Origin: a bacterium | GTDB lineage: Bacteria > Patescibacteriota > Minisyncoccia > UBA6257 > GWB1-50-10 | Direction: 5' to 3' | Length of the DNA: 64,000 nt | Assembly (NCBI GenBank): GCA_002686365.1 | Contig: NZBZ01000004.1 | Location: 27,079 to 91,078, forward strand | In this document: piece after piece, positions 1-64,000 of the stretch | How the letters are laid out: every line of letters begins with the position of its first letter | Position numbering within the stretch: the first letter of the stretch is position 1 | Translations under genes and position numbers: made by a program | Notes under the pieces: model-generated | Database searches by the model: none | The model's input: only the letters and a program-made list of their open reading frames with translations | Told to the model about the DNA's origin: nothing

Positions 1-38
1 GACCGATATATTTTTTTGCGTTATATTTCACCAGTATT

Positions 39-344
39 ATGTTCGCAATTATTGAATCAGGGGGAAAGCAGTATAAAGTAGAACTGGGCACGAAGGCGCA
101 GGTTGAAAAGCTCCCAATGGATAAGAAGGGCAGTGTTGTATTTGATAAGGTGCTTTTGAAATCTGACGGGAAAAAAGTAGAAGTTGGGACTCCGTATATT
201 GATGGTGCTAGTATTGAGGCAAAGGCCTTGGGAGAGGGGCGTGAGAAAAAGAAAATTGTGTTTCGATACCACTCCAAGACGAGATATCGTAAGAAAAAAG
301 GGCACAGACAGCCTTATAGTGAAGTAGAAATTTCGAAGATATAA
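39..344 (+). CDS. rplU: 50S ribosomal protein L21
   Basis: N-terminus MFAIIESGGKQYKV is the canonical L21 start; 101 aa, basic C-terminus. Confidence 0.9.
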   Translation: MFAIIESGGKQYKVELGTKAQVEKLPMDKKGSVVFDKVLLKSDGKKVEVGTPYIDGASIEAKALGEGREKKKIVFRYHSKTRYRKKKGHRQPYSEVEISKI

Positions 345-355
345 AAAAGTCCTGT

Positions 356-1372
356 TCAGTCGGGGCTTTTTTGTTTTTCAGGCAGCATCCATTTTTGAGT
401 TGTTTCTACAAATCGTAGAGGGTCTACGGAAGCGCCCCCTGTTTTTATTGAGAAGTGGAGGTGGTGGTCTAGAGTGTAGAGTCCGGTATTTCCTACAGTG
501 CCGATTATTTTCTCTTGAGTTATGGTTTCGTTTTCTTGCACTTCCATTGTATCTAGATGGAGATAGAGAGAGAAGATAGATGCGCCGTGGTCGATTACAA
601 TTGTATTGCCAAAATTTTTCAGAGTTCTTGCAAGGCGTACTACTCCGTCATTTGACGCGTATACTGGATCTCCTTTTTTTGCATCAAGATCTACGCCGAG
701 GTGGCGGATAGAAGAGTTTCCGGATTTCCGGATGTTTCCGAATCCACCCGCGATTTCTTGGGTTGGGAGGGGATATATGAATGGTTTTTTGAAAAAGATT
801 TCAGGCAGCGGATTGTCCAGAACTGTATAGAGAATCTCTGTGTCATTTTGTGCAATGTCTTGTACTGCTGCAGATGGAGTATATCCCTGTTCTTTTTGTT
901 CTTTGCTTAAAGCGAGTTCTGTGACAGGGAATGCTCTTTCTCGTATTTGGATTGTTTTTTCCTGCAGTGTGTTTTCTTGGAGTTGAATGGATACTTCTCC
1001 GGGTTCTTTTCGTACATCAATTCCGTAGATTCCTATGTATTGTTTTTCTTCAATTGGAATGAGAGTTAGGGGAGTGTTTTCTATTTGTATATTTGGTTTG
1101 GATGTGGCGTATGCAGTTACTATGAGTGTATCGCCCTGTTCAAGACTTTTTGATGAGAGGGTGAGGCTCACGATTTCTTCTTGTGGTTTTTGTGGGGTCT
1201 CTTTTTTTGGCTCCCCGATTGTATAGGGAAGTGATGCCTGTGTTTCTTTTTTAGGCGAGGAAATAATATATTCGTTTTCTGGAATCGCATCCGGGAATAT
1301 CACGCGAAGAAGCATTCCTCCTGCTGTTCCGAGGCATGCGAGTATTATGAGACCTAGTAGAAGTTTTTTCAT
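356..1372 (-). CDS. Secreted M23/LytM-family metallopeptidase
   Basis: N-terminal signal-like hydrophobic segment; C-terminal HLGVDLD and LDHHLHFSI motifs (HxxxD and HxH of peptidase M23). Confidence 0.8.
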   Translation of the reverse strand: MKKLLLGLIILACLGTAGGMLLRVIFPDAIPENEYIISSPKKETQASLPYTIGEPKKETPQKPQEEIVSLTLSSKSLEQGDTLIVTAYATSKPNIQIENTPLTLIPIEEKQYIGIYGIDVRKEPGEVSIQLQENTLQEKTIQIRERAFPVTELALSKEQKEQGYTPSAAVQDIAQNDTEILYTVLDNPLPEIFFKKPFIYPLPTQEIAGGFGNIRKSGNSSIRHLGVDLDAKKGDPVYASNDGVVRLARTLKNFGNTIVIDHGASIFSLYLHLDTMEVQENETITQEKIIGTVGNTGLYTLDHHLHFSIKTGGASVDPLRFVETTQKWMLPEKQKSPD

Positions 1373-1378
1373 CCTTTT

Positions 1379-1978
1379 TTAACTTCTTCTTCTGAGGGCG
1401 TTTTTGAGTGTTTCTTCGTCTGCGAATTCTATCTCTCCTCCTGTTGGGAGGCCGCGTCCTAGGCGTGTGATGTGTGAGGTGAGGTGCTTGAAGTCACGTT
1501 TTAGGATTTCATAGAGCATGTCGCCAAGTGCATGCGGGTTTACTGCTAAAATAATCTCCTCTATGTTTCCTTCTGGTTCGCCTTCTATCCTTCTTTTTAG
1601 CTGTTCGATTCGGTTTTTGTGTGATTCTTCGAGAATTCCACGCCCACTTAGCTCTCCTAGTATGAGATAGGTTCCTCTGAATTCTCTTGGTTTTTCTAGT
1701 GTTAGAATATCCGTGTCTTTTTCTACTATTGCGATTATGCGGGAGTCTCTCCTCGAGTCAGAGCAGATTTCGCAAAGTTCCTGTTCCTTTTCTTTTATAA
1801 AAAAACAGCGTTTGCACCTTTCCAAATTTTCCAGATTTTTTAATGATTCTATGAGGTTTGATCTGGTTTGGGTGTCAAGTCGTGATATGAAGAAGGCGAG
1901 TCGGGTTGCTGCCCGTGGTCCGAGACCTGGGATTTTTCGGAAGTGCTCTATGAAATTTTTTATTGCGTTCGGGATCAT
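1379..1978 (-). CDS. recR: Recombination protein RecR
   Basis: MIPNAIKNFIEHFRKIPGLGPRAATRLAFF helix-hairpin-helix start, CxxC...CxxC zinc finger (CKRC...CEIC), Toprim-like C-terminus. Confidence 0.9.
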   Translation of the reverse strand: MIPNAIKNFIEHFRKIPGLGPRAATRLAFFISRLDTQTRSNLIESLKNLENLERCKRCFFIKEKEQELCEICSDSRRDSRIIAIVEKDTDILTLEKPREFRGTYLILGELSGRGILEESHKNRIEQLKRRIEGEPEGNIEEIILAVNPHALGDMLYEILKRDFKHLTSHITRLGRGLPTGGEIEFADEETLKNALRRRS

Positions 1979-1984
1979 GGGTTT

Positions 1985-2094
1985 AAAATTTTCAATTTCT
2001 AATTTTCAATTTTCAATAGATTTTCAATGTTAAAATGCTTAAATGTCTAGTTGTATTCATTGGAAATTGGTAATTGGTAATTGGAAATTGGACA
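1985..2094. repeat. AT-rich short tandem repeats (TTTTCAAT x4, then TAATTGG/GAAATTGG x5) ending in GAAATTGGACATT
   Basis: Read directly; same motif family recurs at 14866-14890 and 50955-51075. Confidence 0.6.
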
Positions 2095-3465
2095 TTACAG
2101 CTCGTCTTCTGTGTGGTATGTATCTATGTCTCGAAATGATACCTTCTCGTGATCGAACTTTAGCTCTGCTACGCCTTGTGGTCCATTTCTGTGTTTTGCA
2201 ATTATTACTCGTACTAGGTTTTGGTCTTCGTCTGAAAGTGATTCCTGTTTTTTTGATCCATATGCGTCTTTATCTTTGCGCGCTAGGAATAGTACAACAT
2301 CAGAGTCTTGTTCAAGAGATCCTGATTCACGGAGGTCGGAGAGGCGTGGTGTTTTGTCGTCCCGCTGGTCTACTGCTCTTGAGAGCTGTGATAGTGCGAG
2401 AATTGGAACGTTTAATTCTCTTGCGAGAGACTTTAGTCCTCGAGAAGTTTCGGTTACCTGCTGAACCATGCTTTGCATTTCAGCTCGGGGTTTTATTAGC
2501 TGTAGATAGTCGACAATGAGGAGGTCTAGTCCCTGTTCTATTTGAAGTCTGCGCGCCATTGAGCGCATTTGCAGAATGCTTGGGGATGGAGTGTCATCTA
2601 CAAAGAGCGGGAGTTCTGATAGTCTGCCGAGCGCGTTTTGGACGAGGGCGAAGTCAGTGTCTTCTTTTAGACGTCCTGTTCGCAGTTTCCATAGGTGCAC
2701 TTGTGCTTCTGCCGCAATTAAGCGGTCCATGATCTGTTCTCTGGACATTTCAATGGAGAATATGCCAACTGTGTGTTTTTCTTTTGCCGCGTGTCTCGCA
2801 ATGTCTAGGGCAAGCGATGTTTTTCCGTACGAAGGTCGTGCTCCTAATAGAATTAGATCTGAGCGCTGGAAGCCTGATAGTAGGGAATCGAGTTTTGCGA
2901 ATCCTATTGGGATTCCTCTAAGTGTTTTTCCTTCTCCTGCCTGAAGTTTTTGGAATCGTTCGAAGCTTTCAGCGAGCTCATCTTTTATGTGGGTGAATTT
3001 TTGGGTTTGGGAGAGTTGGGATATGCTGAATATTCGTTTTTCTACCTGGTCAAGAACTTCTTCAAAGTCTTCTTGGTCGAGTGCGCGTTCATTTATTTCT
3101 GTTGATGCTTGGAGCAGGTCTCGGCGAACTCGTTTTTCCCGCACGATTGTGGCATAGCTTGTGATGTGGGCGGAGGATGGGACGGATTCTATAAGATCGC
3201 TTAAGTAGCTTGCTCCTCCGATTTTTTTAAGCTGTTTTTTTTCTTTGAGGGCGGTGTTTACTGTTAGGACATCTATTGGCTTTCCTTTTTCAAATAGTTC
3301 GAGTATTGCCCCGTATACTTTTTGATGCGCTGGGTTGTAGAAGTCATTTGGAGATAGAATGTCTGCGACTTTAATAATTGCTTCTTTGTCTAGCATTAGG
3401 GCTCCTAATACGGATACTTCTGATTCCTGGTCCTGTGGAGGAAGTTTTGGTTGTTTTTCGGGCAT
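2095..3465 (-). CDS. dnaB: Replicative DNA helicase DnaB
   Basis: N-terminal DnaB domain (VLGALMLDKEAI), Walker A GARPSYGKTSLALD, RecA-like C-terminal domain; 456 aa. Confidence 0.9.
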   Translation of the reverse strand: MPEKQPKLPPQDQESEVSVLGALMLDKEAIIKVADILSPNDFYNPAHQKVYGAILELFEKGKPIDVLTVNTALKEKKQLKKIGGASYLSDLIESVPSSAHITSYATIVREKRVRRDLLQASTEINERALDQEDFEEVLDQVEKRIFSISQLSQTQKFTHIKDELAESFERFQKLQAGEGKTLRGIPIGFAKLDSLLSGFQRSDLILLGARPSYGKTSLALDIARHAAKEKHTVGIFSIEMSREQIMDRLIAAEAQVHLWKLRTGRLKEDTDFALVQNALGRLSELPLFVDDTPSPSILQMRSMARRLQIEQGLDLLIVDYLQLIKPRAEMQSMVQQVTETSRGLKSLARELNVPILALSQLSRAVDQRDDKTPRLSDLRESGSLEQDSDVVLFLARKDKDAYGSKKQESLSDEDQNLVRVIIAKHRNGPQGVAELKFDHEKVSFRDIDTYHTEDEL

Positions 3466-3533
3466 GAAATATCAACGAATAGGGTGGATTTGATTAACCC
3501 GCCCGTCGTTTATTACTAGAAAAGACTCTATGT

Positions 3534-4961
3534 CTATTTTTTTCGCGCAAGAGGTCCTAAGGGCGTGTCTTCTACTATATATCCTAACGCCTCTATTTTT
3601 TTTCTCAATGTGTCGGCTTGGACAAACTGTTTATGAGCTCTGGATAACTCGCGTTTTTTCATCATTTCCTGGATGTTTTTAGGCGTGAGAGAGGGGATTG
3701 TATTGATGCCAAGCACTCCGAGCGTCTCTTTTAGGAGGTTTAGTGTGTTTTCTACTTCTTTTTTTGTAAGGCTCCAGATTCGCGGATTTGTATTTCGGAG
3801 AAATTCAAAGATTTTTGCTGTTGCTTCTCTAGTATTAAAGTCGTCTTCCATTGCTTTCTCGAATGACTTTTTGGTGCTTTGTATTTCTTTTTGTATGTTT
3901 TGTTTTTTAGGGTGCGGAGCAGATTTTTTTGACTGTTTTCTTAGTGTGAGTTTTTGGATGAATTCGTCGAGACCCTCTCTTGCTTTTTTTGACTGCTCGA
4001 CAAGTTTTTCCGAGTAGTGCGCAGGGGAGCGGTAGTGATGCATGAGAATGATCCACCGGAATAGTTCGGCATCATGTTTTTTTAGGAAGCTTTCTATTGT
4101 AATAAAGTTTCCTAGGCTTTTTGACATTTTTTTGTTCTCGATGCGTATGAGTCCGGCGTGCATCCAGATTTTCACAAATGGCTTTTTGCCTGATGCAGCT
4201 TCCTGTTGCGCGATTTCTGCTTCGTGGTGTGGGAATTTAAGGTCTAGTCCTCCTCCGTGCAAATCATACTGTGGGCCAAAAAAACTCTCTGTCATTGCAG
4301 TATCTTCAATGTGCCATCCAGGTCGGCCCCAGCCGAGAGTGGTTTTCCATGCTGGCTCACCTTTTACGAGCTTGTACTTGTTAGAGCTTTTTGGTGCGTT
4401 TACGAATTTCCAGAGGGCGAAGTCTCCTTTATTTTTCTTTTTTATACTTTCATCAATGCGTGATACACCGTCTTCAGCCTGTGTTATTGTTCTTCGCGCG
4501 AGTTCTCCATAATTTTTAAACTTCTTGATGTTGAAGTAGTATCCTTGGTTTGGGATTTCATAGGCATATTCTTTTTTTATAAGAGTTTGCACTTGGCGCA
4601 CTATTTCCGGAATGAATTTGCTTGCTCTTGCATATGTATCTACTGTGTTTATTCCAAGGGCCTTCATATCTCGATAATAGGTTTCTTCGAATTCGTGTGC
4701 GAGTTTTAGCGGATCTTTCTTTTCTTTTTTTGCCCGGTCTATGATTTTGTCGTCTATATCTGTGATGTTTTGAAGATAAAAAATCTTCCATCCTTGTGCG
4801 CGGAGGTATTTTACGATTACGTCAAAGGCAAGCTGTGTTCTTGCGTGTCCAATGTGGGCAAGGTCGTATACAGTTGGGCCGCATACGAAGAGATTGATGG
4901 GCCGATTTTTTGGTTTTTTTAGGAGCTCTTTTTTTCCACTTAGGGTGTTAAATATATACAT
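3534..4961 (-). CDS. cysS: Cysteine--tRNA ligase
   Basis: Class I aaRS HIGH motif (CGPTVYDLAHIGHAR) and KMSKS motif (KMSKSLGN); 475 aa. Confidence 0.9.
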   Translation of the reverse strand: MYIFNTLSGKKELLKKPKNRPINLFVCGPTVYDLAHIGHARTQLAFDVIVKYLRAQGWKIFYLQNITDIDDKIIDRAKKEKKDPLKLAHEFEETYYRDMKALGINTVDTYARASKFIPEIVRQVQTLIKKEYAYEIPNQGYYFNIKKFKNYGELARRTITQAEDGVSRIDESIKKKNKGDFALWKFVNAPKSSNKYKLVKGEPAWKTTLGWGRPGWHIEDTAMTESFFGPQYDLHGGGLDLKFPHHEAEIAQQEAASGKKPFVKIWMHAGLIRIENKKMSKSLGNFITIESFLKKHDAELFRWIILMHHYRSPAHYSEKLVEQSKKAREGLDEFIQKLTLRKQSKKSAPHPKKQNIQKEIQSTKKSFEKAMEDDFNTREATAKIFEFLRNTNPRIWSLTKKEVENTLNLLKETLGVLGINTIPSLTPKNIQEMMKKRELSRAHKQFVQADTLRKKIEALGYIVEDTPLGPLARKK

Positions 4962-4965
4962 TGTG

Positions 4966-5922
4966 TTATCTGCTCCAGTTTAGGACGATGTCATTTATTT
5001 CCGGAGATTCTGTTCTTGATAGGTTGCTTATGAGGCGCACCTTGTATCGTAGATAGCGGCTGCTTGCGCTTTGGAGTTTGTCTATACAGATTGGAGTGTC
5101 AGCTCCTGCTCCGGGGAATGAAGTTGCTGCTGCAGGACAGGATGCTCCATAGTAGGTGAATTCGCTTCCGCCAGGCCCTATAAAGGTCCATGGTCCGGTT
5201 GGTGAGTTTGATACAGCGATTTGGAAATCAACAGAGGTTCCGCTTGGCTGTGTTCCTTGCCAGATGATGCTGTTTAATACAACTCCTCCTTCTTCTCCAG
5301 TGTCAAAGATAGATGATTCGAGGTAGGCGATAGAACTTGTTGCTCTCCATGTGGTTGCTACTTTTGTTGAGCTTCCGTGGAATCCAATCCATCCTTCGAT
5401 GTCATTCCATGCAAATCCTTCAAAGTCTCCTGATACTCCGTTTATTGTTACTCCGTATGGGTTTGATATACATACGTCTGGGCCTCCATGGTTTGTCTGG
5501 TTACAGTTGAAGCTTACCCAGCCGATTGCATCATTCCATGCATATCCTGAAAGGATTCCGCTGGCATTGCCGTTTGTGCAGGTTCCGTCTATGTTGTGTG
5601 GTCCTGGGCCATTGCAGATGCCGTAGTTTGATGATGTGCATATATTTCCGTTTCTTGTTGTTGCGCAGTCAAGCGATATATCTCCAATAGCTGATTCTGC
5701 GTATCCTTCTATCTTTGAACCAAAGACTGTAACTGTGTTGCTTATGTAAAAGTCCCAATATCCGCTTATATCGCTCCATGCTACTCGTTCAGCTGGGTCA
5801 GAGTGGATATTTGTGCCTGGATCAGCTTGTGCTTCAAAGAGATTTGTTGTAATGCTCGTTACAACGCCGAAAATGAGCACAATAGCTATAACAATCCAGA
5901 ATATGATTTTCCATGCTTTCAT
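4966..5922 (-). CDS. Membrane-anchored surface protein with three AW(S/N)D-x-IGW-x-F repeats
   Basis: Probable start MKAWKIIFWIVIAIVLIFGVV (single N-terminal TM helix); repeats AWSDISGYWDF, YAWNDAIGWVSFN, FAWNDIEGWIGFH; Cys/Gly/Asn-rich. The ORF track extends it to 6105, but the upstream 61 codons have no supporting signal. Confidence 0.5.
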   Translation of the reverse strand: MKAWKIIFWIVIAIVLIFGVVTSITTNLFEAQADPGTNIHSDPAERVAWSDISGYWDFYISNTVTVFGSKIEGYAESAIGDISLDCATTRNGNICTSSNYGICNGPGPHNIDGTCTNGNASGILSGYAWNDAIGWVSFNCNQTNHGGPDVCISNPYGVTINGVSGDFEGFAWNDIEGWIGFHGSSTKVATTWRATSSIAYLESSIFDTGEEGGVVLNSIIWQGTQPSGTSVDFQIAVSNSPTGPWTFIGPGGSEFTYYGASCPAAATSFPGAGADTPICIDKLQSASSRYLRYKVRLISNLSRTESPEINDIVLNWSR

Positions 5923-6062
5923 GGGTCTATTATATGATATTTTTTGTGTTTCTGCCTCTTTTGTGATACACTTTCCGCAACCTGGCGCTACGTATATGGC
6001 GTATATATGGTAGTTTCTGGGGGTGTTTGTTCGCTCGTTACCATACTCTTTCTTGCTCTGTT

Positions 6063-6095
6063 TCCCACTTCGCATCTTGGAAACAGAGTATAGGG
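6063..6095. promoter_or_regulatory. Perfect 10-bp inverted repeat hairpin (CTCTGTTTCC...GGAAACAGAG) at the left edge of GC-rich islet A
   Basis: Read directly; lies immediately upstream of ORF 6106. Confidence 0.4.
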
Positions 6096-6105
6096 GAATC
6101 ATCAC

Positions 6106-6462
6106 ATGTCCGCCCTGACCAAGGCTACGAGACTTCTCGAGGCTCGTAAGGCGAGCATCGCAAGCGCGTTCGGTCTTCAGTCTTTCGCTGGTTTCGTCAA
6201 TGTCGTTCCGTCAGCGGAGACTCGTGTGATCTGCGTTGCTGTCGGATCGTCCGGCAACCAGAGGTACGTTCGTTTCCGTGTGCGATTCAAGCGCAACGGA
6301 GACTTCTACCGCGTCGAGATGACTCCGCTCGGCCGCAATACTCTCAAGGTCTCTAAGACCTTCGATGACCTGAAGGCGGCTCTCGCGACAGAGTGCAATG
6401 CGGACGCTGCGACCGAGCCCGCGACAACCTCCGCCCTTCATGGGGCTATGGCTCCCGCTTAG
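6106..6462 (+). CDS. Hypothetical protein (GC-rich islet A)
   Basis: ORF begins exactly where composition jumps to high GC; AGGGGAA SD-like motif 11 nt upstream. Confidence 0.4.
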   Translation: MSALTKATRLLEARKASIASAFGLQSFAGFVNVVPSAETRVICVAVGSSGNQRYVRFRVRFKRNGDFYRVEMTPLGRNTLKVSKTFDDLKAALATECNADAATEPATTSALHGAMAPA

Positions 6463-6640
6463 AGGAGACCAAGGAGGCTCTCCTGGACTGGACTGGATTC
6501 TCTTGCCGGCTCACCGGCATCACGGAGGCGTTGCACGTATGCGCCTCCTTTTATTCGAAAATGTTTAGTTGTAGTGAGGTATTGACAATATGTATTTGGT
6601 GGGGTATTTTAATTGTTAGAAATGGAAATGGAGGTGCTTC

Positions 6641-7081
6641 GTGGCAGCACCAGCAACTAAGTTAACAGTTGCTCTTCACGCGAAAAAGCTTACGAATGAG
6701 GAGCTTACAGCTTTCGCGTCAGCCATACAGGGAGACGCGTGCTCAAAGGCGGAACTTCAGGAAGAGACGTGGTTCAACAAGGTCGAGGCGCTCTTCGATG
6801 ATGACGGTGAACTGCCTCGGGCTGTGAAGGATGCTGTTTTCGTCCTTGTGCAACAAAGGGCGTGCGTGGCAGCAGCTGCTCTTTGTGCGGAAGAGCTTGA
6901 GGATCATGAGCTTGTAGCTTTCGCGTTGAGCGTAAAGCTGGGCAGATGCTCGAAGGCGGATCTGCAGAAAAAGCCGTGGTTCAACGAGAGGATTGAGGAG
7001 CTCTTCGATGATGACGGCGAGCTGTCTCAGGCTGTGAAGGATGCCGTCTTCGCTCTTGCAAATACAAGAATGGAGGCGTAG
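6641..7081 (+). CDS. Hypothetical protein with internal ~55-aa tandem duplication
   Basis: GTG start preceded by GGAGG 6 nt upstream; halves TAFASAIQGDACSKAELQEETWFNKVEALFDDDGELPRAVKDAVF / VAFALSVKLGRCSKADLQKKPWFNERIEELFDDDGELSQAVKDAVF. Confidence 0.45.
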   Translation: MAAPATKLTVALHAKKLTNEELTAFASAIQGDACSKAELQEETWFNKVEALFDDDGELPRAVKDAVFVLVQQRACVAAAALCAEELEDHELVAFALSVKLGRCSKADLQKKPWFNERIEELFDDDGELSQAVKDAVFALANTRMEA

Positions 7082-7108
7082 GTATAAGCGTAATGGGTTT
7101 GGTACTAT

Positions 7109-7894
7109 GTGCTGAGCCTATCCATCCCTTTAAATTTGGCGGCGAGTTTTGATGAAGAGAATTCCGTTGTAGATTTTTCTTGGGCGAGTTCGACGGATTC
7201 TGATACGTTAGATAATTTAATTACATACGAGGTGGCGCATACGACTTCGACGGATTTGTCGGGGGTTTCGTGGAGTTCGGTTGGGTCGTTTTTGCAGACG
7301 AGTTTGGATTTGGGTTTTGGGGAGACGTATCTTATTGGTGTGCGAGCAAAGGATGATTTTGAGAATGTGTCGGATTCGACGGAGATTTTTTATGATGTGC
7401 CTGTTCCGGAGTTGCCGCTTACGATTTCAAATGTCTGGTGGGGATATGTTAGTAGTTCGGCGGCGCAGGAACTTAGTTTTGAATTTAGTAATTATGATGT
7501 GCTTGTGTCGAGTACGTGGACTGTTGCGGCGTTTTATTTGAATTCGATTGTGCCGGATAAAGGCCCGTGGCCGACAGGCTTAAATAATCTTTTGAATGAC
7601 GGTGAGGAGAAAATTTGGGTTCGGTATCAAGGGTGTTTTGGAAGTGCTATTACGACAGAATTTTCTTTGGCAGGGGATGGTGCGTCGTGTGCTGGCGATG
7701 TCAGGAATAGTTATGATCCGTCTGGGGTGGACTTTCCGGAAGTAGGGGAGGTGGTTATGGAAGTTAGTCCGCCAGCTGGTGAAGAATCTCATTCTTCAGA
7801 GGACTATATTACAATTCTTTTTCTTTCATCTAGTGATGGAAGTAATTTCCAACAAGTTGGGAGGTACCCTGTGCCGATTTACTTTACGGAGTGA
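7109..7894 (+). pseudogene. FN3-like domain protein fragment (no N-terminus or signal peptide, GTG start directly after an in-frame stop)
   Basis: Sequence ITYEVAHTTSTDLSGVSWSSVGS...TYLIGVRAKDDFENVS resembles a fibronectin type III fold but the ORF starts mid-domain; C-terminus FQQVGRYPVPIYFTE is repeated downstream. Confidence 0.4.
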
Positions 7895-7895
7895 T
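7849..7895 (+). repeat. Copy 1 of ~45-bp boundary repeat (encodes FQQVGRYPVPIYFTE-stop at the end of ORF 7109..7894)
   Basis: Near-identical to 8968-9015; partial copies at 10186-10215 and 10727-10750. Confidence 0.8.
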
Positions 7896-7908
7896 GCTTT
7901 GAAAACAT

Positions 7909-7955
7909 TTATTTTTACTTAGTTTAGTATCCGGCCGGATACTAAACTAAGTTTA
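7909..7955 (+). terminator. Perfect 18-bp-arm palindrome (ACTTAGTTTAGTATCCGG/CCGGATACTAAACTAAGT) followed by a T-tract and GGGAGG
   Basis: Read directly; rho-independent terminator geometry. Confidence 0.6.
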
Positions 7956-8085
7956 GGTTTTTGGGAGGGGGGGGTAGTGCTTGACGCGTAGTATGATGTG
8001 TGTTACTTTTTGTATCGGCAGGGTGGGGTACATTTCGGTAGCATGAGGTATGTTGCCTTGTGCAAAACAGCGAGGATGGAACAAC

Positions 8086-8874
8086 ATGTCGTTGGTTTTT
8101 ACAGATAAGGTAGCAAGCGTTGAAGTACTGGATGCGTTCCTTGTGGACAAGGGTGTTGACCCGGGATTCATCTCGAGGATGGTGAATGCTTTGACTCCGC
8201 TCGTTCAGGAGTATGAGCCCGAGGGACGGGAAAGGGAGTGGCCGCATCTCCTCGAGGCAGGATTTATGGACCCCGAGAGCCTGGGGAGGGCGATCGTTGG
8301 GGCGACCGGAGTAGATTTGCCCATCGTCTTGGTTCCACTTGCGGACGTTGAGTGTCCGCCCAATTGGGTCGCGGAGGACTTCAGGCCTTTGATTCAGGGG
8401 ATGAGCCGGCTGGCTCTCGATGCGTCGCTCGGCGCTCCCTTGTACGGGATGCTGGGGCATGATCCAGAGGCGCAAGTGGATGGTGATCCTCACGGAATCG
8501 TTCGGATGCTCGAGACCGCGTTCGCCACACACATCTGGCATAGTGATGATACGGGACAGCCCCTGATGACGGATGGAAACGTCGTGGGCTTCCTCCGCGG
8601 CCTCATTGTCCAGAGACTCCTCGAAGACGGAAACGCAGGGGCGATAAATGAGGCTAGTGGGTCTTCACTCGCGGACAGCGCATGGGCGCTTATCCGAAAG
8701 GTCCTCATTGAGGCGGTGGAAGGAAGGTGTGAGGAGGCAGAGAAAACATGCACGCTTCTCAAGTTCTGGATGACGAACTGGGTCTGGGGAAGATCCAGCG
8801 AGGATGTGGGCATTGGTAGGGGGATGATTGTTTTCGCGGGCGAGACACATCCAGCAAGATTGGTGAGTGTATGA
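8086..8874 (+). CDS. Hypothetical protein (cassette 1 of GC-rich array)
   Basis: ATG at 8086 with GAGGA SD 7 nt upstream (ORF track begins at 8050); GC-rich, Ala/Gly/Arg-rich product. Confidence 0.45.
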   Translation: MSLVFTDKVASVEVLDAFLVDKGVDPGFISRMVNALTPLVQEYEPEGREREWPHLLEAGFMDPESLGRAIVGATGVDLPIVLVPLADVECPPNWVAEDFRPLIQGMSRLALDASLGAPLYGMLGHDPEAQVDGDPHGIVRMLETAFATHIWHSDDTGQPLMTDGNVVGFLRGLIVQRLLEDGNAGAINEASGSSLADSAWALIRKVLIEAVEGRCEEAEKTCTLLKFWMTNWVWGRSSEDVGIGRGMIVFAGETHPARLVSV

Positions 8875-8967
8875 TTGTTTTCGTGGGCTAGGCTTGGCCA
8901 GAACGAATGACGATCATCGTCATCTCACATCGAACAAAAGGAAGGCACGTATGCCTTCCTCTTTTAT

Positions 8968-9015
8968 TTCCAACAAATTGGGAGGTATCCTGTGCCGATA
9001 TATTTCACGGAATAG
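8968..9015 (+). repeat. Copy 2 of boundary repeat (encodes FQQIGRYPVPIYFTE-stop as an orphan remnant, stop 19 codons upstream)
   Basis: Aligned by eye to 7849-7895 with a few substitutions. Confidence 0.8.
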
Positions 9016-9016
9016 G

Positions 9017-9056
9017 CAATGTTTACTCACTCGGAGAGTAAACATTGGGTTTTTTG
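9017..9056 (+). terminator. Hairpin CAATGTTTACTC...GAGTAAACATTG followed by GGTTTTTTGGGG
   Basis: 12-bp inverted repeat arms plus T-tract. Confidence 0.6.
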
Positions 9057-9214
9057 GGGATTTTGTTGGTGTATTTTTGATACATTGACAAAATGTGTGA
9101 TAAATGTTACTTTCTGTTTAGATCTAACTCTAGTCTAAATGTCATTTTTCATTGCGATCTGAGCAGCTGAACACTAAGTTTCGTTCATGTCTCGTACGCA
9201 CGAGGAGTGTTACG

Positions 9215-9715
9215 ATGTTAGGCATAGGACCGACGTCTAAGATACAGGCAGAGAATCTTCGTGACTTCGTTGGCCCCCTCTGCACGCGTTTCTACGTGAA
9301 GAGGCTCAGAGCCGCTCTCGTGAAGGAGGGGAGGGTTCTACTAGATGTGGGGTTGACTGAGAGGAAGTTGGAGAGTCTTCGTCGGCAAGGTGAGAAGCGG
9401 GCTGGGATGTATCATATGTCCTGGCGCAGGAGGAACTATCTTCATCTGGTGCGGCATCATCTGGGACTGGCGCATCTCAATCTCTTGCAATGGCTTCTGG
9501 CGCAGTTCGTTACCCGCCTTCCGCTCATGGGTCGGATGTGGGGAGCTGCTTTGTCCTCGATGGCATTCGTGCTCAGAGTTCCTGTTCCGGATGATCCTCA
9601 CAGGATCATTCGCGAAGATTACGAGCGGAGCATAGCGGAAGAGGATGATGGTGGTCTCTGGGGTCTAAGCCAATCTTCTCCTTCCTGGACTGGAGGGAAT
9701 TCTCATGACAGATAA
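9215..9715 (+). CDS. Hypothetical protein (cassette 2)
   Basis: ATG with GAGGAG SD 7 nt upstream (ORF track uses an upstream TTG at 9152). Confidence 0.4.
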   Translation: MLGIGPTSKIQAENLRDFVGPLCTRFYVKRLRAALVKEGRVLLDVGLTERKLESLRRQGEKRAGMYHMSWRRRNYLHLVRHHLGLAHLNLLQWLLAQFVTRLPLMGRMWGAALSSMAFVLRVPVPDDPHRIIREDYERSIAEEDDGGLWGLSQSSPSWTGGNSHDR

Positions 9716-10109
9716 ACTTCGGTTCTCGCGGGATGTGCTGGAGTTTCGCGATCCTCGGCCGGGGGAGGTCAAGGAGTCGAAGGAGCCGTCGCCAATACAG
9801 TCGTGGCGGATGAGGATCGTCGGTGAGGGGCGGGATGGTGTTTACGACGTCTTCGTTGATTTGGATGACGTCGTTTCCATCAACTTCTCGATCGACGATG
9901 CTAGCGTGAGGATTCTCATCAATAACAAGAGGTATTCGCTTCGGGCGTATACTCGTGTTGAAGGGTCTTCTCAAATAGTGGGCCTTCGTCCCGCGATTCT
10001 TCATCGGCTGTGTCCGGGAGTTGCTCTGAACTGCCCGTGGCAGTCAGAGCATGAGTCACAGGTATCATTGGATGACCTGGGCATCATCGAGGCGCAATTG
10101 GTGCGGTAG
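9705..10109 (+). CDS. Hypothetical protein (cassette 2, overlaps the previous gene by 11 nt)
   Basis: ATG with GGAGGG SD 8 nt upstream; overlapping two-gene arrangement. Confidence 0.4.
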   Translation: MTDKLRFSRDVLEFRDPRPGEVKESKEPSPIQSWRMRIVGEGRDGVYDVFVDLDDVVSINFSIDDASVRILINNKRYSLRAYTRVEGSSQIVGLRPAILHRLCPGVALNCPWQSEHESQVSLDDLGIIEAQLVR

Positions 10110-10185
10110 GTCACAGGCAGAGAGGTTCTGCTTGCTGTCGACGTAAGTGAGGGTTTGTCCAACGGACGCCCTCTTTTTTGTTTGT

Positions 10186-10215
10186 TAATATCCTGTTCCG
10201 ATATATTTTGAGGAG
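10186..10215 (+). repeat. Degenerate copy 3 of boundary repeat (TATCCTGTTCCGATATATTTTGAGGAGTAG)
   Basis: 25/30 identity to copy 2 by eye. Confidence 0.5.
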
Positions 10216-10239
10216 TAGGTTTTTTATGTCGGTGCTTGA

Positions 10240-10261
10240 CACACTATGTATAGTGTGTCAT
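10240..10261. promoter_or_regulatory. Perfect palindrome GACACACTATGTATAGTGTGTC overlapping a TTGACA hexamer
   Basis: Read directly; operator-like. Confidence 0.4.
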
Positions 10262-10299
10262 TGTTATATATAACTATCGTTCATTTAAATTGTTATGTA

Positions 10300-10352
10300 G
10301 CAGGTTAGAGCAACCGAATTGGTCTTTTTGGGAGATTAGTTCGGTTGCTCTA
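10300..10352 (+). promoter_or_regulatory. Long hairpin (GTTAGAGCAACCGAA...TTCGGTTGCTCTAAC, 15-bp arms) with TTTTTGGGAG in the loop
   Basis: Read directly; upstream of ORF 10398. Confidence 0.45.
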
Positions 10353-10397
10353 ACTATACGGTGCCGTTTGTCACTCTTGCAGGAGGAATGAGAAGTA

Positions 10398-10637
10398 ATG
10401 GTTTCTGATAAGAAGTCTAGTGAGGTCTGGGACGATGACATGACTGAGGAGGAGCGACTCGCTTTTCTCGAGTTGCTTGAGGGGTGTTCTCTCATCAGTC
10501 GGGAAAACTATCCGGATCTTTCCGACCTTGCTCAGAGGAGTTTCGACGACCTACCTTCCGCGCTCTGTGGCTGTCTCCGTTTGGCACGAGAAGGCGATGG
10601 ATTTAAGGCCATCTCATTGATGGATGCAACTCAGTAA
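10398..10637 (+). CDS. Small acidic hypothetical protein (cassette 3)
   Basis: GGAGG SD 8 nt upstream of ATG; 79 aa. Confidence 0.35.
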   Translation: MVSDKKSSEVWDDDMTEEERLAFLELLEGCSLISRENYPDLSDLAQRSFDDLPSALCGCLRLAREGDGFKAISLMDATQ

Positions 10638-10726
10638 GTAGGTGATGCGGTGGCTGAGTTACAATAGTGCACGTTTACGGCACTAAGTGGAGCGTTCGCG
10701 AAATAAGATTCGCTGCGCTCCCTTTT

Positions 10727-10750
10727 TATTTTAGGAATAGGCAATGTTTA
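10727..10750 (+). repeat. Remnant 4 of boundary repeat (GGAATAGGCAATGTTTA shared with 9009-9025)
   Basis: 17-nt identity to the distal part of copy 2. Confidence 0.45.
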
Positions 10751-10907
10751 TATGTTGGACTTTTAAACAAAATGTAGTCCCTCGTCGTCCCCCGACGTTA
10801 CGTCGGGGGACCCGCTCGGGATCCTGAATTTTCTAGTTTCCCTTGCCAAGGCGGGGTCAAAGAAAATTCGGGGGTTTTGGGAGGTTAAAAGTAGTATAAT
10901 TATAAAT

Positions 10908-11195
10908 ATGAAGAAGATATTTTCGTTTGTTATTTTATTATCACTCATTTCAATTGGAGGGACAGCTTTAGCTCAAGAGGCAGAGCTTCCGGATCCGGGA
11001 CTTACTCCTGATAGTCCATTTTATTTTCTAGAGAGACTTGTAGAGGGGATTGGCACTTTCTTTACTTTTGGGAATATTAAGAAGGCTGAAAGGTATACTG
11101 CTCTTGCTGCTGAAAGATTGGCTGAAGCAAAAGCTTTGGTGGAGAAGGGAAAGTCAAAACTTGTAGAAAAAATCCTTGCAAGGTATGAGGATTAG
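10908..11195 (+). CDS. Secreted hypothetical protein (signal peptide MKKIFSFVILLSLISIGGTALA)
   Basis: Typical Sec signal peptide; same frame as the next ORF, separated by a single TAG. Confidence 0.45.
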   Translation: MKKIFSFVILLSLISIGGTALAQEAELPDPGLTPDSPFYFLERLVEGIGTFFTFGNIKKAERYTALAAERLAEAKALVEKGKSKLVEKILARYED

Positions 11196-11255
11196 TTAGT
11201 AAAAGCTTCATTTAGAAAAGAGGAGGCTAGAATTAATGGGAAGGATACGAAGAGA

Positions 11256-11993
11256 GTGTCTGAGATCATAACTGAAGCCACGAATAAACATCTTATTGTA
11301 TTAGGGGTAGTATTAAAAAAAGTACCAGAAGAAGCGAAATCTGCTATTCAGCGGGCAATTACAGTTTCAACTAAAGAGGGGCTTGAGAGAGCAGTAGTAG
11401 AGTTTAAGCAAAAAAAAGATTCTAGTACAAATTATGAATTGATGAGAGCTAAATGTTTAGAATCGGGAGCGCCGCCAAATGTATGCGAGTCTCTTGAAGA
11501 GGCTCTTCAGAGTGGTATATCACCGAGAGAGATTTGTGAAAAATCAGGAGGGCCGCCAGAGATGTGCGAGATAATTCCTACCAAGGGCTTTAAATCGTTT
11601 GGACAGATTAAATCTTTCTGCACGGAATCAGGAGGGCCGGCAGAAATATGTGAATCGCTTGAATCTAACTGTAGAGAATTTGGAATAACAAAACCGGATG
11701 ATTGTTTTCGTGTTCTTTCAATTGCTACAGTAACGACTTATCAGGAGACTTCCCCTACAGCTTTTCCTATGCGTACTTTGGAAGCTGAGCGGGGTGCGGG
11801 CGTGGAATTGCAGAGCTGGGAGGAGCTTGAAGTTAGCTGTTTGAAAAATGGTTCAAGAACCGGAAAGACTCCGGAGTGGTGCGCGTCTCTTGAAGCTATA
11901 TGTAAGGAAGCGGGAGCAGAAACAGCAGATCAGTGTTATCGCGGAGTAGATTCAAAAGGGAAGTTAATACACCCATCAAAATTCTCACTATAG
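11256..11993 (+). CDS. Cys-rich repeat protein (four SG(G/A)P(P/A)E-x-CE-x-LE repeats)
   Basis: GTG start; repeats SGAPPNVCESLEEA, SGGPPEMCEII, SGGPAEICESLES, TPEWCASLEAIC. Confidence 0.45.
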   Translation: MSEIITEATNKHLIVLGVVLKKVPEEAKSAIQRAITVSTKEGLERAVVEFKQKKDSSTNYELMRAKCLESGAPPNVCESLEEALQSGISPREICEKSGGPPEMCEIIPTKGFKSFGQIKSFCTESGGPAEICESLESNCREFGITKPDDCFRVLSIATVTTYQETSPTAFPMRTLEAERGAGVELQSWEELEVSCLKNGSRTGKTPEWCASLEAICKEAGAETADQCYRGVDSKGKLIHPSKFSL

Positions 11994-12045
11994 GGTGTAG
12001 TCATAGTTAGGTTTTTGTTTGTTGAGTTGCTGTTTTAGGGTATAA

Positions 12046-12240
12046 TTGATGTATATGAAAAAAGGCATGCAATGTGGTGGTGGCTGCGCTGGCGCAATTT
12101 ATCTATTGGGCTTGGTTGGCGCGGCAATATATTACATTTCTACTGCAGCGGGTTTCTGGCTGGGTGTTTTAGGTTTACTTAAGGCGCTTGTATGGCCTGT
12201 TTTTCTTGTTTACGAACTTCTGAAGTTTTTGGGAGCGTAA
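12046..12240 (+). CDS. Small 2-TM membrane protein (64 aa)
   Basis: Two hydrophobic helices, Gly-rich. Confidence 0.35.
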   Translation: MMYMKKGMQCGGGCAGAIYLLGLVGAAIYYISTAAGFWLGVLGLLKALVWPVFLVYELLKFLGA

Positions 12241-12287
12241 GTTTCTTGCTGTATAAATCTAAATAGAAAAATAAAATAGGTTTTGAT

Positions 12288-12515
12288 ATGAAAGAAAAAA
12301 TTAACTCGTTTTTTGATTCGTTGTGGTTTAATGCCATTGCGAGCGTCGTATCTATTGGGGTGCTTGTTGAGCGTGTAGTTACAAATTATCTTTCTGGAGA
12401 TTATTATCATGAATTTATTTTGATAATAGTTTGGGTGGTTATATTGTTTCACTTTATAGCAGCTACTATAAAAGCTAATAAGAAAAGAAGAGAGGCTGTA
12501 TTAAATAATAAATAA
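12288..12515 (+). CDS. Small 2-TM membrane protein (75 aa)
   Basis: Hydrophobicity pattern only. Confidence 0.35.
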   Translation: MKEKINSFFDSLWFNAIASVVSIGVLVERVVTNYLSGDYYHEFILIIVWVVILFHFIAATIKANKKRREAVLNNK

Positions 12516-12528
12516 TAATAAAATATAT

Positions 12529-12729
12529 ATGCGTTTTGATAAATTGAACAATCGGTTTAAGTGGGGAATTATTGGAGGAGTTCTCGGAGGAGTAATTGCT
12601 ATAGTTGGTTTTTGGATATTATCGCCTCAAACAGACTCGGTTGTTCTTTTTGTATTACTTAGGGTTGTAATAGGAGCAATAGTTGCAATGATATTTGGGC
12701 CCATAATTACAACGAGATTAGTTAGATAA
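12529..12729 (+). CDS. Small 2-TM membrane protein (66 aa)
   Basis: Hydrophobicity pattern only. Confidence 0.35.
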   Translation: MRFDKLNNRFKWGIIGGVLGGVIAIVGFWILSPQTDSVVLFVLLRVVIGAIVAMIFGPIITTRLVR

Positions 12730-12752
12730 ATCTAAATAGAAATTAAAGTTCA

Positions 12753-12778
12753 AAAATCGTCACGAAGGCGATTTTTTG
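12753..12778 (+). terminator. Rho-independent terminator (AAATCG-loop-CGATTT then TTTTT)
   Basis: Read directly, downstream of 12529..12729. Confidence 0.5.
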
Positions 12779-12828
12779 ATAATGTGGTGTGAAATATTGC
12801 TTTTTTCTTTAGGGTATGGCGTACTGGT

Positions 12829-13320
12829 TTGCAGGTGTCGGGGTGGAGACTAATTACTATTTCGGATGCTGGAGGGGGATTTGTGAAATATCCTGTTGCT
12901 TTCGCTCTAGTTATTATCGCGTTTGTTGTTGTTGGAGACGGAGAGCGTGTGGGCTATGCGGTTTTGTATCTGACGTCCTCTCGAATTTCGGAGTATACGT
13001 CAGAGCAGATCGCAGACATGCAGAGCGCCTTGGAGGCTCGGTTCGAAGAGGTGTATTGGAGAGAGAAGATTCGCATTAGCGAATTTCATCCTCGCGCCGA
13101 GTTTATTCTTCCCGTTTTTGCCAGCTTCTTTGCTGATGATCCTAGGGTGCATGTGGAGCTTACGTTTATCATGCATCGTGAGGGCAGGGATCATATCATA
13201 TATGCTGACGGCGTGACAGCGCCTCAGCTAAAGGCGGATGAGGTGGCGCTGGATCGCGCCTTTCGGGCAATGTGCATCATTGTCTTGATCGCTGACAATG
13301 CGTCAGTGGCAGTGCAATAG
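12829..13320 (+). CDS. Hypothetical membrane protein (GC-rich islet C)
   Basis: TTG/GTG start uncertain; alternative overlapping ORF 12816..13079; high GC keeps several frames open. Confidence 0.3.
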   Translation: MQVSGWRLITISDAGGGFVKYPVAFALVIIAFVVVGDGERVGYAVLYLTSSRISEYTSEQIADMQSALEARFEEVYWREKIRISEFHPRAEFILPVFASFFADDPRVHVELTFIMHREGRDHIIYADGVTAPQLKADEVALDRAFRAMCIIVLIADNASVAVQ

Positions 13321-13459
13321 CGAGTGCAGCAGTCGAGGGGATATTATTGAGGGCTTGTCTATTGGGCATCCCTCTTTTTTGTTTATTTGTAAGCCGGATT
13401 TTTAGATATTGGAAATTATTGATTGTTTTTCTTGTTTATGGTCTAATTGCTTTTAGTTT

Positions 13460-14125
13460 GTGTACTGGGAATCTCGCGTGTCGTCCTGTAACTGTTCCGG
13501 AAGGAGGCCTCTAGTGGCCTTTCGTCGATCGTTCAGAAGGGCAGTGGACTTCGCTGGGATCGGGCCGTTCCTCGTGTTCTGCTTTCCTTACCTCTGGACG
13601 GATGTGTTCGTCGGTGGTGGGATCGAGTCCCTGTTAGCTCCCACGCTCATTTTGGTCTCCGCGGCCATCTTGTGGCTTGGGCGTTCTGTGGCCACGCTCT
13701 TTGAGGGAGACTGTAAGACTCCTAAGAGCATGAGGCAGTGTGGACTCCTTATCGTGCTGTTGTGGATTTCCACAACGTTGAGCACGCGGCTCTTCCTCGG
13801 TCTTCAGTGGGTTCCACTCGCCTTCCTGTCTGCGCCCATACTCTGGCATCTTGGGTGGGAGACATACTGGATCCGGCTCGCGTTCTGGCGATATTCCTAT
13901 AGGATAGAGGGTGACTTTCACGGCGTTGGGCCAGAAGATCTTGCCGAGATTCTCAGGGGTGCGACTGGGCGGGTCTGGGATGTTCCGGCTGTTCCTAGTG
14001 ATCCGTATATTCTTCCCTGGGATCCTCCGTCCAATGACGCGCTTGAGGATGCTGTTCTGTGGATTGGAGGGAAGCTGGGCGACGACGACAAGGTTCGAAT
14101 CGTCCCGTACTACAGGGGGTCTTGA
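13460..14125 (+). CDS. Hypothetical polytopic membrane protein (GC-rich islet C)
   Basis: GTG start; about four TM helices; 221 aa. Confidence 0.4.
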   Translation: MYWESRVSSCNCSGRRPLVAFRRSFRRAVDFAGIGPFLVFCFPYLWTDVFVGGGIESLLAPTLILVSAAILWLGRSVATLFEGDCKTPKSMRQCGLLIVLLWISTTLSTRLFLGLQWVPLAFLSAPILWHLGWETYWIRLAFWRYSYRIEGDFHGVGPEDLAEILRGATGRVWDVPAVPSDPYILPWDPPSNDALEDAVLWIGGKLGDDDKVRIVPYYRGS

Positions 14126-14139
14126 TTCGTGTTCGAAAA

Positions 14140-14172
14140 CCGGATAACTGCGTGTTATCCGGCCTTTTTTAT
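14140..14172 (+). terminator. Rho-independent terminator CCGGATAAC-TGCGT-GTTATCCGG then CCTTTTTT
   Basis: 9-bp perfect stem plus T-tract immediately after ORF 13460..14125. Confidence 0.65.
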
Positions 14173-14178
14173 TTCGAT

Positions 14179-14274
14179 ATATCGAGATTCTGACATATCG
14201 AGATTTAGAGATTTTGATATATCGAGGTGTAGAGATATTGAGATATCGAGATTTTGATATGTTGAGTTTATGAG
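14179..14274. repeat. 12 tandem units of an 8-bp repeat (consensus ATATCGAG) running into the mscS start codon
   Basis: Perfect 8-bp periodicity parsed by hand; same unit recurs inside capA at 20704-20791. Confidence 0.85.
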
Positions 14275-14863
14275 GGCTTGGGGTATACTGTTTTATATGG
14301 AAAATCTAAGTTTTGAATTCCTAAAAACTACTGGATTAGAGCTTTTGAGTACTTATGGATGGAAGATATTTTGGATATTAGTACTCTTTTTTGTTGGGCG
14401 AATAGTTCTTACTCTTGTTATTCATCGGATAGTGCGATTTGCAAGTGATGGGGATAATTCTACGACAACAGCTGTAGAGAAGCGCGCAAATACGCTTGGG
14501 CATGTGCTTCGGACTGTTGGGAATGTGGTGATTTATATTATTATCCTTCTTATGATTCTTGATTTATTTGGCGTGGATATTCGGCCAGTTTTAGCTGGCG
14601 CAGGAGTTTTGGGGCTTGCAATTGGGTTTGGAGCGCAGACTTTGGTGAAAGACTTTGTTTCAGGACTTTTTATTATTTTAGAGAATCAGTATGGAGTAGG
14701 AGATAGGGTAAAGATTGGGAGTGATGAGGGGAATGTTGTGAAAGTTTCTATGCGGTCTACGGTTTTGAAGGATGATGATGGGGGAATGCATTATTTTTCT
14801 AATAGCTTGGTAAAGAATGTGGCGAATCTTTCGAGGGTGAAAAAGAAGGAGGAGGCAGCTTAA
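14270..14863 (+). CDS. mscS: Small-conductance mechanosensitive channel MscS family (short form)
   Basis: TM helices followed by the MscS beta-domain signature LAIGFGAQTLVKDFVSGLFIILENQYGVGDRVKIG. Confidence 0.8.
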   Translation: MRAWGILFYMENLSFEFLKTTGLELLSTYGWKIFWILVLFFVGRIVLTLVIHRIVRFASDGDNSTTTAVEKRANTLGHVLRTVGNVVIYIIILLMILDLFGVDIRPVLAGAGVLGLAIGFGAQTLVKDFVSGLFIILENQYGVGDRVKIGSDEGNVVKVSMRSTVLKDDDGGMHYFSNSLVKNVANLSRVKKKEEAA

Positions 14864-14865
14864 AT

Positions 14866-14890
14866 TTTCAATTCTCAATTTTCAATGGCC
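14866..14890. repeat. AATTTTCAATTCTCAATTTTCAAT repeat (TTTTCAAT family)
   Basis: Same family as 1985-2094 and 50955-51075. Confidence 0.5.
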
Positions 14891-15007
14891 CTTTGGGGCT
14901 TTTTTGTTTGGATTTGACCAAAGCTTGGTTTTTTGTAAGAGTTTGGAGTGGTTCTTGTCTCGTTCGTGCTCGTCACCTTCTTCTGAGATTCTGAGAGAGG
15001 ATACGTA

Positions 15008-15409
15008 ATGTCTCCGAATATGAATATTAAGCTTTCGTTCCTGGATAGTCTCCCATTCTGGGGAGTGATCATCTCAGTGCTCTTGGTCCCCTTGGTCCCC
15101 GTGTATTTGTTTCACTTCTTCCTGCGCGAAATCGGCATGCCATGGAATCTGCTTCCTGTGTTTCCGACTGTTCTCGCGTTTTACCTTGGCTACACCTGTC
15201 GAAGGTATGGTAGTCGATCTGACGGCAGGGGTATTATGCGAGTTGCGGGCTCTATCGCGCTTGTCCTTGGTGTTCTTTGCGGAGGGGTTGGCGCTGCAAT
15301 TATTGTTAATGGCCTATGCGCCTTTTTCTTTGTAGGCGCGCCGATACTTTTTTGGGGTATTGGCTGGGGCATTGCTTGGGGCATTGGCTTAGCCTTGCCC
15401 CGCATATAA
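15008..15409 (+). CDS. Hypothetical membrane protein (small GC-richer islet, GAGAGAGGA SD)
   Basis: 133 aa, 3-4 TM helices, GWGIAWGIG tail. Confidence 0.35.
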   Translation: MSPNMNIKLSFLDSLPFWGVIISVLLVPLVPVYLFHFFLREIGMPWNLLPVFPTVLAFYLGYTCRRYGSRSDGRGIMRVAGSIALVLGVLCGGVGAAIIVNGLCAFFFVGAPILFWGIGWGIAWGIGLALPRI

Positions 15410-15467
15410 GTTGGCTAGATAGGGGAGGTAGTTTTCGTAGGGGATCTCTTGCAGCGTGCAGGAGATT

Positions 15468-16673
15468 TTATTTTTCAAATCTTGCGACTTCTTGGAAGAT
15501 GTTTTTTGTGTTTGCCTGCGTGTTCATGTTTTCAATAATCGCGGATATGGTGGTTTGGAATCCTCTGAATATTTTTGAGTTTGGTTCTGGGATGATGCGG
15601 CTTTGAAATAGTCCAATCAAGTAGCCTTTATAGAAGATGGGAGAGCCGGAGCGGCCTCCATAGGCGTCTGGAGAAGATTCGGTTTCGAGGACGTATGGAG
15701 TTTCTTCGAATGCTTTGTCTCCGGCATAGACTTCTGTAACTTTTGCGTCTTTTGTGAGAAGGCGAAATTCTTCAAATGAACTACTTCCTATTGCTTGATA
15801 GGCATATCCGGGGACTACAACTCTTTGGTCTTTTATTATTTCCAGCCATTCTTTTGGGTTTGAAATAAGGATTGGAGAGGCAGGGAGGCGGGGATTTTCA
15901 TGTTCGAAGTATTTACTTTCATTTTTTCCTGTGACTTCCAGAATGGCATAGTCGAGTTGTCGATTTTCATCTTCAGAGAGCTCTGTCTCTTCCGGGAGGT
16001 ATGCAAGGCGTGCTGTGAAGTCGTGTTGGATGCCGGAAGTGATTTTTAGGTCGTAGTAGGCGTATGGATATTTTTCATCTGGGAGAATTTCTCCATTTAC
16101 TCGGAGAATGTGTACATTGCAGGATGTTAGTTTGAGCGCTATGTCTAGATCCGGATCGTTATATGCCCAGCTGGTCCATTCAGGGTCTACAACATGTCTG
16201 TTTGTAAGAATGTATGATTCTTCTGTATAGGTATTTTCTTTGATAATTACGCCGGATCCGCGGGCGATTGCTGTATCTCCGTTGTCGTTTTTGAAATTGC
16301 AGGCAAGTCCTACAACAGAACGAAGGTCAATTGTGCGAGGTTCGAGGGTTGGAATTTTTTCAGTTTCCTGCTCGATTGGTTCAGGTTCTTTTATCTGCTC
16401 TGGCTTTGCTTCTTCTTTTTGTTCGGGCTCTGGTTCTTGTGTTTTAGCTGGTTCAGTACTTTCTGGTTCTTTGGCAGGAGGCGGTAGAGAGGGGCTTTCG
16501 ATTATTTCGAGCATTTCCGGAGGCATTGTATTTTCAGCTTCTTTTGGCAGTTTTGGGAGTTCCGCCTCTTCTTTTGTGTCCTGCGTTATCTCATCACTTG
16601 TTTCCGGTGTTTGGAAGGCCATTGTTAGTCCTAGGATTATAAGGACGAGAATTGAGACGATGTATTTAAACAT
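15468..16673 (-). CDS. Secreted or anchored trypsin-like serine protease with Pro/Glu-rich linker
   Basis: N-terminal TM/signal segment, PE-rich low-complexity linker, TNRHVV (His) and GGRSGSPIF (Gly-x-Ser-Gly-like catalytic Ser) motifs. Confidence 0.6.
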   Translation of the reverse strand: MFKYIVSILVLIILGLTMAFQTPETSDEITQDTKEEAELPKLPKEAENTMPPEMLEIIESPSLPPPAKEPESTEPAKTQEPEPEQKEEAKPEQIKEPEPIEQETEKIPTLEPRTIDLRSVVGLACNFKNDNGDTAIARGSGVIIKENTYTEESYILTNRHVVDPEWTSWAYNDPDLDIALKLTSCNVHILRVNGEILPDEKYPYAYYDLKITSGIQHDFTARLAYLPEETELSEDENRQLDYAILEVTGKNESKYFEHENPRLPASPILISNPKEWLEIIKDQRVVVPGYAYQAIGSSSFEEFRLLTKDAKVTEVYAGDKAFEETPYVLETESSPDAYGGRSGSPIFYKGYLIGLFQSRIIPEPNSKIFRGFQTTISAIIENMNTQANTKNIFQEVARFEK

Positions 16674-17173
16674 GTATTTACGATAGGGTTGTTTTTGGAT
16701 TGAGGCAAGGCCTATTAAAAGCGTAAAGGGCAGTCCCGCGTTGCACGAGGTGCCCTTTCGTGTTCCACACGTCTTGAAGCCTGTGGGGACTCATACTAAC
16801 TTTCTTCATGATGGGTATGTGCGCCGTTTGCCTCGCGGACACGCAACCCTGCAGCGAAGGCATGTGAAGAAAGTTCAAGAGCTTATTTTATTTTAGCATT
16901 TTCATTGGGGTTGTAAAAATTGGAACGTACCTAGCTTCCTAAAGTGGAAGAGGTCCGTTCATGATAGCCGGTCCCTGTTGGCGAGGAGCTTGGTTACAAC
17001 AAGCTGGGCAGGGATGGCAATATAGTGGTGATGTCACGATATGTGCGATCTGCGCGTTTCTTGGTCTCTCGTGCCAGGAGGGAATCTATGATATGCATGA
17101 GTGGTACAAGAAACGCCATTGGGTACCTTTTTTACTTTGCTATAAATTGTTTTTTATGTCAAGTCGTCTATTT

Positions 17174-17635
17174 TTATTCGCAGTTTGTAGTTGAGGAATT
17201 TTTATTGCCTTCTCCTGTTGCTGTTTTGTAAAGATTTGTTGTTACTTTATTTACAAGTCCCTGTTCGTCATTTATATCTTGGAGTTTTTTCAGAATCGTT
17301 TTTGTCTCTTGGAGTTTTTGAGCGAGTTCTTCCTGCTCTCTGTCTACAGGCTTTGGAACCTCTCCTTCCTCCGCATCATCAGTTTGGGTTGGTAGGCCGA
17401 GTTCTTTTTTAATATCCTCGATGTTTTTTTCAAGCTGCTCTATGAGCTTTTCTCTCCTCTGGGCTGGAGTGAAGATTATAGGCTCTATTTTTTCTTTTAC
17501 AGAGTCTGGTGTGATTTTGGATATTGTGTTTTTTATACCAGAGGTTGCGCTTTTTTTAATATCATCTGGAACAAGATAGGTTGCACCTATTATTAGGGCT
17601 ATTACTACTCCTATTTTTAGAATTGTTGCTAACAT
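17174..17635 (-). CDS. Membrane-anchored coiled-coil hypothetical protein
   Basis: Probable start MLATILKIGVVIALIIGATYL; charged helical remainder. Confidence 0.4.
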   Translation of the reverse strand: MLATILKIGVVIALIIGATYLVPDDIKKSATSGIKNTISKITPDSVKEKIEPIIFTPAQRREKLIEQLEKNIEDIKKELGLPTQTDDAEEGEVPKPVDREQEELAQKLQETKTILKKLQDINDEQGLVNKVTTNLYKTATGEGNKNSSTTNCE

Positions 17636-17680
17636 ATGTGTATACTCATAATATATTTTTTTAATGGAGTTGTCAGTTCT

Positions 17681-18211
17681 ATGATTGCAATACTTCATAA
17701 TATTCGGAGTGTTTATAATGTTGGGTCTATATTTCGGACTGCAGATGCCTGTGGAATAGAGAAGGTGTATTTGTGCGGGATAACGCCTTCGCCTTTAGAT
17801 CAGTTTGGAAAGTATCGGCAGGATTTTTCAAAGACTGCTCTTGGGGCGGAGAAGACAGTCGCGTGGGAGAAGATTAGTTCTACTACGCGTCTTTTGGATA
17901 AATTGAAGAAGGATGGATTTCAGATTTTTGCGGTGGAGCAGTCTACGAAGTCAGTTCCGTACCACAAACTAAATCTTACGAAGCCCGACTTCATAAGATT
18001 GGGGGTTGTGGTTGGTAGTGAAGTTAAAGGGTTGAGTGCAGGGGTTTTGAAGAGGGTTGATAAGACCTTGGAGATTCCTATGCGTGGTGTAGTGGTTCGA
18101 CAGGCTCACCATCCGCGACACTCGGGTCGCGGAAAGGAGTCGCTTAATGTGTCAGTTGCGTTTGGGATTGTTGTGTATCAGTTAAAGTTTGGGAATAAGA
18201 TGTATGGGTAA
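17681..18211 (+). CDS. TrmH/SpoU-family RNA 2-prime-O-methyltransferase
   Basis: MIAILHNIRSVYNVGSIFRTADACGIEKVYLCG matches the SpoU methylase N-terminal signature; ATG at 17681 preferred over ORF-track start 17636. Confidence 0.8.
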   Translation: MIAILHNIRSVYNVGSIFRTADACGIEKVYLCGITPSPLDQFGKYRQDFSKTALGAEKTVAWEKISSTTRLLDKLKKDGFQIFAVEQSTKSVPYHKLNLTKPDFIRLGVVVGSEVKGLSAGVLKRVDKTLEIPMRGVVVRQAHHPRHSGRGKESLNVSVAFGIVVYQLKFGNKMYG

Positions 18212-18698
18212 GGAGTTAGAAAAAAAGTTTGTTTGGATTGGAGTACTTTTATTTGTTTTGGGAGGTGCTTGGTTTTTATTCAGGCCTTATTCTAATGTTC
18301 CAGAGTCAGGTCTTGAAACATTGGTTAGCGTAAGTGTTGGAGAGAATGTTTTTGAGGCAGAGGTTGCGGATTCAATAGAGGAGCGAAGCAGAGGCTTGTC
18401 AGGCAGAGAGGGCCTGGAAGATGGGCGTGGAATGCTTTTTCTTTTTGAATACCCTGCTGTTCAGGGATTTTGGATGAAAGATATGAAGTTTCCAATTGAT
18501 ATTATTTGGGTTTTGGATGGGGAGGTGATTGGATTTGAGGAGAATGTGCCTATGCCTTTGTTTGATATTTCTGAGTCAGAACTGCCTGTGTATTTTTCGC
18601 CTGAAGAAGTAGATATGGTTCTTGAGATTGGCGCTCATGAGGTAGAGAGGCTTGGAATAGAGGTTGGTGATTTGGTGGATATAAAAGACCCCTCTTGA
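18204..18698 (+). CDS. DUF192 (COG1430) family protein
   Basis: Signature RGLSGREGLEDGRGMLFLFEYP...GFWMKDMKFPIDIIWV; N-terminal signal/TM. Confidence 0.7.
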   Translation: MGKELEKKFVWIGVLLFVLGGAWFLFRPYSNVPESGLETLVSVSVGENVFEAEVADSIEERSRGLSGREGLEDGRGMLFLFEYPAVQGFWMKDMKFPIDIIWVLDGEVIGFEENVPMPLFDISESELPVYFSPEEVDMVLEIGAHEVERLGIEVGDLVDIKDPS

Positions 18699-18741
18699 GT
18701 CAAGAAGGGGGTTAATGCGCACCAAGATGCTGTTGCGCTTG

Positions 18742-18987
18742 TTAGGCTTTGCCTTGCTTTCTTTGTCTTTGGACGAGGCGTATGATTATATATTCTCCTG
18801 CTAAGGCGATTAATAGCCAGGATATGATGACCAGAGCCCTTTTGAGTGTCACGGGTTGATTCATCCACTGCTCTGTTAGCTGTAGTAGTTCCAGCGTTAG
18901 TATGGCTATGCTTGTCCATGCTAGCCACCAAACGAGTGCTAGTGCTAATAACAGTCTGATCGCCCATAACAGTCCAAGCGTCTTCAT
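18742..18987 (-). CDS. Small 2-TM membrane protein
   Basis: Hydrophobicity only. Confidence 0.3.
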   Translation of the reverse strand: MKTLGLLWAIRLLLALALVWWLAWTSIAILTLELLQLTEQWMNQPVTLKRALVIISWLLIALAGEYIIIRLVQRQRKQGKA

Positions 18988-19085
18988 GGAACTGGCCCTT
19001 TCGTGTTGCCTACGGCTCTTTCTAGTCTATTTATAGCATGTGGATAAGGTGATGTACATATTCTGGTATAATTTTTAGATATAAT

Positions 19086-20102
19086 ATGGCAAACATTGCG
19101 ATAAATGGATTTGGCAGGATTGGGAGGTTGTTTTTTCGTCAGGCATTTGGGAAGAAGGGATTGAACATTGTTGCTATTAATGACTTGGGGGGCGCTGAAA
19201 ACTTGGCGCATCTTTTGCAGTATGACTCTGTATATCGGAGGTTTGATAAAGAGGTGTCTGTGAAGGGAGATAATCTAATTGTTGGAGGGAAGGAGATTAA
19301 GCTTTTGCAGGAGGAGGATCCGTTAAGGCTTCCGTGGAGGGAGCTGGGTGTTCAGATTGTTTTAGAATCTACTGGAGTTTTTGATTCGTATGAGAAGGCA
19401 AAGGCGCATGTGTGCGCTGGAGCAAAGCGAGTTGTGATTACTGCTCCTTCTAAAGATGAGGACGGCACAGAGGGGAAGACGGTTTTGATGGGAGTAAATG
19501 ATGGGGAGCTTGAGAAGGTGGTTTTGAGTTCTAATGCGTCATGTACGACTAATGCGGCATCTCCTATTATGCAGATTCTTTCTGAAAAGCCGGGTATTTC
19601 AAAGGCAATTTTGAATACTGTGCATGGGTATACTGCGACGCAGGCCTTGGTTGATAGTCCTACTCGCGGTAAGGATGTTCGGCGCGGACGGGCTGCTGCG
19701 CAGAATATTGTTCCATCTACTACTGGAGCTGCAAGCGCTGTTTCCCGCGCGCTTCCGGATTTTGAGGGTAAGTTTGACGGAATTGCAATGCGGGTTCCTG
19801 TGATTGCCGGGTCTTTGGCTGACATAACATTTATTTCTAAAAAGAAGACTTCTGCTCTTGAGGTTAATACTATTTTGAAGAAGGCGGCAAAGGCAGCTAG
19901 GTGGGATGGTATTTTTACTGTTATGGAGGATCCTATTGTTTCATCGGATATTGTTGGAGAGCCTTATGGCGCGATTGCGGATTTGTCATTTACGAAAGTT
20001 GTTGATGGAAATTTGGTTAAGGTACTTTCGTGGTATGACAATGAGTGGGGGTATGTTTCGACTTTGATGAAGCATGTGGATCGTGTTATTTCCTTAGTGT
20101 AG
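19086..20102 (+). CDS. gap: Glyceraldehyde-3-phosphate dehydrogenase
   Basis: MANIAINGFGRIGR NAD-binding start; SNASCTTN catalytic Cys segment; WYDNEWGY C-terminal signature. Confidence 0.9.
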   Translation: MANIAINGFGRIGRLFFRQAFGKKGLNIVAINDLGGAENLAHLLQYDSVYRRFDKEVSVKGDNLIVGGKEIKLLQEEDPLRLPWRELGVQIVLESTGVFDSYEKAKAHVCAGAKRVVITAPSKDEDGTEGKTVLMGVNDGELEKVVLSSNASCTTNAASPIMQILSEKPGISKAILNTVHGYTATQALVDSPTRGKDVRRGRAAAQNIVPSTTGAASAVSRALPDFEGKFDGIAMRVPVIAGSLADITFISKKKTSALEVNTILKKAAKAARWDGIFTVMEDPIVSSDIVGEPYGAIADLSFTKVVDGNLVKVLSWYDNEWGYVSTLMKHVDRVISLV

Positions 20103-20138
20103 TTGAGTTTTTTGTGAAAATAGAGGTAGGATGAGCCC

Positions 20139-21254
20139 ATGAGATATTGGGTTTTTGTTTTTGTTCTAGCCCTGATTTCGTTTGGTTTTTCAGGGGTGCT
20201 TTATATTGTCAGAGATTTTGATTATGTAGTGCAGGGCACAGAGACTGCTCAGCTTGAGGTTGGCTTTAACAGAATGCTGGGCAAGGTCCAGCCTGAGGAT
20301 TTTGAGCTTTTATTTGTCGGAGATGTGATGCTCTCCAGAGGAGTTGGTGCGCAGATGCTTAGGCGTCAGGATTTTTATTATCCGTTTCGGCGGATTGCGC
20401 TTACTTTGCGGGGAGCGGATTTTGTATTTGCGAATCTTGAGGGTCCAATTTCAAATCGCGGGATAAATCAGGGGTCAGAGTATTCTTTTCGGGCAGACCC
20501 GAGAGTTGTGGATGGTTTGAAGTTTGCTGGATTTGATGTTTTGTCTTTGGCTAATAATCATGCTTTGGACTGGGGAAGGGAGGCGATGTTTGATACTATA
20601 GATATTTTGGAGACGAATGATGTGTATACGGCTGGTGCTGGTGAGAATTTGGATTTGGCGAATCAGCCGGCTGTTTTATGTGTGGAGGATGGGACGTCAA
20701 AATATATCGAGATATCGAGATATCGAGATTCTGAGATGTCGAGATATCGAGATGGCGAGATTTTGGGATATCGAGATGGCGAGAATTTTTGTTCTGGGAT
20801 TAGTGTTGCAGTTTTCGCATATACGAATTTGTATCCATTGGGACTTGTTGCCAAAGAAGATTATTCCGGTGTGAGTGATTTTCGGCTGGTAAGGATTTTG
20901 AAGGATATTCGCGCAATCCGCGACGAAGTCGATTTTGTTGTTGTTTCATATCATTGGGGCGAGGAATACGCAGAGGAATCAAATGAGGAGCAGAGCATGC
21001 TTGCGCATGCGATTATTGATGCTGGCGCGGATTTTATTATTGGACATCATCCGCATGTTGTGCAGGAAATTGAGAAATATAAGGATGGCTGGATTGCGTA
21101 CAGTTTAGGGAATTTTGTGTTTGATCAGGATTTTTCAGATGAGACGATGAGGGGAGCTATTCTTAGGGTTCTGGTGCGGGATGGGAGGGTTTTTAGTGTG
21201 GAAGAGCTGGGGACGAGAATAAGTTCTACATATCAGGTTTATCTTGGGGAGTAG
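20139..21254 (+). CDS. CapA/PGA_cap-family metallophosphatase-like protein with in-frame minisatellite insertion
   Basis: FVGDVMLSRGV, ANLEGPIS, SLANNHALDWG, HWGEEY, IIGHHPHVVQEIE motifs of the CapA family; internal 8-aa repeats ISRYRDSE/MSRYRDGE/ILGYRDGE. Confidence 0.75.
   Translation: MRYWVFVFVLALISFGFSGVLYIVRDFDYVVQGTETAQLEVGFNRMLGKVQPEDFELLFVGDVMLSRGVGAQMLRRQDFYYPFRRIALTLRGADFVFANLEGPISNRGINQGSEYSFRADPRVVDGLKFAGFDVLSLANNHALDWGREAMFDTIDILETNDVYTAGAGENLDLANQPAVLCVEDGTSKYIEISRYRDSEMSRYRDGEILGYRDGENFCSGISVAVFAYTNLYPLGLVAKEDYSGVSDFRLVRILKDIRAIRDEVDFVVVSYHWGEEYAEESNEEQSMLAHAIIDAGADFIIGHHPHVVQEIEKYKDGWIAYSLGNFVFDQDFSDETMRGAILRVLVRDGRVFSVEELGTRISSTYQVYLGE
20704..20791. repeat. 11 tandem units of the 8-bp ATATCGAG repeat inside the capA-like CDS
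   Basis: Parsed by hand; frame preserved, read as a 24-bp (8-aa) period. Confidence 0.85.
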
Positions 21255-21366
21255 TGGTGGTCAGGCAGTGTTTTTTACTTCTTTTGAGGTTTTGTGTTAA
21301 GCTTCCCGGTGGCTTCAGAGGGGGGAGTTTCTGGCGCTGTGTTCACAACTTGTAGGAGGTTCTGTT

Positions 21367-21858
21367 ATGAAATGCTTTCTCTTGGCTGTTCTTCTGTGCA
21401 TCCTCGTCGCACCTCTTTGTTCTTGTAGTAAGTTGAGTCCTTATGTGGCTGAAGATGGTGTTCTTCGCTGGGATAGGGATGGAGCGTTTATTCCAGACCA
21501 AAGCATTAGGCGCTCTGCACTTCTGCCAATTGATGTGTGTGTTGTGGTGACTGGAGATGTGCCTGTTATAGGTGTTTCAATGGTCATTCGCGGTGATGTG
21601 GATCTTAGAGGCACGGCTGTCAGGTCGCGTATGGGTCTGATGTTGGCGTCGAATGTTCATAATGATGGGAGGCTTCATATAGAGGCTGCAGGTCTCTATC
21701 CTTTGCCTCAGGGGGTATATGAACTTTTCACGCTTCTCATTCCTGCATCTGGAATTTCGCAATTTCGACTTTGGCTTGACGAGGTCCAGTTTAATGAGAT
21801 GTTGGTCTTGGAGGGAGGCCTTCCTGTGCCTGGTCGTATTAGCGTTCTGTTCAGGTAG
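21367..21858 (+). CDS. Hypothetical lipoprotein-like protein
   Basis: LAVLLCILVAPLCSC signal plus lipobox-like Cys; GTAGGAGG SD; slightly GC-richer than its neighbours. Confidence 0.4.
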   Translation: MKCFLLAVLLCILVAPLCSCSKLSPYVAEDGVLRWDRDGAFIPDQSIRRSALLPIDVCVVVTGDVPVIGVSMVIRGDVDLRGTAVRSRMGLMLASNVHNDGRLHIEAAGLYPLPQGVYELFTLLIPASGISQFRLWLDEVQFNEMLVLEGGLPVPGRISVLFR

Positions 21859-21916
21859 GCGGTGTAGTTTCGTAGAGTCGCGCAGCGTTGTGCGACTTTT
21901 TCATTTTTTGGGTATA

Positions 21917-22393
21917 ATGGTTTTAATGGTTATTTATATTGGGGCAGATCATAGAGGGTTTGAGCTCAAGGCAGAACTTAAGGAGTTTATTCAGGGCCTT
22001 GGGTATCAGGTGTTTGATATGGGGGCAGAAACTTTAGATGAGAATGATGACTATCCGGATTTTGCAGCGGCTGTTGCGGGTAAGGTGAGTGATGACTATG
22101 AGAATGCGAAAGGCATTGTGATTTGCGGATCTGGAATTGGAGTTGATATTGTTGCGAATAAGTTTTCGAGGGTTCGGTGTTCTTTGGTTTCTACTTCTGA
22201 TCAGGCGTTTGACGCGCGTAGTGATGATGATGCAAATGTTTTGGCGCTTGGCGCGAATATTGTGAATTCGGAAGAGGTAAAAAAGATTTTAACTACTTGG
22301 CTGGGAACTCCTTTCTCTGATGAGGAGCGGCATCGAAGAAGGAGAGATAAGATTTCGAAACTTGAGATTGAGCTGGGAGAGAAGAATAAATAA
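21917..22393 (+). CDS. rpiB: Ribose-5-phosphate isomerase B
   Basis: IYIGADHRGFELK is the RpiB N-terminal signature; ATG at 21917 or 21926 (ORF track begins at 21719 with no supporting signal); TATAAT directly upstream. Confidence 0.85.
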   Translation: MVLMVIYIGADHRGFELKAELKEFIQGLGYQVFDMGAETLDENDDYPDFAAAVAGKVSDDYENAKGIVICGSGIGVDIVANKFSRVRCSLVSTSDQAFDARSDDDANVLALGANIVNSEEVKKILTTWLGTPFSDEERHRRRRDKISKLEIELGEKNK

Positions 22394-22411
22394 AGTTTGT
22401 AGTTTTTATTT

Positions 22412-23071
22412 GTGGAGGTTATACCATCAGTAAATTGTGAGGACTTTAAGTGCGTAAAAGAACTTCTTCCGAAGGTTAAGGAGATTGGTTCAGAGTGGGC
22501 GCATTTTGATGTTTCTGATGGGACATTTAATAGTGTTGTGACTTGGAATGAGCCAGAGCAGCTTTCACAATTCTCAAAAGCCGAACTTCCGAAAATTGAG
22601 GTTCATTTGATGGTGGATAATCCAAAGAAGTATTTGGATGAATGGGTTGAGGCAGGAGCAAAGAGGATTTTGGTGCAGGTTGAGGCATTGTCTGGTTCAA
22701 AGTTAAAAGTTTCCTCCCGAGGCGGATTCGCCTTTGGCGAAGAAAGTTTTTCCGGTTGTGAAATCGGATTGGTGTTAAATCCTGATACTCCTGTAGAGGA
22801 GGTGTTTTCATATTTGGATAAGATTCGATTTGTGCAGTTTTTGGCAGTTGTTCCCGGTCCTTCTGGACAGAAGTTTCAGGAAGAGATCTTGGAAAAAATT
22901 AGAGCGCTTAGGGAGAGAGATAAAGATGTTATAATAGAGGTAGATGGAGGAATAATTCCGGAAGTTGTTTTGCGTTTGAAGGAGGCAGGTGCGGATATAG
23001 TTATTTCTTCATCTTATATTTGGAAAAGTCGCAATCCTCGAGAAGCATTTTGCGCTTTGGGCGAGGTTTAG
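22412..23071 (+). CDS. rpe: Ribulose-phosphate 3-epimerase family protein (divergent)
   Basis: VIPSVNCEDF ~ IAPSILSADF; HFDVSDGTF ~ HVDVMDGHF; HLMV motif; GTG start. Confidence 0.7.
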   Translation: MEVIPSVNCEDFKCVKELLPKVKEIGSEWAHFDVSDGTFNSVVTWNEPEQLSQFSKAELPKIEVHLMVDNPKKYLDEWVEAGAKRILVQVEALSGSKLKVSSRGGFAFGEESFSGCEIGLVLNPDTPVEEVFSYLDKIRFVQFLAVVPGPSGQKFQEEILEKIRALRERDKDVIIEVDGGIIPEVVLRLKEAGADIVISSSYIWKSRNPREAFCALGEV

Positions 23072-23092
23072 ATTAAAGCTTTTGTTCTTTTT

Positions 23093-24469
23093 ATGAGTTC
23101 TTCAGAGGAATCTAAAAATTCTAAGAAGGTTGTTCTGCCTTCCTTTGTTGATATTTTTGTAACTTCCTTTCGGGCATTTGAGGGAAGATTTTTTACGTTT
23201 TTTATGATTTTGCTTATTCCGGTTCTGCTTTTTCTTATTCTTGGCGGAGGTGTTTATGGTGTAATTTATTGGGAACAGCAGACTTCTCCTTTTGTATCAG
23301 GGTTTAGTTTTCTTTTTTCTCCGGGTATTCTTTTTTCGCTTATGTTTTTTGGGATGCTTGTCATCCTTTTTCATGTGTGGGCGAATGCTGCTCTTTTGTA
23401 TTCAATTACTTCCGGCGCTAAAGATAACTTTCTTGTGGCTTATAGGGAAAGTTTTTCAAAAATTGGTTCGTACATTTGGATAGGCGTGCTTTCTACTCTT
23501 GCTGTTTTGGGAGGACTTCTTCTTTTTGTTATTCCCGGGATTATTATTTCAGTTGCGATTACTTTTGCCGCGTTTATTCTTTTTGTTGAGGGAGATAAGG
23601 GCTCTGCCGCGCTTTTTAAGAGCAGGGAGTATGTTCGGGGAAATTGGTGGGGGGTTTTGGGGAGGGTTCTTTTTGCCTTTCTTATTGTTAGTCTTTTCCT
23701 TAACCTGCTTCAGGCGCTTATTCGATATGTTTTTGGTTCGATGGCTTCTGAAATTGTTGTTGATGCTGTTTCTTCGTTTGTTGTCATTCCTTTTAGTTTT
23801 GTGTTTCTTTTCGAGATTTATAAATCACTTCGGAACGGTAAGCCATGGGTTGCGGAGGGTATTCTCTCCGGCAGGCTTCTTGCCTTTTCAGCTATCCTTG
23901 GATTTTTACTTATTCTTGCCGGCCCTGTTGTGCTTACTACAACGGGAATTTTTCGAACGGTTTTTTCTTTCTATTCTTCAAATATTTCTGATTTTTCCGG
24001 ACTTAACTTTCAGAGTTTTTTTGCAGGAGGAGCTTTTACTGAGTCTCCGGTGGTTTCCGGGTTTTCAGGGGAGGATCTTGGCAGGCTGCAGCGTATTCGG
24101 GATGCGCGGCGAATTTCAGACCTTTCCCGCCTAGGCATTGTTCTTAGTGTTATTTCCCGCCAGGATCCTAATTTTTGCAATGCTCCGCGAGGCGCTGTAT
24201 ACAGATCTACAAGCCCTTCCGGAGGCGGGAGCGCGTGGCTTCCAATCGACTTGAGTTTATCCGGCTTGAATGATCTTGCTGTTACGCATCCTCCTCGGGA
24301 TCCAATGAATACTTCTCAATATAGGTATTTGTTTTCTTGCGGTGAAGATGGAGGATATGAGCTGAATGCTCGCATGGAGGATCCGAGTAATTTTGTGAAG
24401 AGCGTGGGAGATAGAGGTGATGATGTAGATGCGTATGAGATTGGGACTAATTTAGGTTTGATTCCTTAA
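23093..24469 (+). CDS. Polytopic membrane protein with C-terminal pilin-headgroup-like domain
   Basis: About 8 TM helices in the first 320 aa; C-terminal RDARRISDLSRLGIVL...YEIGTNLGLIP resembles RDATRISDLEAINTALGFYL...YEVGNDPGLDL of the pilin at 41285. Confidence 0.5.
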   Translation: MSSSEESKNSKKVVLPSFVDIFVTSFRAFEGRFFTFFMILLIPVLLFLILGGGVYGVIYWEQQTSPFVSGFSFLFSPGILFSLMFFGMLVILFHVWANAALLYSITSGAKDNFLVAYRESFSKIGSYIWIGVLSTLAVLGGLLLFVIPGIIISVAITFAAFILFVEGDKGSAALFKSREYVRGNWWGVLGRVLFAFLIVSLFLNLLQALIRYVFGSMASEIVVDAVSSFVVIPFSFVFLFEIYKSLRNGKPWVAEGILSGRLLAFSAILGFLLILAGPVVLTTTGIFRTVFSFYSSNISDFSGLNFQSFFAGGAFTESPVVSGFSGEDLGRLQRIRDARRISDLSRLGIVLSVISRQDPNFCNAPRGAVYRSTSPSGGGSAWLPIDLSLSGLNDLAVTHPPRDPMNTSQYRYLFSCGEDGGYELNARMEDPSNFVKSVGDRGDDVDAYEIGTNLGLIP

Positions 24470-24480
24470 TTTTTTATATT

Positions 24481-25341
24481 ATGGGTTTACACGAAGGGAA
24501 AATAAAACATTTAGAGGAGCAGGCGTATCGGATGCGTGAACTTTTAATTGAGGAGCTTTTGGAGGCTGGGTCAGGGCATTCTGCTGGGTCATTGGGAACA
24601 GCAGAGATTTTCACTGCTCTTTATTTTCATATTTTGAATCATAATCCGAAGCGTCCTGATTGGAAGGATCGGGATCGATTAGTGCTTTCGTGCGGGCATA
24701 TTTGTCCTATACAGTACGCGGCACTTGCTCTTGCGGGGTATTTTCCGGTGGAGGAGCTTAAGACTTTGCGTAAGCTTGATTCCCGTCTTCAGGGGCATCC
24801 GCATCGCGGATCTTTGCCTGGAGTTGAGACTACGTCCGGGCCTTTGGGTTCAGGCCTTGCACAAGCTTCAGGAATTGCTCTTGCGGGACGACTTGATGAA
24901 AAGAAGTATCAGGTGTACTGCGTTACTTCAGATGGAGAACATCAGGAGGGAAATCATTGGGAGGCGGCCTTGTTCGCAAAGAGGCATCGGCTTGGGAATC
25001 TTACTGTGATTGTTGACAGGAATAATATTCAAATTGACGGGAATACAGAAAATGTAATGCCATTAGAGCCCTTCCGGGAGAAGTATGAGGCATTTGGATG
25101 GTATGTGCTGGAAATTGACGGGCATAATATTCGGGAGATTGTTGATGCGGCTACAGAGGCGAAGGTAATTCATGAGCAGCCCACTGTAATTATTGCGCAC
25201 ACGATTCCCGGGAAGGGCGTAAGCTTTATGGAAGAAGATTATTTGTGGCATGGGAAGCCTCCGAAAGATAGAGCAGAGGCAGATCGAGCTATTCGGGATA
25301 TTCACGCGGCTTTGAGCAAGTTAAGAAAAGAGCATAAGTAA
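24481..25341 (+). CDS. tkt: Transketolase, N-terminal (thiamine diphosphate-binding) subunit
   Basis: GHSAGSLGTAEIFTALYFHILNHNP and LQGHPHR motifs; split-gene arrangement. Confidence 0.85.
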   Translation: MGLHEGKIKHLEEQAYRMRELLIEELLEAGSGHSAGSLGTAEIFTALYFHILNHNPKRPDWKDRDRLVLSCGHICPIQYAALALAGYFPVEELKTLRKLDSRLQGHPHRGSLPGVETTSGPLGSGLAQASGIALAGRLDEKKYQVYCVTSDGEHQEGNHWEAALFAKRHRLGNLTVIVDRNNIQIDGNTENVMPLEPFREKYEAFGWYVLEIDGHNIREIVDAATEAKVIHEQPTVIIAHTIPGKGVSFMEEDYLWHGKPPKDRAEADRAIRDIHAALSKLRKEHK

Positions 25342-25350
25342 TAATTTTAT

Positions 25351-26343
25351 ATGTTGAATTCAAAAGTAAAACTATCGCGAAAAATTTTTGGCAAGGATGT
25401 GGAGATGATTCCTACGCGAGATGGATATGGCGATGGGTTAGTTATGGCAGGAGAGAAGAATGATGATGTAGTTGTGCTTACTGCTGATCTTGCAGACTCT
25501 ACGCGGGCGCAGGCGTTTGCAGAGAAGTTTCCGGAGAGATTTTTTGAGTGCGGAGTTGCAGAGCAGGCTATGGCTACTGTTGCGGCAGGGCTTGGAACAT
25601 CCGGGAAAATTCCTTTTATTTCATCGTACGCAACTTTTTCTCCGGGGCGAAACTGGGAGCAGATTCGGACATCGATTTCTTATAATGATTCAAATGTGAA
25701 GATTGCGGGGCATCATTCGGGGATTTCTGTTGGTCCTGACGGGGTAACGCATCAGGCAGTTGAGGATATTGCAACTATGCGGGTTATGGCGAATATGACT
25801 GTTATTCAGCCATGCGATGCAATAGAGGCGCGAAAGGCAACAATACAGGCGGCAAAGGTGTGGGGGCCAATGTACTTGCGGTTTTCTCGGGAGAAGACAG
25901 CAGTTTTAACAAGTGATACTTCTCCATTTACTATTGGCAGGGCAGAGGTGTTGTGGGAAGAGAAGGGAGCAAAGGTTTTGATTATTGGGTGCGGACCCTT
26001 ACTTCACCATGCTCTTTTGGCTGCAAAAGAGCTTAAGAAGGAAAAGGTTCCTGTTGTTGTTTTGAATTCTCATACCATAAAGCCATTGGACGCAAAGACG
26101 ATTTTGCCTTTGGCAAAGAAGATTGGCGCTGTTTTAACAGTTGAGGAGCATCAGGTGCATGGCGGGCTTGGAGGAGCTGTTGCTGAACTTTTAGCACGGG
26201 AGTGTCCAGTGCCTATTGAGTTTATAGGAATGCAGGATACGTTTGCAGAGTCTGGTCCGCCTGACGAATTGTGGAACAAATATGGTATGGGGGTAGAAGA
26301 TATAAAACGCGCTGTAAATAAAGTTTTAAAAAGAAAAAGATAA
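25351..26343 (+). CDS. tkt: Transketolase, C-terminal (pyrimidine-binding) subunit
   Basis: Transketolase Pyr and C-terminal domains; lies directly downstream of the N-terminal subunit. Confidence 0.85.
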   Translation: MLNSKVKLSRKIFGKDVEMIPTRDGYGDGLVMAGEKNDDVVVLTADLADSTRAQAFAEKFPERFFECGVAEQAMATVAAGLGTSGKIPFISSYATFSPGRNWEQIRTSISYNDSNVKIAGHHSGISVGPDGVTHQAVEDIATMRVMANMTVIQPCDAIEARKATIQAAKVWGPMYLRFSREKTAVLTSDTSPFTIGRAEVLWEEKGAKVLIIGCGPLLHHALLAAKELKKEKVPVVVLNSHTIKPLDAKTILPLAKKIGAVLTVEEHQVHGGLGGAVAELLARECPVPIEFIGMQDTFAESGPPDELWNKYGMGVEDIKRAVNKVLKRKR

Positions 26344-26408
26344 ATGTTACCTCGCCAAGGCGGGGTCCTCAACTTCGTGGCTTCGCTGCGCTCAGACGAA
26401 GTTGGGAA

Positions 26409-26471
26409 ATACGGAATGGGGGCTAAGGATATAAAGGAGGCGGTGAGGAGGGTATTGAAGAGAAAGAAATA
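26409..26471 (+). repeat. GC-richer duplicate of the transketolase 3-prime end (encodes YGMGAKDIKEAVRRVLKRKK-stop)
   Basis: Compared with 26281-26343 (YGMGVEDIKRAVNKVLKRKR-stop); preceded by hairpin CAACTTCGT...ACGAAGTTG at 26371-26405. Confidence 0.6.
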
Positions 26472-26542
26472 GATTGATTTTGTTTGTATAAAAACAGGAA
26501 CCTTTTGGAGGTTCCTTTTCGTGGACGGCCGAGTTGGTTCGG

Positions 26543-27142
26543 TCAGGCGGCTATCTTAGCGATTTGGATAGCCTTTTGTCGCACCCAGCTTACTCTTGCG
26601 AGGTCTTGTATGAGCTGTATGGCCTCTTCGGTGCTTCTGGTCAGCTCTACAGCTGTGTCGTCTTGTCCCTCGACTCGTTGTCCGAGCGCCTTCTCAGCCT
26701 CTCCTCGGTTGGTATCGTTGAGGTTGCATACGATTATTCGTAGTGCAACTCGTGCTGTTCCATCGTTCATGATGAGGGCTTCGGCTGTTTCCATGTCTAC
26801 ATGAACCCAGCTGACCTTACTCAGATCCACCTGCTCTGGCTGTTCACTGGTCAACACCACCTCGTCCGGTACGTGGGTGAGATGTATCGTGAGTATGTTC
26901 CCGGCATCATCTCCCAGATCCCGAACTATCTTCAGGTTTCTTACGGTGGTTTTCGTGGTGATTTCCACCGAACCCTCTGGCATGCCGAGTAGTTCTCTTA
27001 TCTCCGACATTGCCTGCTCGGCAACTCCCATTCCTCCCATGAGCATGCGGACCCCGACTTCTTTGTCGTCTGGCATTTGCTCGATGAAGCCATCCAGCCC
27101 TGGGGAGTTAAATATGGTGGGCATTCGTTCTTCCCTTCTCAT
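26543..27142 (-). CDS. Hypothetical protein (GC-rich islet D)
   Basis: 199 aa, acidic; composition differs sharply from flanking genes. Confidence 0.4.
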   Translation of the reverse strand: MRREERMPTIFNSPGLDGFIEQMPDDKEVGVRMLMGGMGVAEQAMSEIRELLGMPEGSVEITTKTTVRNLKIVRDLGDDAGNILTIHLTHVPDEVVLTSEQPEQVDLSKVSWVHVDMETAEALIMNDGTARVALRIIVCNLNDTNRGEAEKALGQRVEGQDDTAVELTRSTEEAIQLIQDLARVSWVRQKAIQIAKIAA

Positions 27143-27299
27143 CCATGAGTCTGTGGGCTGTTAGGCCCTTTTTGGCGCGTAAGGCGCGAGCGCGGATCCG
27201 AATTTAGGGTATCTTCTTTCTGTTTATTTTGCAATATTTTGCCATTATTTTGCGTTTTGAACAGTGGTTTCCGGAGCTTTTTTGAGATATAATGGTCTT

Positions 27300-28304
27300 A
27301 TGCATGATGTGGTGACTATTGGGACTGCGACGCGGGATGTCTATATTACAAATGAGTCTTTTAAGGTTTTAAAGGACCCTAAACATCTTGAGAAGATGGG
27401 TTTTGATACTGGAGTTGCTGAATGTTTTGCGCTGGGCACGAAGATGGATATTGAGAGGCCGGCGTTTACTATTGGAGGCGGGGCGATAAATACCGCAGTT
27501 TCGTTTTCTCGGCTTGGTCTGAATGCTGCATCCTCTTTTAAGGTGGGTGATGATGAGTTTGGAGATGTGCTTGTGCGAAAAGTAAAAGATGAAAAGATTT
27601 CTCCTATTGTTTCTCGGGATAAGTCTGTTGGAACCGCATATTCTACTATTCTTTTGAATCCGAATGGAGAACGAACTGTGCTGGCTTACAGGGGGGCATC
27701 GAATACGATTCGTAAGAGAGATATTGTTTTGAAAAAGCTCAGGGCGAGATGGGCCTATATTGTTTCAGGACATTTGCCGATTGCGCTTTTGAAATCTATT
27801 GTTGAACATTTAAAGAAGAGGGGCATATGTATTGCGTTTGCTCCTTCTCAATATCATGTAGATATGGGACATAAGAAGCTTCGAGTTGTTTTGAGACATG
27901 TGGACGTTGTGCTTATGAATCGGGAAGAGGCAGCGCGCTTTACGAAAGAGGATTATAAGCGTGAGAAGTTAATTTTTAGGAAGCTTGATGAGGCGGTGGA
28001 TGGGATTGCGGTTATGACTGAGGGGTCAGGCGGTTCTCTTGTTTCAGATGGGCAGTTTATGTATCGGGCGGGAGTATTTAAAGAAAAGGAGCTTATTGAC
28101 AGAACTGGAGCCGGAGATGCGTTTGGTTCCGGTTTTGTTGCCGGAATAATGCGCGGGCATGATATACCTCATGCTTTGCGGCTCGCGAGCGCGAATGCGA
28201 CTTCTGTGGTTGAGAAGGTTGGAGCATCTACTGGGTCACTTACAGATAGAGAGTTTAAGAAGAAGCGGTGGCAGTATTTGGATTTGGATGTTGAGCCTCT
28301 TTAG
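27300..28304 (+). CDS. PfkB-family carbohydrate kinase (ribokinase-like)
   Basis: N-terminal VVTIGTATRDV and C-terminal DRTGAGDAFGSGFVAG motifs; ATG 27300 with TATAAT directly upstream (ORF track begins at GTG 27264). Confidence 0.8.
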   Translation: MHDVVTIGTATRDVYITNESFKVLKDPKHLEKMGFDTGVAECFALGTKMDIERPAFTIGGGAINTAVSFSRLGLNAASSFKVGDDEFGDVLVRKVKDEKISPIVSRDKSVGTAYSTILLNPNGERTVLAYRGASNTIRKRDIVLKKLRARWAYIVSGHLPIALLKSIVEHLKKRGICIAFAPSQYHVDMGHKKLRVVLRHVDVVLMNREEAARFTKEDYKREKLIFRKLDEAVDGIAVMTEGSGGSLVSDGQFMYRAGVFKEKELIDRTGAGDAFGSGFVAGIMRGHDIPHALRLASANATSVVEKVGASTGSLTDREFKKKRWQYLDLDVEPL

Positions 28305-28403
28305 ACTATACGAATATGCGAATCAAGCACGAATATCTAATATACGAAATGTACGAATAAGGAATTCGTATATTTGTGCCCCATTCGATATTCGTGAAGT
28401 TTT

Positions 28404-29654
28404 ATGACTCCACATGAAAAATTAGCAAATATATTACGTACTGATAAGGATTATATTCTGAAGATTAGCGAGAGGTTTCAGAAGGCGACAGGGAAGAAGG
28501 GCGTGATTGAGAATCTTGTAGAGGAGAATGAAAAACAGATTTCCGGACATCTGAAACGGATGGGAGTTTCTCGTGATGCAGGGCCTCAGGAGATTTTTTT
28601 GTCATTGGCAGATAAGATTGATTCTGATGAAGACAGGCTTCAAAAAGTTCTTCAGAATCCAAATGCTTCAAAGTCTGAGGATTTGGAGCGAGTACTTGCA
28701 TCAATTATAGACGTTGCTGGTAAGCACGTTGGCTTTTTTCTAAAGAAGGAGAAGGCAAGAGAATTTTTAATAAATGAGCCCCCAAAGAACGTGATGAAGT
28801 ATCTCAAGTATTCTTCGGTTGAGAAGATGCTTGCGAAAGAAGATCTTTTTGAGGTGTATAGTTCTTTGCGTTTTGTTGAGGATGAGGAGTGGATGAATAG
28901 CGTATTTTTTAAGCAGTATGAGAGTTTGAAGCCGGAAGATTTTGAGGAGCGGGAGATGAGGCTTCAGGTGTTGGATAAAAAGTGGGTGAAGGCTGCAGAT
29001 GGTTTTTTGAAACATAAGTGGCACAATATTAGCCATCTAAAGGAGATGGGCGTTGTGTTTGTTATTCCTGCAACATTTGGGATTGCTGGCGAGATTCTTC
29101 GTATGATGAGTCTCATATTCCATTACTTGAGTGAGGTGCCGTATTATTCTGATATATTTCGCGGTCTTGCAGAGAAGCCGTCATTCTCTAAAAACTTTAT
29201 CTCTCTTCTTCGCGGAGATGTTCTTGATAAAAAAATGCAGGAAGATGAGAAGTCTTTGTGGTTTGTTATTCAAAGGTATTTGGCAAAGGATGATCCAAAT
29301 GAGTGGAGATTATTTGTTCCGCATATTAATCCAGAGGCAATACACTGGTTGAGGGCAGAGGAAAATTTAATTGAGGCGGGTAAGCGGCTGGATGGCAATC
29401 ATGATGATTTGGGATTTTGGTTTCATTTGGATTGGGTCGGAGACTTTTTTAAGGATAAGAATGGAAATGATATTTTGATAAGCTTTGACTTGGTTGATGT
29501 TGTAATGAGTCTGGTTAAGAAGAAGGAGCAGATAAAGTTTTTGTATCATCATCAGGAGGCGCTGTGGAATAAGATTTTTATGGAGTATTTTGGGCGGGAG
29601 GAGTTAGTTAAACGTTCGCAGGATTATCTGCTTAAGGGGTATTTTAAGGTTTAG
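28404..29654 (+). CDS. Hypothetical protein (416 aa)
   Basis: Long ORF in core composition; no motif recognised. Confidence 0.5.
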   Translation: MTPHEKLANILRTDKDYILKISERFQKATGKKGVIENLVEENEKQISGHLKRMGVSRDAGPQEIFLSLADKIDSDEDRLQKVLQNPNASKSEDLERVLASIIDVAGKHVGFFLKKEKAREFLINEPPKNVMKYLKYSSVEKMLAKEDLFEVYSSLRFVEDEEWMNSVFFKQYESLKPEDFEEREMRLQVLDKKWVKAADGFLKHKWHNISHLKEMGVVFVIPATFGIAGEILRMMSLIFHYLSEVPYYSDIFRGLAEKPSFSKNFISLLRGDVLDKKMQEDEKSLWFVIQRYLAKDDPNEWRLFVPHINPEAIHWLRAEENLIEAGKRLDGNHDDLGFWFHLDWVGDFFKDKNGNDILISFDLVDVVMSLVKKKEQIKFLYHHQEALWNKIFMEYFGREELVKRSQDYLLKGYFKV

Positions 29655-29745
29655 GATTTATGAAGACATTACTTGAAGTAGTGCGCGATGCGGATCCCTC
29701 ACATAACAAGTTATGTAAGGGACAAGGAATACTAGATATTAATTT

Positions 29746-30606
29746 ATGAAAAGTTTAATAGAAGTATTACGGGAAGCAGAAAAGAAGCGTGTTGCGATTG
29801 GGCATTTTAACTTTTCCACGATTGCTCAGCTTCGGGCAATTGTAAGTGTTGCTCGAAAACTTGATAAGCCGATTGTGTTAGGGCTTTCTGAGGGGGAGCG
29901 TAGTTATTTTGGTCTTAAGTCCGCGGTGCATATTGTTCGGAATCTTCGGAGCGAGGGACTTCCCATTTTTCTGAACGCGGATCATACGTATAATCTTGGC
30001 GGTGTTCGAGAGGCAGCAGAGGCGGGAGTAGACTCGATTATTTTTGACGGAGCAAAGCTTTCGTATAAAGAAAACGAGAAGAAAACAAAACAGGCAGTTA
30101 AGCTTGTGAAGGATATTAATCCCGATATTTTGATAGAGGGGGAGTTGGGGTACATCGGGGAGTCATCTAAGGTTTTGGATGCAATACCGGATAAGATTGA
30201 TTTGGAGCATTTGCCGACTGTAGATCAGGCAAAATATTTTGTAGATGAGACTGGGGTGGATATGCTTGCTCCTGCAGTTGGAAATATTCATGGAATGTTT
30301 GGTAAGGCAAAGAATCCTCGTCTTCAGATTGATAGAATCCATAATATTAAAGATGCTGTGAAGATTCCTTTAGTTCTTCATGGGGGATCTGGAGTTACAG
30401 ATGAAGATTTTCAGGCTGCGATAAAGTCAGGAATAAGCCTTATTCATATTAGTACGGAGATTCGGGCTGTGTGGCGTGAAAGTTTGGAGCAGATACTTAA
30501 AAAGCATCCAAAGGAGATTGCTCCGTATAAGCTTATGTCTTCTGTTGTGCGTGACGTGGAGGGTGTTGTTGAGGAACGAGTGCGTTTGTTTTCCAAAACA
30601 TCTTAA
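29746..30606 (+). CDS. fba: Class II fructose-bisphosphate aldolase
   Basis: LNADHTY, FDGA, EGELGYIGE, HGGSG motifs of class II aldolases. Confidence 0.85.
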   Translation: MKSLIEVLREAEKKRVAIGHFNFSTIAQLRAIVSVARKLDKPIVLGLSEGERSYFGLKSAVHIVRNLRSEGLPIFLNADHTYNLGGVREAAEAGVDSIIFDGAKLSYKENEKKTKQAVKLVKDINPDILIEGELGYIGESSKVLDAIPDKIDLEHLPTVDQAKYFVDETGVDMLAPAVGNIHGMFGKAKNPRLQIDRIHNIKDAVKIPLVLHGGSGVTDEDFQAAIKSGISLIHISTEIRAVWRESLEQILKKHPKEIAPYKLMSSVVRDVEGVVEERVRLFSKTS

Positions 30607-30688
30607 TTTTTGATTAGTTTTTTGTTTTTTACCGCGTCTAGTAAGGCGTTTTTTGTTTGTGTTTTTACTCTAATGTATACTTAATGTA

Positions 30689-31975
30689 ATGGCAGAAAAA
30701 AAGACAGTGCCGGCAGAGAATCAGCAGGCAGCTCCGGCTGCTCCTGTGAAGGATGCTGGAGGGCTTAGAGCTGAGATAGAGAAGCTTCTTTTAGAGAAGG
30801 AGGATATTTCTATTATTCGGCTTGTTGATGCCCTTGTTCAGTATGCGAATCTTGCGCGCGCGTCAGATATTCATATTGATCCTGATGCTAAACGTCTTCG
30901 TGTTAGGTTTCGTATTGATGGGGTGATGCATGATGAGTTTGAATTTTTGAAAGATATCCAGTCAGAGGTTATTACCCGTATTAAGGTAGTTTCCGGACTT
31001 CGTACAGATGAACATCAGGCAGCGCAGGACGGCAGGTTTCGAATGCAGGTTGAGGGAATGGGAGATATTGATGTTAGAGTTTCTATTGCTCCTACGTATT
31101 ATGGTGAGAATTGTGTGATGCGGGTTCTTGCGGGCCAGTCGGAGAGTTTTGCGGTTGAGACTTTAGGTCTTTCGCAGAGCAATTTAAAAAAAGTTCTTCA
31201 GGCAATTGGAAGGCCGTATGGGATGATTCTTGTTACTGGTCCTACTGGGTCTGGAAAGACGACTACTCTTTACTCGATTCTTCGGAGGCTGAATACTCCG
31301 GAGGTTTCTATTATTACAATTGAGGGTCCTATTGAGTATTCGATTGCAGGCATTGATCAGATTCCTGTCCATAAAGATACAAATCTTACGTTTGCCGCAG
31401 GACTTAGATTTATTTTGAGGCAGGATCCTGATGTGATTATGGTAGGGGAGATTAGGGATGAGGAGACGGCAAATATTGCGGTGAATGCCGCAATGACAGG
31501 ACATTTGCTTTTGTCTACTCTTCATACTAATGATGCGGCGACTACTCTTCCCCGGCTTTTGGATATGAAGATTGAGCCGTTTCTTATTGCTTCGACAATG
31601 AATATTGCTATAAATCAGCGTTTAGTCAGGAAGATATGCCCTGATTGCCGTAAGGAGAAGAAAATCGGCGATTTGGAGCTTTCAAATATTAAAGAGATTG
31701 TTTCTGAAGAAATTCTGCAGGGAAGGCAGTCGTTTTATGTTGGGGAGGGATGTGATTTGTGCGGAGGGTCTGGATATCGTGGGAGAATTGGAATTCATGA
31801 GGTTTTGGAGGTTAGTGAGGAGATTCGGAAGCTTATTATGCAGCGCGCTGATGCGGATCAGATAAAACAGGCGTCTGTCCGCGGAGGCATGAGGACGATA
31901 TTGGAAGATGGATTTGAGAAGGCGCTTCAGGGCATTACTACGATTGAAGAGGTTCTTAGGGTTTCACGCGAATAA
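30689..31975 (+). CDS. GspE/PilB-family type IV pilus ATPase, short paralogue (no N-terminal MshEN/GspE_N extension)
   Basis: Walker A GPTGSGKTTTLYS, Asp box, His box, C-terminal tetracysteine CPDC...CDLCGGSGYRGR; 428 aa. Confidence 0.8.
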   Translation: MAEKKTVPAENQQAAPAAPVKDAGGLRAEIEKLLLEKEDISIIRLVDALVQYANLARASDIHIDPDAKRLRVRFRIDGVMHDEFEFLKDIQSEVITRIKVVSGLRTDEHQAAQDGRFRMQVEGMGDIDVRVSIAPTYYGENCVMRVLAGQSESFAVETLGLSQSNLKKVLQAIGRPYGMILVTGPTGSGKTTTLYSILRRLNTPEVSIITIEGPIEYSIAGIDQIPVHKDTNLTFAAGLRFILRQDPDVIMVGEIRDEETANIAVNAAMTGHLLLSTLHTNDAATTLPRLLDMKIEPFLIASTMNIAINQRLVRKICPDCRKEKKIGDLELSNIKEIVSEEILQGRQSFYVGEGCDLCGGSGYRGRIGIHEVLEVSEEIRKLIMQRADADQIKQASVRGGMRTILEDGFEKALQGITTIEEVLRVSRE

Positions 31976-31977
31976 TT

Positions 31978-32337
31978 ATGAAGGATATTGTACTTTTTCA
32001 GTCAGTTCCATTGCAGGAGAGGATAAACTTTGCCCGTCATTTGCATCTTATGATTAAGACGGGCCTTTCTTTGGTTGATGGGCTGCGTCTGATTCAGGAT
32101 CAGACTCCATCCAAGTCTTTAAAGAGGATTGTTACGGATCTTATTAAAGAGATAAATAATGGACACTTCCTTTCTGAGGGACTTAAGCGATATCGTCGTG
32201 TATTTGGCGAGTTTTTTGTGAGTGTGGTTGAGATTGGAGAGAAGAGTGGGAATTTATCAGAAAGCTTGCTTCATCTTGCTGTTGAGCTTCAGAAGAAGAA
32301 GGAGCTGCGGCAGAGGTTCGATGTCGTCCAGCCCTAA
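31978..32337 (+). pseudogene. pilC: PilC/GspF N-terminal fragment truncated by GC-rich islet E
   Basis: 119 aa matching the cytoplasmic N-terminus of GspF (compare with the intact copy at 44316); composition switches to GC-rich at about 32300, where the reading frame terminates. Confidence 0.6.
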
Positions 32338-32799
32338 TCGCTCGGCGAGCTGAGAAAGCTCGTTGTCTCCAAAGAGACTGTATTCTCGCTCCCGCATGGA
32401 AAGAAGTCTGTCAAAGAAGCGGCTGGGCTTCGTATCATACTCCGCACGCTCACCAAGCTCGTCACGGATCCGCTCGCGTTCAACATCGACATTCTCAGCT
32501 GGTATTCGGCCGCGCAGCAAAAGCCGATCGAACTTCCTCTTCACGAAGCTATCGACAAACGCACTCGCGGCCAGAAGCATGAAACAGGAGGCGCCGATGT
32601 AGTCTACCCACGTATCCCCACGCGCTTGCAGTTCTTCCGGAATCGAGTAGAACCGCACCTCGTGAAACCATGCTCGAAGCCTGTCTATCCCATAGGGGAC
32701 GAGAAAGAAGATGGCGTAGATGAGGACGGGCAGACTGAGACCACACATTGTGGCTCTGATTCTCCACAATGCTTGCTTTGCACGCTCAAACTCCCCCAT
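32257..32799 (-). CDS. Hypothetical membrane protein (GC-rich islet E)
   Basis: ATG with AGGAGG SD 9 nt upstream; one TM helix; its C-terminus is read through former pilC sequence. Confidence 0.4.
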   Translation of the reverse strand: MGEFERAKQALWRIRATMCGLSLPVLIYAIFFLVPYGIDRLRAWFHEVRFYSIPEELQARGDTWVDYIGASCFMLLAASAFVDSFVKRKFDRLLLRGRIPAENVDVERERIRDELGERAEYDTKPSRFFDRLLSMREREYSLFGDNELSQLAERLGLDDIEPLPQLLLLLKLNSKMKQAF

Positions 32800-32967
32800 C
32801 TCCCGACCTCCTATTGACAAAAATCTACGTATGTGTTACAGTAGATTCTTATTGTGGTAGGATGACATCTGCTCATTAAAAACTGAGGTCTCCCTCCTTC
32901 ACAGGGAGAAGCGCCGTAGCACGTTGGTTTGGGCGCTTCTCCACTGTTTGAAGAAGGGAGATAGACC

Positions 32968-33330
32968 GTGCTTATAGAAGTGCCTGATGACTTCGGCGAA
33001 CGTCTCATCAATCTGTTGGACAAGCTCGACGCCAAATCGTATGCGCGCATAGCAACCGCTCTGCACGCACAACGTCTACTCCGCCAGTTGAAGGTCAGCG
33101 ACGCACCCGGCTCCGTTTGCCGGAAGTGTTGGAAACAGGTTGATCCCATCGTCTGCGCGTTCACAAGAGATGACCACTCTGACGAGGCGGCGGTTTCTGT
33201 GACCGATGCTGTGGAGGAGATTCTCGACTGCATAAACTTCAGAGACGCCGCTGACACTCCAATCCGCGTGGATCTGGTCATCACGCCACAGCATGAGATC
33301 GCCGAGCCACAGCCCGGTCTTACAACGTAG
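32968..33330 (+). CDS. Hypothetical protein (GC-rich islet E)
   Basis: GTG start with AAGGGAG SD. Confidence 0.35.
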   Translation: MLIEVPDDFGERLINLLDKLDAKSYARIATALHAQRLLRQLKVSDAPGSVCRKCWKQVDPIVCAFTRDDHSDEAAVSVTDAVEEILDCINFRDAADTPIRVDLVITPQHEIAEPQPGLTT

Positions 33331-33472
33331 TGTAATGCGATACGCTACCAGCGTAAACGAGCCGCCCTTTGGGTGGCTTTTCCATTCCTTCCCCACCGTC
33401 TCGTCATTACAGCCCGTCCCACTTCACGTATACTCGCCTTACCCCAAACCAGACCAACATGAGGGAAGGCAC

Positions 33473-33889
33473 ATGACTCCGAACGCCGGGCGTTCACAAC
33501 CGTCCTCAGAATCAGGCGACGTCGGATCCTCAAACGCCTTCATAGACTCTTGGTACGAGAAACTAGGGCAGCAAGTCCCCCGCCCCGTGCTGGACGACGC
33601 CCTAAACGCCATGTTTGATGGCGGCCACGAGGCCCGGATCTCCTTGTATGAGTTTCTAGATTCGGACGAATTACAGGCCAGCGAGAAAGCTGCACGCATG
33701 TGGTCGTTCTACGTCGAGTGGGCCAAAGTGCAGCGCGCTCTCAAACTCTTGCAGCTCGACAGGGCAGAAGACGCTCAGGAACTGCTAGATGATCCGCTCG
33801 TCTTTCAAGGGCGTGTGCCAGACTTACAGCTTCAGGTTGATAGCTACACCTTAGAAAGGATTTCGTTTATGGAAGTAGGTCAGTTCTAG
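33473..33889 (+). CDS. Hypothetical protein (GC-rich islet E)
   Basis: ATG with GAGGGAAGG SD; the ORF track extends upstream to 33293. Confidence 0.3.
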   Translation: MTPNAGRSQPSSESGDVGSSNAFIDSWYEKLGQQVPRPVLDDALNAMFDGGHEARISLYEFLDSDELQASEKAARMWSFYVEWAKVQRALKLLQLDRAEDAQELLDDPLVFQGRVPDLQLQVDSYTLERISFMEVGQF

Positions 33890-33958
33890 CTTTTAGCTTC
33901 ATTTCCGCCAGAGGCGGATCCGCCTTGGGCGGAAGCTATTAGCTTCATTAGCTTATAG
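33886..33958. repeat. AGCTTTTAGCTTCATT...AGCTTCATTAGCTTATAG repeat unit interrupted by two small GC hairpins (TCCGCCAGAGGCGGA, TCCGCCTTGGGCGGA)
   Basis: Member of the repeat family also at 42489, 45532, 46727, 48496, 52577 and 54403. Confidence 0.7.
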
Positions 33959-33962
33959 ATTT

Positions 33963-33977
33963 TATAATAGATGTATG
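33963..33977 (+). promoter_or_regulatory. TATAAT box 6 nt upstream of the ATG of the pilin gene (leaderless-type promoter)
   Basis: TTTTATAATAGATGTATG module conserved at 45570 and 46766. Confidence 0.5.
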
Positions 33978-34463
33978 TTTTTGTTTTTCCTAAAAGCTAA
34001 AAGCTATAAGCTAAAAGCTGAAAGGGGTTTTACTCTTTTAGAGGTGCTTGTCGTGTTAGCTATTATTGCTGTGGTTGGGGCAGTGGTTTTGATGCTGATA
34101 AATCCTTCAGCACGATTTGCAAAATCGAGAAATAATGAGCGAGCTGCGGATTTGAATGTGATTTTGAATGCAGTAAGTCAGAACATTGCTGATAACAAGG
34201 GGAGTTTTTCCTGCAGTGCTGGGTACTTGCCTTCTACTTCGACGCGGATGGCTGTTGGGTTGGGAGATTATGATATTGTTCCATGTCTTTTTCCAACATA
34301 TCTTGTTGTTGTGCCTTATGATCCGAATGGGGAGGGTGTATTTTATACAAGTACTTCGAGTTATGATTCGGGTTATGACATTTTTCAGGATTCAGTTACG
34401 GGTAGGGTTATAATAGAGGCGCCGCTTGCAGAGCTTAGTGAGACGATTTCTGCGACGAGGTAG
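33975..34463 (+). CDS. Type IV prepilin-like protein with 18-aa leader (MFLFFLKAKSYKLKAERG then FTLLEV)
   Basis: Class III signal: Gly then F-T-L-L-E-V plus hydrophobic helix; the leader is encoded by the AAAGCTATAAGCT repeat. Confidence 0.75.
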   Translation: MFLFFLKAKSYKLKAERGFTLLEVLVVLAIIAVVGAVVLMLINPSARFAKSRNNERAADLNVILNAVSQNIADNKGSFSCSAGYLPSTSTRMAVGLGDYDIVPCLFPTYLVVVPYDPNGEGVFYTSTSSYDSGYDIFQDSVTGRVIIEAPLAELSETISATR

Positions 34464-34516
34464 TTTTTCTGGTCTTCTTGTGCGCGCGGTTTTTTTGTTG
34501 TTTAATACTCATTGTT

Positions 34517-35260
34517 ATGGAAGATATAAAACATATTATTTTAGAGATTCGTGCCGGTACTGGAGGGGATGAGGCGGCTCTTTTTGCTGCAGATTTGGAG
34601 AGTATGTATCAGAAGTATGCGGAAGATAAGGAGTTGAAGTTTGTGAAACTTGATTCGAGCGCTAACTCATTGGGGGGATATAAGAGTTTTTCAGCCCGGA
34701 TTTCAGGAGAGGGAGCATATAAGGACTTTCAGCACGAATCAGGAGTTCATCGTGTTCAGAGGATTCCTGCCACAGAGAAGTCTGGACGAGTTCATACCTC
34801 AACTGCATCAGTTGCAATTTTGCCTGAGGTAGAGCCGGAGGAGATAGAGATTAATCAATCTGACTTGGAGATTTCGTTTTTTCGGTCTTCGGGTCCTGGA
34901 GGGCAGAATGTGAATAAGGTGGAGACTGCAGTGCGTATTCTGCATAAGCCGACTGGTCTTGTGGTTTCATCGCAGGCTGGTAGGGCGCAGCATGCAAATC
35001 GTGAGACTGCTTTGTCTATGCTTCGGGCAAAGCTCTATGAGGCAAAGCGTGAGCAGGAAGTAGGGTCTGTTTCAGAGCTTCGGCGGGAGCAGATTGGTTC
35101 TGCGGAGCGGGCAGAGAAGATTCGTACGTATAATATTCCGCAGGACAGGATTACAGATCATAGGATTGGGAAGAAGTGGGGTAATGCTACAAAGATTTTG
35201 GAAGGAGATTTTGGAAAGATTGTGAAGGGGTTTCAAAAGGCGGAAAAAGGTAAGAAGTAA
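34517..35260 (+). CDS. prfA: Peptide chain release factor 1-like protein lacking N-terminal domain 1
   Basis: IRAGTGGDEAALFA, PAT tripeptide (RF1-type), GGQ motif SGPGGQNVNK; only about 247 aa. Confidence 0.7.
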   Translation: MEDIKHIILEIRAGTGGDEAALFAADLESMYQKYAEDKELKFVKLDSSANSLGGYKSFSARISGEGAYKDFQHESGVHRVQRIPATEKSGRVHTSTASVAILPEVEPEEIEINQSDLEISFFRSSGPGGQNVNKVETAVRILHKPTGLVVSSQAGRAQHANRETALSMLRAKLYEAKREQEVGSVSELRREQIGSAERAEKIRTYNIPQDRITDHRIGKKWGNATKILEGDFGKIVKGFQKAEKGKK

Positions 35261-35290
35261 AAATCTCATCTTATAAGATGAGATTTTTTA

Positions 35291-36682
35291 CTATCCCTCC
35301 AGAATATCGATGTCGCGTTGGAATTTTTGGGCTTTTACTACAACTGGTTCTCCGTATACCCATCTATAGGTATACCATCTGCCTCCGGAGTAGTACTGGG
35401 CTGCGGCGCATCTCTCAGAGAGAATTTGAGCATCTACAATGTGTTTGTTTTCGCTCACATAGTTTCTGCAGGAGCGGGAGTTTAAGGAGTCTCTTAAATA
35501 GAGCGCTGTTGCTGAGAATGCGTCTGCATTGTTCCATGGGTTGGGCGGATTGTTTCCTGTTACTTTTTTAATTGAGGACTCATATAGTTTCCATGTAGAG
35601 GGAATGAATTGCGCTGGTCCCATTGCTCCTCCGTGATTTCCATCTCGAAGAATTGGACAGGAGACATACGCGGCGCGGGAGCTTGGATTAATATCTAGTC
35701 GTTTTAAGATGTCTTCGAAGACTGGAATGTCTTTTGAGCGCATAACAGTAGTGCCTGTTTGAGGGAGTACTTTGTCGTATCTGCACTGACCTACATTTCT
35801 GCCTAGGGCGGATTCTTGGTTTAGGATCGCTAGGATGAAGGCGGCGCGTACCCCTGTAGCTTTTTCCGCAAGTTTCGCATATTCGTATGCTTTTTCAAAT
35901 GTGAGTTCTCCGCCGCCCAGAAGCTGGAATATGCGTTTTCGGATTTCTGCCGCAGTTTCCTGTGACTCTTTTAGGAGTTTTTGGTATTTTGATTCTTCTC
36001 CCTCGGTTATTTCCAGAAGATCTTCTTTTTCGTTTTGTGTGTACTGGACATTTTTTTTCTGTCCCTGCTGGGCAGTCTTTAAATTTTTAGTGTCTTCTTT
36101 TTCGAGTACAAGCTCACTTTTTTTAGTGACTAGTTCTCCTCGGAGATTTACTATTTCCTGAAGAGCAAGGCGTAGGTTGTCTTGTACGCGCGCGATTTCG
36201 TTTATTTCTCCGAAGAAGTCTGAAATTTGTTCGTTTGCCAGAAGGATTTGGATAAGGCCCTGTCTGTCCTGTTCGTAGATTTGCTGGACAGCGCTGGCTA
36301 ATGCGTCTTTGTGGTCGTCTATTCTATTTTCAGTGTGGTTAATATTTTTTTGTGTTTCTATAATGTTCTGTCCAACTTTTTCGATTGTAATGTCAGTTGC
36401 CTGTATTTGGAGATTAAGTTTTTTAATTCTGGAGTTTAAGGAGTATATCTCGTTTTTTAGAGTTTTTCCCTGTGTTTGGTATGTTTCTACCTGCCCGCGC
36501 TGCTCTTCTATCTGTTCTTCCAATTCTTCGAGTTCACGCTCGAGTTCTTCTCTTGATCTATTGTCGTCCTCTGCTGCAATGGCTTGCTGCGCAGAAAGAT
36601 AGCTCGTTTGCGTAAAGACGATGGTTTGTATAAGTAGTATTGCTAGTATGAGGATTTTTAGTCTTTCCATCGGGTTTATCAT
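35291..36682 (-). CDS. Secreted coiled-coil protein with C-terminal lytic transglycosylase (MltB-like) domain
   Basis: Signal peptide, long heptad-rich region, C-terminal GGAMGPAQFIPSTW motif. Confidence 0.6.
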   Translation of the reverse strand: MINPMERLKILILAILLIQTIVFTQTSYLSAQQAIAAEDDNRSREELERELEELEEQIEEQRGQVETYQTQGKTLKNEIYSLNSRIKKLNLQIQATDITIEKVGQNIIETQKNINHTENRIDDHKDALASAVQQIYEQDRQGLIQILLANEQISDFFGEINEIARVQDNLRLALQEIVNLRGELVTKKSELVLEKEDTKNLKTAQQGQKKNVQYTQNEKEDLLEITEGEESKYQKLLKESQETAAEIRKRIFQLLGGGELTFEKAYEYAKLAEKATGVRAAFILAILNQESALGRNVGQCRYDKVLPQTGTTVMRSKDIPVFEDILKRLDINPSSRAAYVSCPILRDGNHGGAMGPAQFIPSTWKLYESSIKKVTGNNPPNPWNNADAFSATALYLRDSLNSRSCRNYVSENKHIVDAQILSERCAAAQYYSGGRWYTYRWVYGEPVVVKAQKFQRDIDILEG

Positions 36683-36754
36683 ATCACAAAACCCCCACGC
36701 CTATGCATAGGTGTGGGGGTGTACCTTTTTAGTTGTTGTGATTTTGGATGAGTT

Positions 36755-37486
36755 TTATTTCTTTTCTTCTTGTTTTTCTGCTTTTGCAGGCTGGCCTCCT
36801 TTATCTTCTACAGGCGTTGCTCCTTCGCCTTCCGCAGGTGTTTCTCCTTCGCCTTCTGCGGGCGCTTCTCCTTCACCTTCTGTTCCTTCTGCTCCTTCTT
36901 CACCTTCTGCTGGTTCCGGCTCTTCAATCTCTTCTTCTTTTGGTTCGGAGATTGTTGCGACTACTGTTTCAGGCTGAACGAGTACTTTTACATTTTTTGG
37001 AATTTCCAGATTGCTTACATGGAGTGTGTCTCCTGCCTCTTCCAGGCTCTCGAGGGATATTTCTATTTTATGCGGGAGATCTGCGGGCAGAGCTTCTATC
37101 TCAAGCTCTTCTGTAACTTTTACCAGAATGAGTCCAAGTTTAATTCCTGGAGCTTCACCTGTGAATTCAATGGGTATGTGAGTTTGAATTTTTTCATCCA
37201 TCCGGATTTGGTGCAGATCAACGGATAAATACTTTCCTGTTACAGGATTTTTCTGCACCTCTGCTATTAGCGTAGGGACTTTTTCTTTTCCTCCAATGGA
37301 AACTTGGATGATAGTGTGTTCCCCTGCTTCTTTGTAGACTTTGTCGAATTCTTTTTCAGAAATACTAATATGTTTATTTTTTTCTCCGTGTCCGTAGATT
37401 TCCGCAGGAATGAGCCCTTCTTTGCGGAGGGTTTTTACCTTTTTGCCAAGGACTGTGCGGGTTTGAATGTTTAGTTCAATTGCCAT
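36755..37486 (-). CDS. rplY: 50S ribosomal protein L25 / general stress protein Ctc with Glu/Pro/Ala-rich tail
   Basis: MAIELNIQTRTVLGKKVKTLRKEGLIPAEIYGHG start typical of L25. Confidence 0.85.
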   Translation of the reverse strand: MAIELNIQTRTVLGKKVKTLRKEGLIPAEIYGHGEKNKHISISEKEFDKVYKEAGEHTIIQVSIGGKEKVPTLIAEVQKNPVTGKYLSVDLHQIRMDEKIQTHIPIEFTGEAPGIKLGLILVKVTEELEIEALPADLPHKIEISLESLEEAGDTLHVSNLEIPKNVKVLVQPETVVATISEPKEEEIEEPEPAEGEEGAEGTEGEGEAPAEGEGETPAEGEGATPVEDKGGQPAKAEKQEEKK

Positions 37487-37496
37487 ATTTGTGGAA

Positions 37497-37778
37497 TTAT
37501 TCTTTTTCCTTCTTTTCTATCTTCTTTTTAGCTCTTGTTACTTTTTTGGTTTTCTTTTTCTGTATTTTCTCTTTGTTTGCTTTTGCAGCGCGCGCTTTGA
37601 AGCGTTCAGCTCGGCCTGCTGTGTCAATTAGGGTCTGCTTGCCTGTATAGAAGGGGTGGCAGTTAGAGCAGATTTCCACCTCTAGTTTTTCTTTTGTTCC
37701 TCCAATAGTAAAAGAGTGCCCGCATGCGCAGGTTGTTTTTGCTTTAGGATAGTAGGCTGGATGTATATCTTTTTTCAT
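37497..37778 (-). CDS. rpmE: 50S ribosomal protein L31
   Basis: [10 protein letters not shown] start; CxxC...CxxH zinc ribbon. Confidence 0.9.
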
Positions 37779-37797
37779 AACGTACTAGATTGTAGGG

Positions 37798-37817
37798 GTT
37801 TTTAGCTTGTTTGGCAA
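37798..37817 (+). repeat. Left copy of 20-bp perfect direct repeat GTTTTTAGCTTGTTTGGCAA flanking islet F
   Basis: Identical to 38652-38671. Confidence 0.85.
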
Positions 37818-37920
37818 CCCCTGTTTTCGGGTTTTGTAAAAAAATCCGCCTCGGCAGTGAGATGCTTTGGCGGGTGTACGATGTTTGCGGGGCGTGATGG
37901 CTCGGCCACGTTCGCGCGGG

Positions 37921-38571
37921 TCAGGCGGTGAGTGCGACCCAGACGTTGGGATCTTGTCCCCATTTGCCCGTAGGAGGATGCGCGACGATGACTTCCACGA
38001 GAGGCTTCCACTTCGTGAGCATGTCGGTGTTGTCATTTGCCGCACAGGCTATGAGTATTCGTAGGATGTAGTCGATTCCTCCCTCCAGACACTTCTGGGG
38101 CGTTTCGGGGAGGCCGATGTTCCTGACAGTGGAGCACACTTCTTGGGAGAAGGCTTCGTATGCCTCGTCGAGGCCTTTCGGCATCTCCAGGCCTTCGGCC
38201 AGCTTGTCGAGTATGATCGTAGATACGTACCCGTCGTCTGGAACGCTATCTACGAAGAGTGTCTCGAGCTCGCCTTTGGTGATAGGGCCGTATGCAAGGA
38301 GATTCTCCCACAGCTCTTCGTCGGCCCATTCGGGTCGCGTGTCAGGTACTGGATTGCTTGCCGAGAGATGAATTACTCTCTCGACTCTTTCTGTCAGCGT
38401 TCTCAGAAGTGCCTGTTGGATCTTCTTTGTGTCGCAGTCGTCTCCTGATGTCAGGCTCCATCCAGCTTCGGTTGCCTGGAGAATGGGCCTGATTGTTTCC
38501 TCCAAGGCATCAACTGTTGTCTCGTCCGTGTGTTCGAGCAGAGCGACTTGCAGACGTTCCCAGCTTTCCAT
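37921..38571 (-). CDS. Hypothetical protein (GC-rich islet F)
   Basis: ATG with AGGGAGG SD 9 nt upstream; 216 aa acidic. Confidence 0.45.
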   Translation of the reverse strand: MESWERLQVALLEHTDETTVDALEETIRPILQATEAGWSLTSGDDCDTKKIQQALLRTLTERVERVIHLSASNPVPDTRPEWADEELWENLLAYGPITKGELETLFVDSVPDDGYVSTIILDKLAEGLEMPKGLDEAYEAFSQEVCSTVRNIGLPETPQKCLEGGIDYILRILIACAANDNTDMLTKWKPLVEVIVAHPPTGKWGQDPNVWVALTA

Positions 38572-38651
38572 TGGGGAGCCTCCCTTTTGGCGGCGCTGGC
38601 GTTTAGGGCGTCACTGTGTTTTTTGTACTTGTTTTTTACTTGTGTGTCAAT

Positions 38652-38671
38652 GTTTTTAGCTTGTTTGGCAA
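38652..38671 (+). repeat. Right copy of 20-bp perfect direct repeat GTTTTTAGCTTGTTTGGCAA
   Basis: Identical to 37798-37817; brackets an 834-bp GC-rich insert. Confidence 0.85.
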
Positions 38672-38688
38672 GGTTTTGTTGACAATCA

Positions 38689-38720
38689 GGACCCCTTCCT
38701 TATAATAAGGGCGAGCTTAG
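38689..38720 (+). promoter_or_regulatory. Consensus sigma70-type rRNA promoter TTGACA-17 nt-TATAAT
   Basis: TTGACAATCAGGACCCCTTCCTTATAATAAGG read directly, about 110 nt upstream of the 16S gene. Confidence 0.6.
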
Positions 38721-38823
38721 AGAAGCTGGTTTTTTTCTGCCCTGACAGATGTTTGACATATGTAGTAGTAGGTAATTAACAGAGGTGTTAATAATAGAGA
38801 ATTTTTTTAGTTGTCCCAATTTA

Positions 38824-40312
<1,489 letters not shown>

Positions 40313-40614
40313 CGACTATACAATTTGTATAGTACCTTCTGCGGAAGGTAACTCGCCTTTGCATAAAGCTTTGGCGAGAAAAACCCGCCTTTGCTCACTT
40401 TGTGAGCTATGGCGTGGTAAAGGATGTTGGCCGAGGAGTCCTATGTGTTTCGGCTTCTGTTTAAACTCTTATGTGTGCGAAAGCACACGAATTATGACCT
40501 GCCTGTTGGTAGGTAGGTTCGTGTGAATTTCGTACACACTATTTGAGTGTGGACAGATTCTTGGGACAACTAAAAAAATTCTTTACTTTATCTTTTAGAG
40601 ATTTTGTTTAACAC

Positions 40615-40645
40615 AAAAACAGCCAATAGGCTGTTTTTGTGTTTT
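40615..40645 (+). terminator. Rho-independent terminator AACAGCC-AATA-GGCTGTT then TTTTGTGTTTTT
   Basis: Read directly at the end of the rRNA trailer. Confidence 0.6.
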
Positions 40646-40701
40646 TCTTGGCATTGTCTTTGTGTGGAGCTTCAATAGTAAAAGGTGATATACTACTGGT
40701 A

Positions 40702-41163
40702 ATGGAAGAGCAACAACAGCCTATTCAGTCTGCGCAGCCCGCCTCTGGCGCGGCAAAGTCCGCCTCTGCCCAAAGCTCTGGTCAGGCAAAGAGGGTGCTT
40801 ATTGTTGAAGATGAGCCACTTTTGGGGAATCTTTTGAAACAGCGTCTTGGGAAAGAGGGCATCAGTGTTACTCTTGTTCGTGATGGAGAGGAGGCACTTC
40901 GTTCTTTACAGAACGAAGTGCCTGATTTGGTTCTTTTGGATATTATTCTGCCTAAGGTTTCCGGCTTTGAGCTTATGGAGAAGATTAATAGTGATCCTGC
41001 ACTTGCAGGGAAAAAGGTTTCTATTGTGGTGATTTCTAATTTGGGACAGGAGGGAGATGTTCAGAAGGGACAGCAGCTTGGAGCTATAGGGTATTTTGTA
41101 AAGGCACAGCTTTCAATCGAGGGCTTGGTTTCGCAGGTTAGGGAGTTTTTTAGTAAGAATTAG
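40702..41163 (+). CDS. Stand-alone response regulator receiver protein (CheY-like) with Gln/Ser-rich N-terminus
   Basis: VLIVEDEPLL...LVLLDIILPKVSGFEL...IVVISN receiver-domain motifs (phospho-acceptor Asp in LLDI); ORF track begins at 40639. Confidence 0.75.
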   Translation: MEEQQQPIQSAQPASGAAKSASAQSSGQAKRVLIVEDEPLLGNLLKQRLGKEGISVTLVRDGEEALRSLQNEVPDLVLLDIILPKVSGFELMEKINSDPALAGKKVSIVVISNLGQEGDVQKGQQLGAIGYFVKAQLSIEGLVSQVREFFSKN

Positions 41164-41284
41164 GCATAGGAGTGGGATTTCTCTCCATATTGTTATCCCC
41201 AGTAACTTTGCATAAAATTTGTTATAATACTAGTATTAATGAAACTTTACTCAAGGTCGAACCCGTTATTTTAGAAGTGTTTTT

Positions 41285-41863
41285 ATGAAAAAAGGATTTA
41301 CACTTATTGAGCTTCTTGTTGTAATCGCGATTCTTGCTGTACTTGCGACAGCAGTTGTTTTGGTTTTGAACCCTGCAGAGCTTATTAGGCAGAGCCGTGA
41401 TGCAACGAGAATATCTGATTTAGAGGCGATAAATACTGCTTTGGGATTCTATTTGGCTGATGTTGATCCTTCTAATATTAGTCTTGCTGAAGCATCAAGT
41501 GATGTTTGTCCAGCAACTGCGCGATGCACTTTTGCAAGCAGTACTTCTCCACTTGGAGGTAGGACGTGTGTTGTGCCTAGCGCAGCAGACTTATCTACGG
41601 TAGGTGGCGCTGGATGGATTGACGTGAATCTTGGAGCAATTACAGGAGGTTCCCCGCTTTCGTCACTTCCAATTGATCCTCGTAATACTGCTCCGCATCT
41701 TTTCTACTCATATGCGTGCGATAGCGCGAGTACATGGTATGAGATTAATGCGGATATGGAGAGCATAAAGTATAGTTCAGGCTCTTCAAATGTAGAGGCT
41801 AATGATGGAGGAGATAATGATAATGTGTATGAGGTTGGAAATGATCCGGGACTTGATCTGTAG
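41285..41863 (+). CDS. Type IV pilin (short leader MKKG then FTLIELLVVIAILAVLA), candidate major pilin
   Basis: Canonical class III signal and N-terminal hydrophobic helix; 192 aa. Confidence 0.8.
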   Translation: MKKGFTLIELLVVIAILAVLATAVVLVLNPAELIRQSRDATRISDLEAINTALGFYLADVDPSNISLAEASSDVCPATARCTFASSTSPLGGRTCVVPSAADLSTVGGAGWIDVNLGAITGGSPLSSLPIDPRNTAPHLFYSYACDSASTWYEINADMESIKYSSGSSNVEANDGGDNDNVYEVGNDPGLDL

Positions 41864-41898
41864 ATAGTTCTTGATTTGTTTTTGGGAAGCGTCGGCAT

Positions 41899-42519
41899 TT
41901 GGTCGGCGTTTTCTTTTCTAGTAAAATAGAGCTTATGACTTTATCCTTTCTAACGGGGTTTACCATTTTGTTTTTGACCGTAGGTCTGTTTTTTCAGATA
42001 TTTTTGAGAGGCAGGATTCGGTTTTTTCAGTATCTATTTTTTATAGCTCTTTTGGGAATTTTGGGGGTTTATCTGTATCTTGTGTATGGACAGTATGTGC
42101 TCTGGCGTGATTCAGGTCCTCCGTCCAGCTTTTTTGTTCCTCCGCATAGAAGCGCTTTGTATGTTTTTGGGTATCATTTTACTCGTTTTGGTCTGCAGTA
42201 TCTTATTTCTTTAGGGGTTTCGATTTTGTTTTTCTTTCTTTCTTTGCGTCTGAATCAAAGATTTGGAGAGAGATTTTTTGAAAGAGAAGAGTTGTGGCTT
42301 GGGGCATTTTCTATTTTTCTTTTAGGGAATCCAGTATGGAATTACGCATGGATTTATTACCTTTTACTTCTAGGTCTTTTGTCAGTCTTGGGGTCTCTTT
42401 TTGCGCAGTATGTTTTTCGTATTCGTGAGAGATTTCCTTTGTACTGGTTATGGATTCCGTGTGCTCTTGGAGTTATACTTATACAAAAGCTTATAGCTTA
42501 TGGCTTCATTAGCTTTTAG
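41899..42519 (+). CDS. Polytopic membrane protein, unknown function
   Basis: 5-6 TM helices; its C-terminus KLIAYGFISF is encoded by the AGCTTATAGCTTATGGCTTCATTAGCTTTTAG repeat. Confidence 0.4.
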   Translation: MVGVFFSSKIELMTLSFLTGFTILFLTVGLFFQIFLRGRIRFFQYLFFIALLGILGVYLYLVYGQYVLWRDSGPPSSFFVPPHRSALYVFGYHFTRFGLQYLISLGVSILFFFLSLRLNQRFGERFFEREELWLGAFSIFLLGNPVWNYAWIYYLLLLGLLSVLGSLFAQYVFRIRERFPLYWLWIPCALGVILIQKLIAYGFISF

Positions 42520-42588
42520 CTTTTTGTTATCTTGTCGAATTTTTTCCGTAAAGCTAACAAGCTATAAGCTAACACACTAGAAGCTAAT
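42489..42588. repeat. AGCTTATAGCTTATGGCTTCATTAGCTTTTAGC ... AAGCTAACAAGCTATAAGCTAACACACTAGAAGCTAAT repeat block
   Basis: Family member; overlaps the stop of 41899..42519 and precedes pilB. Confidence 0.7.
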
Positions 42589-42590
42589 TT

Positions 42591-44315
42591 ATGATTCCAT
42601 TACCTCCAGATAAAATTAAGAATCTTCTTGTTCAGGAGGGGCTTGTTGATGTTGAAAAGTTTGATGCTGCACTTGGGGAGGCGCAGCGTAAGCGTCAGGA
42701 AGTTGTTGAGGTTCTTATCTCACAGGGACTCTTGAACAAGGATTATTTTTATACTCTTCTTGCAAAGCATTTGGGAGTAGATCGGATACGGATTCGTACT
42801 TCTGATATTGATGAGAAGGTTCTTCGGATGCTTCCGGAGGATGTAGCTCGTGAGAGGCGGGCTATTGTTTTTGCCAGAGAGACAGATGGTACGTTTGATG
42901 TGGCAATGGAGAATCCTACAGATCTTGAGACTACTGATTTTTTGTCTTTGAAGCTTGATGGATCGGTGAAGGCATACTTGGCAACAGATGAGGATTTGAA
43001 TAGGGGATTTTCTTTGTATGAGGAGAAGTTAACTCAGGACTTTAAGAAAATTATTGAGGATAGTATTCGGGAGTCTTTGAGGTCAAAGGTTCAGGGTGAG
43101 GAGGATCTTGAACAGGCTGCTGAAGATCTTCCTATTGTTGCGATTGTTGATAATTTGCTTGCTTATTCGGTATCTTCTAGGGCTTCTGATATCCATGTGG
43201 AGATTTTAGATGATGCGGTTCTTGTTCGATTTCGTATTGATGGCGTTCTCCATGAGATTATTCGTATGCCTAAAGAGATTCATCCTGCAGTTATTGCCAG
43301 GATTAAGATTCTTTCCGGACTTCGGGTTGATGAACATTCGAAGCCGCAGGATGGGCGTTTTCGGCATAAGATAGGAGATGAGAATATTGATATTCGTGTT
43401 TCCGCGCTCCCAACGTTTTATGGAGAGAAGATTGTCATGCGTCTTTTGAAGGGCGCGGACCGGCCTCTTTCTTTAGCTGAACTTGGAATTGTTGATGATC
43501 GTATGCGTGATGTAATTGTAGATGCGATTTCGAAGAGCTATGGAATGTTTTTGGTGTGTGGTCCTACTGGGTCTGGAAAGACGACGACGCTTTATTCAAT
43601 TCTTAATATGTTGAATCGTCCTGAGGTGAATATTGTCACAGTTGAGGATCCAATTGAGTATGATATGCGGTTTGTGAATCAGGTTCAGGTGAATGCTGCT
43701 GCTGGTATTACGTTTGCCGGCGGTCTTCGGTCAATCTTGAGGCAGGATCCTAATATTATTATGGTTGGTGAGGTTCGGGATGCTGACACTGCAAGCATTG
43801 CTGTGCAGTCCGCGCTTACCGGGCATCTTGTTCTTTCTAGTTTGCATACGAATGATGCTCCTACTGCAATTCCACGGCTTTTTGATATGAAACTTCCTCC
43901 ATTTTTGATTGCTGCGGTTTTGAACGCGGTATTTGCTCAGCGTCTTACTCGGAGGATCCATCTTCAGTGCATAGAGTCGTATACGCCGGATTCTGCGACG
44001 CTTGATAGTATCTCTGATCAGTTAAAGGCATTGAATGTGGATCCCGGAGCAATAAAGATGCCTACTACGTTTTATCGCGGGAAGGGGTGTGATGCGTGCA
44101 GCGGCACTGGGTATTTGGGGCGAGTTGGTATTTTTGAGGTCTTGCATATTACGGGGGCGCTTCGAAAGCTTATTGTTAGTCCTCAATTTTCTCTTGACGC
44201 GCTTCGGCAGGCTGCTCGTAAGGAGGGAATGGTGACGATGTTTGAAGATGGTTTGCAGAAGGTTGAGCGTGGTGTTACTACAATTGATGAGGTGTTTAGA
44301 GTAATTCGTGAATAA
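42591..44315 (+). CDS. pilB: Type IV pilus assembly ATPase PilB (GspE family, full length)
   Basis: N-terminal GspE_N-like domain, Walker A GPTGSGKTTTLYS, Walker B/Asp box, tetracysteine CDACSGTGYLGR; 574 aa. Confidence 0.9.
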   Translation: MIPLPPDKIKNLLVQEGLVDVEKFDAALGEAQRKRQEVVEVLISQGLLNKDYFYTLLAKHLGVDRIRIRTSDIDEKVLRMLPEDVARERRAIVFARETDGTFDVAMENPTDLETTDFLSLKLDGSVKAYLATDEDLNRGFSLYEEKLTQDFKKIIEDSIRESLRSKVQGEEDLEQAAEDLPIVAIVDNLLAYSVSSRASDIHVEILDDAVLVRFRIDGVLHEIIRMPKEIHPAVIARIKILSGLRVDEHSKPQDGRFRHKIGDENIDIRVSALPTFYGEKIVMRLLKGADRPLSLAELGIVDDRMRDVIVDAISKSYGMFLVCGPTGSGKTTTLYSILNMLNRPEVNIVTVEDPIEYDMRFVNQVQVNAAAGITFAGGLRSILRQDPNIIMVGEVRDADTASIAVQSALTGHLVLSSLHTNDAPTAIPRLFDMKLPPFLIAAVLNAVFAQRLTRRIHLQCIESYTPDSATLDSISDQLKALNVDPGAIKMPTTFYRGKGCDACSGTGYLGRVGIFEVLHITGALRKLIVSPQFSLDALRQAARKEGMVTMFEDGLQKVERGVTTIDEVFRVIRE

Positions 44316-45530
44316 ATGCGGTATAAATACACAGCGACACAATCTGATGGGAAGATTGCAGATGGTGAGATGGATGCTGTAGATGTTCCTCAGGTATTGC
44401 AGTTTATCGCCTCCAGAGGGTTGAAGCCTATCAGTGTTCAGAAGACTGGAGGTTTTTGGCAGAAGCTGAAGCATGTTCAGGTTTTTGGCGGCAGTATTAC
44501 GCCCATAGATCAGATTTTTATATCAAAGTATTTGGGGCTTATGCTTAAGATTGGCACGAGTCTTTTGCAGGCAATTAATATTCTTCTTGAAGACTTTAAG
44601 AAGCCTGCTGTGAGAGAGTTTCTTGTTCGGGTGCGTACTAGTCTTGAGCAGGGTCAGCCCTTCCACCTCGTTTTTCAGAATTATCCTAAGGTGTTTAGTT
44701 CTGTGTATGTGAATCTTGTAAAAGCCGGAGAGTCATCTGGAAATCTTGATAGTACATTTGAGAATTTGAGCGAATCTCTTGCTAAAGAGAAGGATTTGAA
44801 AGATCAGGTGAGAGGAGCTCTTGTCTATCCTATTATTCTGCTTGGCGCTTCATTTCTTATTCTTGTGTTTTTGATAACATTTGCTCTTCCTCGAATTTCT
44901 CAGGTTTTTACTGATGGAGGATTTGATCCTCCCCTTTTTTCTCGTGTTGTATTTAGCATAGGTCTTTTGTTTGGCAAGATTGGCTGGATTGTTGTAGTTG
45001 GTTTTATTTTGGCCATTATTCTCGCGTTTTATTTCTACCGCGCCTCTATTTTGTTTAAGCGGTTTGTTATTAGAACTCTTTCCGGGCTTCCTATGATTCG
45101 GGATGTTGTGCGAAAGATTGCGCTCCAGCGATTTTCTGCTACGCTTTCGTCTCTTATTCGTGCTGGCATGCCTTTTACTGAATCGCTTGAAATTACGGCC
45201 GATGCTGTCGGAAATACAGAGCTTAAAGACGCTCTTCTTCGAATTTCTCGAGAGGGAATTTCTAAGGGTCTTACTGTTGGAGAGGCGTTCAAACGAGAAA
45301 CTTTTTTCCCGCAGACTGTGATAAATCTTATTTCTGTTTCAGAGAGAGCCGGTCATATTGAAGAGGTGCTTGACGCTCTTTCGGATTTTTACGCAAAGGA
45401 AGTTTCTAGTTCTTTGAAGACGGTAGTGTCATTTCTTGAGCCTGTTCTTCTTATGTTTGTTGGCGGTATTGTGGGAGTTATTGCTTTATCTGTGATTATT
45501 CCGGTGTATCAGCTTACGTCGCAGTTTTAA
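44316..45530 (+). CDS. pilC: Type IV pilus platform protein PilC (GspF family)
   Basis: Two GspF repeats, three TM segments; start overlaps the pilB stop (TAAATG); 404 aa. Confidence 0.9.
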   Translation: MRYKYTATQSDGKIADGEMDAVDVPQVLQFIASRGLKPISVQKTGGFWQKLKHVQVFGGSITPIDQIFISKYLGLMLKIGTSLLQAINILLEDFKKPAVREFLVRVRTSLEQGQPFHLVFQNYPKVFSSVYVNLVKAGESSGNLDSTFENLSESLAKEKDLKDQVRGALVYPIILLGASFLILVFLITFALPRISQVFTDGGFDPPLFSRVVFSIGLLFGKIGWIVVVGFILAIILAFYFYRASILFKRFVIRTLSGLPMIRDVVRKIALQRFSATLSSLIRAGMPFTESLEITADAVGNTELKDALLRISREGISKGLTVGEAFKRETFFPQTVINLISVSERAGHIEEVLDALSDFYAKEVSSSLKTVVSFLEPVLLMFVGGIVGVIALSVIIPVYQLTSQF

Positions 45531-45531
45531 T

Positions 45532-45566
45532 CTAGCTTATAGCTTTTAGCTTCATTAGCTTTTAGG
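45532..45566. repeat. TCTAGCTTATAGCTTTTAGCTTCATTAGCTTTTAG repeat followed by the TTTTATAAT-ATG module
   Basis: Family member. Confidence 0.75.
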
Positions 45567-45581
45567 TTTTATAATAGATGT

Positions 45582-46724
45582 ATGTTTTTATCTTTCTTGA
45601 AAGTTATAAAGACTTGCTTGCCGGTAGGCGGGGCAGGTAGGTATAAGTTACGAACTTGTAAGGGCTTTACTCTTGTTGAGGTGATGATTGCTCTTGCTGT
45701 GCTTGTAGCCCTTTCAACTTTTGGGTTTACAAGCTTGTTTGGTATTCGTGAGTCCAGGAGTGTTCGAAGCGCTGCCCAGGGAATTAATTCTGTACTGCAG
45801 GATGCCAGAGAGCGTTCTCTTACTCAGGCAGACGGCATGAGCTGGGGAGTGCGTTTTCTTCATCCTTCAGAGGATGTTTATGAGTATCAGGAGTTTTTTG
45901 ATGCTCCGTTTGGAGTACACAAGGCGCATTTTTTGTCGAACGGCGTGCAGTTTTCTGATTTGCCTTTAGGAGATACATTTGATGTTGCGTTTCAGTCGGT
46001 GAACGGAATGTCGTCGTTGGATAAAATTATCTCAGTTGCCAGCTCTGGAAAGGGAGGAGTTGTAGGAGATGTAATTCTTCGTTCTGTTGGTTTTATTTCT
46101 CCTCGTCTTGAGAAGGGAGTTGCGGGGTATTGGCATTTTGATCAAGAGAATGGTTCAGTGGCCTATGATGCGAGTGGTCTTGAAGGAAATGGAAGTATTT
46201 CCGGCGCAGTGTGGGATGGGCCATGTAGGGCTGGGGGATGCCTTCGATTTGATGGGGCAGATGATTATGTTTCTGGATCTTTTCCTCACACATTTTCTTC
46301 TTTTTCTATTTTGGGATGGGTTCGATTGGATGGAGATGGTGGTAATAAGGGGGCTCTTTGGTCTGGGTATGATGGTTCTTTGGGGCGGATATACGCACGA
46401 GTTTTGGGCTCATCCCGGAAGCCAAGCTTTTATACGAATCCTGGCGGCGGTGAGGGGACGACTGCTGCTATGACAGCTCTTTCAGATGGATGGCATCATC
46501 TTGCGTATGTATATGATGGTATCTCAAAGAAGATTTATATAGATGGCGTTGAGGATGTTTCAGAGGATAGCCCTGATCTTTTATTTCCTCTTGATTCTTT
46601 TGAGATTGGGAGGAGTGAGCAGGATGGGGCTAATGTTCTTCGGGGATGGATTGATGAGCCTCGTGTGTACGACAGAGCGCTTTCCTCAGAAGAGATTTGG
46701 GATCGGTATAATGATTTACGTTAA
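45582..46724 (+). CDS. Prepilin-type protein (pseudopilin) with C-terminal LamG/concanavalin-like lectin domain
   Basis: Leader MFLSFLKVIKTCLPVGGAGRYKLRTCKG then FTLVEVMIALAVL; LamG-like motifs LRFDGADDYV...GWHHLAYVYDG...KIYIDGV...RVYDRALS. Confidence 0.7.
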   Translation: MFLSFLKVIKTCLPVGGAGRYKLRTCKGFTLVEVMIALAVLVALSTFGFTSLFGIRESRSVRSAAQGINSVLQDARERSLTQADGMSWGVRFLHPSEDVYEYQEFFDAPFGVHKAHFLSNGVQFSDLPLGDTFDVAFQSVNGMSSLDKIISVASSGKGGVVGDVILRSVGFISPRLEKGVAGYWHFDQENGSVAYDASGLEGNGSISGAVWDGPCRAGGCLRFDGADDYVSGSFPHTFSSFSILGWVRLDGDGGNKGALWSGYDGSLGRIYARVLGSSRKPSFYTNPGGGEGTTAAMTALSDGWHHLAYVYDGISKKIYIDGVEDVSEDSPDLLFPLDSFEIGRSEQDGANVLRGWIDEPRVYDRALSSEEIWDRYNDLR

Positions 46725-46726
46725 TT

Positions 46727-46762
46727 TATAGCTTATGGCTTTTAGCTTCATTAGCTTTTAGG
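46727..46762. repeat. TAGCTTATGGCTTTTAGCTTCATTAGCTTTTAGG repeat plus TTTTATAAT module
   Basis: Family member. Confidence 0.75.
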
Positions 46763-46779
46763 TTTTATAATAAATGTGT

Positions 46780-48042
46780 ATGTTTTCGTTTTTTCTAAAA
46801 GCTATTACCTATAAGCTAAAAGCTAGGTCCGGTCAGTCTCTTATTGAGATTATTGTTGGGCTTGCGATTGGCGCGGTTCTTATTGGCGCTGCTGTGGTAG
46901 GTATTACATTTGTGCTTCGTTCTGGATCTTTGAATCAGCAGTCTCGAACTGCCTCAGGAGTTAGCCGGGCTCTTCTTCAAGAGGTACGGTCTGTATCGGA
47001 TTCAAGCTGGCTGGATGTTTATAATCTTGATAGAGGAATTTCTCATTATATTGTTGCAAGCGGTACTTCTCTTTCTGCGTTTGAAGGGAAGGAGGGTGTT
47101 GTAGTTAACGCGCCTCAGGACGAGCTTCAAGCTCATTGGAATTTTGATGAGTCAGTTGAGAATATTGTTCACAATTCCGTTGCTTCAGGTGTTCGCGGAG
47201 ATATTATCGGTACAATGCCTGTTTTTTCGTGCCGTGTGGGGACGTGTCGTTCGTTTGAGGGCTCTCAATATATGTTTTTTGGAGATGATTCGTCTTTAGA
47301 TCTTCAGGCTGATTTTTCAGTGGCATTGTGGATGTATCCGGATGCTGTTCCTGTTTCTAATGTCGGGCTTGTGAGTAAGGAGGGGTCTCCGTATGGCTAT
47401 GGCATTACATATGACTATGATGTGGATGGGCAGGTTCGATTTTTTGTTCGGGATGAGGGAAGCAGTGTGCAGGCGCCAATGCCGCCTCAGGGCTGGCATC
47501 ATGTTGTTGGAGTATTTGGCAGCTCCCCAAGTTCGTTTCTTAATCTTTACGTAGATGGTCTTCTTGCGGCGACAAGCACATTAGGATTTTCTGCGTCGGG
47601 CGCTTCTGGAGATTTTTTTGTTGGTCGGCATAGTTCCGGTTTTTTTGATGGAATGATTGATGATGTTCGCGTGTATTCTAGGGCGTTTGACGCGAATGAT
47701 GTTTGGTCTCTTTATAATGGAAGAGTTTTTGTTCGTTCTTTTTATGTGGAGGACGTGTTTCGGGATTCTGTTGGAGAAATTGTGTCTTCAGGAGGAAGTC
47801 TTGATCCATCTACTTTGAAAGTTACGATTGTTGTTGAGTGGAATCCTGTTGGATCTGCGGCAGCGCGTCATGAGGTGGAGGATTATTTTACTCGATGGAG
47901 GAATGATGTATTTCATCAGAGTGATTGGTCAGAGGGGCCGGAGTCTTTAGTTCCTATTCCAGAGCCGGGAGGCGGATTTTCTAATTCATCGAATATTCGA
48001 TTTTCTCCCGGGTCTATTCAGATTGATGAGTTAAATGAGTGA
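46780..48042 (+). CDS. Prepilin-type protein (pseudopilin) with LamG-like lectin domain, second paralogue
   Basis: Leader MFSFFLKAITYKLKARSG then QSLIEIIVGLAIGAVL; LamG-like motifs SFEGSQYMFFGDD...GWHHVVGVF...LYVDGL...VRVYSRAF; ATG 46780 preferred (7 nt after TATAAT) over ORF-track 46774. Confidence 0.7.
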   Translation: MFSFFLKAITYKLKARSGQSLIEIIVGLAIGAVLIGAAVVGITFVLRSGSLNQQSRTASGVSRALLQEVRSVSDSSWLDVYNLDRGISHYIVASGTSLSAFEGKEGVVVNAPQDELQAHWNFDESVENIVHNSVASGVRGDIIGTMPVFSCRVGTCRSFEGSQYMFFGDDSSLDLQADFSVALWMYPDAVPVSNVGLVSKEGSPYGYGITYDYDVDGQVRFFVRDEGSSVQAPMPPQGWHHVVGVFGSSPSSFLNLYVDGLLAATSTLGFSASGASGDFFVGRHSSGFFDGMIDDVRVYSRAFDANDVWSLYNGRVFVRSFYVEDVFRDSVGEIVSSGGSLDPSTLKVTIVVEWNPVGSAAARHEVEDYFTRWRNDVFHQSDWSEGPESLVPIPEPGGGFSNSSNIRFSPGSIQIDELNE

Positions 48043-48061
48043 TTTATAGTACAATACACTT

Positions 48062-48493
48062 ATGGTAAAGGTTCAGCATTTTACAGAGAATTTTGAGCAG
48101 AATGTTCAGCATGCTGGGGAGCGTGTTCAGGAGTATAAAGAGAGTCCTGATTTTCGAGAGGCGCCAAAACGGGAAGTTGTGAAGAAGTCTCTTCGGCAAG
48201 AGAAGGCGCCTTTGCCTCCACCGCCCAGTGCTTCTCAGGATGAGGACGATGATGTAAAGAAGGAGAAGGATTCTCCGGAGAATATGAATTCATTTCTTCC
48301 TGATTATTTCAATGGTGGAGATGCAGAGGGTATGGGTGAGGCAGTAGGACGACTTGCTGAGACAGCTCTTCATGGGAACCTTGAGAAGTCTCTTAAGGAT
48401 GCGCGAAAGCTTACTCCTTTTCTTGAAGATGCGTTTCATGATTCGTTGGTTGATAAGTTATTGCCGGAGATGAAGAGGCGGGGAATTATTTGA
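48062..48493 (+). CDS. Acidic hypothetical protein
   Basis: 143 aa, Glu/Asp/Lys-rich. Confidence 0.4.
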   Translation: MVKVQHFTENFEQNVQHAGERVQEYKESPDFREAPKREVVKKSLRQEKAPLPPPPSASQDEDDDVKKEKDSPENMNSFLPDYFNGGDAEGMGEAVGRLAETALHGNLEKSLKDARKLTPFLEDAFHDSLVDKLLPEMKRRGII

Positions 48494-48495
48494 CG

Positions 48496-48531
48496 AGCTT
48501 TTAGCTTCTAGCTTCATTAGCTTTTAGGGGA
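48496..48531. repeat. GAGCTTTTAGCTTCTAGCTTCATTAGCTTTTAG repeat
   Basis: Family member. Confidence 0.75.
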
Positions 48532-48541
48532 GAATCTCTTT

Positions 48542-48574
48542 TAGCTATAAGCTATAAGCTATAAGCTATAAGCT
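48542..48574. repeat. (AGCTATA)x5 heptanucleotide tandem repeat ending 5 nt before the ATG of the ATPase gene
   Basis: Read directly. Confidence 0.85.
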
Positions 48575-48579
48575 ATTTT

Positions 48580-50940
48580 ATGTTAGTAGGTACACTTTTT
48601 GGAGCTGTTTTACTTCTAGTTGTTGGGGTGGTAGCGTTTTTTTTCTTTCGTAAATCGCAGGGAAATACACTTGTTGAGAAACTTAGTCTTGAGCTTTTTC
48701 TTGTTCGGCTTCCATATACTTCTTCTGAAGGTAAGGATTTAAAGGAAGAGATAGGTTTTTTTGAACAGCTTTTGAGTTCTCTCTCGTCTTTTAAAAAACC
48801 TTTTGTGTTTGAAGTTGCTGTTCCTCATGTGGGGGAGGAGATTCATTTTTATGCTGCTGTTCCTTTGCATCTTGGAGAGACGTTTTCTCGGCAGGTTCAT
48901 GCTGTTTGGGCTGGGGCAGAGGTAGAAAAGGCTTCTGACTATACAATTTTTAGTCCTCATGGAGTATACGAGGGCGCGTGGGTGAAGCAGAGGGATAAGT
49001 TTATTCTTCCGGTCCGCACTTATCAGGATGTAGACGGAGATCCTTTTTCTTCAATTGTTGGCGCGCTTTCAAAGATTCAGGAGATTGGAGAGGGGGCTGT
49101 GATTCAGGTTCTTGTACAACCTGCGTCTCGAGCTTTGCGTACGAAGATTTTGAGCGCGCTTCGTAGACTGCAGAAGGGGGAGGAGTTTAAGAAGGTGATT
49201 CGGTCTTCGTTTTCTTTTGAGAGTATTACGGAAGCAGTTGTTCCTAAAGACAATACAAAACAGAAAGAGGAGGGCTTTCGGGAGAAGACAGTTGAGGATG
49301 TTGCGGTTCAGGCGCTTCAGAAGAAGGCCTCGACTCCTTTATTTCGTGTGAATATTCGGCTTCTGGCGTCCGCCCCCACAAAGGAGAAGGCAGAGATTCT
49401 TCTCTGGAGTTTGACCTCTGGATTTTCTCAGTTTGGAGCTCCAGACCGAAATGATTTGAAGATCGTGAGGGTGCGGTCAAATAAGGATTTTGCCCACAAG
49501 TTTTCTTTTCGGGAGTTTTCAAAGAATCAGGAGATGATTTTGAATTCGGAAGAGCTTACGAGCATGTTTCATTTCACCACTCCATTTTCTGAGATTCCTA
49601 AGGTGAAGTCCTTAAAGGCTAAACAGTCAGCTCCTCCTGCAGAGCTTCCAAAAGAGGGCGTTCTTATTGGAGAGAGTGCGTATAGAGGGGAGAAGAAAGA
49701 GGTGCGTGTTGCTAACGATGATCGCAGGCGGCATGTCTATCTTATTGGGCAGACAGGAACTGGGAAGTCTAATCTTATTACGAATATGGCTGCCTATGAT
49801 GTAGCTCACGGCAAGGGAGTTGCGGTTATTGATCCTCATGGGGATTTAGTGGAGGCGGTTTTGAGGCAGGTGCCTGAATCCCGTGCTCAGGATGTTGTTG
49901 TATTTGATCCTTCAGACCTTGAGCGTCCTTTGGGGCTTAATATGATTGAGTATAATCTTGATAGACCGGAGGAGAAGACGTTTATTGTAAATGAGATGGT
50001 TAGTATTTTTGATAAGCTTTATGACTTGAAGGCTACTGGCGGGCCTATGTTTGAGCAGTATATGCGAAATGCTCTCCTGCTTTTAATGGAGGATTCGGCA
50101 AATGAGCCCGCGACCCTTATGGAGGTTGCGCGAATATTTACTGATAAGGGATATCGGGATAGGAAGCTTCAGCGTATTAAAAATCCAACAGTTCAGGATT
50201 TTTGGCAGAAGGAGGCAGAGAAGGCCGGAGGAGAGGCTTCGCTTCAAAATATTACTCCGTACATTACTTCTAAGTTCAATACATTTACTGCAAATGATTA
50301 TATGCGTGTAATTATTGGGCAGGAGAGGTCTTCATTTAATTTTCGGCAGATTATGGATGAGGGAAAGATACTTCTTATTAATCTTTCTAAAGGAAGAATT
50401 GGAGATATAAATGCGAATCTGCTTGGAATGATCTTTGTAGGTAAGATTCTTATGGCTGCGCTCTCTCGGGTTGATATTAAGGAGGATGAGAGGAGAGATT
50501 TTAATTTGTATATTGATGAGTTTCAGAATTTCACAACAGATTCCATTGCTACAATTCTTTCAGAAGCTCGGAAGTATCGTTTGAATCTTGTGATTGCACA
50601 TCAGTTTATTGCGCAGTTGTCGGATACGATACGGGACGCAGTATTTGGAAATGTTGGATCATTTGTTTCGTTTCGCGTTGGTGTGCAGGATACGGAGACT
50701 TTGATAAAGGAATTTGCTCCTGAATTTGATGAGCATGATCTTTCTAATATTGATAATTTTAATGCGTATGTGCGGCTTTTGGTGGATAATCAGACAACGA
50801 AGCCGTTTAATATTCGTACGATTCCGAGTGGAAAGGGAAGTGACGAGATTGCGGAGCGTCTTCGGGGCATATCTCAAGAGAAGCATGGAAGGCCGAGAGA
50901 TGAAGTTGAAGATAGTATTTATCGACGTCTACGCGATTGA
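48580..50940 (+). CDS. Membrane-anchored TraD/VirD4/FtsK-HerA-like P-loop ATPase (type IV coupling protein-like)
   Basis: N-terminal TM helix, Walker A LIGQTGTGKSN, Walker B NLYIDEFQNF, C-terminal TraD/TraG-like region; 786 aa. Confidence 0.7.
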   Translation: MLVGTLFGAVLLLVVGVVAFFFFRKSQGNTLVEKLSLELFLVRLPYTSSEGKDLKEEIGFFEQLLSSLSSFKKPFVFEVAVPHVGEEIHFYAAVPLHLGETFSRQVHAVWAGAEVEKASDYTIFSPHGVYEGAWVKQRDKFILPVRTYQDVDGDPFSSIVGALSKIQEIGEGAVIQVLVQPASRALRTKILSALRRLQKGEEFKKVIRSSFSFESITEAVVPKDNTKQKEEGFREKTVEDVAVQALQKKASTPLFRVNIRLLASAPTKEKAEILLWSLTSGFSQFGAPDRNDLKIVRVRSNKDFAHKFSFREFSKNQEMILNSEELTSMFHFTTPFSEIPKVKSLKAKQSAPPAELPKEGVLIGESAYRGEKKEVRVANDDRRRHVYLIGQTGTGKSNLITNMAAYDVAHGKGVAVIDPHGDLVEAVLRQVPESRAQDVVVFDPSDLERPLGLNMIEYNLDRPEEKTFIVNEMVSIFDKLYDLKATGGPMFEQYMRNALLLLMEDSANEPATLMEVARIFTDKGYRDRKLQRIKNPTVQDFWQKEAEKAGGEASLQNITPYITSKFNTFTANDYMRVIIGQERSSFNFRQIMDEGKILLINLSKGRIGDINANLLGMIFVGKILMAALSRVDIKEDERRDFNLYIDEFQNFTTDSIATILSEARKYRLNLVIAHQFIAQLSDTIRDAVFGNVGSFVSFRVGVQDTETLIKEFAPEFDEHDLSNIDNFNAYVRLLVDNQTTKPFNIRTIPSGKGSDEIAERLRGISQEKHGRPRDEVEDSIYRRLRD

Positions 50941-50954
50941 GATCGCGTAGACAC

Positions 50955-51075
50955 GGAATTTTTAATTTTCAATTATCAATTTTTACCGGCTAACTCAATG
51001 TTCACTTTTGACTGTTTGAAAATTGTTGCATTGAACATTGATTGAAAATTGGACATTGGAAATTGGTCATTAGTA
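50955..51075. repeat. AATTTTCAATTATCAATTTTT ... ATTGAAAATTGGACATTGGAAATTGGTCATT repeat block
   Basis: Shares GAAATTGGACATT with 2080-2092. Confidence 0.55.
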
Positions 51076-51084
51076 ATATTTATT

Positions 51085-52110
51085 ATGTCATCATCTGAAC
51101 TTCGAAAAGACATTGTATCAGGAGAGTGGGTTGTGCTTGCGCCTGGGAGGGCCAAGAGGCCTGATGCGTTTATAAAAAAGATTAAACGTGAGCGGGTTTC
51201 AAAGAAGGATTGCCCGTTTGAGGATCCGCAGACTACAAATCATGGTGACCCTCTTTTGGTATATCCTAAAGACGCGCTTCATTCGACTTCTCGGCTTAAT
51301 AAGCGTGACAAGTGGAGGATACAGATTATTCGGAACAAGTATCCCGCATTTCGGCATGAGCGGAAGTGTATCCCTGCAATTTCTCGCGGTCCGTATGAGG
51401 TGATGGAGGGGATTGGATATCATCATCTTCTGCTTACCAGAGATCATCATAGGAACTACCCGCGTCTTTCTTCTTCTGAAGCAGCATTGGTGTTTTTATC
51501 TTTTCAGGAGCATTATAAGGATCTTGCGCGGGATAAGTGTGTGAAGTATGTTTCTTTTTTCCATAACTGGGGTCCTAAGGCAGGAGCTTCGGTTTATCAT
51601 CCTCACTATCAGATTATGGCTCTTCCTATGATTCCGCCGGATGTTGGCAGATCTCTTAAGGGTTCACAGCAATATTATAATAAGCATAAGAAGTGTGTGC
51701 ATTGCACCATTTTAGGCTGGGAGCGGAAGGAGAAGAAGCGGATTATATATGAGACTAAGAATGTGATTGCGTTTATTCCTTACATTTCACGGGAGCCGTT
51801 TGAGGCGCGAATTTTTCCCAAGAAACATTCTTCGTATTTTGAAGATGCTTCTTCTAAGATTGTGGAGGAGGTGTCGCATGCTTTGCGGCTTGTGCTTCAG
51901 AGGATGGAGAGGAGATTGAAGGATCCGGATTATAATTTTTTTATTCATTCTGCGCCTACGCACAGACGGGATAAGTTCGCTCATTATCATTGGCACATTG
52001 AGGTTTTGCCAAAGATGAGTGTCTATGCTGGATTTGAGCTGGGGACGGGGATTGAGGTGACTGTTGTGGATCCGGATGATGCGGCTCGATTATTAAAAAT
52101 AAAAAAATAG
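51085..52110 (+). CDS. galT: Galactose-1-phosphate uridylyltransferase-like HIT-superfamily nucleotidyltransferase
   Basis: ELRKDIVSGEWVVLAPGRAKRP N-terminal signature; Cys/His zinc site; YHPHYQIMAL and HYHWHIEVLPK histidine motifs. Confidence 0.65.
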   Translation: MSSSELRKDIVSGEWVVLAPGRAKRPDAFIKKIKRERVSKKDCPFEDPQTTNHGDPLLVYPKDALHSTSRLNKRDKWRIQIIRNKYPAFRHERKCIPAISRGPYEVMEGIGYHHLLLTRDHHRNYPRLSSSEAALVFLSFQEHYKDLARDKCVKYVSFFHNWGPKAGASVYHPHYQIMALPMIPPDVGRSLKGSQQYYNKHKKCVHCTILGWERKEKKRIIYETKNVIAFIPYISREPFEARIFPKKHSSYFEDASSKIVEEVSHALRLVLQRMERRLKDPDYNFFIHSAPTHRRDKFAHYHWHIEVLPKMSVYAGFELGTGIEVTVVDPDDAARLLKIKK

Positions 52111-52126
52111 TAATACTGATTACTAG

Positions 52127-52579
52127 ATGACTATCTATTGGATACTAACTGTTTTAATTGCGGCATTGCCTGTGGCAGAGCTTCGTGGGGCAATACCTTT
52201 GGCTGTTTTTGTATGGAATATTTCTCCGCTTACTGCTTTTTTTCTTGCTGTTATTGGAAATTTTTTGATAGTTATTCCGCTGCTATGGTTTTGGCATTTT
52301 GCTGTTCACAGACTCGCAAAGAGATATCATTTTGTGCATCGTTGTAAGGAGTGGATGTTTGATAGGACGCATCGCAGGCATGGCGGGAAGTTTGAGCTTT
52401 TGAAGGAGTTTGCATTGTTTTTCTTAGTCGCAATTCCTTTGCCTTTTACCGGAGCATGGACTGGAACTGTTGCTGCTTATCTTTTTGGCGTGCCGTTTTG
52501 GAGGGCAGTTTTATGGATTGGTCTTGGAATTATTTTCGCAGGAATTTTGGTTGGTGTGGGGGTGGGGCTTTTTGTGTAG
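52127..52579 (+). CDS. COG2426-like small polytopic membrane protein
   Basis: PVAELRGAIPLAV motif, four TM helices. Confidence 0.5.
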   Translation: MTIYWILTVLIAALPVAELRGAIPLAVFVWNISPLTAFFLAVIGNFLIVIPLLWFWHFAVHRLAKRYHFVHRCKEWMFDRTHRRHGGKFELLKEFALFFLVAIPLPFTGAWTGTVAAYLFGVPFWRAVLWIGLGIIFAGILVGVGVGLFV

Positions 52580-52610
52580 CTTATAGCTTTTAGCTTCATT
52601 AGCTTTTAGC
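52577..52610. repeat. TAGCTTATAGCTTTTAGCTTCATTAGCTTTTAGC repeat
   Basis: Family member, overlaps the stop of the preceding gene. Confidence 0.75.
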
Positions 52611-52645
52611 ACGAAAAAAACCGCTTAATGCGGGTAGTAGTTGGC

Positions 52646-52687
52646 GGACGCCTTTTCTCTCGGATGAGTAGGCGTCCGCCAATGCGT
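52646..52687. promoter_or_regulatory. 12-bp-arm inverted repeat TTGGCGGACGCC...GGCGTCCGCCAA at the left edge of islet G
   Basis: Read directly. Confidence 0.4.
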
Positions 52688-53113
52688 TCTCTAGCTGGGT
52701 CTTGGGTGATGCGTGCATGCCTTTCACCGGTGTTTGCACGCCCTCTTTGTGAGCTGGGCAAGCACCGCAGTTTTCCCCCGTTTCCCGGCACTCTACAGCG
52801 CCCTCGTTGATACCCACCTACACTCTCTCCGTAGAGAGAGGAGGTGGGTATCAGGACGTGTCGTGCTTGTCAAAGCAGATGCGCATTTCTGCGCTTAACT
52901 CCTTGTGGCTGGGTCTGACGTAGTCCCTTGTGGGTTTTATCTCAGGCCACAGTAGGTAACTAGCTAGGAGTGTATCACAATTTTTGTGTTTTGCAATTTC
53001 ATTGATTTTGGGGAGTTTGTGGAGATTGACAGAGGTTTTATGGGGTGATATATAGAAGTTAGGTCTTGAGTCGTGTCTTGAAGTCTGGGGCCTCTGGATT
53101 GGGAAGGAAGGAC

Positions 53114-53350
53114 ATGCCAGACACATCTTTTGGCGGTGACAATTATGGCGAGTGCTCTGACTGTGGCGATGAGGCCACTTGCAGTCATTGGGGACCCCTT
53201 GCTCCTCTGGGAGAGGTGTGGCGTTTCTGCGAGCACTGCTTTGGCTGGCGCAGGCATGAGCACGATGAGCATGATGGGGGCGGTGAGGAGTTTTCTCCCA
53301 AGCCCCTTGGTCATACATGGCCTGAACAGGATCCACCGCAGGCGTCTTAG
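53114..53350 (+). CDS. Small Cys/His-rich hypothetical protein (islet G)
   Basis: GGAAGGAAGG SD; CSDCGDEATCSHW...CEHCFGW zinc-ribbon-like spacing; several overlapping ORFs in this GC-rich stretch make the call uncertain. Confidence 0.3.
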   Translation: MPDTSFGGDNYGECSDCGDEATCSHWGPLAPLGEVWRFCEHCFGWRRHEHDEHDGGGEEFSPKPLGHTWPEQDPPQAS

Positions 53351-53408
53351 CAGCTTAGCATTGCAGCAGCAGTGTGAGGCGCGCGATTAGAGAGGATGTG
53401 AGAGGCTT

Positions 53409-53702
53409 ATGTCAAAATCTCTTACTGGGTGGGAAGTTCACGCTGGCAGGAGACGAGGCAGTGGTGTGGTTTTCAGGATTTGGATTCCACGTGCGCGGCA
53501 GTACGCAACCTCGGCTCTGTCTGAGTGCAGCGTACGGGCCTGGATCGAACGGGATTTCACTGAGCGTGACGTGTTATGGTGGGACATCAATTCCCTGGTG
53601 GATAACGCTAGGGCGTTTGGAGCCTCTTGGCAGCCGAGCGAGAGACGTAACAAGCGTCGCATGGGTCGTTGGGCGAGGGAGTTGCGACGAGTAGCGGCAT
53701 AA
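53409..53702 (+). CDS. Hypothetical basic protein (islet G)
   Basis: GAGAGG SD 8 nt upstream of ATG. Confidence 0.3.
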   Translation: MSKSLTGWEVHAGRRRGSGVVFRIWIPRARQYATSALSECSVRAWIERDFTERDVLWWDINSLVDNARAFGASWQPSERRNKRRMGRWARELRRVAA

Positions 53703-53794
53703 CCCCGGATTCATCAACCATAAGAGTTCTTTCGAGGCAGTCAAGCATGGCTGTCTTTTTTCTTTTATGACTGGAACTTGTTATTATAAGTAGT

Positions 53795-54565
53795 ATGAAA
53801 TTAGTGATAGCAAACTGGAAACTTAATCCTTCTACTGAAGATGAAGCTATAGAGCTTGCAAAGAAAGAGGATTTGGATGGAGTGATTCTAATGCCTCCTT
53901 TGTCTTTTTTGGCTGGAGTTGGGGATGTTTTGAAGAAGGCAAAACTTGGATCGCAGGATGTGTTTTATGAAGATGAGGGGGCGTACACTGGAGAGGTGTC
54001 TTCAGAGCAGCTGGAGTCAGTTGGGGTGAAGTATGTGCTTGTGGGTCATTCAGAGAGGCGTGCAATGGGTGAGACAGAGACGCAAATTAATAAGAAGGTA
54101 CGAGCTGCTTTGAAAGAGGGGCTTATAGTTGTGTTGTGTGTTGGGGAGAAGGAGCGAAAGGATATTACTGGAGCAAAAGATTTTGTGAAAGCACAGTTGG
54201 AGAGTGCGTTGGATAAGGTAGCTTCTAGCCAGCTGGCGGGTCGGGACGATAAGGTAGCCCCTCGCTGCGCTCGGGACGATTGTGACGCGGGACGCGTCAT
54301 AATCGCATACGAGCCAGTGTGGGCGATTTCATCGCATAGTGGGGGAGCGTCAGATACTCCAGAAGATGCTGCAGAAATGATTGGTTCTATAAAGGAGTTC
54401 CTAGAAGCTAAAAGCTATAAGCTAGAAGCTATTTTATATGGCGGGTCAGTGAATGGGGAAGATGCGAAAGGATTTTTAGATAAGGAGGAAATTGATGGAG
54501 TGTTGGTGGGAAGTGCGAGTTTGAAGTCAGAGGAGTTTAAAAAGATTGTAGAGACAGCATCATGA
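53795..54565 (+). CDS. tpiA: Triosephosphate isomerase with GC-rich in-frame insertion
   Basis: ANWKLN, VGHSERR, IIAYEPVWAI, YGGSV motifs; about 17 extra residues (RDDKVAPRCARDDCDAG) before AYEPVW relative to E. coli TIM; EAKSYKLEA segment is encoded by the AGCTATAAGCT repeat. Confidence 0.85.
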   Translation: MKLVIANWKLNPSTEDEAIELAKKEDLDGVILMPPLSFLAGVGDVLKKAKLGSQDVFYEDEGAYTGEVSSEQLESVGVKYVLVGHSERRAMGETETQINKKVRAALKEGLIVVLCVGEKERKDITGAKDFVKAQLESALDKVASSQLAGRDDKVAPRCARDDCDAGRVIIAYEPVWAISSHSGGASDTPEDAAEMIGSIKEFLEAKSYKLEAILYGGSVNGEDAKGFLDKEEIDGVLVGSASLKSEEFKKIVETAS

Positions 54566-55293
54566 ATCGTTCTACAAAAAAACTTGTGTATGGACTGTTT
54601 TACTTGGTCGTGTTTGCGATTATTGGTCTTTTAGTTTTTCTAATTGTTCGTCCTAGGGAGCAGGGTCCGGCTGCTGTAGGCGTTCCAACAGGTCCTCGAA
54701 TTTTAGACTTAATGGTTCAAGAGAGCGAGGTGTTTCGTTTGTCGAGTGTGAATCCGGCATTTCTTTTTGCGCGAGTTTCGAATCCTAATGAAAAGTATAG
54801 AGCTTCCCACTTCTCTTATTCTTTTCTTTTGTATGGTTTTGAGGGTGAGCTTTTAGAGCAGGTTTCCGGAGAGGCGAATGTACTTCCTCGAGAGGAGACT
54901 ATTTTATATGAGACGAGCGCAACGGCTTTTTCTCGGGATGTTCAGGAGATTCGTTTTTACATTGTGGATGTGGAGTGGTCTTCTGTGGGCCAGTCTTCCG
55001 GCTTAGAATTTTCTTTGCCTAGTGAGCCGCAGATTGAGATAGATGATGAGGCGCGAGAGATGCGTGTAAAGGGAGAGGTGCGGAATGATGGAGGGTCTCG
55101 TATTTCTGAGGCGCGAGTAGTTGTCGCGCTTCGGGATAGTTTTGGCTTTCGTGTGTTTGTGTCAGGGACGATTCTTTCAAACTTGCGGAGTTTTGCCTCA
55201 AAAGACTTTGTTGTATCTGTTCCTTATGATGAGGATTTGGTTCGGAGAGTTAGAGATGGAGCAGTAGAAGTGTTCTTATATCCGGTGTTTTAG
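54562..55293 (+). CDS. Membrane-anchored hypothetical protein
   Basis: N-terminal TM helix; start overlaps the tpiA stop (ATGA). Confidence 0.45.
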   Translation: MNRSTKKLVYGLFYLVVFAIIGLLVFLIVRPREQGPAAVGVPTGPRILDLMVQESEVFRLSSVNPAFLFARVSNPNEKYRASHFSYSFLLYGFEGELLEQVSGEANVLPREETILYETSATAFSRDVQEIRFYIVDVEWSSVGQSSGLEFSLPSEPQIEIDDEAREMRVKGEVRNDGGSRISEARVVVALRDSFGFRVFVSGTILSNLRSFASKDFVVSVPYDEDLVRRVRDGAVEVFLYPVF

Positions 55294-55317
55294 TGATCGG
55301 TAATGCGCAGGGCGTGA

Positions 55318-56481
55318 TTGCGGCCATTATTTTTGTGGAGGGTTTTATTTGTCATTGTCATTGTTATTTGTCATAGTGGGTATCTAGCTATGTCTTCTTT
55401 TTTTCACACTTTTTTTGCGAGCTTGCGGAGATTTGACTGGTTTTTAGTTGTAGGGATTGTGATTCTTTCTGCGATTGGCTTGGTTTCTCTTGCAAGTCTT
55501 AATACTGAACTTTTTAACCGTCAGATTTTGTGGTACGTGCTTTTTGTTTTAACAATTCTTGTTGGCAGTCAGATTCATTGGCGATGGCTTGTGGGGCGGG
55601 GATGGTTTCGGCAGGGAGCATATTGGTTTTTTGTCCTGCTTATTCTTTTTACTATGTTTCAGTCTGGGACGATTCGCGGTACGAAGAGCTGGATTTTTAT
55701 CGGGAGCTTTCAGTTTCAGCCGTCTGAATTTTTGAAGATTGCCCTTATTTTTCTTCTGGCTGGCTTTTTTTCGAGAAAGTTTGAGGGGGCGTGGTTAGGG
55801 AAGAATATATTTGTTTCCTTTTTATACGCAGCGATTCCTTCGGCTCTTGTTGTTCTTCAGCCGGATTTGGGGACAGCGCTTGTTATTATGGGAGTTTGGG
55901 TGGGATTTCTTTTTATGAGCGGGTTTCATTTGAAGAGGGTTATTTTTATGTTTTTTACGCTTTTGTTTGCCGGAGCGCTTAGCTGGTTTTTTCTGCTTCA
56001 GCCGTATCAGAAGGAGCGTATAACTTCATTTCTTTTTCCGGACAGGGATCCTTTGGGCGCGAGTTATAACGTTATTCAGTCAAAGATTGCCGTTGGGTCG
56101 GCTGGATTTTTAGGCAAGGGCTTTGGATTCGGTACGCAGAGTCATCTTCAGTTTTTACCTGAGGCAGAGACAGATTTTCTTTTCGCGTCTTTTATTGAAG
56201 AATGGGGGATTCTTGGGGGTATTATTCTTCTATTGACATTTTTGTTTGTCGTTTTTAGAATTATGAATATTGGTTTGCGCTCTGCAAACAATGATTATCG
56301 GTTTATTAGCTTAGGGGTCGCGTTGGTTTTAATGATTCATTTTTTTATAAACGCGGGCTCAAATTTGGGTTTTACCCCTGTGACTGGCATTCCGTTTCCG
56401 TTTTTGAGTTATGGGGGGTCCCATTTGTTGACATTAGGAGTCCTCATTAGTATAATTCAACGGGTTAAAATTGAATCTTGA
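55318..56481 (+). CDS. SEDS-family peptidoglycan glycosyltransferase (FtsW/RodA)
   Basis: About 10 TM helices; FLPEAETDFLFASFIEEWG and GIPFPFLSYGGSHLL motifs; alternative start at 55390. Confidence 0.85.
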   Translation: MRPLFLWRVLFVIVIVICHSGYLAMSSFFHTFFASLRRFDWFLVVGIVILSAIGLVSLASLNTELFNRQILWYVLFVLTILVGSQIHWRWLVGRGWFRQGAYWFFVLLILFTMFQSGTIRGTKSWIFIGSFQFQPSEFLKIALIFLLAGFFSRKFEGAWLGKNIFVSFLYAAIPSALVVLQPDLGTALVIMGVWVGFLFMSGFHLKRVIFMFFTLLFAGALSWFFLLQPYQKERITSFLFPDRDPLGASYNVIQSKIAVGSAGFLGKGFGFGTQSHLQFLPEAETDFLFASFIEEWGILGGIILLLTFLFVVFRIMNIGLRSANNDYRFISLGVALVLMIHFFINAGSNLGFTPVTGIPFPFLSYGGSHLLTLGVLISIIQRVKIES

Positions 56482-57503
56482 TTAGCCACGAGAAGCCACA
56501 ACTATTGTTTTGGAGGAGTCCTCTTTTTCTTTCTGTTGTATTCGGGGGCCTGATTTTTGTTTTTGGGGTTGCGTATTTTTTTTACGGCCTTCAGCCTATT
56601 TCTTCAGACGGAGATATACAGACATTTCAGATTACTCGAGGGGAGAGATTTGCCGGAATTGGCGCGCGTCTTTCTCAGGGCGGCCTCATAAAATCGATTT
56701 CTGTGTTTAAGATGTACTCTCTTGTTTCGGGCCGCGCTCAACGGTTTCAGCCTGGGACGTATGAGCTTGATGTCTCAATGAGCGTCCCGCAGATTGTCCG
56801 TACTCTTACAACTCATGGAAGTAATGAGGTTGAGATAACTATTCCTGAGGGGTACACGCTTCGTGATATTGACTCTCTTCTTTCTGAGGCTTTAGTGATA
56901 GATGAGGGAGAGCTGATTCAGACGCAGGTGGAGGATTTGGTTTCCGGATTTCCATTTCTTGAGGGAGTTGATAGTTTAGAGGGATTTTTATTCCCTGATA
57001 CGTATCGTTTTGAGCGGCAGTCTCTTGTATCTCAGGTGCTTTCTCGTTTTCTTGAAAATTTTAGAGATAAGGCATGGCTTCACCTCCGGGATGAGGAAGA
57101 TTGGTATGATCGTTTGATTCTTGCATCTTTTCTTGAGCGGGAAGTTCCAAAATTTGAAGATCGGAGGCTGGTTGCCGGAGTTTTATTGAAACGTTTGGAT
57201 CTTGGTATGCGATTACAGGTGGACGCGACTATTAGTTACGCAAAGTGCAATGGAACGTTTTTTGAATGTGAAGAGGGTCGAGTTTTGAGGGAAGATTTAG
57301 ATATTTCTTCTCCTTACAATACATATGAGCGTCGAGGATGGACGCCAACACCGATTTCAAGTCCTGGTGAGGAGGCGGTGCGTGCCGCTGTTACTCCTAG
57401 AAAGAGTTCATATTTGTATTATCTTTCTGCGCGGGATACAGGAGAGACGATTTTTTCACGAACGCTTGATGAACATAATACTAATCGGGTGAAGTATCTT
57501 TGA
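56478..57503 (+). CDS. mltG: Endolytic murein transglycosylase MltG (YceG-like)
   Basis: N-terminal TM helix, YceG domain motifs LFPDTYRF, RLQVDATISY, YNTYERRGWTPTPISSPG; TTG start inferred. Confidence 0.8.
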   Translation: MISHEKPQLLFWRSPLFLSVVFGGLIFVFGVAYFFYGLQPISSDGDIQTFQITRGERFAGIGARLSQGGLIKSISVFKMYSLVSGRAQRFQPGTYELDVSMSVPQIVRTLTTHGSNEVEITIPEGYTLRDIDSLLSEALVIDEGELIQTQVEDLVSGFPFLEGVDSLEGFLFPDTYRFERQSLVSQVLSRFLENFRDKAWLHLRDEEDWYDRLILASFLEREVPKFEDRRLVAGVLLKRLDLGMRLQVDATISYAKCNGTFFECEEGRVLREDLDISSPYNTYERRGWTPTPISSPGEEAVRAAVTPRKSSYLYYLSARDTGETIFSRTLDEHNTNRVKYL

Positions 57504-57554
57504 CGAGGATATAGGACTTAAGACTTAGGATATAGGAGTTAGGGTAATTATTTT

Positions 57555-60500
57555 ATGTCTACTTTGCTGAATAAAAAAGTATTTTCTACATATAAGAGGC
57601 CGGCGTTTAAAGAGAGGAGTCTTATTGAGGTTCAGAAGGATTCATTTGATTGGTTTCTGGAGGATGGGCTTCGGGAGCTTTTTGATGAGATTTCTCCGAT
57701 TCAGGATCATACCGGAGAGGAGCTTGAACTTCATTTTTTGGATTATACGTTTGATAAGCCGAAATATACGGAAGAGCAGGCAAAGGCAAAAGATCAGACG
57801 TATGAGTCATCGCTTCGGGTAAAGCTGAAGCTTACTGATACAAAGCGGAATACAAAGGATGTCCAGGAGGTATATCTGGGAGATTTTCCAATGATGACGG
57901 ATCGGGGAACGTTTATTATCAATGGCGTTGATCGTGTTGTTATTTCTCAGATTGTTCGATCTCCCGGTGCCTATTTTTTGATGAAAGTATTTCGAGGAAG
58001 GAAGTTTTTTGGAGCAAAGATTATTCCTAACAGGGGATCGTGGCTTGAGTTTGATACTGATCCTGATGGTTTTCTTGGGGTTCGAATTGATCGAAAGAGA
58101 AAGACTCCGGTTACGCAGCTTCTTCGGATATTTGGCTTTGAAACGAATGAGGAGATTTTAGAAGCGTTTAAAGATGTTGATACTGGAGAGGTGAATCATA
58201 TTGAGGCGACTCTTAAGAAGGATGATGTTGAGGATGCCGCCCAATCATATGTAGAGATTTATAGACGTCTTAGGCCTGGAGATCTTGCTACTGCTGAAAA
58301 TGCTCAATCTTTGATTGATGCTATGTTTCAGCGATTTGATAGGTACGATCTTAGTAAGGTTGGACGATTTAAACTTAATCAGCGGCTTGGGCTTTCTGAT
58401 AAGAAGGAGGGCGGACTTTTGGACAAGGAGGACATCGTGGGTGTTTTGAAGGAGATTATTCGTTTGAATAATAATATTGAAGCAGGGCCTGATGATATTG
58501 ATCATTTGGGAAATCGCAGAGTGCGGGCTGTTGGAGAGCTTGTGCAGTCTCGGCTTCGAGTTGGTTTTGCGCGGCTTAGGCGAGGAGTGCAGGATAGGAT
58601 GTCTACTATTGAGCGGGATGAGCTTCAGCCGGTTCAGCTGGTAAATTATAAGGTTCTTTCTGCTGTGGTTCGTGACTTTTTCTCTTCTTCTCAGCTTTCT
58701 CAGTTTATGGATCAGGTAAATCCTTTGGCAGAGCTTGAGCATAAGCGCCGTCTTTCAGCAATGGGACCAGGAGGGCTTACGCGGGAGCGTGCTGGCTTTG
58801 AAGTTCGTGATGTGCATCCTTCGTATTATGGAAGGATTTGTCCGATTCAGACTCCAGAGGGAGCAAATATTGGTCTTGTGAGTTATCTGGCTAGCCATAC
58901 ACGTCTTAATGAGTTTGGATTTTTGGAAACTCCTTATTATAGGGTGGAGGATGGTGTAGTGACGTCCAAATTAGATTGGCTGGATGCGATTAAGGATGAG
59001 GAATATAACATTGCTCAGGCTGATGTTCGGCTTGATGATAATGGGAAGATTTTAGAAGATAATGTTTCTGCGCGTATTAAGGGCAGAGCTGGAACTTGTC
59101 TTCGGGAGGACGTTGATTATATGGATGTGTCTCCTGATCAGTTTACTAGTATTGCTGCGTCTCTTATACCGTTTCTTGAGCACAATGATGCAAACCGCGC
59201 GCTTATGGGTTCAAACATGCAGAGACAGGCAGTTCCTTCTATTGTGCCAGAGGCTCCTCTTGTGGGGACGGGTCGTGAAGAGAAGGCGGCGCAGGATTCT
59301 CAGCAGGTTATTCTTTCCGGAGTGAATGGGAGAGTGAGCGCTGTAGAGGCTGATGGGATTGATGTGAAGGCTTCGGGCGGCATTATTCATTCATATCCTC
59401 TTGTTAAATTTGTTCGTTCTAACCAGTCTACCTGCCTTTCTCAACGTCCTGTTGTGTCGGTTGGCGATAAAGTTAAGAAGGGTGATGTGCTTGCCGATGG
59501 TCCTGCAACTGATAATGGAGTACTTGCTCTTGGACAGAATCTTGTTGTTGCATTTGTCCCTTGGAGGGGGGCGAATTTTGAGGATGCTATTGTTCTTTCA
59601 GAGAGGGTTGCGCAGCATGATAGATTTACCTCTATTCATATTGAAACTTTCGTTTGCGCAGTTCGAGATACTAAGCTTGGCCCTGAGGTTACTACTCCGG
59701 ATATTCCGAATGTTTCTGAGGATAAGCTTAGGAATTTAGATGAAGAAGGAGTTGTTAGAATTGGAGCCGAGGTTCGTTCTAATGATATTTTGGTTGGAAA
59801 AATTTCTCCTAAGGGTGAGTCTGAACTTACTTCTGAAGAACGTCTTCTTCGGGCTATTTTTGGCGAGAAGGCGCGGGATGTGAAAGATTCATCTCTTACT
59901 GTTCCTCATGGAAAGAAGGGACGTGTGATTGGCGTGAAGATTTTTTCTCGAGAGAAGGGAGATAAGCTTGAGCCGGGAATTATTCAGAAGATTCAGATTG
60001 AGGTTGCACAGCTTCGAAAGATTCGCGCCGGAGATAAGCTTACTGGCCGATATGGAAATAAGGGGGTAATTTCGCAGGTGAGGCCTGTGGAGGATATGCC
60101 GTATTTGGAAGATGGAACTCCTGTTGATGTGGTACTGAATCCTCTTGGTGTTCCTTCTCGAATGAACCTTGGTCAGATTCTTGAAATTCATACTGGATTT
60201 GCTGCCAAGCTTAATGGGTATCGTGCTGTGGTGCCGAACTTTGTTGGCGCGACTGAAGATGATATTCGTAAGGAGCTTGAAGAGGCTGGCGTTTCTCCGG
60301 AAGGAAAGGTTACGCTCTACGATGGTGTGACTGGACAGTGTTTCCGGGAGAAGATTGCTGTGGGAGTCATGTATGTTATGAAACTTAATCACTTGGTTGA
60401 GGATAAGATCCATATGCGTTCCACGGGTCCTTATTCTCTTATCACGCAGCAGCCGCTTGGCGGAAAGGCGCAGCTTGGAGGTCAGCGATTTGGAGAGATG

Positions 60501-60815
60501 GAAGTTTGGGCGCTTGAGGGATATGGCGCGGCGCACACTTTGCAGGAGATGCTTACTATTAAGTCAGATGATGTTTTGGGTCGAGCTTCTGCCTTTGAGT
60601 CTATTATTCGAGGGAGGGAGATTCGGAAGCCGAATATTCCGGCGTCATTTAATGTGCTTGTAAGTGAGCTCAAGTCTTTAGGTCTTAGCGTTGGATATGA
60701 AGGAAAGAGTATAGATGAGGGAGAAGAGGATGGAGCAGAAGACGGAAAAGAAGAGCAGGCAGAGGAAGAGACGAAGACTGAGGAGAATAAGAAGGAGGTC
60801 GGTTCGACAAATTAA
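57555..60815 (+). CDS. rpoB: DNA-directed RNA polymerase subunit beta
   Basis: 1086 aa with the conserved RpoB regions (for example GRYGNKGVIS and NMQRQAVP-like segments). Confidence 0.95.
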   Translation: MSTLLNKKVFSTYKRPAFKERSLIEVQKDSFDWFLEDGLRELFDEISPIQDHTGEELELHFLDYTFDKPKYTEEQAKAKDQTYESSLRVKLKLTDTKRNTKDVQEVYLGDFPMMTDRGTFIINGVDRVVISQIVRSPGAYFLMKVFRGRKFFGAKIIPNRGSWLEFDTDPDGFLGVRIDRKRKTPVTQLLRIFGFETNEEILEAFKDVDTGEVNHIEATLKKDDVEDAAQSYVEIYRRLRPGDLATAENAQSLIDAMFQRFDRYDLSKVGRFKLNQRLGLSDKKEGGLLDKEDIVGVLKEIIRLNNNIEAGPDDIDHLGNRRVRAVGELVQSRLRVGFARLRRGVQDRMSTIERDELQPVQLVNYKVLSAVVRDFFSSSQLSQFMDQVNPLAELEHKRRLSAMGPGGLTRERAGFEVRDVHPSYYGRICPIQTPEGANIGLVSYLASHTRLNEFGFLETPYYRVEDGVVTSKLDWLDAIKDEEYNIAQADVRLDDNGKILEDNVSARIKGRAGTCLREDVDYMDVSPDQFTSIAASLIPFLEHNDANRALMGSNMQRQAVPSIVPEAPLVGTGREEKAAQDSQQVILSGVNGRVSAVEADGIDVKASGGIIHSYPLVKFVRSNQSTCLSQRPVVSVGDKVKKGDVLADGPATDNGVLALGQNLVVAFVPWRGANFEDAIVLSERVAQHDRFTSIHIETFVCAVRDTKLGPEVTTPDIPNVSEDKLRNLDEEGVVRIGAEVRSNDILVGKISPKGESELTSEERLLRAIFGEKARDVKDSSLTVPHGKKGRVIGVKIFSREKGDKLEPGIIQKIQIEVAQLRKIRAGDKLTGRYGNKGVISQVRPVEDMPYLEDGTPVDVVLNPLGVPSRMNLGQILEIHTGFAAKLNGYRAVVPNFVGATEDDIRKELEEAGVSPEGKVTLYDGVTGQCFREKIAVGVMYVMKLNHLVEDKIHMRSTGPYSLITQQPLGGKAQLGGQRFGEMEVWALEGYGAAHTLQEMLTIKSDDVLGRASAFESIIRGREIRKPNIPASFNVLVSELKSLGLSVGYEGKSIDEGEEDGAEDGKEEQAEEETKTEENKKEVGSTN

Positions 60816-60850
60816 CCTAATTATTCTAATTGACTTAATTGTTTTAATTT

Positions 60851-63800
60851 ATGGAAGCAAAATTAAAAGATGTACATAGTATTTCAATACGGCTTGCGTC
60901 TCCGGAGGAGATTCATTCCTGGTCTTATGGAGAGGTTTTGAAGCCGGAGACTTTGAATTATCGTACGCAGCGGCCAGAGAAGGATGGACTTTTTTCTGAG
61001 CGTATTTTTGGTCCTACAAAGGACTATGAGTGTTATTGCGGGAAGTATAAGAAGTATAGATATAAGGGAATTGTGTGTGAGAAGTGCGGAGTTGAAGTAA
61101 CGCGTTCGGTTGTCCGGCGCGAGCGTATGGGGCATATTTCACTTGCAGTTCCTGTTACGCATATTTGGTTTCTTCGAACCATTCCTTCAAAACTTAGTCT
61201 TATTTTGGATATTTCTGTTCCAAAGCTTGAGAAGGTTATTTATTATGCTGCGTTTATCGTGACATCTGTGGATGAGGATGCGAAAAAGCGCGCGCTTGAA
61301 GATATTAAACGTGAGTACAAGTCGCTTAAGGATGAGGAGGGGGTAGAGAGTGCAAAGACCGCAAAAGAGCGGAGCGAGGAGATTGTGAAGGTTTTGGAGC
61401 CCGGACTTATTCTTACGGAGGAGGAGTATTATATGCTTTCTCAGAGATTTGGAGAGGTGTTTGAGGCGGATCGGGGAGCTGGTGCGGTTCGGAAGATTCT
61501 TGAGCAGGTAGAGCTTGATAAGCTTTATCGGCAGCTTATGAAAGATCTTGATTCGGTAAAAGACTTTAGCCGTAAGAAGAGAGCGCTTCGGCGTATTCGT
61601 GTTGTTCGTTCTTTCCTGCGGTCAGAGGTGAGGCCGGAGTGGATGGTCTTTACTGAACTTCCAATACTTCCGCCTGATCTTCGTCCAATGGTTGCTCTTG
61701 ATGGCGGCCGGTATGCGACTGCGGACTTGAATGATTTATATCGACGGGTAATTAATAGAAATAATCGCTTGAAGAGACTTATTGAACTTCGATCTCCTGA
61801 CGTTATTGTTACGAATGAGAAGAGAATGCTTCAGGAGGCGGTTGATGCTCTTATTGATAACTCTTCGCATGCTGGGTCTCAGATTCTTTCAAGCAGACGG
61901 CGGCCTCTGAAGTCTTTGGCTGACATGCTTAAAGGAAAGCAGGGAAGGTTTCGGCAGAATCTTTTGGGTAAACGAGTTGATTATTCTGCACGCAGTGTGA
62001 TTGTAGTTGGTCCGGAGCTTGCTATTAATGAGTGTGGACTGCCGAAGAATTTGGCTCTTGAGGTATTTCGTCCGTTTGTTATTAATAAAATTATTGAGAG
62101 GGGTTTGGCATATAACATTAAACAGGCCAATCGTCTTATTGAGCATGGTCCGCCTGAAGTGTGGGCAATCCTTGAAGAGGTGATTGAGAATCGGCTTGTG
62201 CTTTTGAATCGCGCGCCTACTCTTCATAGGTTGGGAGTTCAGGCATTTAAGCCTCTTCTTATTGAAGACCTTGCAATTCGTATTCCTTCATTAGTCTGCG
62301 CTGCATTTAATGCTGACTTTGATGGTGATCAGATGGCAGTTCATCTTCCGCTTACTGTTGAGGCGCAGTATGAGGCGCGGGAGCTTATGGATGCCGCAAA
62401 GAATATTTTGAAGCCTGCAGATGGAGAGCCGATTGCTGATCCTACAAAGGATATTGTACTTGGGTGTTATGCCTTGACTCAGATGAGAGAGGGTGCGAAA
62501 GGGGATGGGCATACGTTCTCCGGCTTTACAGAGGCCACTCTTGCGTATGAATCCGGATTTATTGATTTGTGCGCGAAGATTCATGCGCGCGTACCTCTTT
62601 CTGATGGTACGGAGGAAGTTTATGAGACTACATATGGGAGACTTATCTTTAATCGTGTTTTGCCGAAAGAGTTTGAGTTTGTGAATGATCATCTTGGAAA
62701 GAAAAAGCTGGTGGCACTGGTTTCCCGCATTGTTGAGACATATGGAATTCAGGAGGCGCATGAGTATGTTGATAAGATTAAGAGTATTGGATTTGAGTAT
62801 TCCACGATTTCCGGCATTACGTGGGGCATGGATGACACCAAAGTTCCTCCGGAGAAGGATCAGATTATTAAAGATGGAGAGGAACAGGTTGAGGTTATTG
62901 AGTCTCAGTTTGCCGAAGGACTTCTTACTTCTGAAGAGAGGAGAGAGAAGGTTATTATGATATGGACTGAGGCTCGAGAGAAAATTGCAGAGCTTATTCC
63001 TAAGACGCTTTCTGTTGATAATCCAGTGTATACCATTATTGACTCTGGAGCGCGAGGAAGCTGGTCTCAGCCTATTCAGATGATGGGCATGAAGGGGCTT
63101 GTGATTAACCCTAATGGTGAGATTATTGAGCTTCCTGTGAAGAAGTCATATAAAGAAGGCCTTAGTATTCTTGAATATTTTATTTCTTCTCACGGAGCCA
63201 GAAAGGGTTCAACAGATACTGCGCTTAAGACTGCGTCTGCCGGATATCTTACTCGTCGTCTTGTTGATGTTTCACAGGATCTTATTATTCGGGGTGAAGA
63301 TTGTAAGACGAAAGAAGGAATTGAGGTGTTTCGAGCTGATGGAGAGGAGTTCGGATATAAGCTTTCTGAGCGATTATATTCTCGGGCTGCTTCCGAAGAT
63401 ATAAAGGATGGGCGGAAAACACTTGTGAAGGCGGGCGAGATTATTACGAAAGATATTGCTGCTGCTATTGAAGAGACTTCGTTAGATGTTGTGAAGATTC
63501 GTTCTCCTATTACATGTAAGACTCTTTACGGCGTGTGTCCTCGCTGCTATGGCTTGGATTTGAGCAGAGGAGATATTATTAATGAGGGTGAGGCGATTGG
63601 TATTGTTGCAGCTCAGTCTATTGGTGAGCCGGGTACACAGCTTACTATGAGGACTTTCCATGTCGGAGGTGTTGCAGGAGTTGATATTACTCATGGACTT
63701 CCAAGGGTTGAGGAGATTTTCGAAGCTCGAATTCCAAAAGGTAAGGCGCCTCTTGCTAAGATTGACGGCGTTATAGAAGATATTGAGTCTCGAGGCCTTA

Positions 63801-64000
63801 CTCAGGTTGTGAAGATTAAAGCGTTTTCCGGAAAGGTTAAGAAGTCTTTGCAGGAGTATGTTCTGCCTGCAGGTGCAACGTTATATGTAAAGAAGGGAGA
63901 TAATGTGGAGAAGGGGCTGCAGCTTGCTGAGGGCTCTTTGGATATTCAAGAGATTGCTGAGTTTCTGGGAATAAAGGAGGCACAGAGGTATATCATTAAT
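60851..64000 (+). CDS. rpoC: DNA-directed RNA polymerase subunit beta-prime (5-prime partial, runs off the window end)
   Basis: [29 protein letters not shown] start, zinc finger [37 protein letters not shown] catalytic motif; not in the ORF track because there is no stop inside the window. Confidence 0.9.

What the first reader, a model, noticed from the sequence alone, without database searches (positions are those of the whole stretch)
6106..53702. Mosaic of small GC-rich, SD-bearing islets in an AT-rich, SD-poor core
At least nine short segments stand out by composition from the core: 6106-7100, 7896-10750, 12800-14135, 14950-15420, 26344-27190, 32300-33890, 37818-38651, 52612-53702, and weakly 21255-21900. 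Their ORFs have no recognisable function and are Ala/Arg/Gly-rich. Nearly all carry strong Shine-Dalgarno sites (GGAGG, AGGAGG, AGGGAGG) at 6-10 nt from the start. Core housekeeping genes (rplU, gap, tkt, fba, pilins, tpiA, rpoC) mostly lack SD and often have a TATAAT box 6-7 nt before the ATG. This pattern is what one expects for DNA acquired from a higher-GC, SD-using donor (for example a host bacterium or its phage) by an organism that has largely abandoned SD-led initiation.
Basis: partly seen in the sequence, partly recalled or inferred. Interest (0 to 1): 0.7.

Follow-up and report, generated by a model that had tools for sequence, protein, structure and literature searches.

The report
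Foreign gene islets in ultra-small bacterium
A marine ultra-small (CPR/Parcubacteria-type) bacterium whose ribosome has lost the site that reads Shine-Dalgarno signals carries about a dozen short GC-rich gene fragments that still have those signals, so they are most likely recently imported DNA, useful as a natural marker of gene transfer but not a new kind of system.

Summary
Nine segments (0.45-2.9 kb, 52-55% GC; I9 is weak at 49%) sit in a 42.8% GC core. Their ORFs have GC3 0.59 against 0.38. They carry strong Shine-Dalgarno (SD) sites and sigma-70-type promoters with long leaders, whereas core genes are SD-less and often leaderless.

New here: the window's own 16S rRNA ends ...GGAUUAAUUCGUUU, so the anti-SD CCUCC is gone. 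This is a known trait of about half of Parcubacteria.

The junctions are reproduced at 99.9-100% identity in independent Tara Oceans assemblies, so this is not a chimera. None of 17 islet ORFs hits Pfam, against 38 of 47 core genes. Two were searched against billions of proteins. One found only itself; the other found one weak homologue, in a high-GC contig.

The islets look like fragments that entered by recombination:
- I6 cuts pilC after about 112 codons.
- I5 carries a GC-rich copy of the neighbouring tktC tail.
- I7 is flanked by a perfect 20-bp direct repeat.
- I2 is three modules separated by copies of a native gene's 3' end.

Verdict: horizontally acquired islets in an anti-SD-less lineage. 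The donor is unidentified. Two hints point to a GC-richer, SD-using relative rather than a host or phage. No close relative was available for a synteny test.

The parts
6080..7121 (+). Islet I1 (GC 0.536). It holds two SD-led ORFs: 6106-6462 (118 aa) and 6641-7081 (146 aa, with an internal repeat of about 70 aa). A TTGACA-N17-TATTTT promoter lies at 6582. The right edge abuts the 5'-truncated native ORF 7109-7894.
   Evidence: In another assembly (ERZ11848503 NODE_790) the sequence after 7121 is instead a promoter plus a signal-peptide N-terminus.
7109..7894 (+). Native surface-protein remnant of core composition, lacking its 5' end in this haplotype. Its last 10-17 codons (..FQQVGRYPVPIYFTE*) are repeated inside I2.
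7953..8962 (+). I2 module a (GC 0.553). ORF 8086-8874 (262 aa) follows promoter TTGACG-N17-TACTTT (7981) and has its own terminator. It is preceded by a perfect 36-bp palindromic terminator at 7917-7952.
   Evidence: (only self among 5.8 billion proteins)
8963..9150 (+). AT-rich spacer (GC 0.335). It holds a second copy of the native gene tail (FYFQQIGRYPVPIYFTE*, 8963-9016), a terminator hairpin, and promoter TTGACA-N17-TACTTT (9085).
9151..10188 (+). I2 module b (GC 0.539). ORFs 9347-9715 and 9705-10109 both have GGAGG-type SD sites.
10189..10300 (+). AT-rich spacer (GC 0.312). It holds a third copy of the tail (YPVPIYFEE*, 10189-10218) and a TTGACA promoter-like site.
10301..10750 (+). I2 module c. 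It has a hairpin at 10304-10354, ORF 10398-10637 (79 aa, AGGAGG SD) and a terminator. It ends with a partial fourth tail copy, GGAATAGGCAATGTTTA (10733-10749).
12800..14150 (+). Islet I3, two modules. ORF 12883-13320 (145 aa) and ORF 13514-14125 (203 aa membrane protein) both have GGAGG SD sites. Weak 13-nt repeats lie at 12769, 13396 and 14247.
14990..15440 (+). Islet I4. ORF 15008-15409 (133 aa, hydrophobic) follows a short (197 aa) MscS gene that ends right after its beta-domain.
21255..21900 (+). Weak islet I9. ORF 21367-21858 (163 aa, lipoprotein-like signal) has AGGAGG 7 nt before the ATG. Its composition is nearly core-like (GC3 0.42), so it may be an older import or a native gene.
26344..27200 (-). 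Islet I5. At 26373-26475 there is a GC-rich fragment of a second tktC 3' end (..KYGMGAKDIKEAVRRVLKRKK*). It sits 29-65 nt after the stop of the resident tktC. A bidirectional terminator and ORF 26543-27124 (193 aa, minus strand) follow.
   Evidence: The same junctions appear in two other Tara samples at 99.9% identity.
31978..32313 (+). pilC (T2SSF) remnant. Homology to full-length PilC of relatives (about 360 aa) stops after about 112 codons, at the I6 junction.
32314..33890 (.). Islet I6 (GC 0.543). ORF 32257-32799 (minus strand, AGGAGG SD) has its last 18 codons running into the antisense of the pilC remnant. Promoter TTGACA-N17-TACAGT lies at 32814. ORFs 32968-33330 and 33473-33889 are on the plus strand. 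The islet replaces the rest of pilC and the 3.5-6.5 kb that separate pilC from the pilin gene in relatives.
37798..37817 (+). Left copy of the perfect 20-bp direct repeat GTTTTTAGCTTGTTTGGCAA. It covers the -35 box and spacer of the rpmE promoter, read on the minus strand.
   Evidence: (score 40 against a shuffled maximum of 26)
37818..38651 (-). Islet I7 (GC 0.550). ORF 37921-38571 (216 aa, GGGAGG SD) has its own TTGACA-N17-TACAAA promoter. It is inserted between rpmE and the 16S rRNA promoter.
38652..38671 (+). Right copy of the 20-bp direct repeat.
38823..40312 (+). 16S rRNA gene. Its 3' tail is GGAUUAAUUCGUUU, with no CCUCC anti-SD. It is not an islet despite its GC of 0.53.
   Evidence: literature PMC9297842 and PMC10783764
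52612..53740 (+). Islet I8 (GC 0.542). It has promoter TTGACA-N17-TATATA, a zinc-ribbon-like ORF 53114-53350 (78 aa), and ORF 53409-53702 (97 aa). The overlapping frame 53374-53694 resembles the native surface protein 4966-6105 (26% over 93 aa).

Best explanation
The islets are short pieces of horizontally acquired DNA in the genome of a marine Parcubacteria/Paceibacteria-type CPR bacterium.

Shown:
- The host lineage translates without SD pairing. Its 16S rRNA lacks the anti-SD, and core genes are SD-less and often leaderless.
- The islets keep the expression signals of an SD-using source that is about 10 points richer in GC: a -35/-10 promoter, a 25-120 nt leader, GGAGG 6-8 nt before the start, and GC3 of about 0.6.
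- The islets are fragments, not tidy elements. Genes at their ends are cut, and native genes are truncated or partly duplicated at the junctions.

Inferred:
- The DNA entered by uptake. CPR cells carry type IV pilus and DNA-translocation genes, some of them in this window.
- It was fixed by recombination guided by short homology or by illegitimate joining, often together with deletion of native sequence.
- The imports are evolutionarily recent. The SD sites are useless to this ribosome yet have not decayed, and composition has not drifted toward the core.
- The donor is more likely a GC-richer Patescibacterium that still has an anti-SD than a host or phage.

The function of the 17 encoded proteins is unknown. 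Their translation in this cell should be inefficient.
For: Host identity. This is a Tara Oceans station 37 mesopelagic population from the 0.1-0.22 um fraction. Its closest PilB relatives are Patescibacteria, Wolfebacteria and Paceibacterota MAGs.

Loss of SD use.
- The anti-SD is absent from the 16S rRNA.
- It is already reported missing in about half of Parcubacteria (PMC9297842; PMC10783764).
- Relatives also lack SD sites upstream of long ORFs.

Distinct islet properties.
- Composition and codon contrast.
- SD enrichment.
- Promoter and leader contrast.
- Pfam hits in 38 of 47 core genes against 0 of 17 islet ORFs, Fisher p = 2e-9.
- The islets are unrelated to one another.

Insertion signatures.
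- pilC is cut at 32313, with the foreign ORF reading on into its antisense.
- A tktC tail copy carries synonymous, GC-raising changes.
- A 20-bp perfect direct repeat flanks I7.
- Native tail copies lie between the I2 modules.
- A population variant retains the intact 5' end of ORF 7109.

Reality of the junctions. Independent assemblies and samples reproduce them.

Donor hints.
- The tktC' tail is 71% identical to the native tail. A Firmicute TktC tail is about 52% identical to the native tail and 43% to the I5 copy.
- An I8 frame is homologous to a Patescibacteria-type surface protein.
- The only remote homologue of the I7 protein is SD-led and lies in a 58-74% GC contig.

Similar islets occur outside the window.
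Against: - No donor sequence was found. The two islet proteins that were properly searched are orphans, so transfer is inferred from signals rather than demonstrated by phylogeny.
- The other 15 ORFs were tested only against profile libraries and against the phage, plasmid and PDB collections. The two concatenated-query searches failed technically.
- No close relative exists in the collections, so presence or absence at syntenic sites is untested.
- Random pieces of an ordinary bacterial genome should include some recognisable genes. Only a tktC tail and one weak surface-protein fragment were recognised.
- Some core-composition genes also lack Pfam hits.
- No integrase, transposase or tRNA gene lies at any boundary.
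- Only I7 and I2 have clear flanking repeats.
Confidence: 0.65

Rival explanations
1. The islets are mobile gene cassettes, not random fragments. Each module would integrate at a short sequence shared with the chromosome (a gene's 3' tail or a promoter). Integration would be by Campbell-type single crossover of a circular intermediate, or by an unidentified site-specific recombinase. Repeated hits at one site would build arrays such as I2. This concerns the mechanism of entry and is compatible with a foreign origin.
For: - I7 is bounded by a perfect 20-bp direct repeat, extending to 35 nt at 80% identity.
- I2 consists of three different modules. They are separated by three to four copies of the last 10-17 codons plus the stop of ORF 7109-7894, and units 1 and 2 also share a promoter.
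- Each module brings its own promoter, SD site and terminator.
Against: - Only two of nine islets show such repeats.
- I6 and I5 have cut genes at their ends, as random fragments would.
- No integrase or attC-like shared inverted repeat is present, and the islets share no sequence.
- No recombinase domain appears among the called genes in about 90 kb.
- The I2 pattern can equally be a decayed tandem array of paralogues whose bodies were replaced.
Confidence: 0.15
2. The islets are native, lineage-specific accessory genes of this Parcubacterium. Their GC richness and GGAGG motifs would have another cause, for example binding of a regulator, or an RNA-structure requirement for leadered mRNAs in a leaderless genome.
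For: - CPR genomes are rich in orphan genes, and several core-composition genes here also lack Pfam hits.
- The islets are fixed in all samples seen.
- I9 has an SD site but nearly core-like composition.
Against: - A GGAGG placed 6-8 nt before starts has no known reader when the anti-SD is missing.
- GC3 is 0.59 against 0.38 under the same mutational regime.
- pilC is truncated and foreign-type gene fragments are present.
- The relatives examined show no comparable SD-led genes among their core genes.
Confidence: 0.12
3. The islets are decayed remnants of a prophage, a plasmid or another integrative element of a host bacterium.
For: - The proteins are small, acidic orphans, and each module has its own promoter, as in mobile-element accessory genes.
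- Homologues are almost absent among billions of proteins.
Against: - No PHROG, PADLOC or NCBIfam hit.
- No tblastn match in 50,697 phage or 72,556 plasmid records, and none in IMG/VR.
- No integrase, terminase, capsid or replication gene is present.
- The islets are scattered as nine or more separate pieces rather than forming one element.
- Two islets carry homologues of cellular Patescibacteria-type genes.
Confidence: 0.07
4. The islets are an assembly or binning artefact, that is, chimeric joins with reads from a GC-richer organism.
For: - Coverage is low, about 2.5-5x in some assemblies.
- Contig ends coincide inside or near islets: 6594, 7967-7970, 13590-13597 and 32767-32821.
Against: - Core-islet junctions are reproduced at 99.9-100% identity by different assemblers and samples: ERZ909154, ERZ2773065, ERZ2773064, ERZ908531, ERZ11848503, GCA_001048895.1 and Logan ERR594290.
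- Nine two-sided chimeric joins within 64 kb are implausible.
Confidence: 0.01

Closest known systems
Genomic islets / flexible-genome islands acquired by horizontal transfer (compositionally atypical DNA between core genes)
   Same: They have atypical GC and codon usage and orphan content. They lie between or at the ends of core genes, disrupt native genes, and one islet has a flanking direct repeat.
   Different: They are very small (0.45-1.6 kb per module) and very dense (about 17% of 64 kb in a reduced genome). No integrase, tRNA target or mobility gene is present. The foreign status is marked by a translation signal that the recipient's ribosome cannot read.
Anti-SD-less Parcubacteria (Tsurumaki et al. 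2022, PMC9297842; class iv 'SD-scarce organisms lacking CCUCC', PMC10783764)
   Same: The 16S 3' tail lacks CCUCC. Core genes lack SD sites and many appear leaderless. The closest relatives include Wolfebacteria and Paceibacterota.
   Different: Those papers describe the loss of the anti-SD. In the passages read here, they do not describe SD-bearing islets inside such genomes.
Homology-facilitated illegitimate recombination after natural transformation (de Vries and Wackernagel model; from my own knowledge)
   Same: Short foreign fragments are inserted next to sequences homologous to one of their ends (the tktC tail in I5). Native DNA is deleted (pilC in I6) and genes are cut at the junctions.
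   Different: No long, high-identity anchor is visible, and the process was not observed. I7 and I2 show repeats more typical of Campbell-type or site-specific integration.
Integron gene-cassette arrays
   Same: I2 is an array of unrelated small orphan ORFs separated by a recurring short sequence.
   Different: The recurring sequence is the coding 3' end of a native gene plus a terminator and promoter, not an attC hairpin. The cassettes carry their own promoters, and no IntI integrase is present.

Membership tests
Horizontally acquired genomic islets | Composition and codon usage deviate from the host core | tested here: met
   GC is 0.49-0.55 against 0.428. GC3 is 0.59 against 0.38. Codon log-likelihood ratios hardly overlap.
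Horizontally acquired genomic islets | Absent from syntenic sites in close relatives | not testable with these tools
   The nearest genomes and contigs are only 63-71% identical in PilB, and synteny is lost beyond pilB-pilC-pilin. At that one conserved site relatives have full-length pilC and no islet.
Horizontally acquired genomic islets | Homologues in a plausible donor lineage | tested here: inconclusive
   The I2a protein found only itself. The I7 protein has one weak homologue, in a high-GC contig. The tktC' tail and an I8 fragment resemble Patescibacteria-type genes. Searches for the other ORFs failed or were limited to profile libraries.
Horizontally acquired genomic islets | Insertion scars (direct repeats, disrupted genes) | tested here: met
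   A 20-bp direct repeat flanks I7, pilC is truncated at I6, the tktC tail is duplicated at I5, and native tails are repeated in I2.
Horizontally acquired genomic islets | Mobility genes (integrase or transposase) or a tRNA target | tested here: not met
   There are no tRNA genes in 64 kb. No recombinase domain appears among the called genes of about 90 kb or among the islet ORFs.
Anti-SD-less Parcubacteria | 16S rRNA 3' tail without CCUCC | tested here: met
   The tail reads GGAUUAAUUCGUUU at 40299-40312, and no CCTCC occurs in the next 300 nt.
Anti-SD-less Parcubacteria | Genome-wide scarcity of SD sites upstream of genes | tested here: met
   Only 4 of 38 core starts reach -6 kcal/mol or lower, which is background level. 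Relatives behave the same way.
Integron cassette array | attC recombination sites bounding each cassette | tested here: not met
   The modules share no inverted-repeat element. The recurring unit is a coding gene tail plus a terminator.
Integron cassette array | IntI tyrosine recombinase with adjacent attI and Pc | tested here: not met
   No integrase domain appears in the window or in the 26 kb of extensions. The rest of the genome was not examined.
Prophage or phage remnant | Phage hallmark or phage-family proteins | tested here: not met
   PHROGs gave no significant hit. tblastn against 50,697 phage records and three IMG/VR scans found nothing.
Insertion sequence / MITE | Terminal inverted repeats, a short target-site duplication, several related copies | tested here: not met
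   The islets are unrelated to one another and have no terminal inverted repeats.
Polymorphic-toxin orphan cassette array | Repeated conserved pre-toxin motif followed by variable C-terminal toxin and immunity genes | tested here: not met
   The repeated piece is the extreme C-terminus plus the stop codon. The variable ORFs are separate genes with their own promoters, and no toxin or immunity domains were found.

The most novel reading that the evidence does not exclude
The islets are units of a recombinase-free cassette exchange among CPR bacteria. Modules flanked by a copy of a resident gene tail or promoter would loop out by homologous recombination. They would travel as DNA taken up through the pilus/competence machinery, then re-enter at the same short homology in another genome. 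This would build arrays such as I2.

A more radical version: SD-led genes are kept intact in a cell whose ribosomes cannot read SD because they are meant to be expressed elsewhere, for example in an SD-using host cell.
Probability: 0.12. Interest if true: 0.8.

Novelty: new member of a known kind. Interest (0 to 1): 0.5.

Why it matters
Loss of the anti-SD in part of the Parcubacteria turns the SD motif into a built-in label for imported genes. Any GGAGG-led ORF in such a genome is a candidate xenologue.

In this window the label, the composition and the junction scars agree. They show that a streamlined symbiont-type genome can carry about 17% recently imported orphan DNA. That DNA was inserted at the cost of native genes (pilC and a surface protein).

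This bears on three questions:
- How much gene flow reaches CPR bacteria.
- Whether incompatible translation signals act as a barrier that silences newly acquired genes.
- How DNA taken up for nucleotide scavenging ends up in the chromosome.

It is not a new class of element.

Tried and rejected
- Similarity among islets. blastn and tblastx found none apart from an internal repeat in I1 and short palindromes, so they are not copies of one element.
- Profile and structure libraries. Pfam, PHROGs, PADLOC, NCBIfam and PDB sequence searches of islet ORFs gave only sub-threshold noise: SapC at 23 bits, and phrog_11206 at E = 0.009.
- Concatenated queries. Two searches in the search for homologous proteins, each with 7-8 islet proteins joined, returned nothing, not even the proteins themselves. 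These are technical failures, not evidence of absence.
- Phage, plasmid and viral collections. tblastn of all 17 proteins against phages and plasmids, and three IMG/VR scans, found no match.
- Structure prediction. AlphaFold2 models of the I7 protein (pLDDT 54) and the I2a protein (pLDDT 39) were too poor for a fold search, so none was run.
- Synteny with relatives. 160 loci anchored on PilB were too distant; only pilB-pilC...pilin is conserved. None of those loci contained a 16S gene, so their anti-SD could not be compared.
- Structured RNA. Rfam found only the 16S gene at gathering thresholds, and only chance-level hits in I8.
- DGR-type adenine mutagenesis for the tktC tail copy. Rejected: the changes are not confined to adenines and are largely synonymous.
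- SD-led genes in relatives L025-L027. These looked interesting, but they encode Ser/Thr kinases and acyltransferases in loci of doubtful affinity. Not pursued.
- Flanking repeats. A systematic search at every islet gave a significant result only for I7; I2 has its tail copies.

Full report
WHAT THE WINDOW IS

The 64-kb window is 44.7% GC and has a strong, uniform G>C skew. It carries one complete bacterial 16S rRNA gene (38823-40312) and no tRNA genes.

Exact-protein look-ups place it in Tara Oceans station 37, mesopelagic, 0.1-0.22 um fraction. It also matches an NCBI MAG labelled only 'bacterium', with locus tags CL629_*.

The closest PilB relatives are Patescibacteria, Wolfebacteria and Paceibacterota MAGs, in both the GTDB species set and JGI metagenomes. 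They reach only 63-71% identity. The organism is therefore a marine Parcubacteria-type CPR bacterium with no close sequenced relative in the collections available.

Core genes include:
- ribosomal and central-metabolism genes: rplU, gap, rpiB, rpe, split tkt, pfkB, fba and tpiA;
- transcription genes: rpoB and rpoC;
- two type IV pilus clusters with several pilins.

CHECKING THE OBSERVATION

With islets and rRNA removed, the core is 42.8% GC. Its 400-bp windows have sd 0.034 and a maximum of 0.50. The islets are 0.49-0.55.

The chosen islet reading frames have GC1/2/3 of 0.61/0.42/0.59. This is the normal signature of real coding sequence from a genome of about 54% GC. The core has 0.55/0.38/0.38.

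SD sites were scored as duplex energy with the canonical anti-SD.
- Sixteen islet starts average -9.4 kcal/mol; 38 core starts average -1.9.
- I had chosen some starts knowing the motif, so I compared with all ATG/GTG codons inside the islets. Only 3.7% of those reach -9.5, against 9 of 16 ORF starts.
- This gives p about 1e-9, and p about 8e-5 if four candidate starts per ORF are allowed.

Twelve of 39 have a TATAAT-like hexamer ending 3-10 nt before the ATG, against none of 17 islet genes. Islet genes instead sit behind TTGACA-N17-TAnnnT promoters with leaders of 25-120 nt.

Ala and Arg are up, Gly is not, Trp and Cys are doubled, and Lys is halved.

THE KEY ADDITION: NO ANTI-SD IN THE RESIDENT RIBOSOME

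The 16S gene ends ...AAGUCGUAACAAGGCACGCGUAGCGGAAGCUGUGCGUGGAUUAAUUCGUUU. The canonical GGAUCACCUCCUUA is replaced by GGAUUAAUUCGUUU, and no CCTCC follows downstream.

This is a known trait. The anti-SD motif was detected in only 48% of Parcubacteria (PMC9297842). Wolfebacteria and Campbellbacteria are listed among SD-scarce organisms lacking CCUCC (PMC10783764). The relatives fetched here likewise show essentially no SD sites before long ORFs.

So the SD-poor core is ordinary for this lineage. The SD sites in the islets cannot have been shaped by this cell's ribosome.

NOT A CHIMERA

Core-islet junctions recur at 99.9-100% identity in contigs from different assemblers and samples. These are ERZ909154, ERZ2773065, ERZ2773064, ERZ908531, ERZ11848503, ERZ5402418, Logan ERR594290 and GCA_001048895.1.

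Contig ends do cluster at a few points inside islets: 7967-7970, 13590-13597 and 32767-32821. The first follows a 36-bp perfect palindrome and a G8 run. The others are unexplained. Coverage is low.

WHAT THE ISLETS CONTAIN

There are seventeen plausible ORFs of 78-262 aa. None has a significant Pfam, NCBIfam, PHROG, PADLOC or PDB-sequence match. By contrast, 38 of 47 core-composition genes have Pfam domains (Fisher p = 2e-9).

- The 262-aa I2a protein found only itself among 5.8 billion clustered proteins.
- The 216-aa I7 protein, scored by HMMER against 1.84 billion representatives, found itself plus one 202-aa protein. That hit had E = 5e-6, with 29% identity over the matched N-terminal stretch of about 87 residues and 23% over the full-length alignment.
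- That homologue lies on a 3.7-kb contig of 58-74% GC, next to ComM- and TrmB-like genes, and has GGAGG 7 nt before its ATG.
- Clusters at 90% identity are tiny and all come from the same Tara population.
- There is no similarity to phage, plasmid or IMG/VR sequences.
- The islets are unrelated to one another.

JUNCTION ANATOMY: THE MOST INFORMATIVE PART

I6. The T2SSF (pilC) ORF downstream of pilB is only 119 aa.
- Relatives have a PilC of about 360 aa, followed by 3.5-6.5 kb and then the pilin gene.
- Here the homology stops at about nucleotide 32313, and 1.58 kb of GC-rich DNA leads straight to the pilin promoter.
- The foreign minus-strand ORF (32257-32799) reads through the junction. Its last 18 codons are antisense pilC.
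- Both genes are therefore cut. This is a fragment insertion combined with a deletion.

I5. The resident tktC is complete.
- Starting 29-65 nt after its stop, there is a GC-rich fragment encoding ..KYGMGAKDIKEAVRRVLKRKK*. This is 70% identical to the native tail KYGMGVEDIKRAVNKVLKRKR*.
- Most of the differences are synonymous or raise GC. That is what an orthologue from a GC-richer genome would look like, not a mutated duplicate.
- The tail of a Firmicute split transketolase is about 52% identical to the native tail and 43% to the I5 copy.

I7. The 834-bp islet lies exactly between two perfect copies of GTTTTTAGCTTGTTTGGCAA. Read on the minus strand, this 20-mer is the -35 box and spacer of the rpmE promoter.

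I2. This islet is composite.
- Three unrelated GC-rich modules are separated by AT-rich, core-like spacers.
- The spacers repeat the last 10-17 codons and the stop of ORF 7109-7894: FQQVGRYPVPIYFTE*, FYFQQIGRYPVPIYFTE* and YPVPIYFEE*, plus a 17-nt fourth vestige.
- Each spacer has a terminator. In units 1 and 2 there is also a similar TTGACN-N17-TACTTT promoter.

ORF 7109-7894 is itself a 5'-truncated remnant. In assembly ERZ11848503 the sequence after 7121 is instead a TATAAT promoter and a signal-peptide start, MRKIYSSTFLVVFVIC...

I8. One frame resembles the native Patescibacteria-type surface protein 4966-6105. The match is 26% over 93 aa, with pairwise E = 2e-5 and tblastx E = 7e-4.

No other islet has significant flanking repeats. 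No integrase, transposase or tRNA gene is present in about 90 kb.

INTERPRETATION

The simplest account is repeated import of short DNA fragments from one or more SD-using, GC-richer sources. The recipient genome has lost SD-dependent initiation. The fragments were fixed by recombination at or near short homologies, often with loss of native sequence.

That the imports are recent is an inference. It rests on intact ORFs, undecayed SD sites that are useless to this ribosome, and unameliorated GC3. I9, which has an SD site but nearly core-like composition, may be an older event.

The donor is unknown. Two points argue against random pieces of an ordinary host genome or of a phage:
- all ORFs are orphans;
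- the two recognisable fragments, the tktC tail and the surface-protein repeat, are closest to this organism's own genes.

These points fit a related Patescibacterium that retains its anti-SD. About half of Parcubacteria do, and their genomes are orphan-rich. I rate this donor as somewhat more likely than a host, but neither is shown.

The I7 repeat and the I2 array could alternatively mean that some modules are true cassettes that integrate at short homologies. The I2 pattern could equally be a decayed tandem array of paralogues whose bodies were replaced.

Uptake through the pilus/competence apparatus is assumed from general knowledge of CPR biology. The window does encode two pilus clusters and a VirD4/TraG-like ATPase.

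COMPARISON WITH WHAT IS KNOWN, AND NOVELTY

Two elements are already known: compositionally atypical islets acquired by horizontal transfer, and anti-SD loss in Parcubacteria. What is worth noting is their conjunction.
- The SD motif becomes a label for imported genes.
- The islets are small and dense, about 17% of the window.
- They come at a visible cost to native genes in a reduced genome.

I file this as a new member of a known kind, with moderate interest. Similar GC-rich, Pfam-less, weakly SD-led ORFs lie just outside the window, so the phenomenon is probably genome-wide.

LIMITS

- There was no read-level data and no close relatives.
- Only two islet proteins were searched in depth, because two quota-limited searches were lost to a failed concatenation trick.
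- Structure predictions were unusable.

Noticed in passing
window 40260-40640: The 16S rRNA 3' tail lacks the anti-SD (GGAUUAAUUCGUUU). The 16S gene stands alone: no 23S, 5S or tRNA gene follows within 24 kb, and no tRNA gene was found anywhere in the 64 kb. About 330 nt of hairpin-rich non-coding sequence follows the gene.
   Followed up: partly
window 7121/7122; L167 1-124: There is a structural polymorphism in the population. Assembly ERZ11848503 NODE_790 matches the window up to 7121. It then continues with an AT-rich promoter (TATAAT) and a gene start, MRKIYSSTFLVVFVIC... So the window haplotype has lost the 5' part of the surface-protein gene 7109-7894.
   Followed up: partly
window 13590-13597 and 32767-32821 (also 6594, 7967-7970): Contigs from independent assemblies end at the same few positions inside islets. 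The break at about 7970 follows a perfect 36-bp palindrome (7917-7952) and a G8 run. The others have no obvious cause and could reflect strain heterogeneity.
   Followed up: partly
window 14165-14276 and 20674-20795: An 8-bp-periodic degenerate tandem repeat (units such as ATATCGAG and ATTTAGAG) lies upstream of the MscS gene. A related repeat lies inside the PGA_cap-family gene 20139-21254.
   Followed up: no
window 33884-34020, 45536-45581, 46732-46777, 48555-48579, 52575-52612: A recurring AGCTTTTAGC / AGCTATAAGC motif and near-identical promoter blocks (..TTAGCTT[AT]TAG[AG]TTTTATAATAGATGT ATG) lie in front of several pilin genes and at two islet edges. This is probably a shared pilin promoter or regulatory element.
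   Followed up: no
window 33903-33941 and 22704-22743: An identical 36-nt GC-rich palindromic element (TTCCGCCAGAGGCGGATCCGCCTTGGGCGGAA) occurs at two distant intergenic sites in opposite orientation. It looks like a REP-like element or a terminator.
   Followed up: no
window 48580-50940: A 786-aa protein with T4SS-DNA_transf, DUF87 and TrwB-type domains (VirD4/TraG-like coupling ATPase) is encoded next to the type IV pilus cluster (42591-48042). It could be relevant to DNA uptake or transfer.
   Followed up: no
window 14270-14863: The MscS-family gene is only 197 aa and ends right after the beta-domain, just before islet I4. A 289-aa paralogue exists 19 kb to the right of the window. This may be a second native gene truncated by an islet.
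   Followed up: no
window 10908-11993: A DUF5667 gene of 95 aa is followed 60 nt later by a 245-aa ORF without domains. This may be a single gene split by a frameshift or stop.
   Followed up: no
L163 (Logan SRR22387992 contig, 3.7 kb): The only remote homologue of the I7 protein sits in a 58-74% GC contig. There it is itself the lowest-GC gene (about 57%), next to ComM- and TrmB-like genes. It may be mobile cargo in that organism too.
   Followed up: partly
L167 15601-16200; L168 19950-21600: Further GC-rich (0.50-0.57), Pfam-less ORFs with SD-like motifs lie outside the window on the same chromosome. They occur at a similar density of about one per 7-10 kb.
   Followed up: partly
whole window: The cumulative GC skew rises monotonically (+36 over 64 kb) and most genes are on the plus strand, so the window lies within one replichore. 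The islets have much weaker skew than the core.
   Followed up: no

Follow-up and report, generated by a model that had tools for sequence, protein, structure and literature searches.

Some integrative elements are known to restore the 3′ end of the gene into which they insert, such as phage 21 and e14 in icd and the ICESt1/CIME elements in fda, where accretion at the gene 3′ end proceeds in tandem. Arrays arising by 3′-end displacement have been described for the rhs/CDI orphans and for the effector-immunity genes of the Vibrio cholerae T6SS (Kirchberger et al. 2017, PMC5361080). In the T4-type PeSL cassettes and the phage 'morons', ORFans have a sigma-70-like promoter on one side and a stem-loop on the other (Arbiol et al. 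2010, PMC2839356). The locus studied here belongs to an uncultured marine ultra-small (CPR) bacterium, in which three foreign, self-contained gene units stand behind one gene. The window, i.e., the whole stretch of DNA analysed, comprises 64 kb, and the array within it is made up of the following features.

7109..7894, + strand: 'FN3-like' ORF (a putative fold label), 261 aa, acidic; the gene with the repeated 3′ end
7845..7894, + strand: E1, live gene end, FQQVGRYPVPIYFTE, stop TGA
7917..7952, + strand: Ta, perfect 36-nt palindrome followed by a T-run, putative terminator of the FN3-like gene (terminator-scan match; -25.1 kcal/mol, z=-5.6)
7981..8009, + strand: P1, promoter-like TTGACG-17-TACTTT upstream of c262 (candidate, read from the sequence)
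8086..8874, + strand: c262, cassette 1 gene, GC 56%, Shine-Dalgarno site GAGGA
8939..8965, + strand: t1, putative cassette 1 terminator, its T-run adjoining E2 (terminator-scan match; -14.3 kcal/mol, z=-5.2)
8966..9015, + strand: E2, orphan gene end, FQQIGRYPVPIYFTE, stop TAG, complete and in frame
9017..9047, + strand: Tb, putative terminator formerly serving the E2 allele (-15.1 kcal/mol, z=-4.0)
9086..9113, + strand: P2, promoter-like TTGACA-16-TACTTT (candidate, read from the sequence)
9215..10109, + strand: cassette 2, overlapping high-GC ORFans c166 (9215-9715) and c134 (9705-10109)
10149..10180, + strand: t2, putative cassette 2 terminator (terminator scan and folding)
10189..10218, + strand: E3, orphan gene end YPVPIYFEE, stop TAG, 30 nt, without its own terminator
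10236..10355, + strand: P3, TTGACA within the palindrome 10237-10260, then a 25-bp hairpin at 10303-10355
10398..10637, + strand: c79, cassette 3 gene, very acidic, GC 51%
10685..10726, + strand: t3, putative cassette 3 terminator, its T-run adjoining the last relic (-20.4 kcal/mol, z=-3.3)
10727..10776, + strand: E4/Td, the relic with the strongest degradation: gene end TATTTTA-GGAATAG, then GCAATGTTTA and a degenerate hairpin
10783..10907, + strand: distal flank with two hairpins, GGTTTTGGGAGG and TAGTATAAT

The FN3-like ORF has a host-like GC content (45%) and starts with a GTG that is not preceded by a Shine-Dalgarno site; no signal peptide was found. Among 5.8 billion proteins it matched only itself, Pfam and PDB gave no match, and its AlphaFold2 model had a pLDDT of 33. 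The preliminary description had reported degenerate copies of its 3′ end, and these repeats are real. Positions 7845-7890 of E1 and 8966-9011 of E2 are identical at 41 of 46 nucleotides (89%; z=26.6 versus shuffled flanks), and E3 (10189-10219) is 84% identical to E2. The 20-mer TATCCTGTKCCGATATATTT, with up to three mismatches, occurs at only three places in the 64 kb, namely the gene-end copies (0.01 expected). What had been taken for a partial fourth copy is the exact 17-mer GGAATAGGCAATGTTTA, which is present at 9009-9025 and again at 10734-10750 and covers the last 7 nt of E2 plus the left arm of its terminator; GCAATGTTTA in E4/Td is such a left arm of a Tb-type terminator.

E1 and E2 are separated by six synonymous codon changes (TGA/TAG counted) and one conservative change, the differences falling 1/1/6 on the three codon positions (p=0.02), and E3 is separated from E2 by three synonymous changes and one non-synonymous change. 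The orphans are in frame, end with a stop codon and differ mainly at third positions, thus indicating that they evolved as parts of functional genes. Judging from this codon pattern, the orphan copies appear to come from diverged alleles that once functioned and whose ends were displaced by successive insertions; they do not look like decaying target-site duplications. The relics become shorter with distance from the FN3-like gene (48, 30 and ~17-25 nt), and terminator integrity drops likewise. Together, the in-frame orphans, the synonymous differences and the shrinking relics strengthen the earlier proposal of serial insertion at the 3′ end of one gene.

The coding units between the copies (8086-8874, 9215-9715/9705-10109 and 10398-10637) are all encoded on the + strand, with Shine-Dalgarno sites of the GGAGG type. 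Their GC1/GC2/GC3 values are ~0.6/0.4/0.6 versus a host GC3 of 0.3-0.4, which agrees with the earlier account of same-strand, GC-rich gene units with strong Shine-Dalgarno sites, and they look like genuine genes. A full HMMER search with c262 against 1.84 billion representatives returned only c262 itself and one spurious repeat match; c262 is a true ORFan, and its predicted structure had a pLDDT of 38.8. For c166 and c134, no family match was obtained in Pfam, PHROG, PADLOC or NCBIfam, and a search for viral relatives found none.

The cassettes had been described as promoter-less, and this had to be abandoned: upstream of each unit there is a promoter-like site (TTGACR-N16-17-TACTTT or similar), and each also has a Shine-Dalgarno site and a terminator. 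The P1 candidate scores 8/12, under the threshold of the consensus scan. Beyond the hexamers, the similarity between P1 and P2 is not significant (z=1.8); more generally, the promoter and stem-loop sequences of the array have no significant mutual similarity (z=1.4-2.4), and its palindromes are unrelated in sequence. As had been noticed for the copies, a stable hairpin follows every copy or cassette end, and a T-run comes next in all but one case. The array hairpins behave as intrinsic terminators, not as attC sites, and the cargo consists of autonomous 'moron-like' transcription units, each with a promoter, a Shine-Dalgarno site, a high-GC ORFan and a terminator. The hairpin at 10303-10355 (inverted repeat I4; -37.5 kcal/mol, z=-8) lies in the 5′ leader of c79 and carries TTTTTGGGAG in its loop. 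The recurrent motif TTTTTGGGAGG proposed to follow the hairpins stood up only in part: exact TTTTTGGGAG does occur three times in the window, but 0.94 occurrences are expected, one lies in an unrelated ORF, and the count was equalled in 7 of 100 shuffles. The copy at 9049 reads TTTTTTGGGGAT and is not exact, and the coordinates first reported were off by 3-8 nt. TAGTATAAT sits 7 nt ahead of the ATG of a (split) DUF5667 gene.

The array is part of a larger region with two further units upstream.

6106..6462, + strand: high-GC ORFan c118, accretion-zone unit 1, starting right at the upstream edge of h379
6582..7081, + strand: promoter-like TTGACA-17-TATTTT (6582-6610) and high-GC ORFan c146 (6641-7081)

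The three closest related species have the genes on either side of 6106-15467 next to each other, so that the whole 9.4 kb can be regarded as an accretion zone; in L006, L008 and L011 the protease gene directly adjoins h379. The GC1/2/3 of c118 is 0.59/0.52/0.67, searches of Pfam, PHROG, PADLOC and NCBIfam gave no match for it, and its terminator hairpin (6524-6548) is followed by TTTTATT. The site upstream of c146 scored 10/12 in the promoter scan, and c146 contains an internal tandem duplication (repeats D2/D4). The scan found no terminator between 7081 and 7109, and c146 and the FN3-like ORF probably form one operon.

The same signature was found at three other loci of the window.

26258..26472, + strand: transketolase (tkt) locus, second example, with a live end, a spacer and a displaced ancestral end
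37798..38679, - strand: rpmE-promoter insert, third example, with ORFan c216 in an 814-nt unit (38651 to 37838)
12765..13463, + strand: ORFan c163 with its terminator, fourth example, with a diverged direct repeat of ~70 nt

At tkt, the live end (26258-26345, GC 29%) is separated by a 43-nt spacer (26346-26388) from the displaced end (26389-26472). The two ends are related (z=12.2), with differences by codon position of 2/5/15 (p=0.0009). The orphan end is ~83% identical to the sister-species end and the live end 67-72%, the gene-wide identity being 85%. The divergent tract is exactly the duplicated 88 nt, identity being normal immediately upstream, and empty sites, where pfkB directly follows tkt, are present in three relatives (L028, L029, L030). 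The rpmE insert starts 1 nt ahead of its TTGACA and ends with the last terminator T. It lies between the copies of a 28-nt direct repeat (of which 20 nt are exact, with a 12-nt indel in one copy; z=10), the target sequence of which is in single copy in L030. The c163 repeats (12765-12838 and 13391-13463; z=3.8) reached a score not seen in any of 300 shuffles. The flanking repeats of both inserts are host sequence, and each of the four right-hand junctions falls on a terminator T-run that has 4-5 nt in common with the target (ATTT, TATTT).

The array may well record, as scars, repeated rounds of homology-anchored additive recombination into the 3′ end of a single gene, a reading in which our confidence is about even; repeated recombination with diverged relatives is most likely, and we favour it over an integron-like cassette system. 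The sequences show the repeats and the codon-aware way in which they diverge, the units' autonomy signals, the recurrence of the signature at three other loci and the empty sites in relatives; we infer the recombination pathway, the direction of transfer and the uptake of DNA. DNA from diverged relatives would have been taken up, probably by natural transformation; natural competence has been demonstrated in CPR Saccharibacteria (PMC10633639). One crossover would use the FN3-like gene, or a gene-end relic already present, as its anchor. The second junction, a few codons ahead of the resident stop, would be made at the T-rich end of the incoming unit's terminator, either illegitimately or through short homology. 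With the junction there, the incoming allele would provide the new end, and the resident end with everything downstream would be pushed away and orphaned. The order FN3-E1, c262, E2, c166+c134, E3, c79, E4 would result from three rounds, or from two if a ready-made block had brought in cassettes 2 and 3 together. Existing relics may then serve as portable homology 'linkers', with later gains and losses by ordinary homologous recombination. Against this reading counts that no source of the high-GC ORFans was found: c262 has no homologue among the representatives searched. In all collections searched, no relative carries the FN3-like gene, so that the array itself offers no donor, intermediate or cassette-level empty site.

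Alternatively, non-autonomous CIME-like or integron-like elements with replacement ends could have accreted site-specifically at an att site in the gene 3′ end, served by a recombinase elsewhere in the genome; we consider this unlikely. Direct repeats do lie beside each unit, and the identical stretches of 10-11 nt that E1 and E2 have in common could be crossover cores. At tkt, the foreign recoded end coincides exactly with the duplicated interval, as when a phage or ICE attP rebuilds its target gene; with the divergence confined to these 88 nt, an element-borne replacement end fits at least as well as a long homologous anchor, which counts against the favoured reading. The sharp ends of the rpmE insert support the site-specific alternative, and its exact 20-nt repeat and the precise termination of inserts at T-runs are more regular than expected from random illegitimate joining. 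However, as the preliminary description had stated, the called genes of the window include no integrase, nor was a transposase, a reverse transcriptase or any other recombinase gene found within the 64 kb. The GTTRRRY/RYYYAAC cores of an integron-like attachment site are at chance frequency and absent from the cassette borders, and there are no conserved inverted repeats. One specific site is also disfavoured: a comparison by eye alone revealed no evident common motif among the sequences duplicated at the four loci. This speaks against a single site-specific enzyme, and several specificities would be required. With the unequal relic lengths (~17 nt for the shortest), this fits homology or microhomology better. 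Moreover, the units are only 0.55-1.2 kb, each solely an ORFan with its own promoter and terminator. Taken as a whole, the initial interpretation is partly supported.

It is doubtful, and a little more so, that the array was not grown here at all, having arrived en bloc within the 9.4-kb island after assembly on a plasmid or phage with promoter/stem-loop linkers of the T4 PeSL kind, or that the orphans are what is left of former tandem FN3-like paralogues, foreign DNA having overwritten all but their ends. Versus the conserved synteny, 6106-15467 is indeed a single insertion, opposite in strand to its neighbours throughout. The 17-mer common to E2/Tb and E4/Td, with E3 between them, suggests that cassettes 2 and 3 had already been joined when they moved; the synonymous-type divergence is also compatible with old paralogues, and the junctions, a stem-loop and then a sigma-70-like promoter beside ORFans, resemble those of PeSLs (PMC2839356). 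Nevertheless, no unit has a PHROG match or a viral relative, the promoter and stem-loop sequences lack the mutual likeness of PeSLs, and overwriting each of three paralogues to within 10-50 nt of its stop codon would be an unlikely coincidence. The tkt and rpmE signatures, furthermore, arose in situ in the core chromosome.

A chimeric assembly with a higher-GC organism, or fortuitous short repeats, is scarcely credible despite the jump in GC from ~40% to ~56% at each unit and the several contigs that stop inside or beside high-GC units, since identical junctions recur in independent assemblies and the repeat statistics rule out chance. The array is 100% identical in the MEGAHIT contig ERZ909154 k127_1430824, Tara scaffold_1844, CEPX01194014.1 and the NCBI MAG (locus tags CL629_01020-01085), the several Tara Oceans assemblies being independent, from different samples and assemblers. 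Mis-assembly is thus excluded as far as possible; the same identity means that no population polymorphism supports ongoing turnover, a point against the favoured reading. Perfect palindromes are a known difficulty for assemblers, and two contigs (L004, L005) end at 7913 and 7903, just short of Ta.

Several known systems resemble the array, none in all respects. In integrons, as here, small single-gene units on one strand are added at one end, the older ones lying farther out, whereas intI, attI, attC cores and the attC fold are all missing here, and the cassettes carry their own promoters and terminators. As in ICE/CIME elements, a diverged substitute 3′ end is inserted while the original end stays at the distal junction, and a site that is used repeatedly comes to hold a tandem array bounded by direct repeats. 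In contrast, no integrase was found nearby, the elements are ~1 kb and free of mobility genes, the repeats are 84-89% identical instead of one long exact core, and several unrelated target sequences are used in this one genome.

With morons and PeSLs, the array shares single ORFans of deviating composition with a promoter and a stem-loop terminator in a hyperplastic zone, and the -35 element and the terminator T-run are the exact limits of the rpmE insert. Here, however, the setting is a bacterial chromosome without phage genes, there is no conservation of promoter or stem-loop sequence from unit to unit, and the repeated 'linker' is a piece of coding sequence. In polymorphic toxin arrays, just as here, incoming modules displace the resident 3′ part and the downstream gene(s), leaving stacked orphans behind the live gene. 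Unlike there, the relic is merely the last 10-16 codons, with nearly the same peptide in each copy; a variable toxin tip is missing, and neither a toxin nor an immunity domain can be recognised. The downstream genes are foreign in base composition and have promoters and terminators of their own, and scars of this type also occur at a housekeeping gene and in a promoter. On the favoured reading, the array differs from the known displacement arrays in accreting 'moron-like' ORFan units.

The recurrence of the end of the FN3-like gene, as claimed in the preliminary description, is real: the last 46 nt of the ORF 7109-7894 are found again at 8966-9011 (41/46 identical, z = 26.6), and its last 30 nt at 10189-10218. 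A 20-mer derived from the repeat has three sites in the 64 kb, all in these gene-end copies, vs. 0.01 expected. What had been described as a partial fourth copy stood up as an exact 17-mer (9009-9025 = 10734-10750), which covers both the stop region of the second copy and the left arm of the following terminator. With E1 for the live gene end and E2 to E4 for the orphan copies, the array is composed as follows:

Part 1, from 7109 (+): FN3-like ORF with the live end E1, terminator Ta, promoter-like site P1 (TTGACG-17-TACTTT), c262 (the ORFan of cassette 1), terminator t1
Part 2, from 8966 (+): orphan end E2, terminator Tb, promoter-like site P2 (TTGACA-16-TACTTT), c166 and c134 (the ORFans of cassette 2), terminator t2
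Part 3, from 10189 (+): orphan end E3, promoter-like site P3, a 25-bp leader hairpin, c79 (the ORFan of cassette 3), terminator t3
Part 4 (+): relic E4, degenerate terminator, then the DUF5667 gene (10908-11993)

Several independent assemblies are 100% identical across the array, so that its mis-assembly is not realistic. Two short contigs end at 7903 and 7913, immediately 5′ of a perfect 36-nt palindrome; these breaks reflect the difficulty of the palindrome for the assembler, not heterogeneity. The same palindrome (7917-7952, the terminator of the FN3-like ORF) has a core, TAGTATCYGG...CCRGATACTA, that is also present in a terminator palindrome (13159-13186) of the distant relative L030; palindromic terminators of this type may be conserved or mobile.

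The way in which the copies differ tells what they are. E1 encodes the peptide FQQVGRYPVPIYFTE and E2 the peptide FQQIGRYPVPIYFTE, each followed by a stop; six of the eight nucleotide differences between them fall at third codon positions (p = 0.02), amounting to six synonymous changes (TGA to TAG counted) vs. one conservative change. The differences in E3 are likewise third-position-biased, and both E2 and E3 are in frame with stop codons. This bias indicates that the orphans were once the ends of diverged, functional alleles, or paralogues, of one gene; decaying target-site duplications are ruled out by the same synonymous-type, in-frame divergence. The farther a relic lies from the live gene, the shorter it is (48, 30 and about 17-25 nt), which is compatible with serial displacement where the newest insertion adjoins the gene. 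The proposed serial insertion at one site keeps the support of the in-frame orphan ends and the shrinking relics, but finds neither attC cores at the cassette borders nor an evident motif across the four loci with duplicated sequences. E3 sits between E2 with Tb and E4 with its degenerate terminator, yet it is the latter two that have the exact 17-mer in common, so that cassettes 2 and 3 may have come in together as one pre-formed block. The identical stretches of E1 and E2 are only 10-11 nt long, vs. 20 nt exact in the repeat at rpmE described below. No homologues of the FN3-like protein were found, its single-sequence AlphaFold2 model was uninformative (pLDDT 33.3), and 'FN3' is a putative label. 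A metagenome-wide scan with the gene-end 20-mer returned the same Tara contig (two copies) and 17 chance matches, with no alternative alleles or arrays. The peptide YPVPIYF of the relics resembles YPVPIEF of transketolase, but this was treated as coincidence, the DNA identity being only 60%.

The cassettes had been taken for promoter-less, and this view had to be given up: a predicted TTGACR-N16-17-TAnnnT site precedes every unit, and each has its own predicted terminator. Together with GGAGG-type ribosome-binding sites, these elements make the cassettes predicted autonomous transcription units. The codon-position GC of their ORFs (about 0.6/0.4/0.6; GC3 of the host genes is 0.3-0.4) is typical of real genes from a ~55% GC genome. 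The cassette ORFs gave no Pfam, NCBIfam, PHROG or PADLOC match, and their proteins are known solely from one Tara population. For c262, no homologue was found among 1.84 billion representative proteins; its sole remote match (P0018) is repeat-driven, to Listeria-Bacteroides repeats, and hence uninformative, as is its single-sequence AlphaFold2 model (pLDDT 38.8). The array has no Rfam family match. The hairpins at the junctions show no sequence relationship to one another; with T-runs 3′ of the palindromes, they are predicted to behave as terminators. Similarity among P1, P2 and P3 outside the consensus hexamers is not significant, nor is that between junctions outside the gene-end repeat (z = 0.1-2.4), and the 'TTTTTGGGAGG' motif, considered as a recombination signal, shows no statistical enrichment in the window. 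The 5′ leader of c79 (10303-10355) forms a very stable 25-bp hairpin (−37.5 kcal/mol) with no T-run after it, which may have a role in regulation or processing, or may be left over from an inverted repeat.

An orphan gene end is also present at the transketolase gene, tkt. Its last 88 nt (26258-26345) recur at 26389-26474 after a 43-nt spacer (68% identical, z = 12.2), with 2/5/15 differences by codon position (p = 0.0009). Empty sites are available for comparison: in the sister species (L028, L029) and the more distant L030, tkt lies directly 5′ of pfkB. The sister and window tkt genes share 88% amino-acid and 85% nucleotide identity; the orphan end is ~83% identical to the sister's gene end, as is the rest of the gene, whereas the live end reaches only 67-72% and has a GC content of 29%. 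This indicates that the orphan is the ancestral end, and that the AT-rich live end came in as a foreign substitute. The peptide encoded by the orphan corresponds to a normal transketolase C-terminus of the Paceibacterota, and the divergent tract is limited to exactly the duplicated interval. The high-GC ORFan c199 (26543-27142, − strand) sits between the ancestral tkt terminator and the pfkB promoter. An exact 14-mer forming a small hairpin, GCCAAGGCGGGGTC, occurs both in the tkt spacer (26354-26367) and in the distal flank of the array (10845-10858), its two occurrences in the window comparing with 0.15 expected.

At rpmE it is a promoter that was interrupted. An 814-nt unit with the ORFan c216 (38651 to 37838, − strand) is inserted in the rpmE promoter, next to the 16S rRNA gene; it begins 1 nt ahead of its own TTGACA and ends with the last T of its own terminator. 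Together with the 28-nt direct repeat on its two sides, the unit occupies 37798-38679. In this repeat, 20 nt are exact, and there is a 12-nt indel in one copy; the rpmE −35 element lies inside the repeat, and L030 has the target sequence in single copy. Another ORFan, c163, is found between the copies of a diverged direct repeat of ~70 nt.

In the three closest species (L006, L008, L011), the gene of an HtrA-like protease abuts or overlaps h379, so that the 9.4 kb at 6106-15467 of the window, all on the + strand and situated between these two genes, constitute an accretion zone; as its units range from 36 to 56% GC, it looks like one with units of different ages. Relative to L030, 30607-34477 is an insertion between the FBA and RF (release-factor) genes. 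This insertion includes another copy of pilB (48% identical to 42591-44315) and a pilC-like ORF that, at only 119 aa, corresponds to the N-terminal part (cf. 44316-45530), as well as ~1.6 kb of high-GC DNA in which ORFans overlap, and a pilin gene. Neither the 9.4-kb zone nor the FBA-RF insertion showed flanking repeats, and the same holds for the ORFan units c199, c221 and c133.

Several further features of the window deserve mention. After codon 95, the DUF5667 gene is interrupted by an in-frame TAG (11196-11198); L023 carries an intact 499-aa version (4207-5706) that is 70-73% identical, yet its h379 is only 45% identical, which points to lateral transfer, or else to a pseudogene or an error of sequencing in the window copy. 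The ORFan c146 is built of two tandem repeats, each ~70 aa long (6666-7058; 72-86% DNA identity). Two neighbouring genes for small membrane proteins have a 17-mer, ATAAATCTAAATAGAAA, at or just 3′ of their stop codons (12252-12268 and 12725-12745), and ~110 nt of 8-nt-periodic repeats (ATCGAGAT / TTTGATAT variants; 14165-14276) separate the c221 terminator from the MscS gene. Between a small membrane-protein gene and tpiA, a 53.5% GC island (52601-53775) with no dominant ORF, Pfam annotation or Rfam match may be what is left of a decayed unit, or an unknown RNA.

The bacterium in question is an uncultured marine member of the Candidate Phyla Radiation (CPR). The window (44.7% GC) carries a bacterial 16S rRNA gene, and the nearest relatives of its conserved genes are MAGs labelled Jorgensenbacteria, Paceibacterota or Patescibacteria. 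The sequence is present in Tara Oceans assemblies and in an NCBI MAG, where the FN3-like ORF is CL629_01030 / MAF79642.1. Type IV pilus genes are encoded in the window, and natural competence has been documented for the CPR Saccharibacteria (PMC10633639).

As first reported, the window has no integrase; recombinase, transposase and reverse transcriptase are all absent among its called genes. The duplicated sequences at the four loci have no evident common motif, and the relic lengths vary. All four right-hand junctions fall at a terminator T-run, with 4-5 nt in common with the target (at the junctions J1 and J3, this is a T-run/target microhomology of 4-5 nt). A product of homology-facilitated illegitimate recombination would have one junction within homology and its second one at a microhomology of 3-10 nt, an assignment that would require the donor and recipient sequences. 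Taken together, the lack of enzyme genes in the window and of border cores, the terminator-like hairpins, the missing motif and the T-run junctions lead us to prefer, as the origin of the array, additive recombination with the DNA of diverged relatives. The FN3-like gene or a relic already present would anchor one crossover, and a short T-rich homology 5′ of the resident stop would provide the second junction, such that the incoming allele supplies the live end and the resident end is displaced. In a gene-dense genome, insertions would presumably survive only where the interrupted gene or promoter is rebuilt.

A site-specific system that acts in trans, of the CIME or integron kind, is unlikely in the face of the missing cores and motif, but is still a live alternative, since the divergent tract at tkt matches the duplicated interval exactly, the insertion junctions are unusually regular, and no donor or intermediate of additive recombination was found in the collections searched. 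Accretion of CIME-type elements would call for identical att core repeats on either side and for a cognate recombinase. Somewhat less probable is the import of the array en bloc, or its derivation from overwritten paralogues. We are more doubtful still about a novel CPR mode of gene capture in which promoter-to-terminator ORFan units, as discrete modules, insert genome-wide next to gene ends and promoters and rebuild what they interrupt. This idea comes from the four T-run junctions and from the rpmE insert starting 1 nt before its own −35 element; the vehicle may be, e.g., small circles with a short target copy, or a trans-acting enzyme of an undescribed type recognising terminator hairpins and T-runs, and the FN3-like gene end may be the busiest landing pad. 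Retro-insertion of transcripts, suggested by the T-run ends, is ruled out because the rpmE insert contains its own −35 and −10 elements.

CPR/Patescibacteria genomes are tiny and streamlined, with a very large share of ORFans and few recognisable mobile elements, and to our knowledge the route by which new genes enter them is poorly understood. At least four insertion scars of the window are datable; they show foreign single-gene transcription units placed beside essential genes without destruction of the latter, the gene end or promoter being rebuilt, and donors of both higher and lower GC contributing. If transformation with one-sided homology is true, this would be a concrete, testable route of ORFan acquisition in competent CPR bacteria; an enzyme-driven process would amount to a new system of cassette capture. 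Although not exotic in principle, it has left a clear multi-locus record of ORFan addition to a streamlined CPR genome, and the regularity of the junctions leaves scope for a more specific mechanism.

Among known systems, the array is not an integron. Integrons possess IntI with adjacent attI and Pc, whereas no Phage_integrase or other recombinase family is found among the called genes of the window; attC sites are bounded by RYYYAAC ... GTTRRRY at the borders, whereas the array has 3 and 2 core hits (~3 expected), none at borders; and integron cassettes are promoter-less, whereas the array units have predicted promoters and terminators. The phage moron/PeSL cassettes (PMC2839356) are ORFans with their own promoter and stem-loop terminator and an atypical composition, features that the array units share, the promoters and terminators by prediction. 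However, they reside in phages and have conserved promoter/stem-loop linkers, while the array lies in a bacterial chromosome, its linkers are not conserved in sequence, and its units have no PHROG matches or viral relatives. In the rhs/CDI/T6SS displacement arrays, a variable toxin tip is paired with a cognate immunity gene, whereas here the C-terminal peptide is conserved, and Pfam, PADLOC and NCBIfam gave no toxin or immunity domain in the FN3-like ORF or any cassette ORF. What the array does share with them is the gene-end fragments derived from diverged functional alleles (E2 and E3; likewise, the tkt orphan matches the sister-species orthologue), as in the displacement model proposed for T6SS effector-immunity arrays and rhs C-terminal displacement (PMC5361080).

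Follow-up and report, generated by a model that had tools for sequence, protein, structure and literature searches.

The short tandemly repeated repetitive (STRR) heptamers of cyanobacteria are intergenic. In-frame minisatellites in the coding sequences of bacterial surface proteins give rise to peptide repeats with lineage-variable copy numbers, and the simple-sequence-repeat contingency loci that undergo phase variation by slipped-strand mispairing in Haemophilus, Neisseria and Campylobacter, among them the hmw hepta- and octanucleotide tracts, are long, uninterrupted arrays—within open reading frames (orfs) and upstream of them—of units whose lengths are not multiples of 3. The hepta- and octanucleotide tracts proposed to be phase-variable in Haemophilus influenzae have about 8–38 uninterrupted units, and the survey minimum for counting an octamer as a simple sequence repeat was 3 units (PMC2651432); capsule genes in Campylobacter are an example of phase variation in envelope polymers (PMC8437040). 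The palindromic elements of Rickettsia, of which there are 728 in R. felis, invade both coding and non-coding regions (PMC1166351).

The window—the whole stretch of DNA analysed, 64,000 nucleotides from a marine Patescibacteria genome—contains two arrays of one octamer (consensus ATATCGAG), one in frame inside a CapA/PGA_cap-family gene (capA) and the other in the intergenic spacer upstream of an MscS-like channel gene (mscS). A preliminary description proposed the repeat as a phase-variation switch, which is mechanically possible for capA but is unsupported there, and for which the geometry at mscS is wrong; we consider that reading weak. With slightly better than even confidence, we favor the interpretation that both loci are decayed tandem arrays of one octamer, tolerated in a protein loop and in an intergenic spacer, and are not proven switches.

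Comparison with the described systems reveals partial similarities. As with the STRR heptamers, there are families of 7–8 bp tandem arrays in the intergenic spacers of one genome, although the phylum and the units differ and the octamer is present inside coding sequence as well. The 8-residue peptide repeat in CapA and its variation between lineages (10 vs 5 units) recall the in-frame minisatellites, but the basic period of 8 bp is not divisible by 3, and there is no clean 24-bp higher-order repeat. The likeness to the Rickettsia elements lies in the presence of repeat DNA both between genes and in frame within housekeeping genes, in a peptide that occupies a loop at the surface of a fold left otherwise intact, and in the reduced-genome host; those elements are, however, non-tandem palindromes of ~100–150 bp present in hundreds of copies, and the tandem 8-bp organization seen here, with two arrays in ~74 kb, is different in kind (the comparison being of organization).

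The features at the capA locus are:

20139..21254, + strand: CapA/PGA_cap-family gene, 371 aa, with an N-terminal membrane helix (residues 2–46), housing the in-frame octamer array
20688..20795, + strand: in-frame insertion of 36 codons (D184–S219) relative to the closest homologue, P0002, in a beta-hairpin turn
20704..20783, + strand: octamer array of 10 units with consensus ATATCGAG, encoding Y189–E215 (YIEISRYRDSEMSRYRDGEILGYRDGE)

Five of the ten units in capA are perfect, including three adjacent ones at 20704–20727, and Tandem Repeats Finder reports a period of 8 at 20704–20777 (9.2 copies, 79% matches, score 90). Eleven units had been counted previously; ten are recognizable (20704–20783), and the supposed eleventh, AATTTTTG, has 5 mismatches. 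Because three octamers make 24 bp, or 8 amino acids, translation of the array gives a peptide repeat of 8 residues, and the peptides SRYRDSE, MSRYRDGE and ILGYRDGE were correctly given. A 24-bp in-frame higher-order repeat was considered and rejected, identity being 0.82 at lag 24 vs 0.83 at lag 32.

The features at the mscS locus are:

14140..14172, + strand: intrinsic-terminator-like hairpin (CCGGATAAC...GTTATCCGG) and T run of the upstream gene, directly 5′ of the array
14171..14274, + strand: intergenic octamer array, 13 units in 8-bp phase, 4 of them perfect and none of these adjacent
14262..14289, + strand: promoter-like site, TTGAGT, 16-nt spacer and TATACT (14284–14289), by consensus match only
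14297..14863, + strand: MscS-like channel gene, 188 aa, start backed by homologues
14863..14886, + strand: 3.4 tandem copies of the heptamer AATTTTC, separating the mscS stop codon from the terminator at 14887–14900

Here the preliminary description had twelve units with perfect 8-bp periodicity running into the mscS start codon. The phase is indeed kept, and over 13 units, but four alone are perfect and the others have as many as 4 mismatches; Tandem Repeats Finder assigns periods of 8, 16, 24 and 40 at 14171–14266 with scores of 46–117. The array stops 23 nt short of the mscS start, which lies at ATG 14297 (M10): the NCBI gene call (188 aa) and ten other homologues align from that position, the homologues that do so being 177–188 aa long. 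This alignment makes it very improbable that translation begins at ATG 14270, which falls within the final decayed unit. The product has the transmembrane and beta domains of an MS_channel protein (PF21088, E-value 4.9e-10; PF00924, 6.2e-15).

We infer the promoter position from a consensus match in a scan that found 2 sites vs 2.0 expected in shuffled sequence (no excess). The TTGAGT resembling a −35 hexamer (14262) sits inside the last decayed octamer units, and the TATACT is 7 nt from the ATG, a leaderless-like geometry. Since the array lies between the terminator (14140–14162) and the putative −35 and ends 23 nt before the ATG, a change in copy number would leave the −35/−10/start spacing unaltered; the tract is thus not placed to change promoter spacing or regulatory distance if this predicted promoter is correct, contrary to the suggestion that unit number alters promoter-to-start geometry. 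With the heptamer array at its 3′ end, mscS has a short-period array on either side. No mobile-element genes were found by Pfam scans of the orfs in the island around it.

Both arrays are real and far beyond chance as judged by Tandem Repeats Finder and by shuffling. Nine exact copies of ATATCGAG are present in the 64-kb window vs 2.2 expected, all of them inside the two arrays, and 0/100 shuffles reached nine; GAGATNNNGAGAT likewise occurs nine times (0.33 expected) and only in these arrays. The consensus is degenerate in both, with AT...GAG alone as the constant part. Read directly, the unit is stop-free in all six reading frames and is nearly self-complementary (GATATC then GA). The mscS-side array is self-complementary as a single strand, with RNA folding z-scores of −3.5 (+ strand) and −4.3 (− strand), whereas the capA array folds no better than shuffled versions (z-score −0.6). 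A common origin of the two arrays was considered and not adopted: they have the variant units ATTCTGA and ATTTTG in common, which could be chance because the units are few and the strand T-rich; their flanks are unrelated, and direct reading found neither common flanking sequence nor terminal structure. The 10 kb upstream of the window contains no further octamer arrays, giving two in total in ~74 kb of the source genome.

The capA product is a PGA_cap/CapA metallophosphatase with a full-length PF09587 match (E-value 7.9e-74, profile positions 2–255 of 255) and conserved metal-binding residues; H141, H272, H304 and H306 are invariant in 117 sequences, D62 and N139–N140 are likewise invariant or nearly so, and there is a match to the solved PGA_cap structure 8gq9. 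Its gene lies in a conserved core-metabolism cluster, gap-capA-rpiB-rpe-tkt, which is syntenic in relatives. The AlphaFold2 model has a mean pLDDT of 89.8, falling to 45–65 for residues 191–220, which lie between strands 178–189 and 221–229, and places the insertion at the surface in a hairpin-turn loop that leaves the fold and the catalytic motifs intact; the canonical length of this loop is 15 aa (85/120 homologues). On this model the array encodes a charged, probably disordered loop at the tip of a beta-hairpin in the extracytoplasmic metallophosphatase domain, and Cys181 and Cys218, which bracket the insertion, may form a disulfide.

Alignment with homologues bears out the earlier supposition that the capA repeat is an insertion, of 36 codons relative to P0002 (77% protein and 80% DNA identity), which lacks it. 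The more distant P0007 (57% protein and 62% DNA identity) has five octamer units at the same site (ATATCGAG ATATCGAT GTATCGAG ATTTCGAG), with a left junction resembling that of the window array and with Cys...CSG bracketing it in the same way. The preliminary description held that constant length in deep reads, together with conserved peptide repeats in homologues, would count against a switch; P0007 carries the peptide repeat, which agrees with half of that expectation. The array is present in the window and in L008, the genome encoding P0007, and missing from the closer relative L006, so that it must have been either lost or gained twice. Recognizable ATATCGAG units have been kept in two lineages that agree at no more than 50% of third codon positions; this suggests continuing homogenization, or else selection acting on the motif, and passive tolerance alone does not explain it. 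Other lineages have other hairpin-forming insertions in the same loop, GGACRTCnGAYGTCC and CCCCGCCGCGGCGGGG. A metagenome scan for capA arrays of relatives, anchored on the conserved AYTNLYP codons, gave no matches.

The octamer is also found elsewhere. In L008 it lies in frame within rpe, in a Saccharibacteria genome it fills intergenic spacers, there are at least six arrays in 5.3 kb of L023, and it was found in another Patescibacteria genome too, so that several unrelated coding and non-coding sites are represented. Bacteroidales genomes have ATNNCGAG arrays 9–31 nt ahead of the start codons of genes predicted there, which by eye we take to be tsaD, pdxA and tsf. A scan of viral contigs identified four with one identical stretch that contains a short alternating ATATGGAG/ATATCGAG array, and one of these contigs is named as a giant-virus MAG. 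When the translation of the perfect array, (ISRYRDIE)x6, served as a protein query, only ten short proteins were returned (50–79 aa, no Pfam domain); these look like spurious orfs through similar arrays and are uninformative.

CapA-family proteins are annotated as envelope-polymer enzymes, a class typical of phase variation, and a reversible, high-frequency on/off switching of capA by slipped-strand mispairing of the octamer, varying a surface polymer, with unit number also tuning mscS expression, would make this a contingency locus. As in such loci, 8 is not divisible by 3 and a one-unit change shifts the capA frame: as had been predicted, in simulations on the three uninterrupted perfect units the deletion of one puts a premature stop at codon 196 and the addition of one puts it at codon 248, in either case ahead of the invariant H272/H304/H306, and deletion of three keeps the frame. 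Slippage itself does occur in this population, where a 7-bp array at 2059–2096 has lost exactly one ATTGGTA unit in assembly L046 with 0 substitutions in 7,114 bp; the slipping array has only two adjacent identical units, and some on/off switching of capA is therefore possible. The capA tract is, however, far shorter than those of H. influenzae, its longest uninterrupted run of three units being at the counting threshold of that survey and well below ~8–38 (PMC2651432). Half of its units are decayed, the mscS array does not have even two adjacent identical units, and the capA tract lies in the middle of the gene, at a loop where many lineages accommodate insertions, and in a gene embedded within the gap-capA-rpiB-rpe-tkt cluster; the upstream array is outside the −35/−10 spacer and is not within an orf. 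Nor is length polymorphism, the expected signature, seen at either locus among consensus assemblies: five are 100% identical across capA, including one that extends over the mscS array as well, and at mscS a further assembly shows no difference, but all five apparently represent one clonal population in which minority length variants would be invisible. No other near-identical capA protein is among the best 120 matches of a 5.8-billion-protein search (the next is 70% identical), and the 90% cluster of the exact protein consists of a single sequence; the records thus contain no in-frame length variant. A metagenome scan with the capA flanks and a variable gap (2 units shorter to 1 longer) gave no matches, and the species is therefore not in that collection. 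Taken with these observations, a contingency locus is unlikely.

Two further explanations concern the repeat itself. It could be an actively mobile selfish element, a hairpin-forming unit moved by a trans-acting enzyme in the manner of Rickettsia palindromic elements or of REP elements and their transposases, which would land in coding and non-coding DNA alike and survive where in frame; the Rickettsia elements do invade both (PMC1166351). The occurrence of the octamer at unrelated loci within a genome (capA and the mscS spacer; capA and rpe in L008; the arrays of L023), its stop-free and near-palindromic unit, the folding of the mscS array, the patchy distribution of the capA array among relatives and the other palindromic insertions in the same CapA loop all agree with this. 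We nonetheless consider it distinctly unlikely given that there are just two arrays in ~74 kb, that these lack common flanks and terminal structure, that folding of the capA array is no stronger than that of shuffled sequence, and that no transposase-like gene was seen among the orfs scanned against Pfam, a minority of those in the window; moreover, the junction features common to the window and L008 arrays fit one ancestral insertion and not repeated independent hits. Alternatively, the array could be a functional cis-element—a periodic protein-binding platform, or structured DNA or RNA near promoters—with the capA copy as a by-product. AT...GAG is kept while the middle bases vary, both here and in arrays of other phyla, the Bacteroidales arrays lie close upstream of start codons, and the mscS array is self-complementary and adjoins the promoter-like site. 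The arrays are in mixed orientation relative to genes at the Saccharibacteria locus, however, the 8-bp period is out of register with the DNA helical repeat, neither a binding protein nor a matching RNA family was identified (Rfam being outside the scope), and the presence of copies within the coding sequences of capA and rpe speaks for simple tolerance; the cross-phylum matches were picked by the search pattern itself, without a control octamer, so that their enrichment is uncalibrated. This is the most improbable of the explanations.

Returning to decayed, tolerated arrays, we propose that replication slippage would generate and resize octamer arrays, and that selection would keep harmless copies only. 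The capA array would be part of an old insertion that stayed in frame; its length may change over evolutionary time with in-frame versions alone surviving, and a one-unit slip would simply be a null allele. The copy beside mscS would fill the spacer between the terminator of the upstream gene and the core promoter of mscS, such that its resizing leaves core promoter geometry unchanged. We infer that adaptive switching is lacking at these arrays.

A broader and more speculative notion, which we regard as rather doubtful, is that the stop-free, self-complementary 7–8 bp arrays of Patescibacteria form a class of coding-compatible repeat DNA not described before, which spread between loci, fill spacers adjacent to promoters and terminators, and repeatedly enter surface loops of housekeeping enzymes (capA, rpe) and prepilin leader peptides in frame, with slippage perhaps as the fastest class of mutation. 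If so, reduced-genome bacteria would have a built-in source of variation in protein loops and in expression. No description of tandem or short-period repeat families in Patescibacteria, or of octanucleotide phase variation in this lineage, was found in the literature searched. The pattern merits a systematic look, as lineages with just 57% identity have the octamer in frame in one and the same enzyme loop, and one of them has it in a second enzyme too; were it general, tandem-array slippage would be a main source of micro-variation in these minimal genomes, and array length a practical strain-tracking marker in metagenomes.

Besides the octamer, there are many heptamer arrays in the window; type IV pilin genes are flanked, and in part encoded, by heptamer arrays.

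The window is part of the metagenome-assembled genome of a marine member of the Patescibacteria (candidate phyla radiation), and its + strand is strongly rich in G + T throughout. NCBI entry CL629_01130 and Tara Oceans contigs have a CapA protein identical to that of the window. Among named relatives, the nearest are Wolfebacteria, Colwellbacteria and Paceibacteria. Two octamer arrays are present, one inside capA and one upstream of mscS.

The capA and mscS loci
20139-21254, capA ORF, full-length PGA_cap protein (Pfam E-value 7.9e-74)
20704-20783, capA array, 10 units, five perfect, three of these adjacent at 20704-20727
14140-14162, clear terminator-like hairpin and T run upstream of the mscS-side array
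14171-14274, mscS-side array, 13 in-phase units, four perfect, none of these adjacent
14262, -35-like TTGAGT within the last decayed array units (consensus match)
14284-14289, -10-like TATACT (consensus match), 16 nt after TTGAGT, with the ATG 7 nt further

All nine copies of exact ATATCGAG in the 64 kb window (2.2 expected) fall inside these arrays, and GAGATNNNGAGAT (nine occurrences, 0.33 expected) is likewise confined to them. Tandem Repeats Finder reports a period of 8 with 9.2 copies and 79% matches at 20704-20777, and overlapping periods of 8, 16, 24 and 40 at 14171-14266. The existence of both arrays, as given in the preliminary description, is confirmed. The units are degenerate, with only AT (positions 1-2) and GAG (positions 6-8) near-constant. 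The eleventh unit formerly counted in capA has five mismatches to the octamer, and the mscS-side units keep the 8-bp phase with only 4 of 13 perfect. As a single strand the mscS-side array is self-complementary (z-scores for RNA folding, -3.5 and -4.3), and the capA array is not (-0.6).

Aligned with its closest homologue, P0002 (77% protein and 80% DNA identity), the window CapA has 36 extra residues, D184-S219 (20688-20795), in agreement with the earlier proposal that the repeat is an insertion. The insertion occupies a variable loop at a beta-hairpin turn, where 85 of the 120 best homologues have a 15-aa loop and about 20 others a longer one. An AlphaFold2 model built on a 117-sequence alignment is confident overall; it has an N-terminal membrane helix and a mean pLDDT of 89.8, with low confidence (45-65) only at residues 191-220, between strands 178-189 and 221-229. 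The array-encoded peptide is hydrophilic and charged, and is flanked on either side by Cys181 and Cys218.

Both arrays behave as simple-sequence repeats and could act like a contingency locus, that is, a phase-variation switch. In capA the predicted frameshift would work mechanically: loss of one unit would lead to a stop at codon 196 and gain of one to a stop at codon 248, both preceding the invariant histidines H272, H304 and H306. Slippage is apparently active in this population at another array: L046, a contig of assembly ERZ11848503, matches window 1-7121 over 7,114 bp without any substitution, and its one difference is a 7-bp deletion that takes out exactly one ATTGGTA unit from the (ATTGGWA)n array at 2059-2096 between dnaB and recR. 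This is taken as a real copy-number polymorphism, an assembly artefact being the less likely reading at the low coverage of L046 (about 5x). At capA, however, no heterogeneity between assemblies is seen: five assemblies covering the gene match the window at 100% identity across 2.9-21 kb, as consensus sequences in which minority length variants would not show. A sixth contig, covering 21 kb with 11 heptamer arrays, has two substitutions and no indel, and no other contig compared has length variation in these 11 arrays. CapA is the sole member of its 90% protein cluster, and no CapA length variant is on record among the 120 best homologue hits because they include no other near-identical protein, the next being 70% identical. 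Hepta- and octanucleotide tracts proposed to be phase-variable in H. influenzae are uninterrupted and have about 8-38 units (PMC2651432), whereas the longest uninterrupted run in our two arrays is three units; capA also lies within a conserved gap-capA-rpiB-rpe-tkt cluster. Of the features that define a contingency locus, only a minority are clearly present in the arrays. We conclude that the capA tract poses a mutational hazard and, on evolutionary time scales, gives rise to changes in loop length, and that nothing was found in support of an adaptive-switch role.

Whether homologues share the peptide repeat, a point raised in the preliminary description, has a divided answer: P0002 lacks the insertion, and the more distant P0007 (57% protein, 62% DNA and 50% third-codon-position identity) has the octamer at the same site, as ATATCGAG ATATCGAT GTATCGAG ATTTCGAG ATGCTGAA. 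The left junction of the P0007 array resembles that of the window (GTCAAA...ATATCGAG), and a Cys...CSG bracket is common to both proteins. Since the window gene groups with P0002 to the exclusion of P0007, the simplest history is one old insertion, a later change in unit number (10 versus 5), and its disappearance from the P0002 lineage, with independent gain or transfer of the octamer segment a possible alternative. Other lineages have different in-frame, hairpin-forming (palindromic) insertions at the same turn: duplicated GGACRTCnGAYGTCC palindromes encoding GTSDV in homologues P0008 and P0013, and a CCCCGCCGCGGCGGGG hairpin in P0006.

CapA homologues with palindromic insertions at the hairpin turn, and an octamer array in rpe
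L042 143-1288, CapA homologue
L043 4079-5158, CapA homologue
L044 1348-2418, CapA homologue
L008 3522-3557, rpe (ribulose-phosphate 3-epimerase) of the P0007 genome, ATTTCGAG, 4.5 units, in frame

Hairpins of the CCCCGCCGCGGCGGGG type are also intergenic in these genomes, e.g. at window 33905-33930 and at 500-560 of L006, a closer relative without the capA array. The rpe array encodes VFRDGDVSRFRD at a loop; the Rpe proteins of the window and of L045, a compact syntenic relative in which no octamer arrays were found, lack such an insertion. Among known systems, the coding octamer copies come closest to the Rickettsia palindromic elements, selfish repeats that spread into both coding and non-coding sequence (PMC1166351). 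Such elements are long and non-tandem, and occur in very large numbers.

When 185,579 species genomes, a collection that does not include the window's own, were scanned for the pattern, 28 loci were found, compared with roughly 2 expected by random-sequence arithmetic uncalibrated by control octamers. The majority are in rumen Prevotella and other Bacteroidales genomes (L010-L035), which have several ATNNCGAG arrays each, of 4-13 units with positions 3-4 variable. Many of these lie 9-31 nt upstream of predicted-gene start codons in the sense orientation, the downstream genes being, as we take them by eye, tsaD, pdxA and tsf; these arrays may be a separate repeat family sharing the unit. A Saccharibacteria contig (L023) has at least six arrays of the same octamer in 5.3 kb, at 1548-5037, in mixed orientation relative to the flanking genes; they fill the spacers next to the GT2 and DnaJ genes and a gene for a 23S rRNA intervening-sequence (IVS) protein, with array-like stretches also inside the latter. 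A perfect array of three units is present in another Patescibacteria genome.

The mscS-side array had been thought to run into the mscS start codon, but the 188-aa NCBI gene call, like 10 other MscS homologues (177-180 aa), begins at the residue matching ATG 14297, not 14270. The terminator-like hairpin is followed by the array, and the promoter is assigned by consensus matches of a kind no commoner here than in shuffled sequence. Read in this way, the array would lie upstream of the core promoter, so that unit changes would leave the -35/-10/start codon spacing unaltered, contrary to the suggestion that copy number alters this geometry. The layout of a -10-like hexamer, 6-7 nt and an ATG is repeated at other genes and suggests leaderless transcripts for several of them.

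TATAAT-like hexamers 6-7 nt before an ATG
14284-14299
33960-33977
45570-45584 (TATAAT-N6-ATG)
46760-46776

Window 7121-18770, which includes mscS, is a strain-variable block: L046 diverges completely past 7121, and three other assemblies start at 18713-18767. The 6.1-15.4 kb segment, containing mscS with its array as well as numerous small hypothetical ORFs, is missing from the distant syntenic relative L045. G+C at 6-10 kb rises to 0.49-0.53, and Pfam scans of the ORFs found no mobile-element genes.

The window's many heptamer arrays recall the short tandemly repeated repetitive (STRR) heptamers of cyanobacteria. They fill short gaps between genes, for the most part near those of the type IV pilus (pilB-, pilC- and pilin-like), and are usually inverted pairs with potential for long hairpins.

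7-bp tandem arrays
Intergenic: 1985-2096, 33885-34030, 42488-42590, 45533-45571, 46729-46825, 48496-48576, 50957-51071, 52577-52610, 57512-57543
33975-34030 and 46774-46825, (CTAAAAG)n within two prepilin-like genes, translated as leader peptides
54401-54431, CTAGAAG/CTAAAAG/CTATAAG inside the triosephosphate isomerase gene

One inverted pair joins (TAGCTTT)n with (CTAAAAG or AAGCTAT)n; another, (AATTTTC)n with (ATTGGAA)n, is matched via G-U pairs only and so would pair only in + strand RNA. In the prepilin-like genes the leader peptides (MFLFFLKAKSYKLKAERG before FTLLE, and M..FSFFLKAITYKLKARSG before QSLIE) directly precede the N_methyl motif. With a 7-bp tract at the pilin gene's 5' end, this layout is closer to classical phase variation than that of the capA octamer; the units are imperfect here as in the octamer arrays. 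A conserved TTTTATAATAGATGTATG motif precedes pilin-like genes. The triosephosphate isomerase array encodes FLEAKSYKLEA immediately ahead of the conserved ILYGGSV; no insertion is seen there on alignment to solved structures, and the array therefore replaces a native helix segment and is not an addition. A coding 24/27-bp tandem repeat at 36796-36925, in the ribosomal protein L25/TL5 (Ctc-like) gene (- strand ORF 36755-37486), is apparently a repetitive extension.
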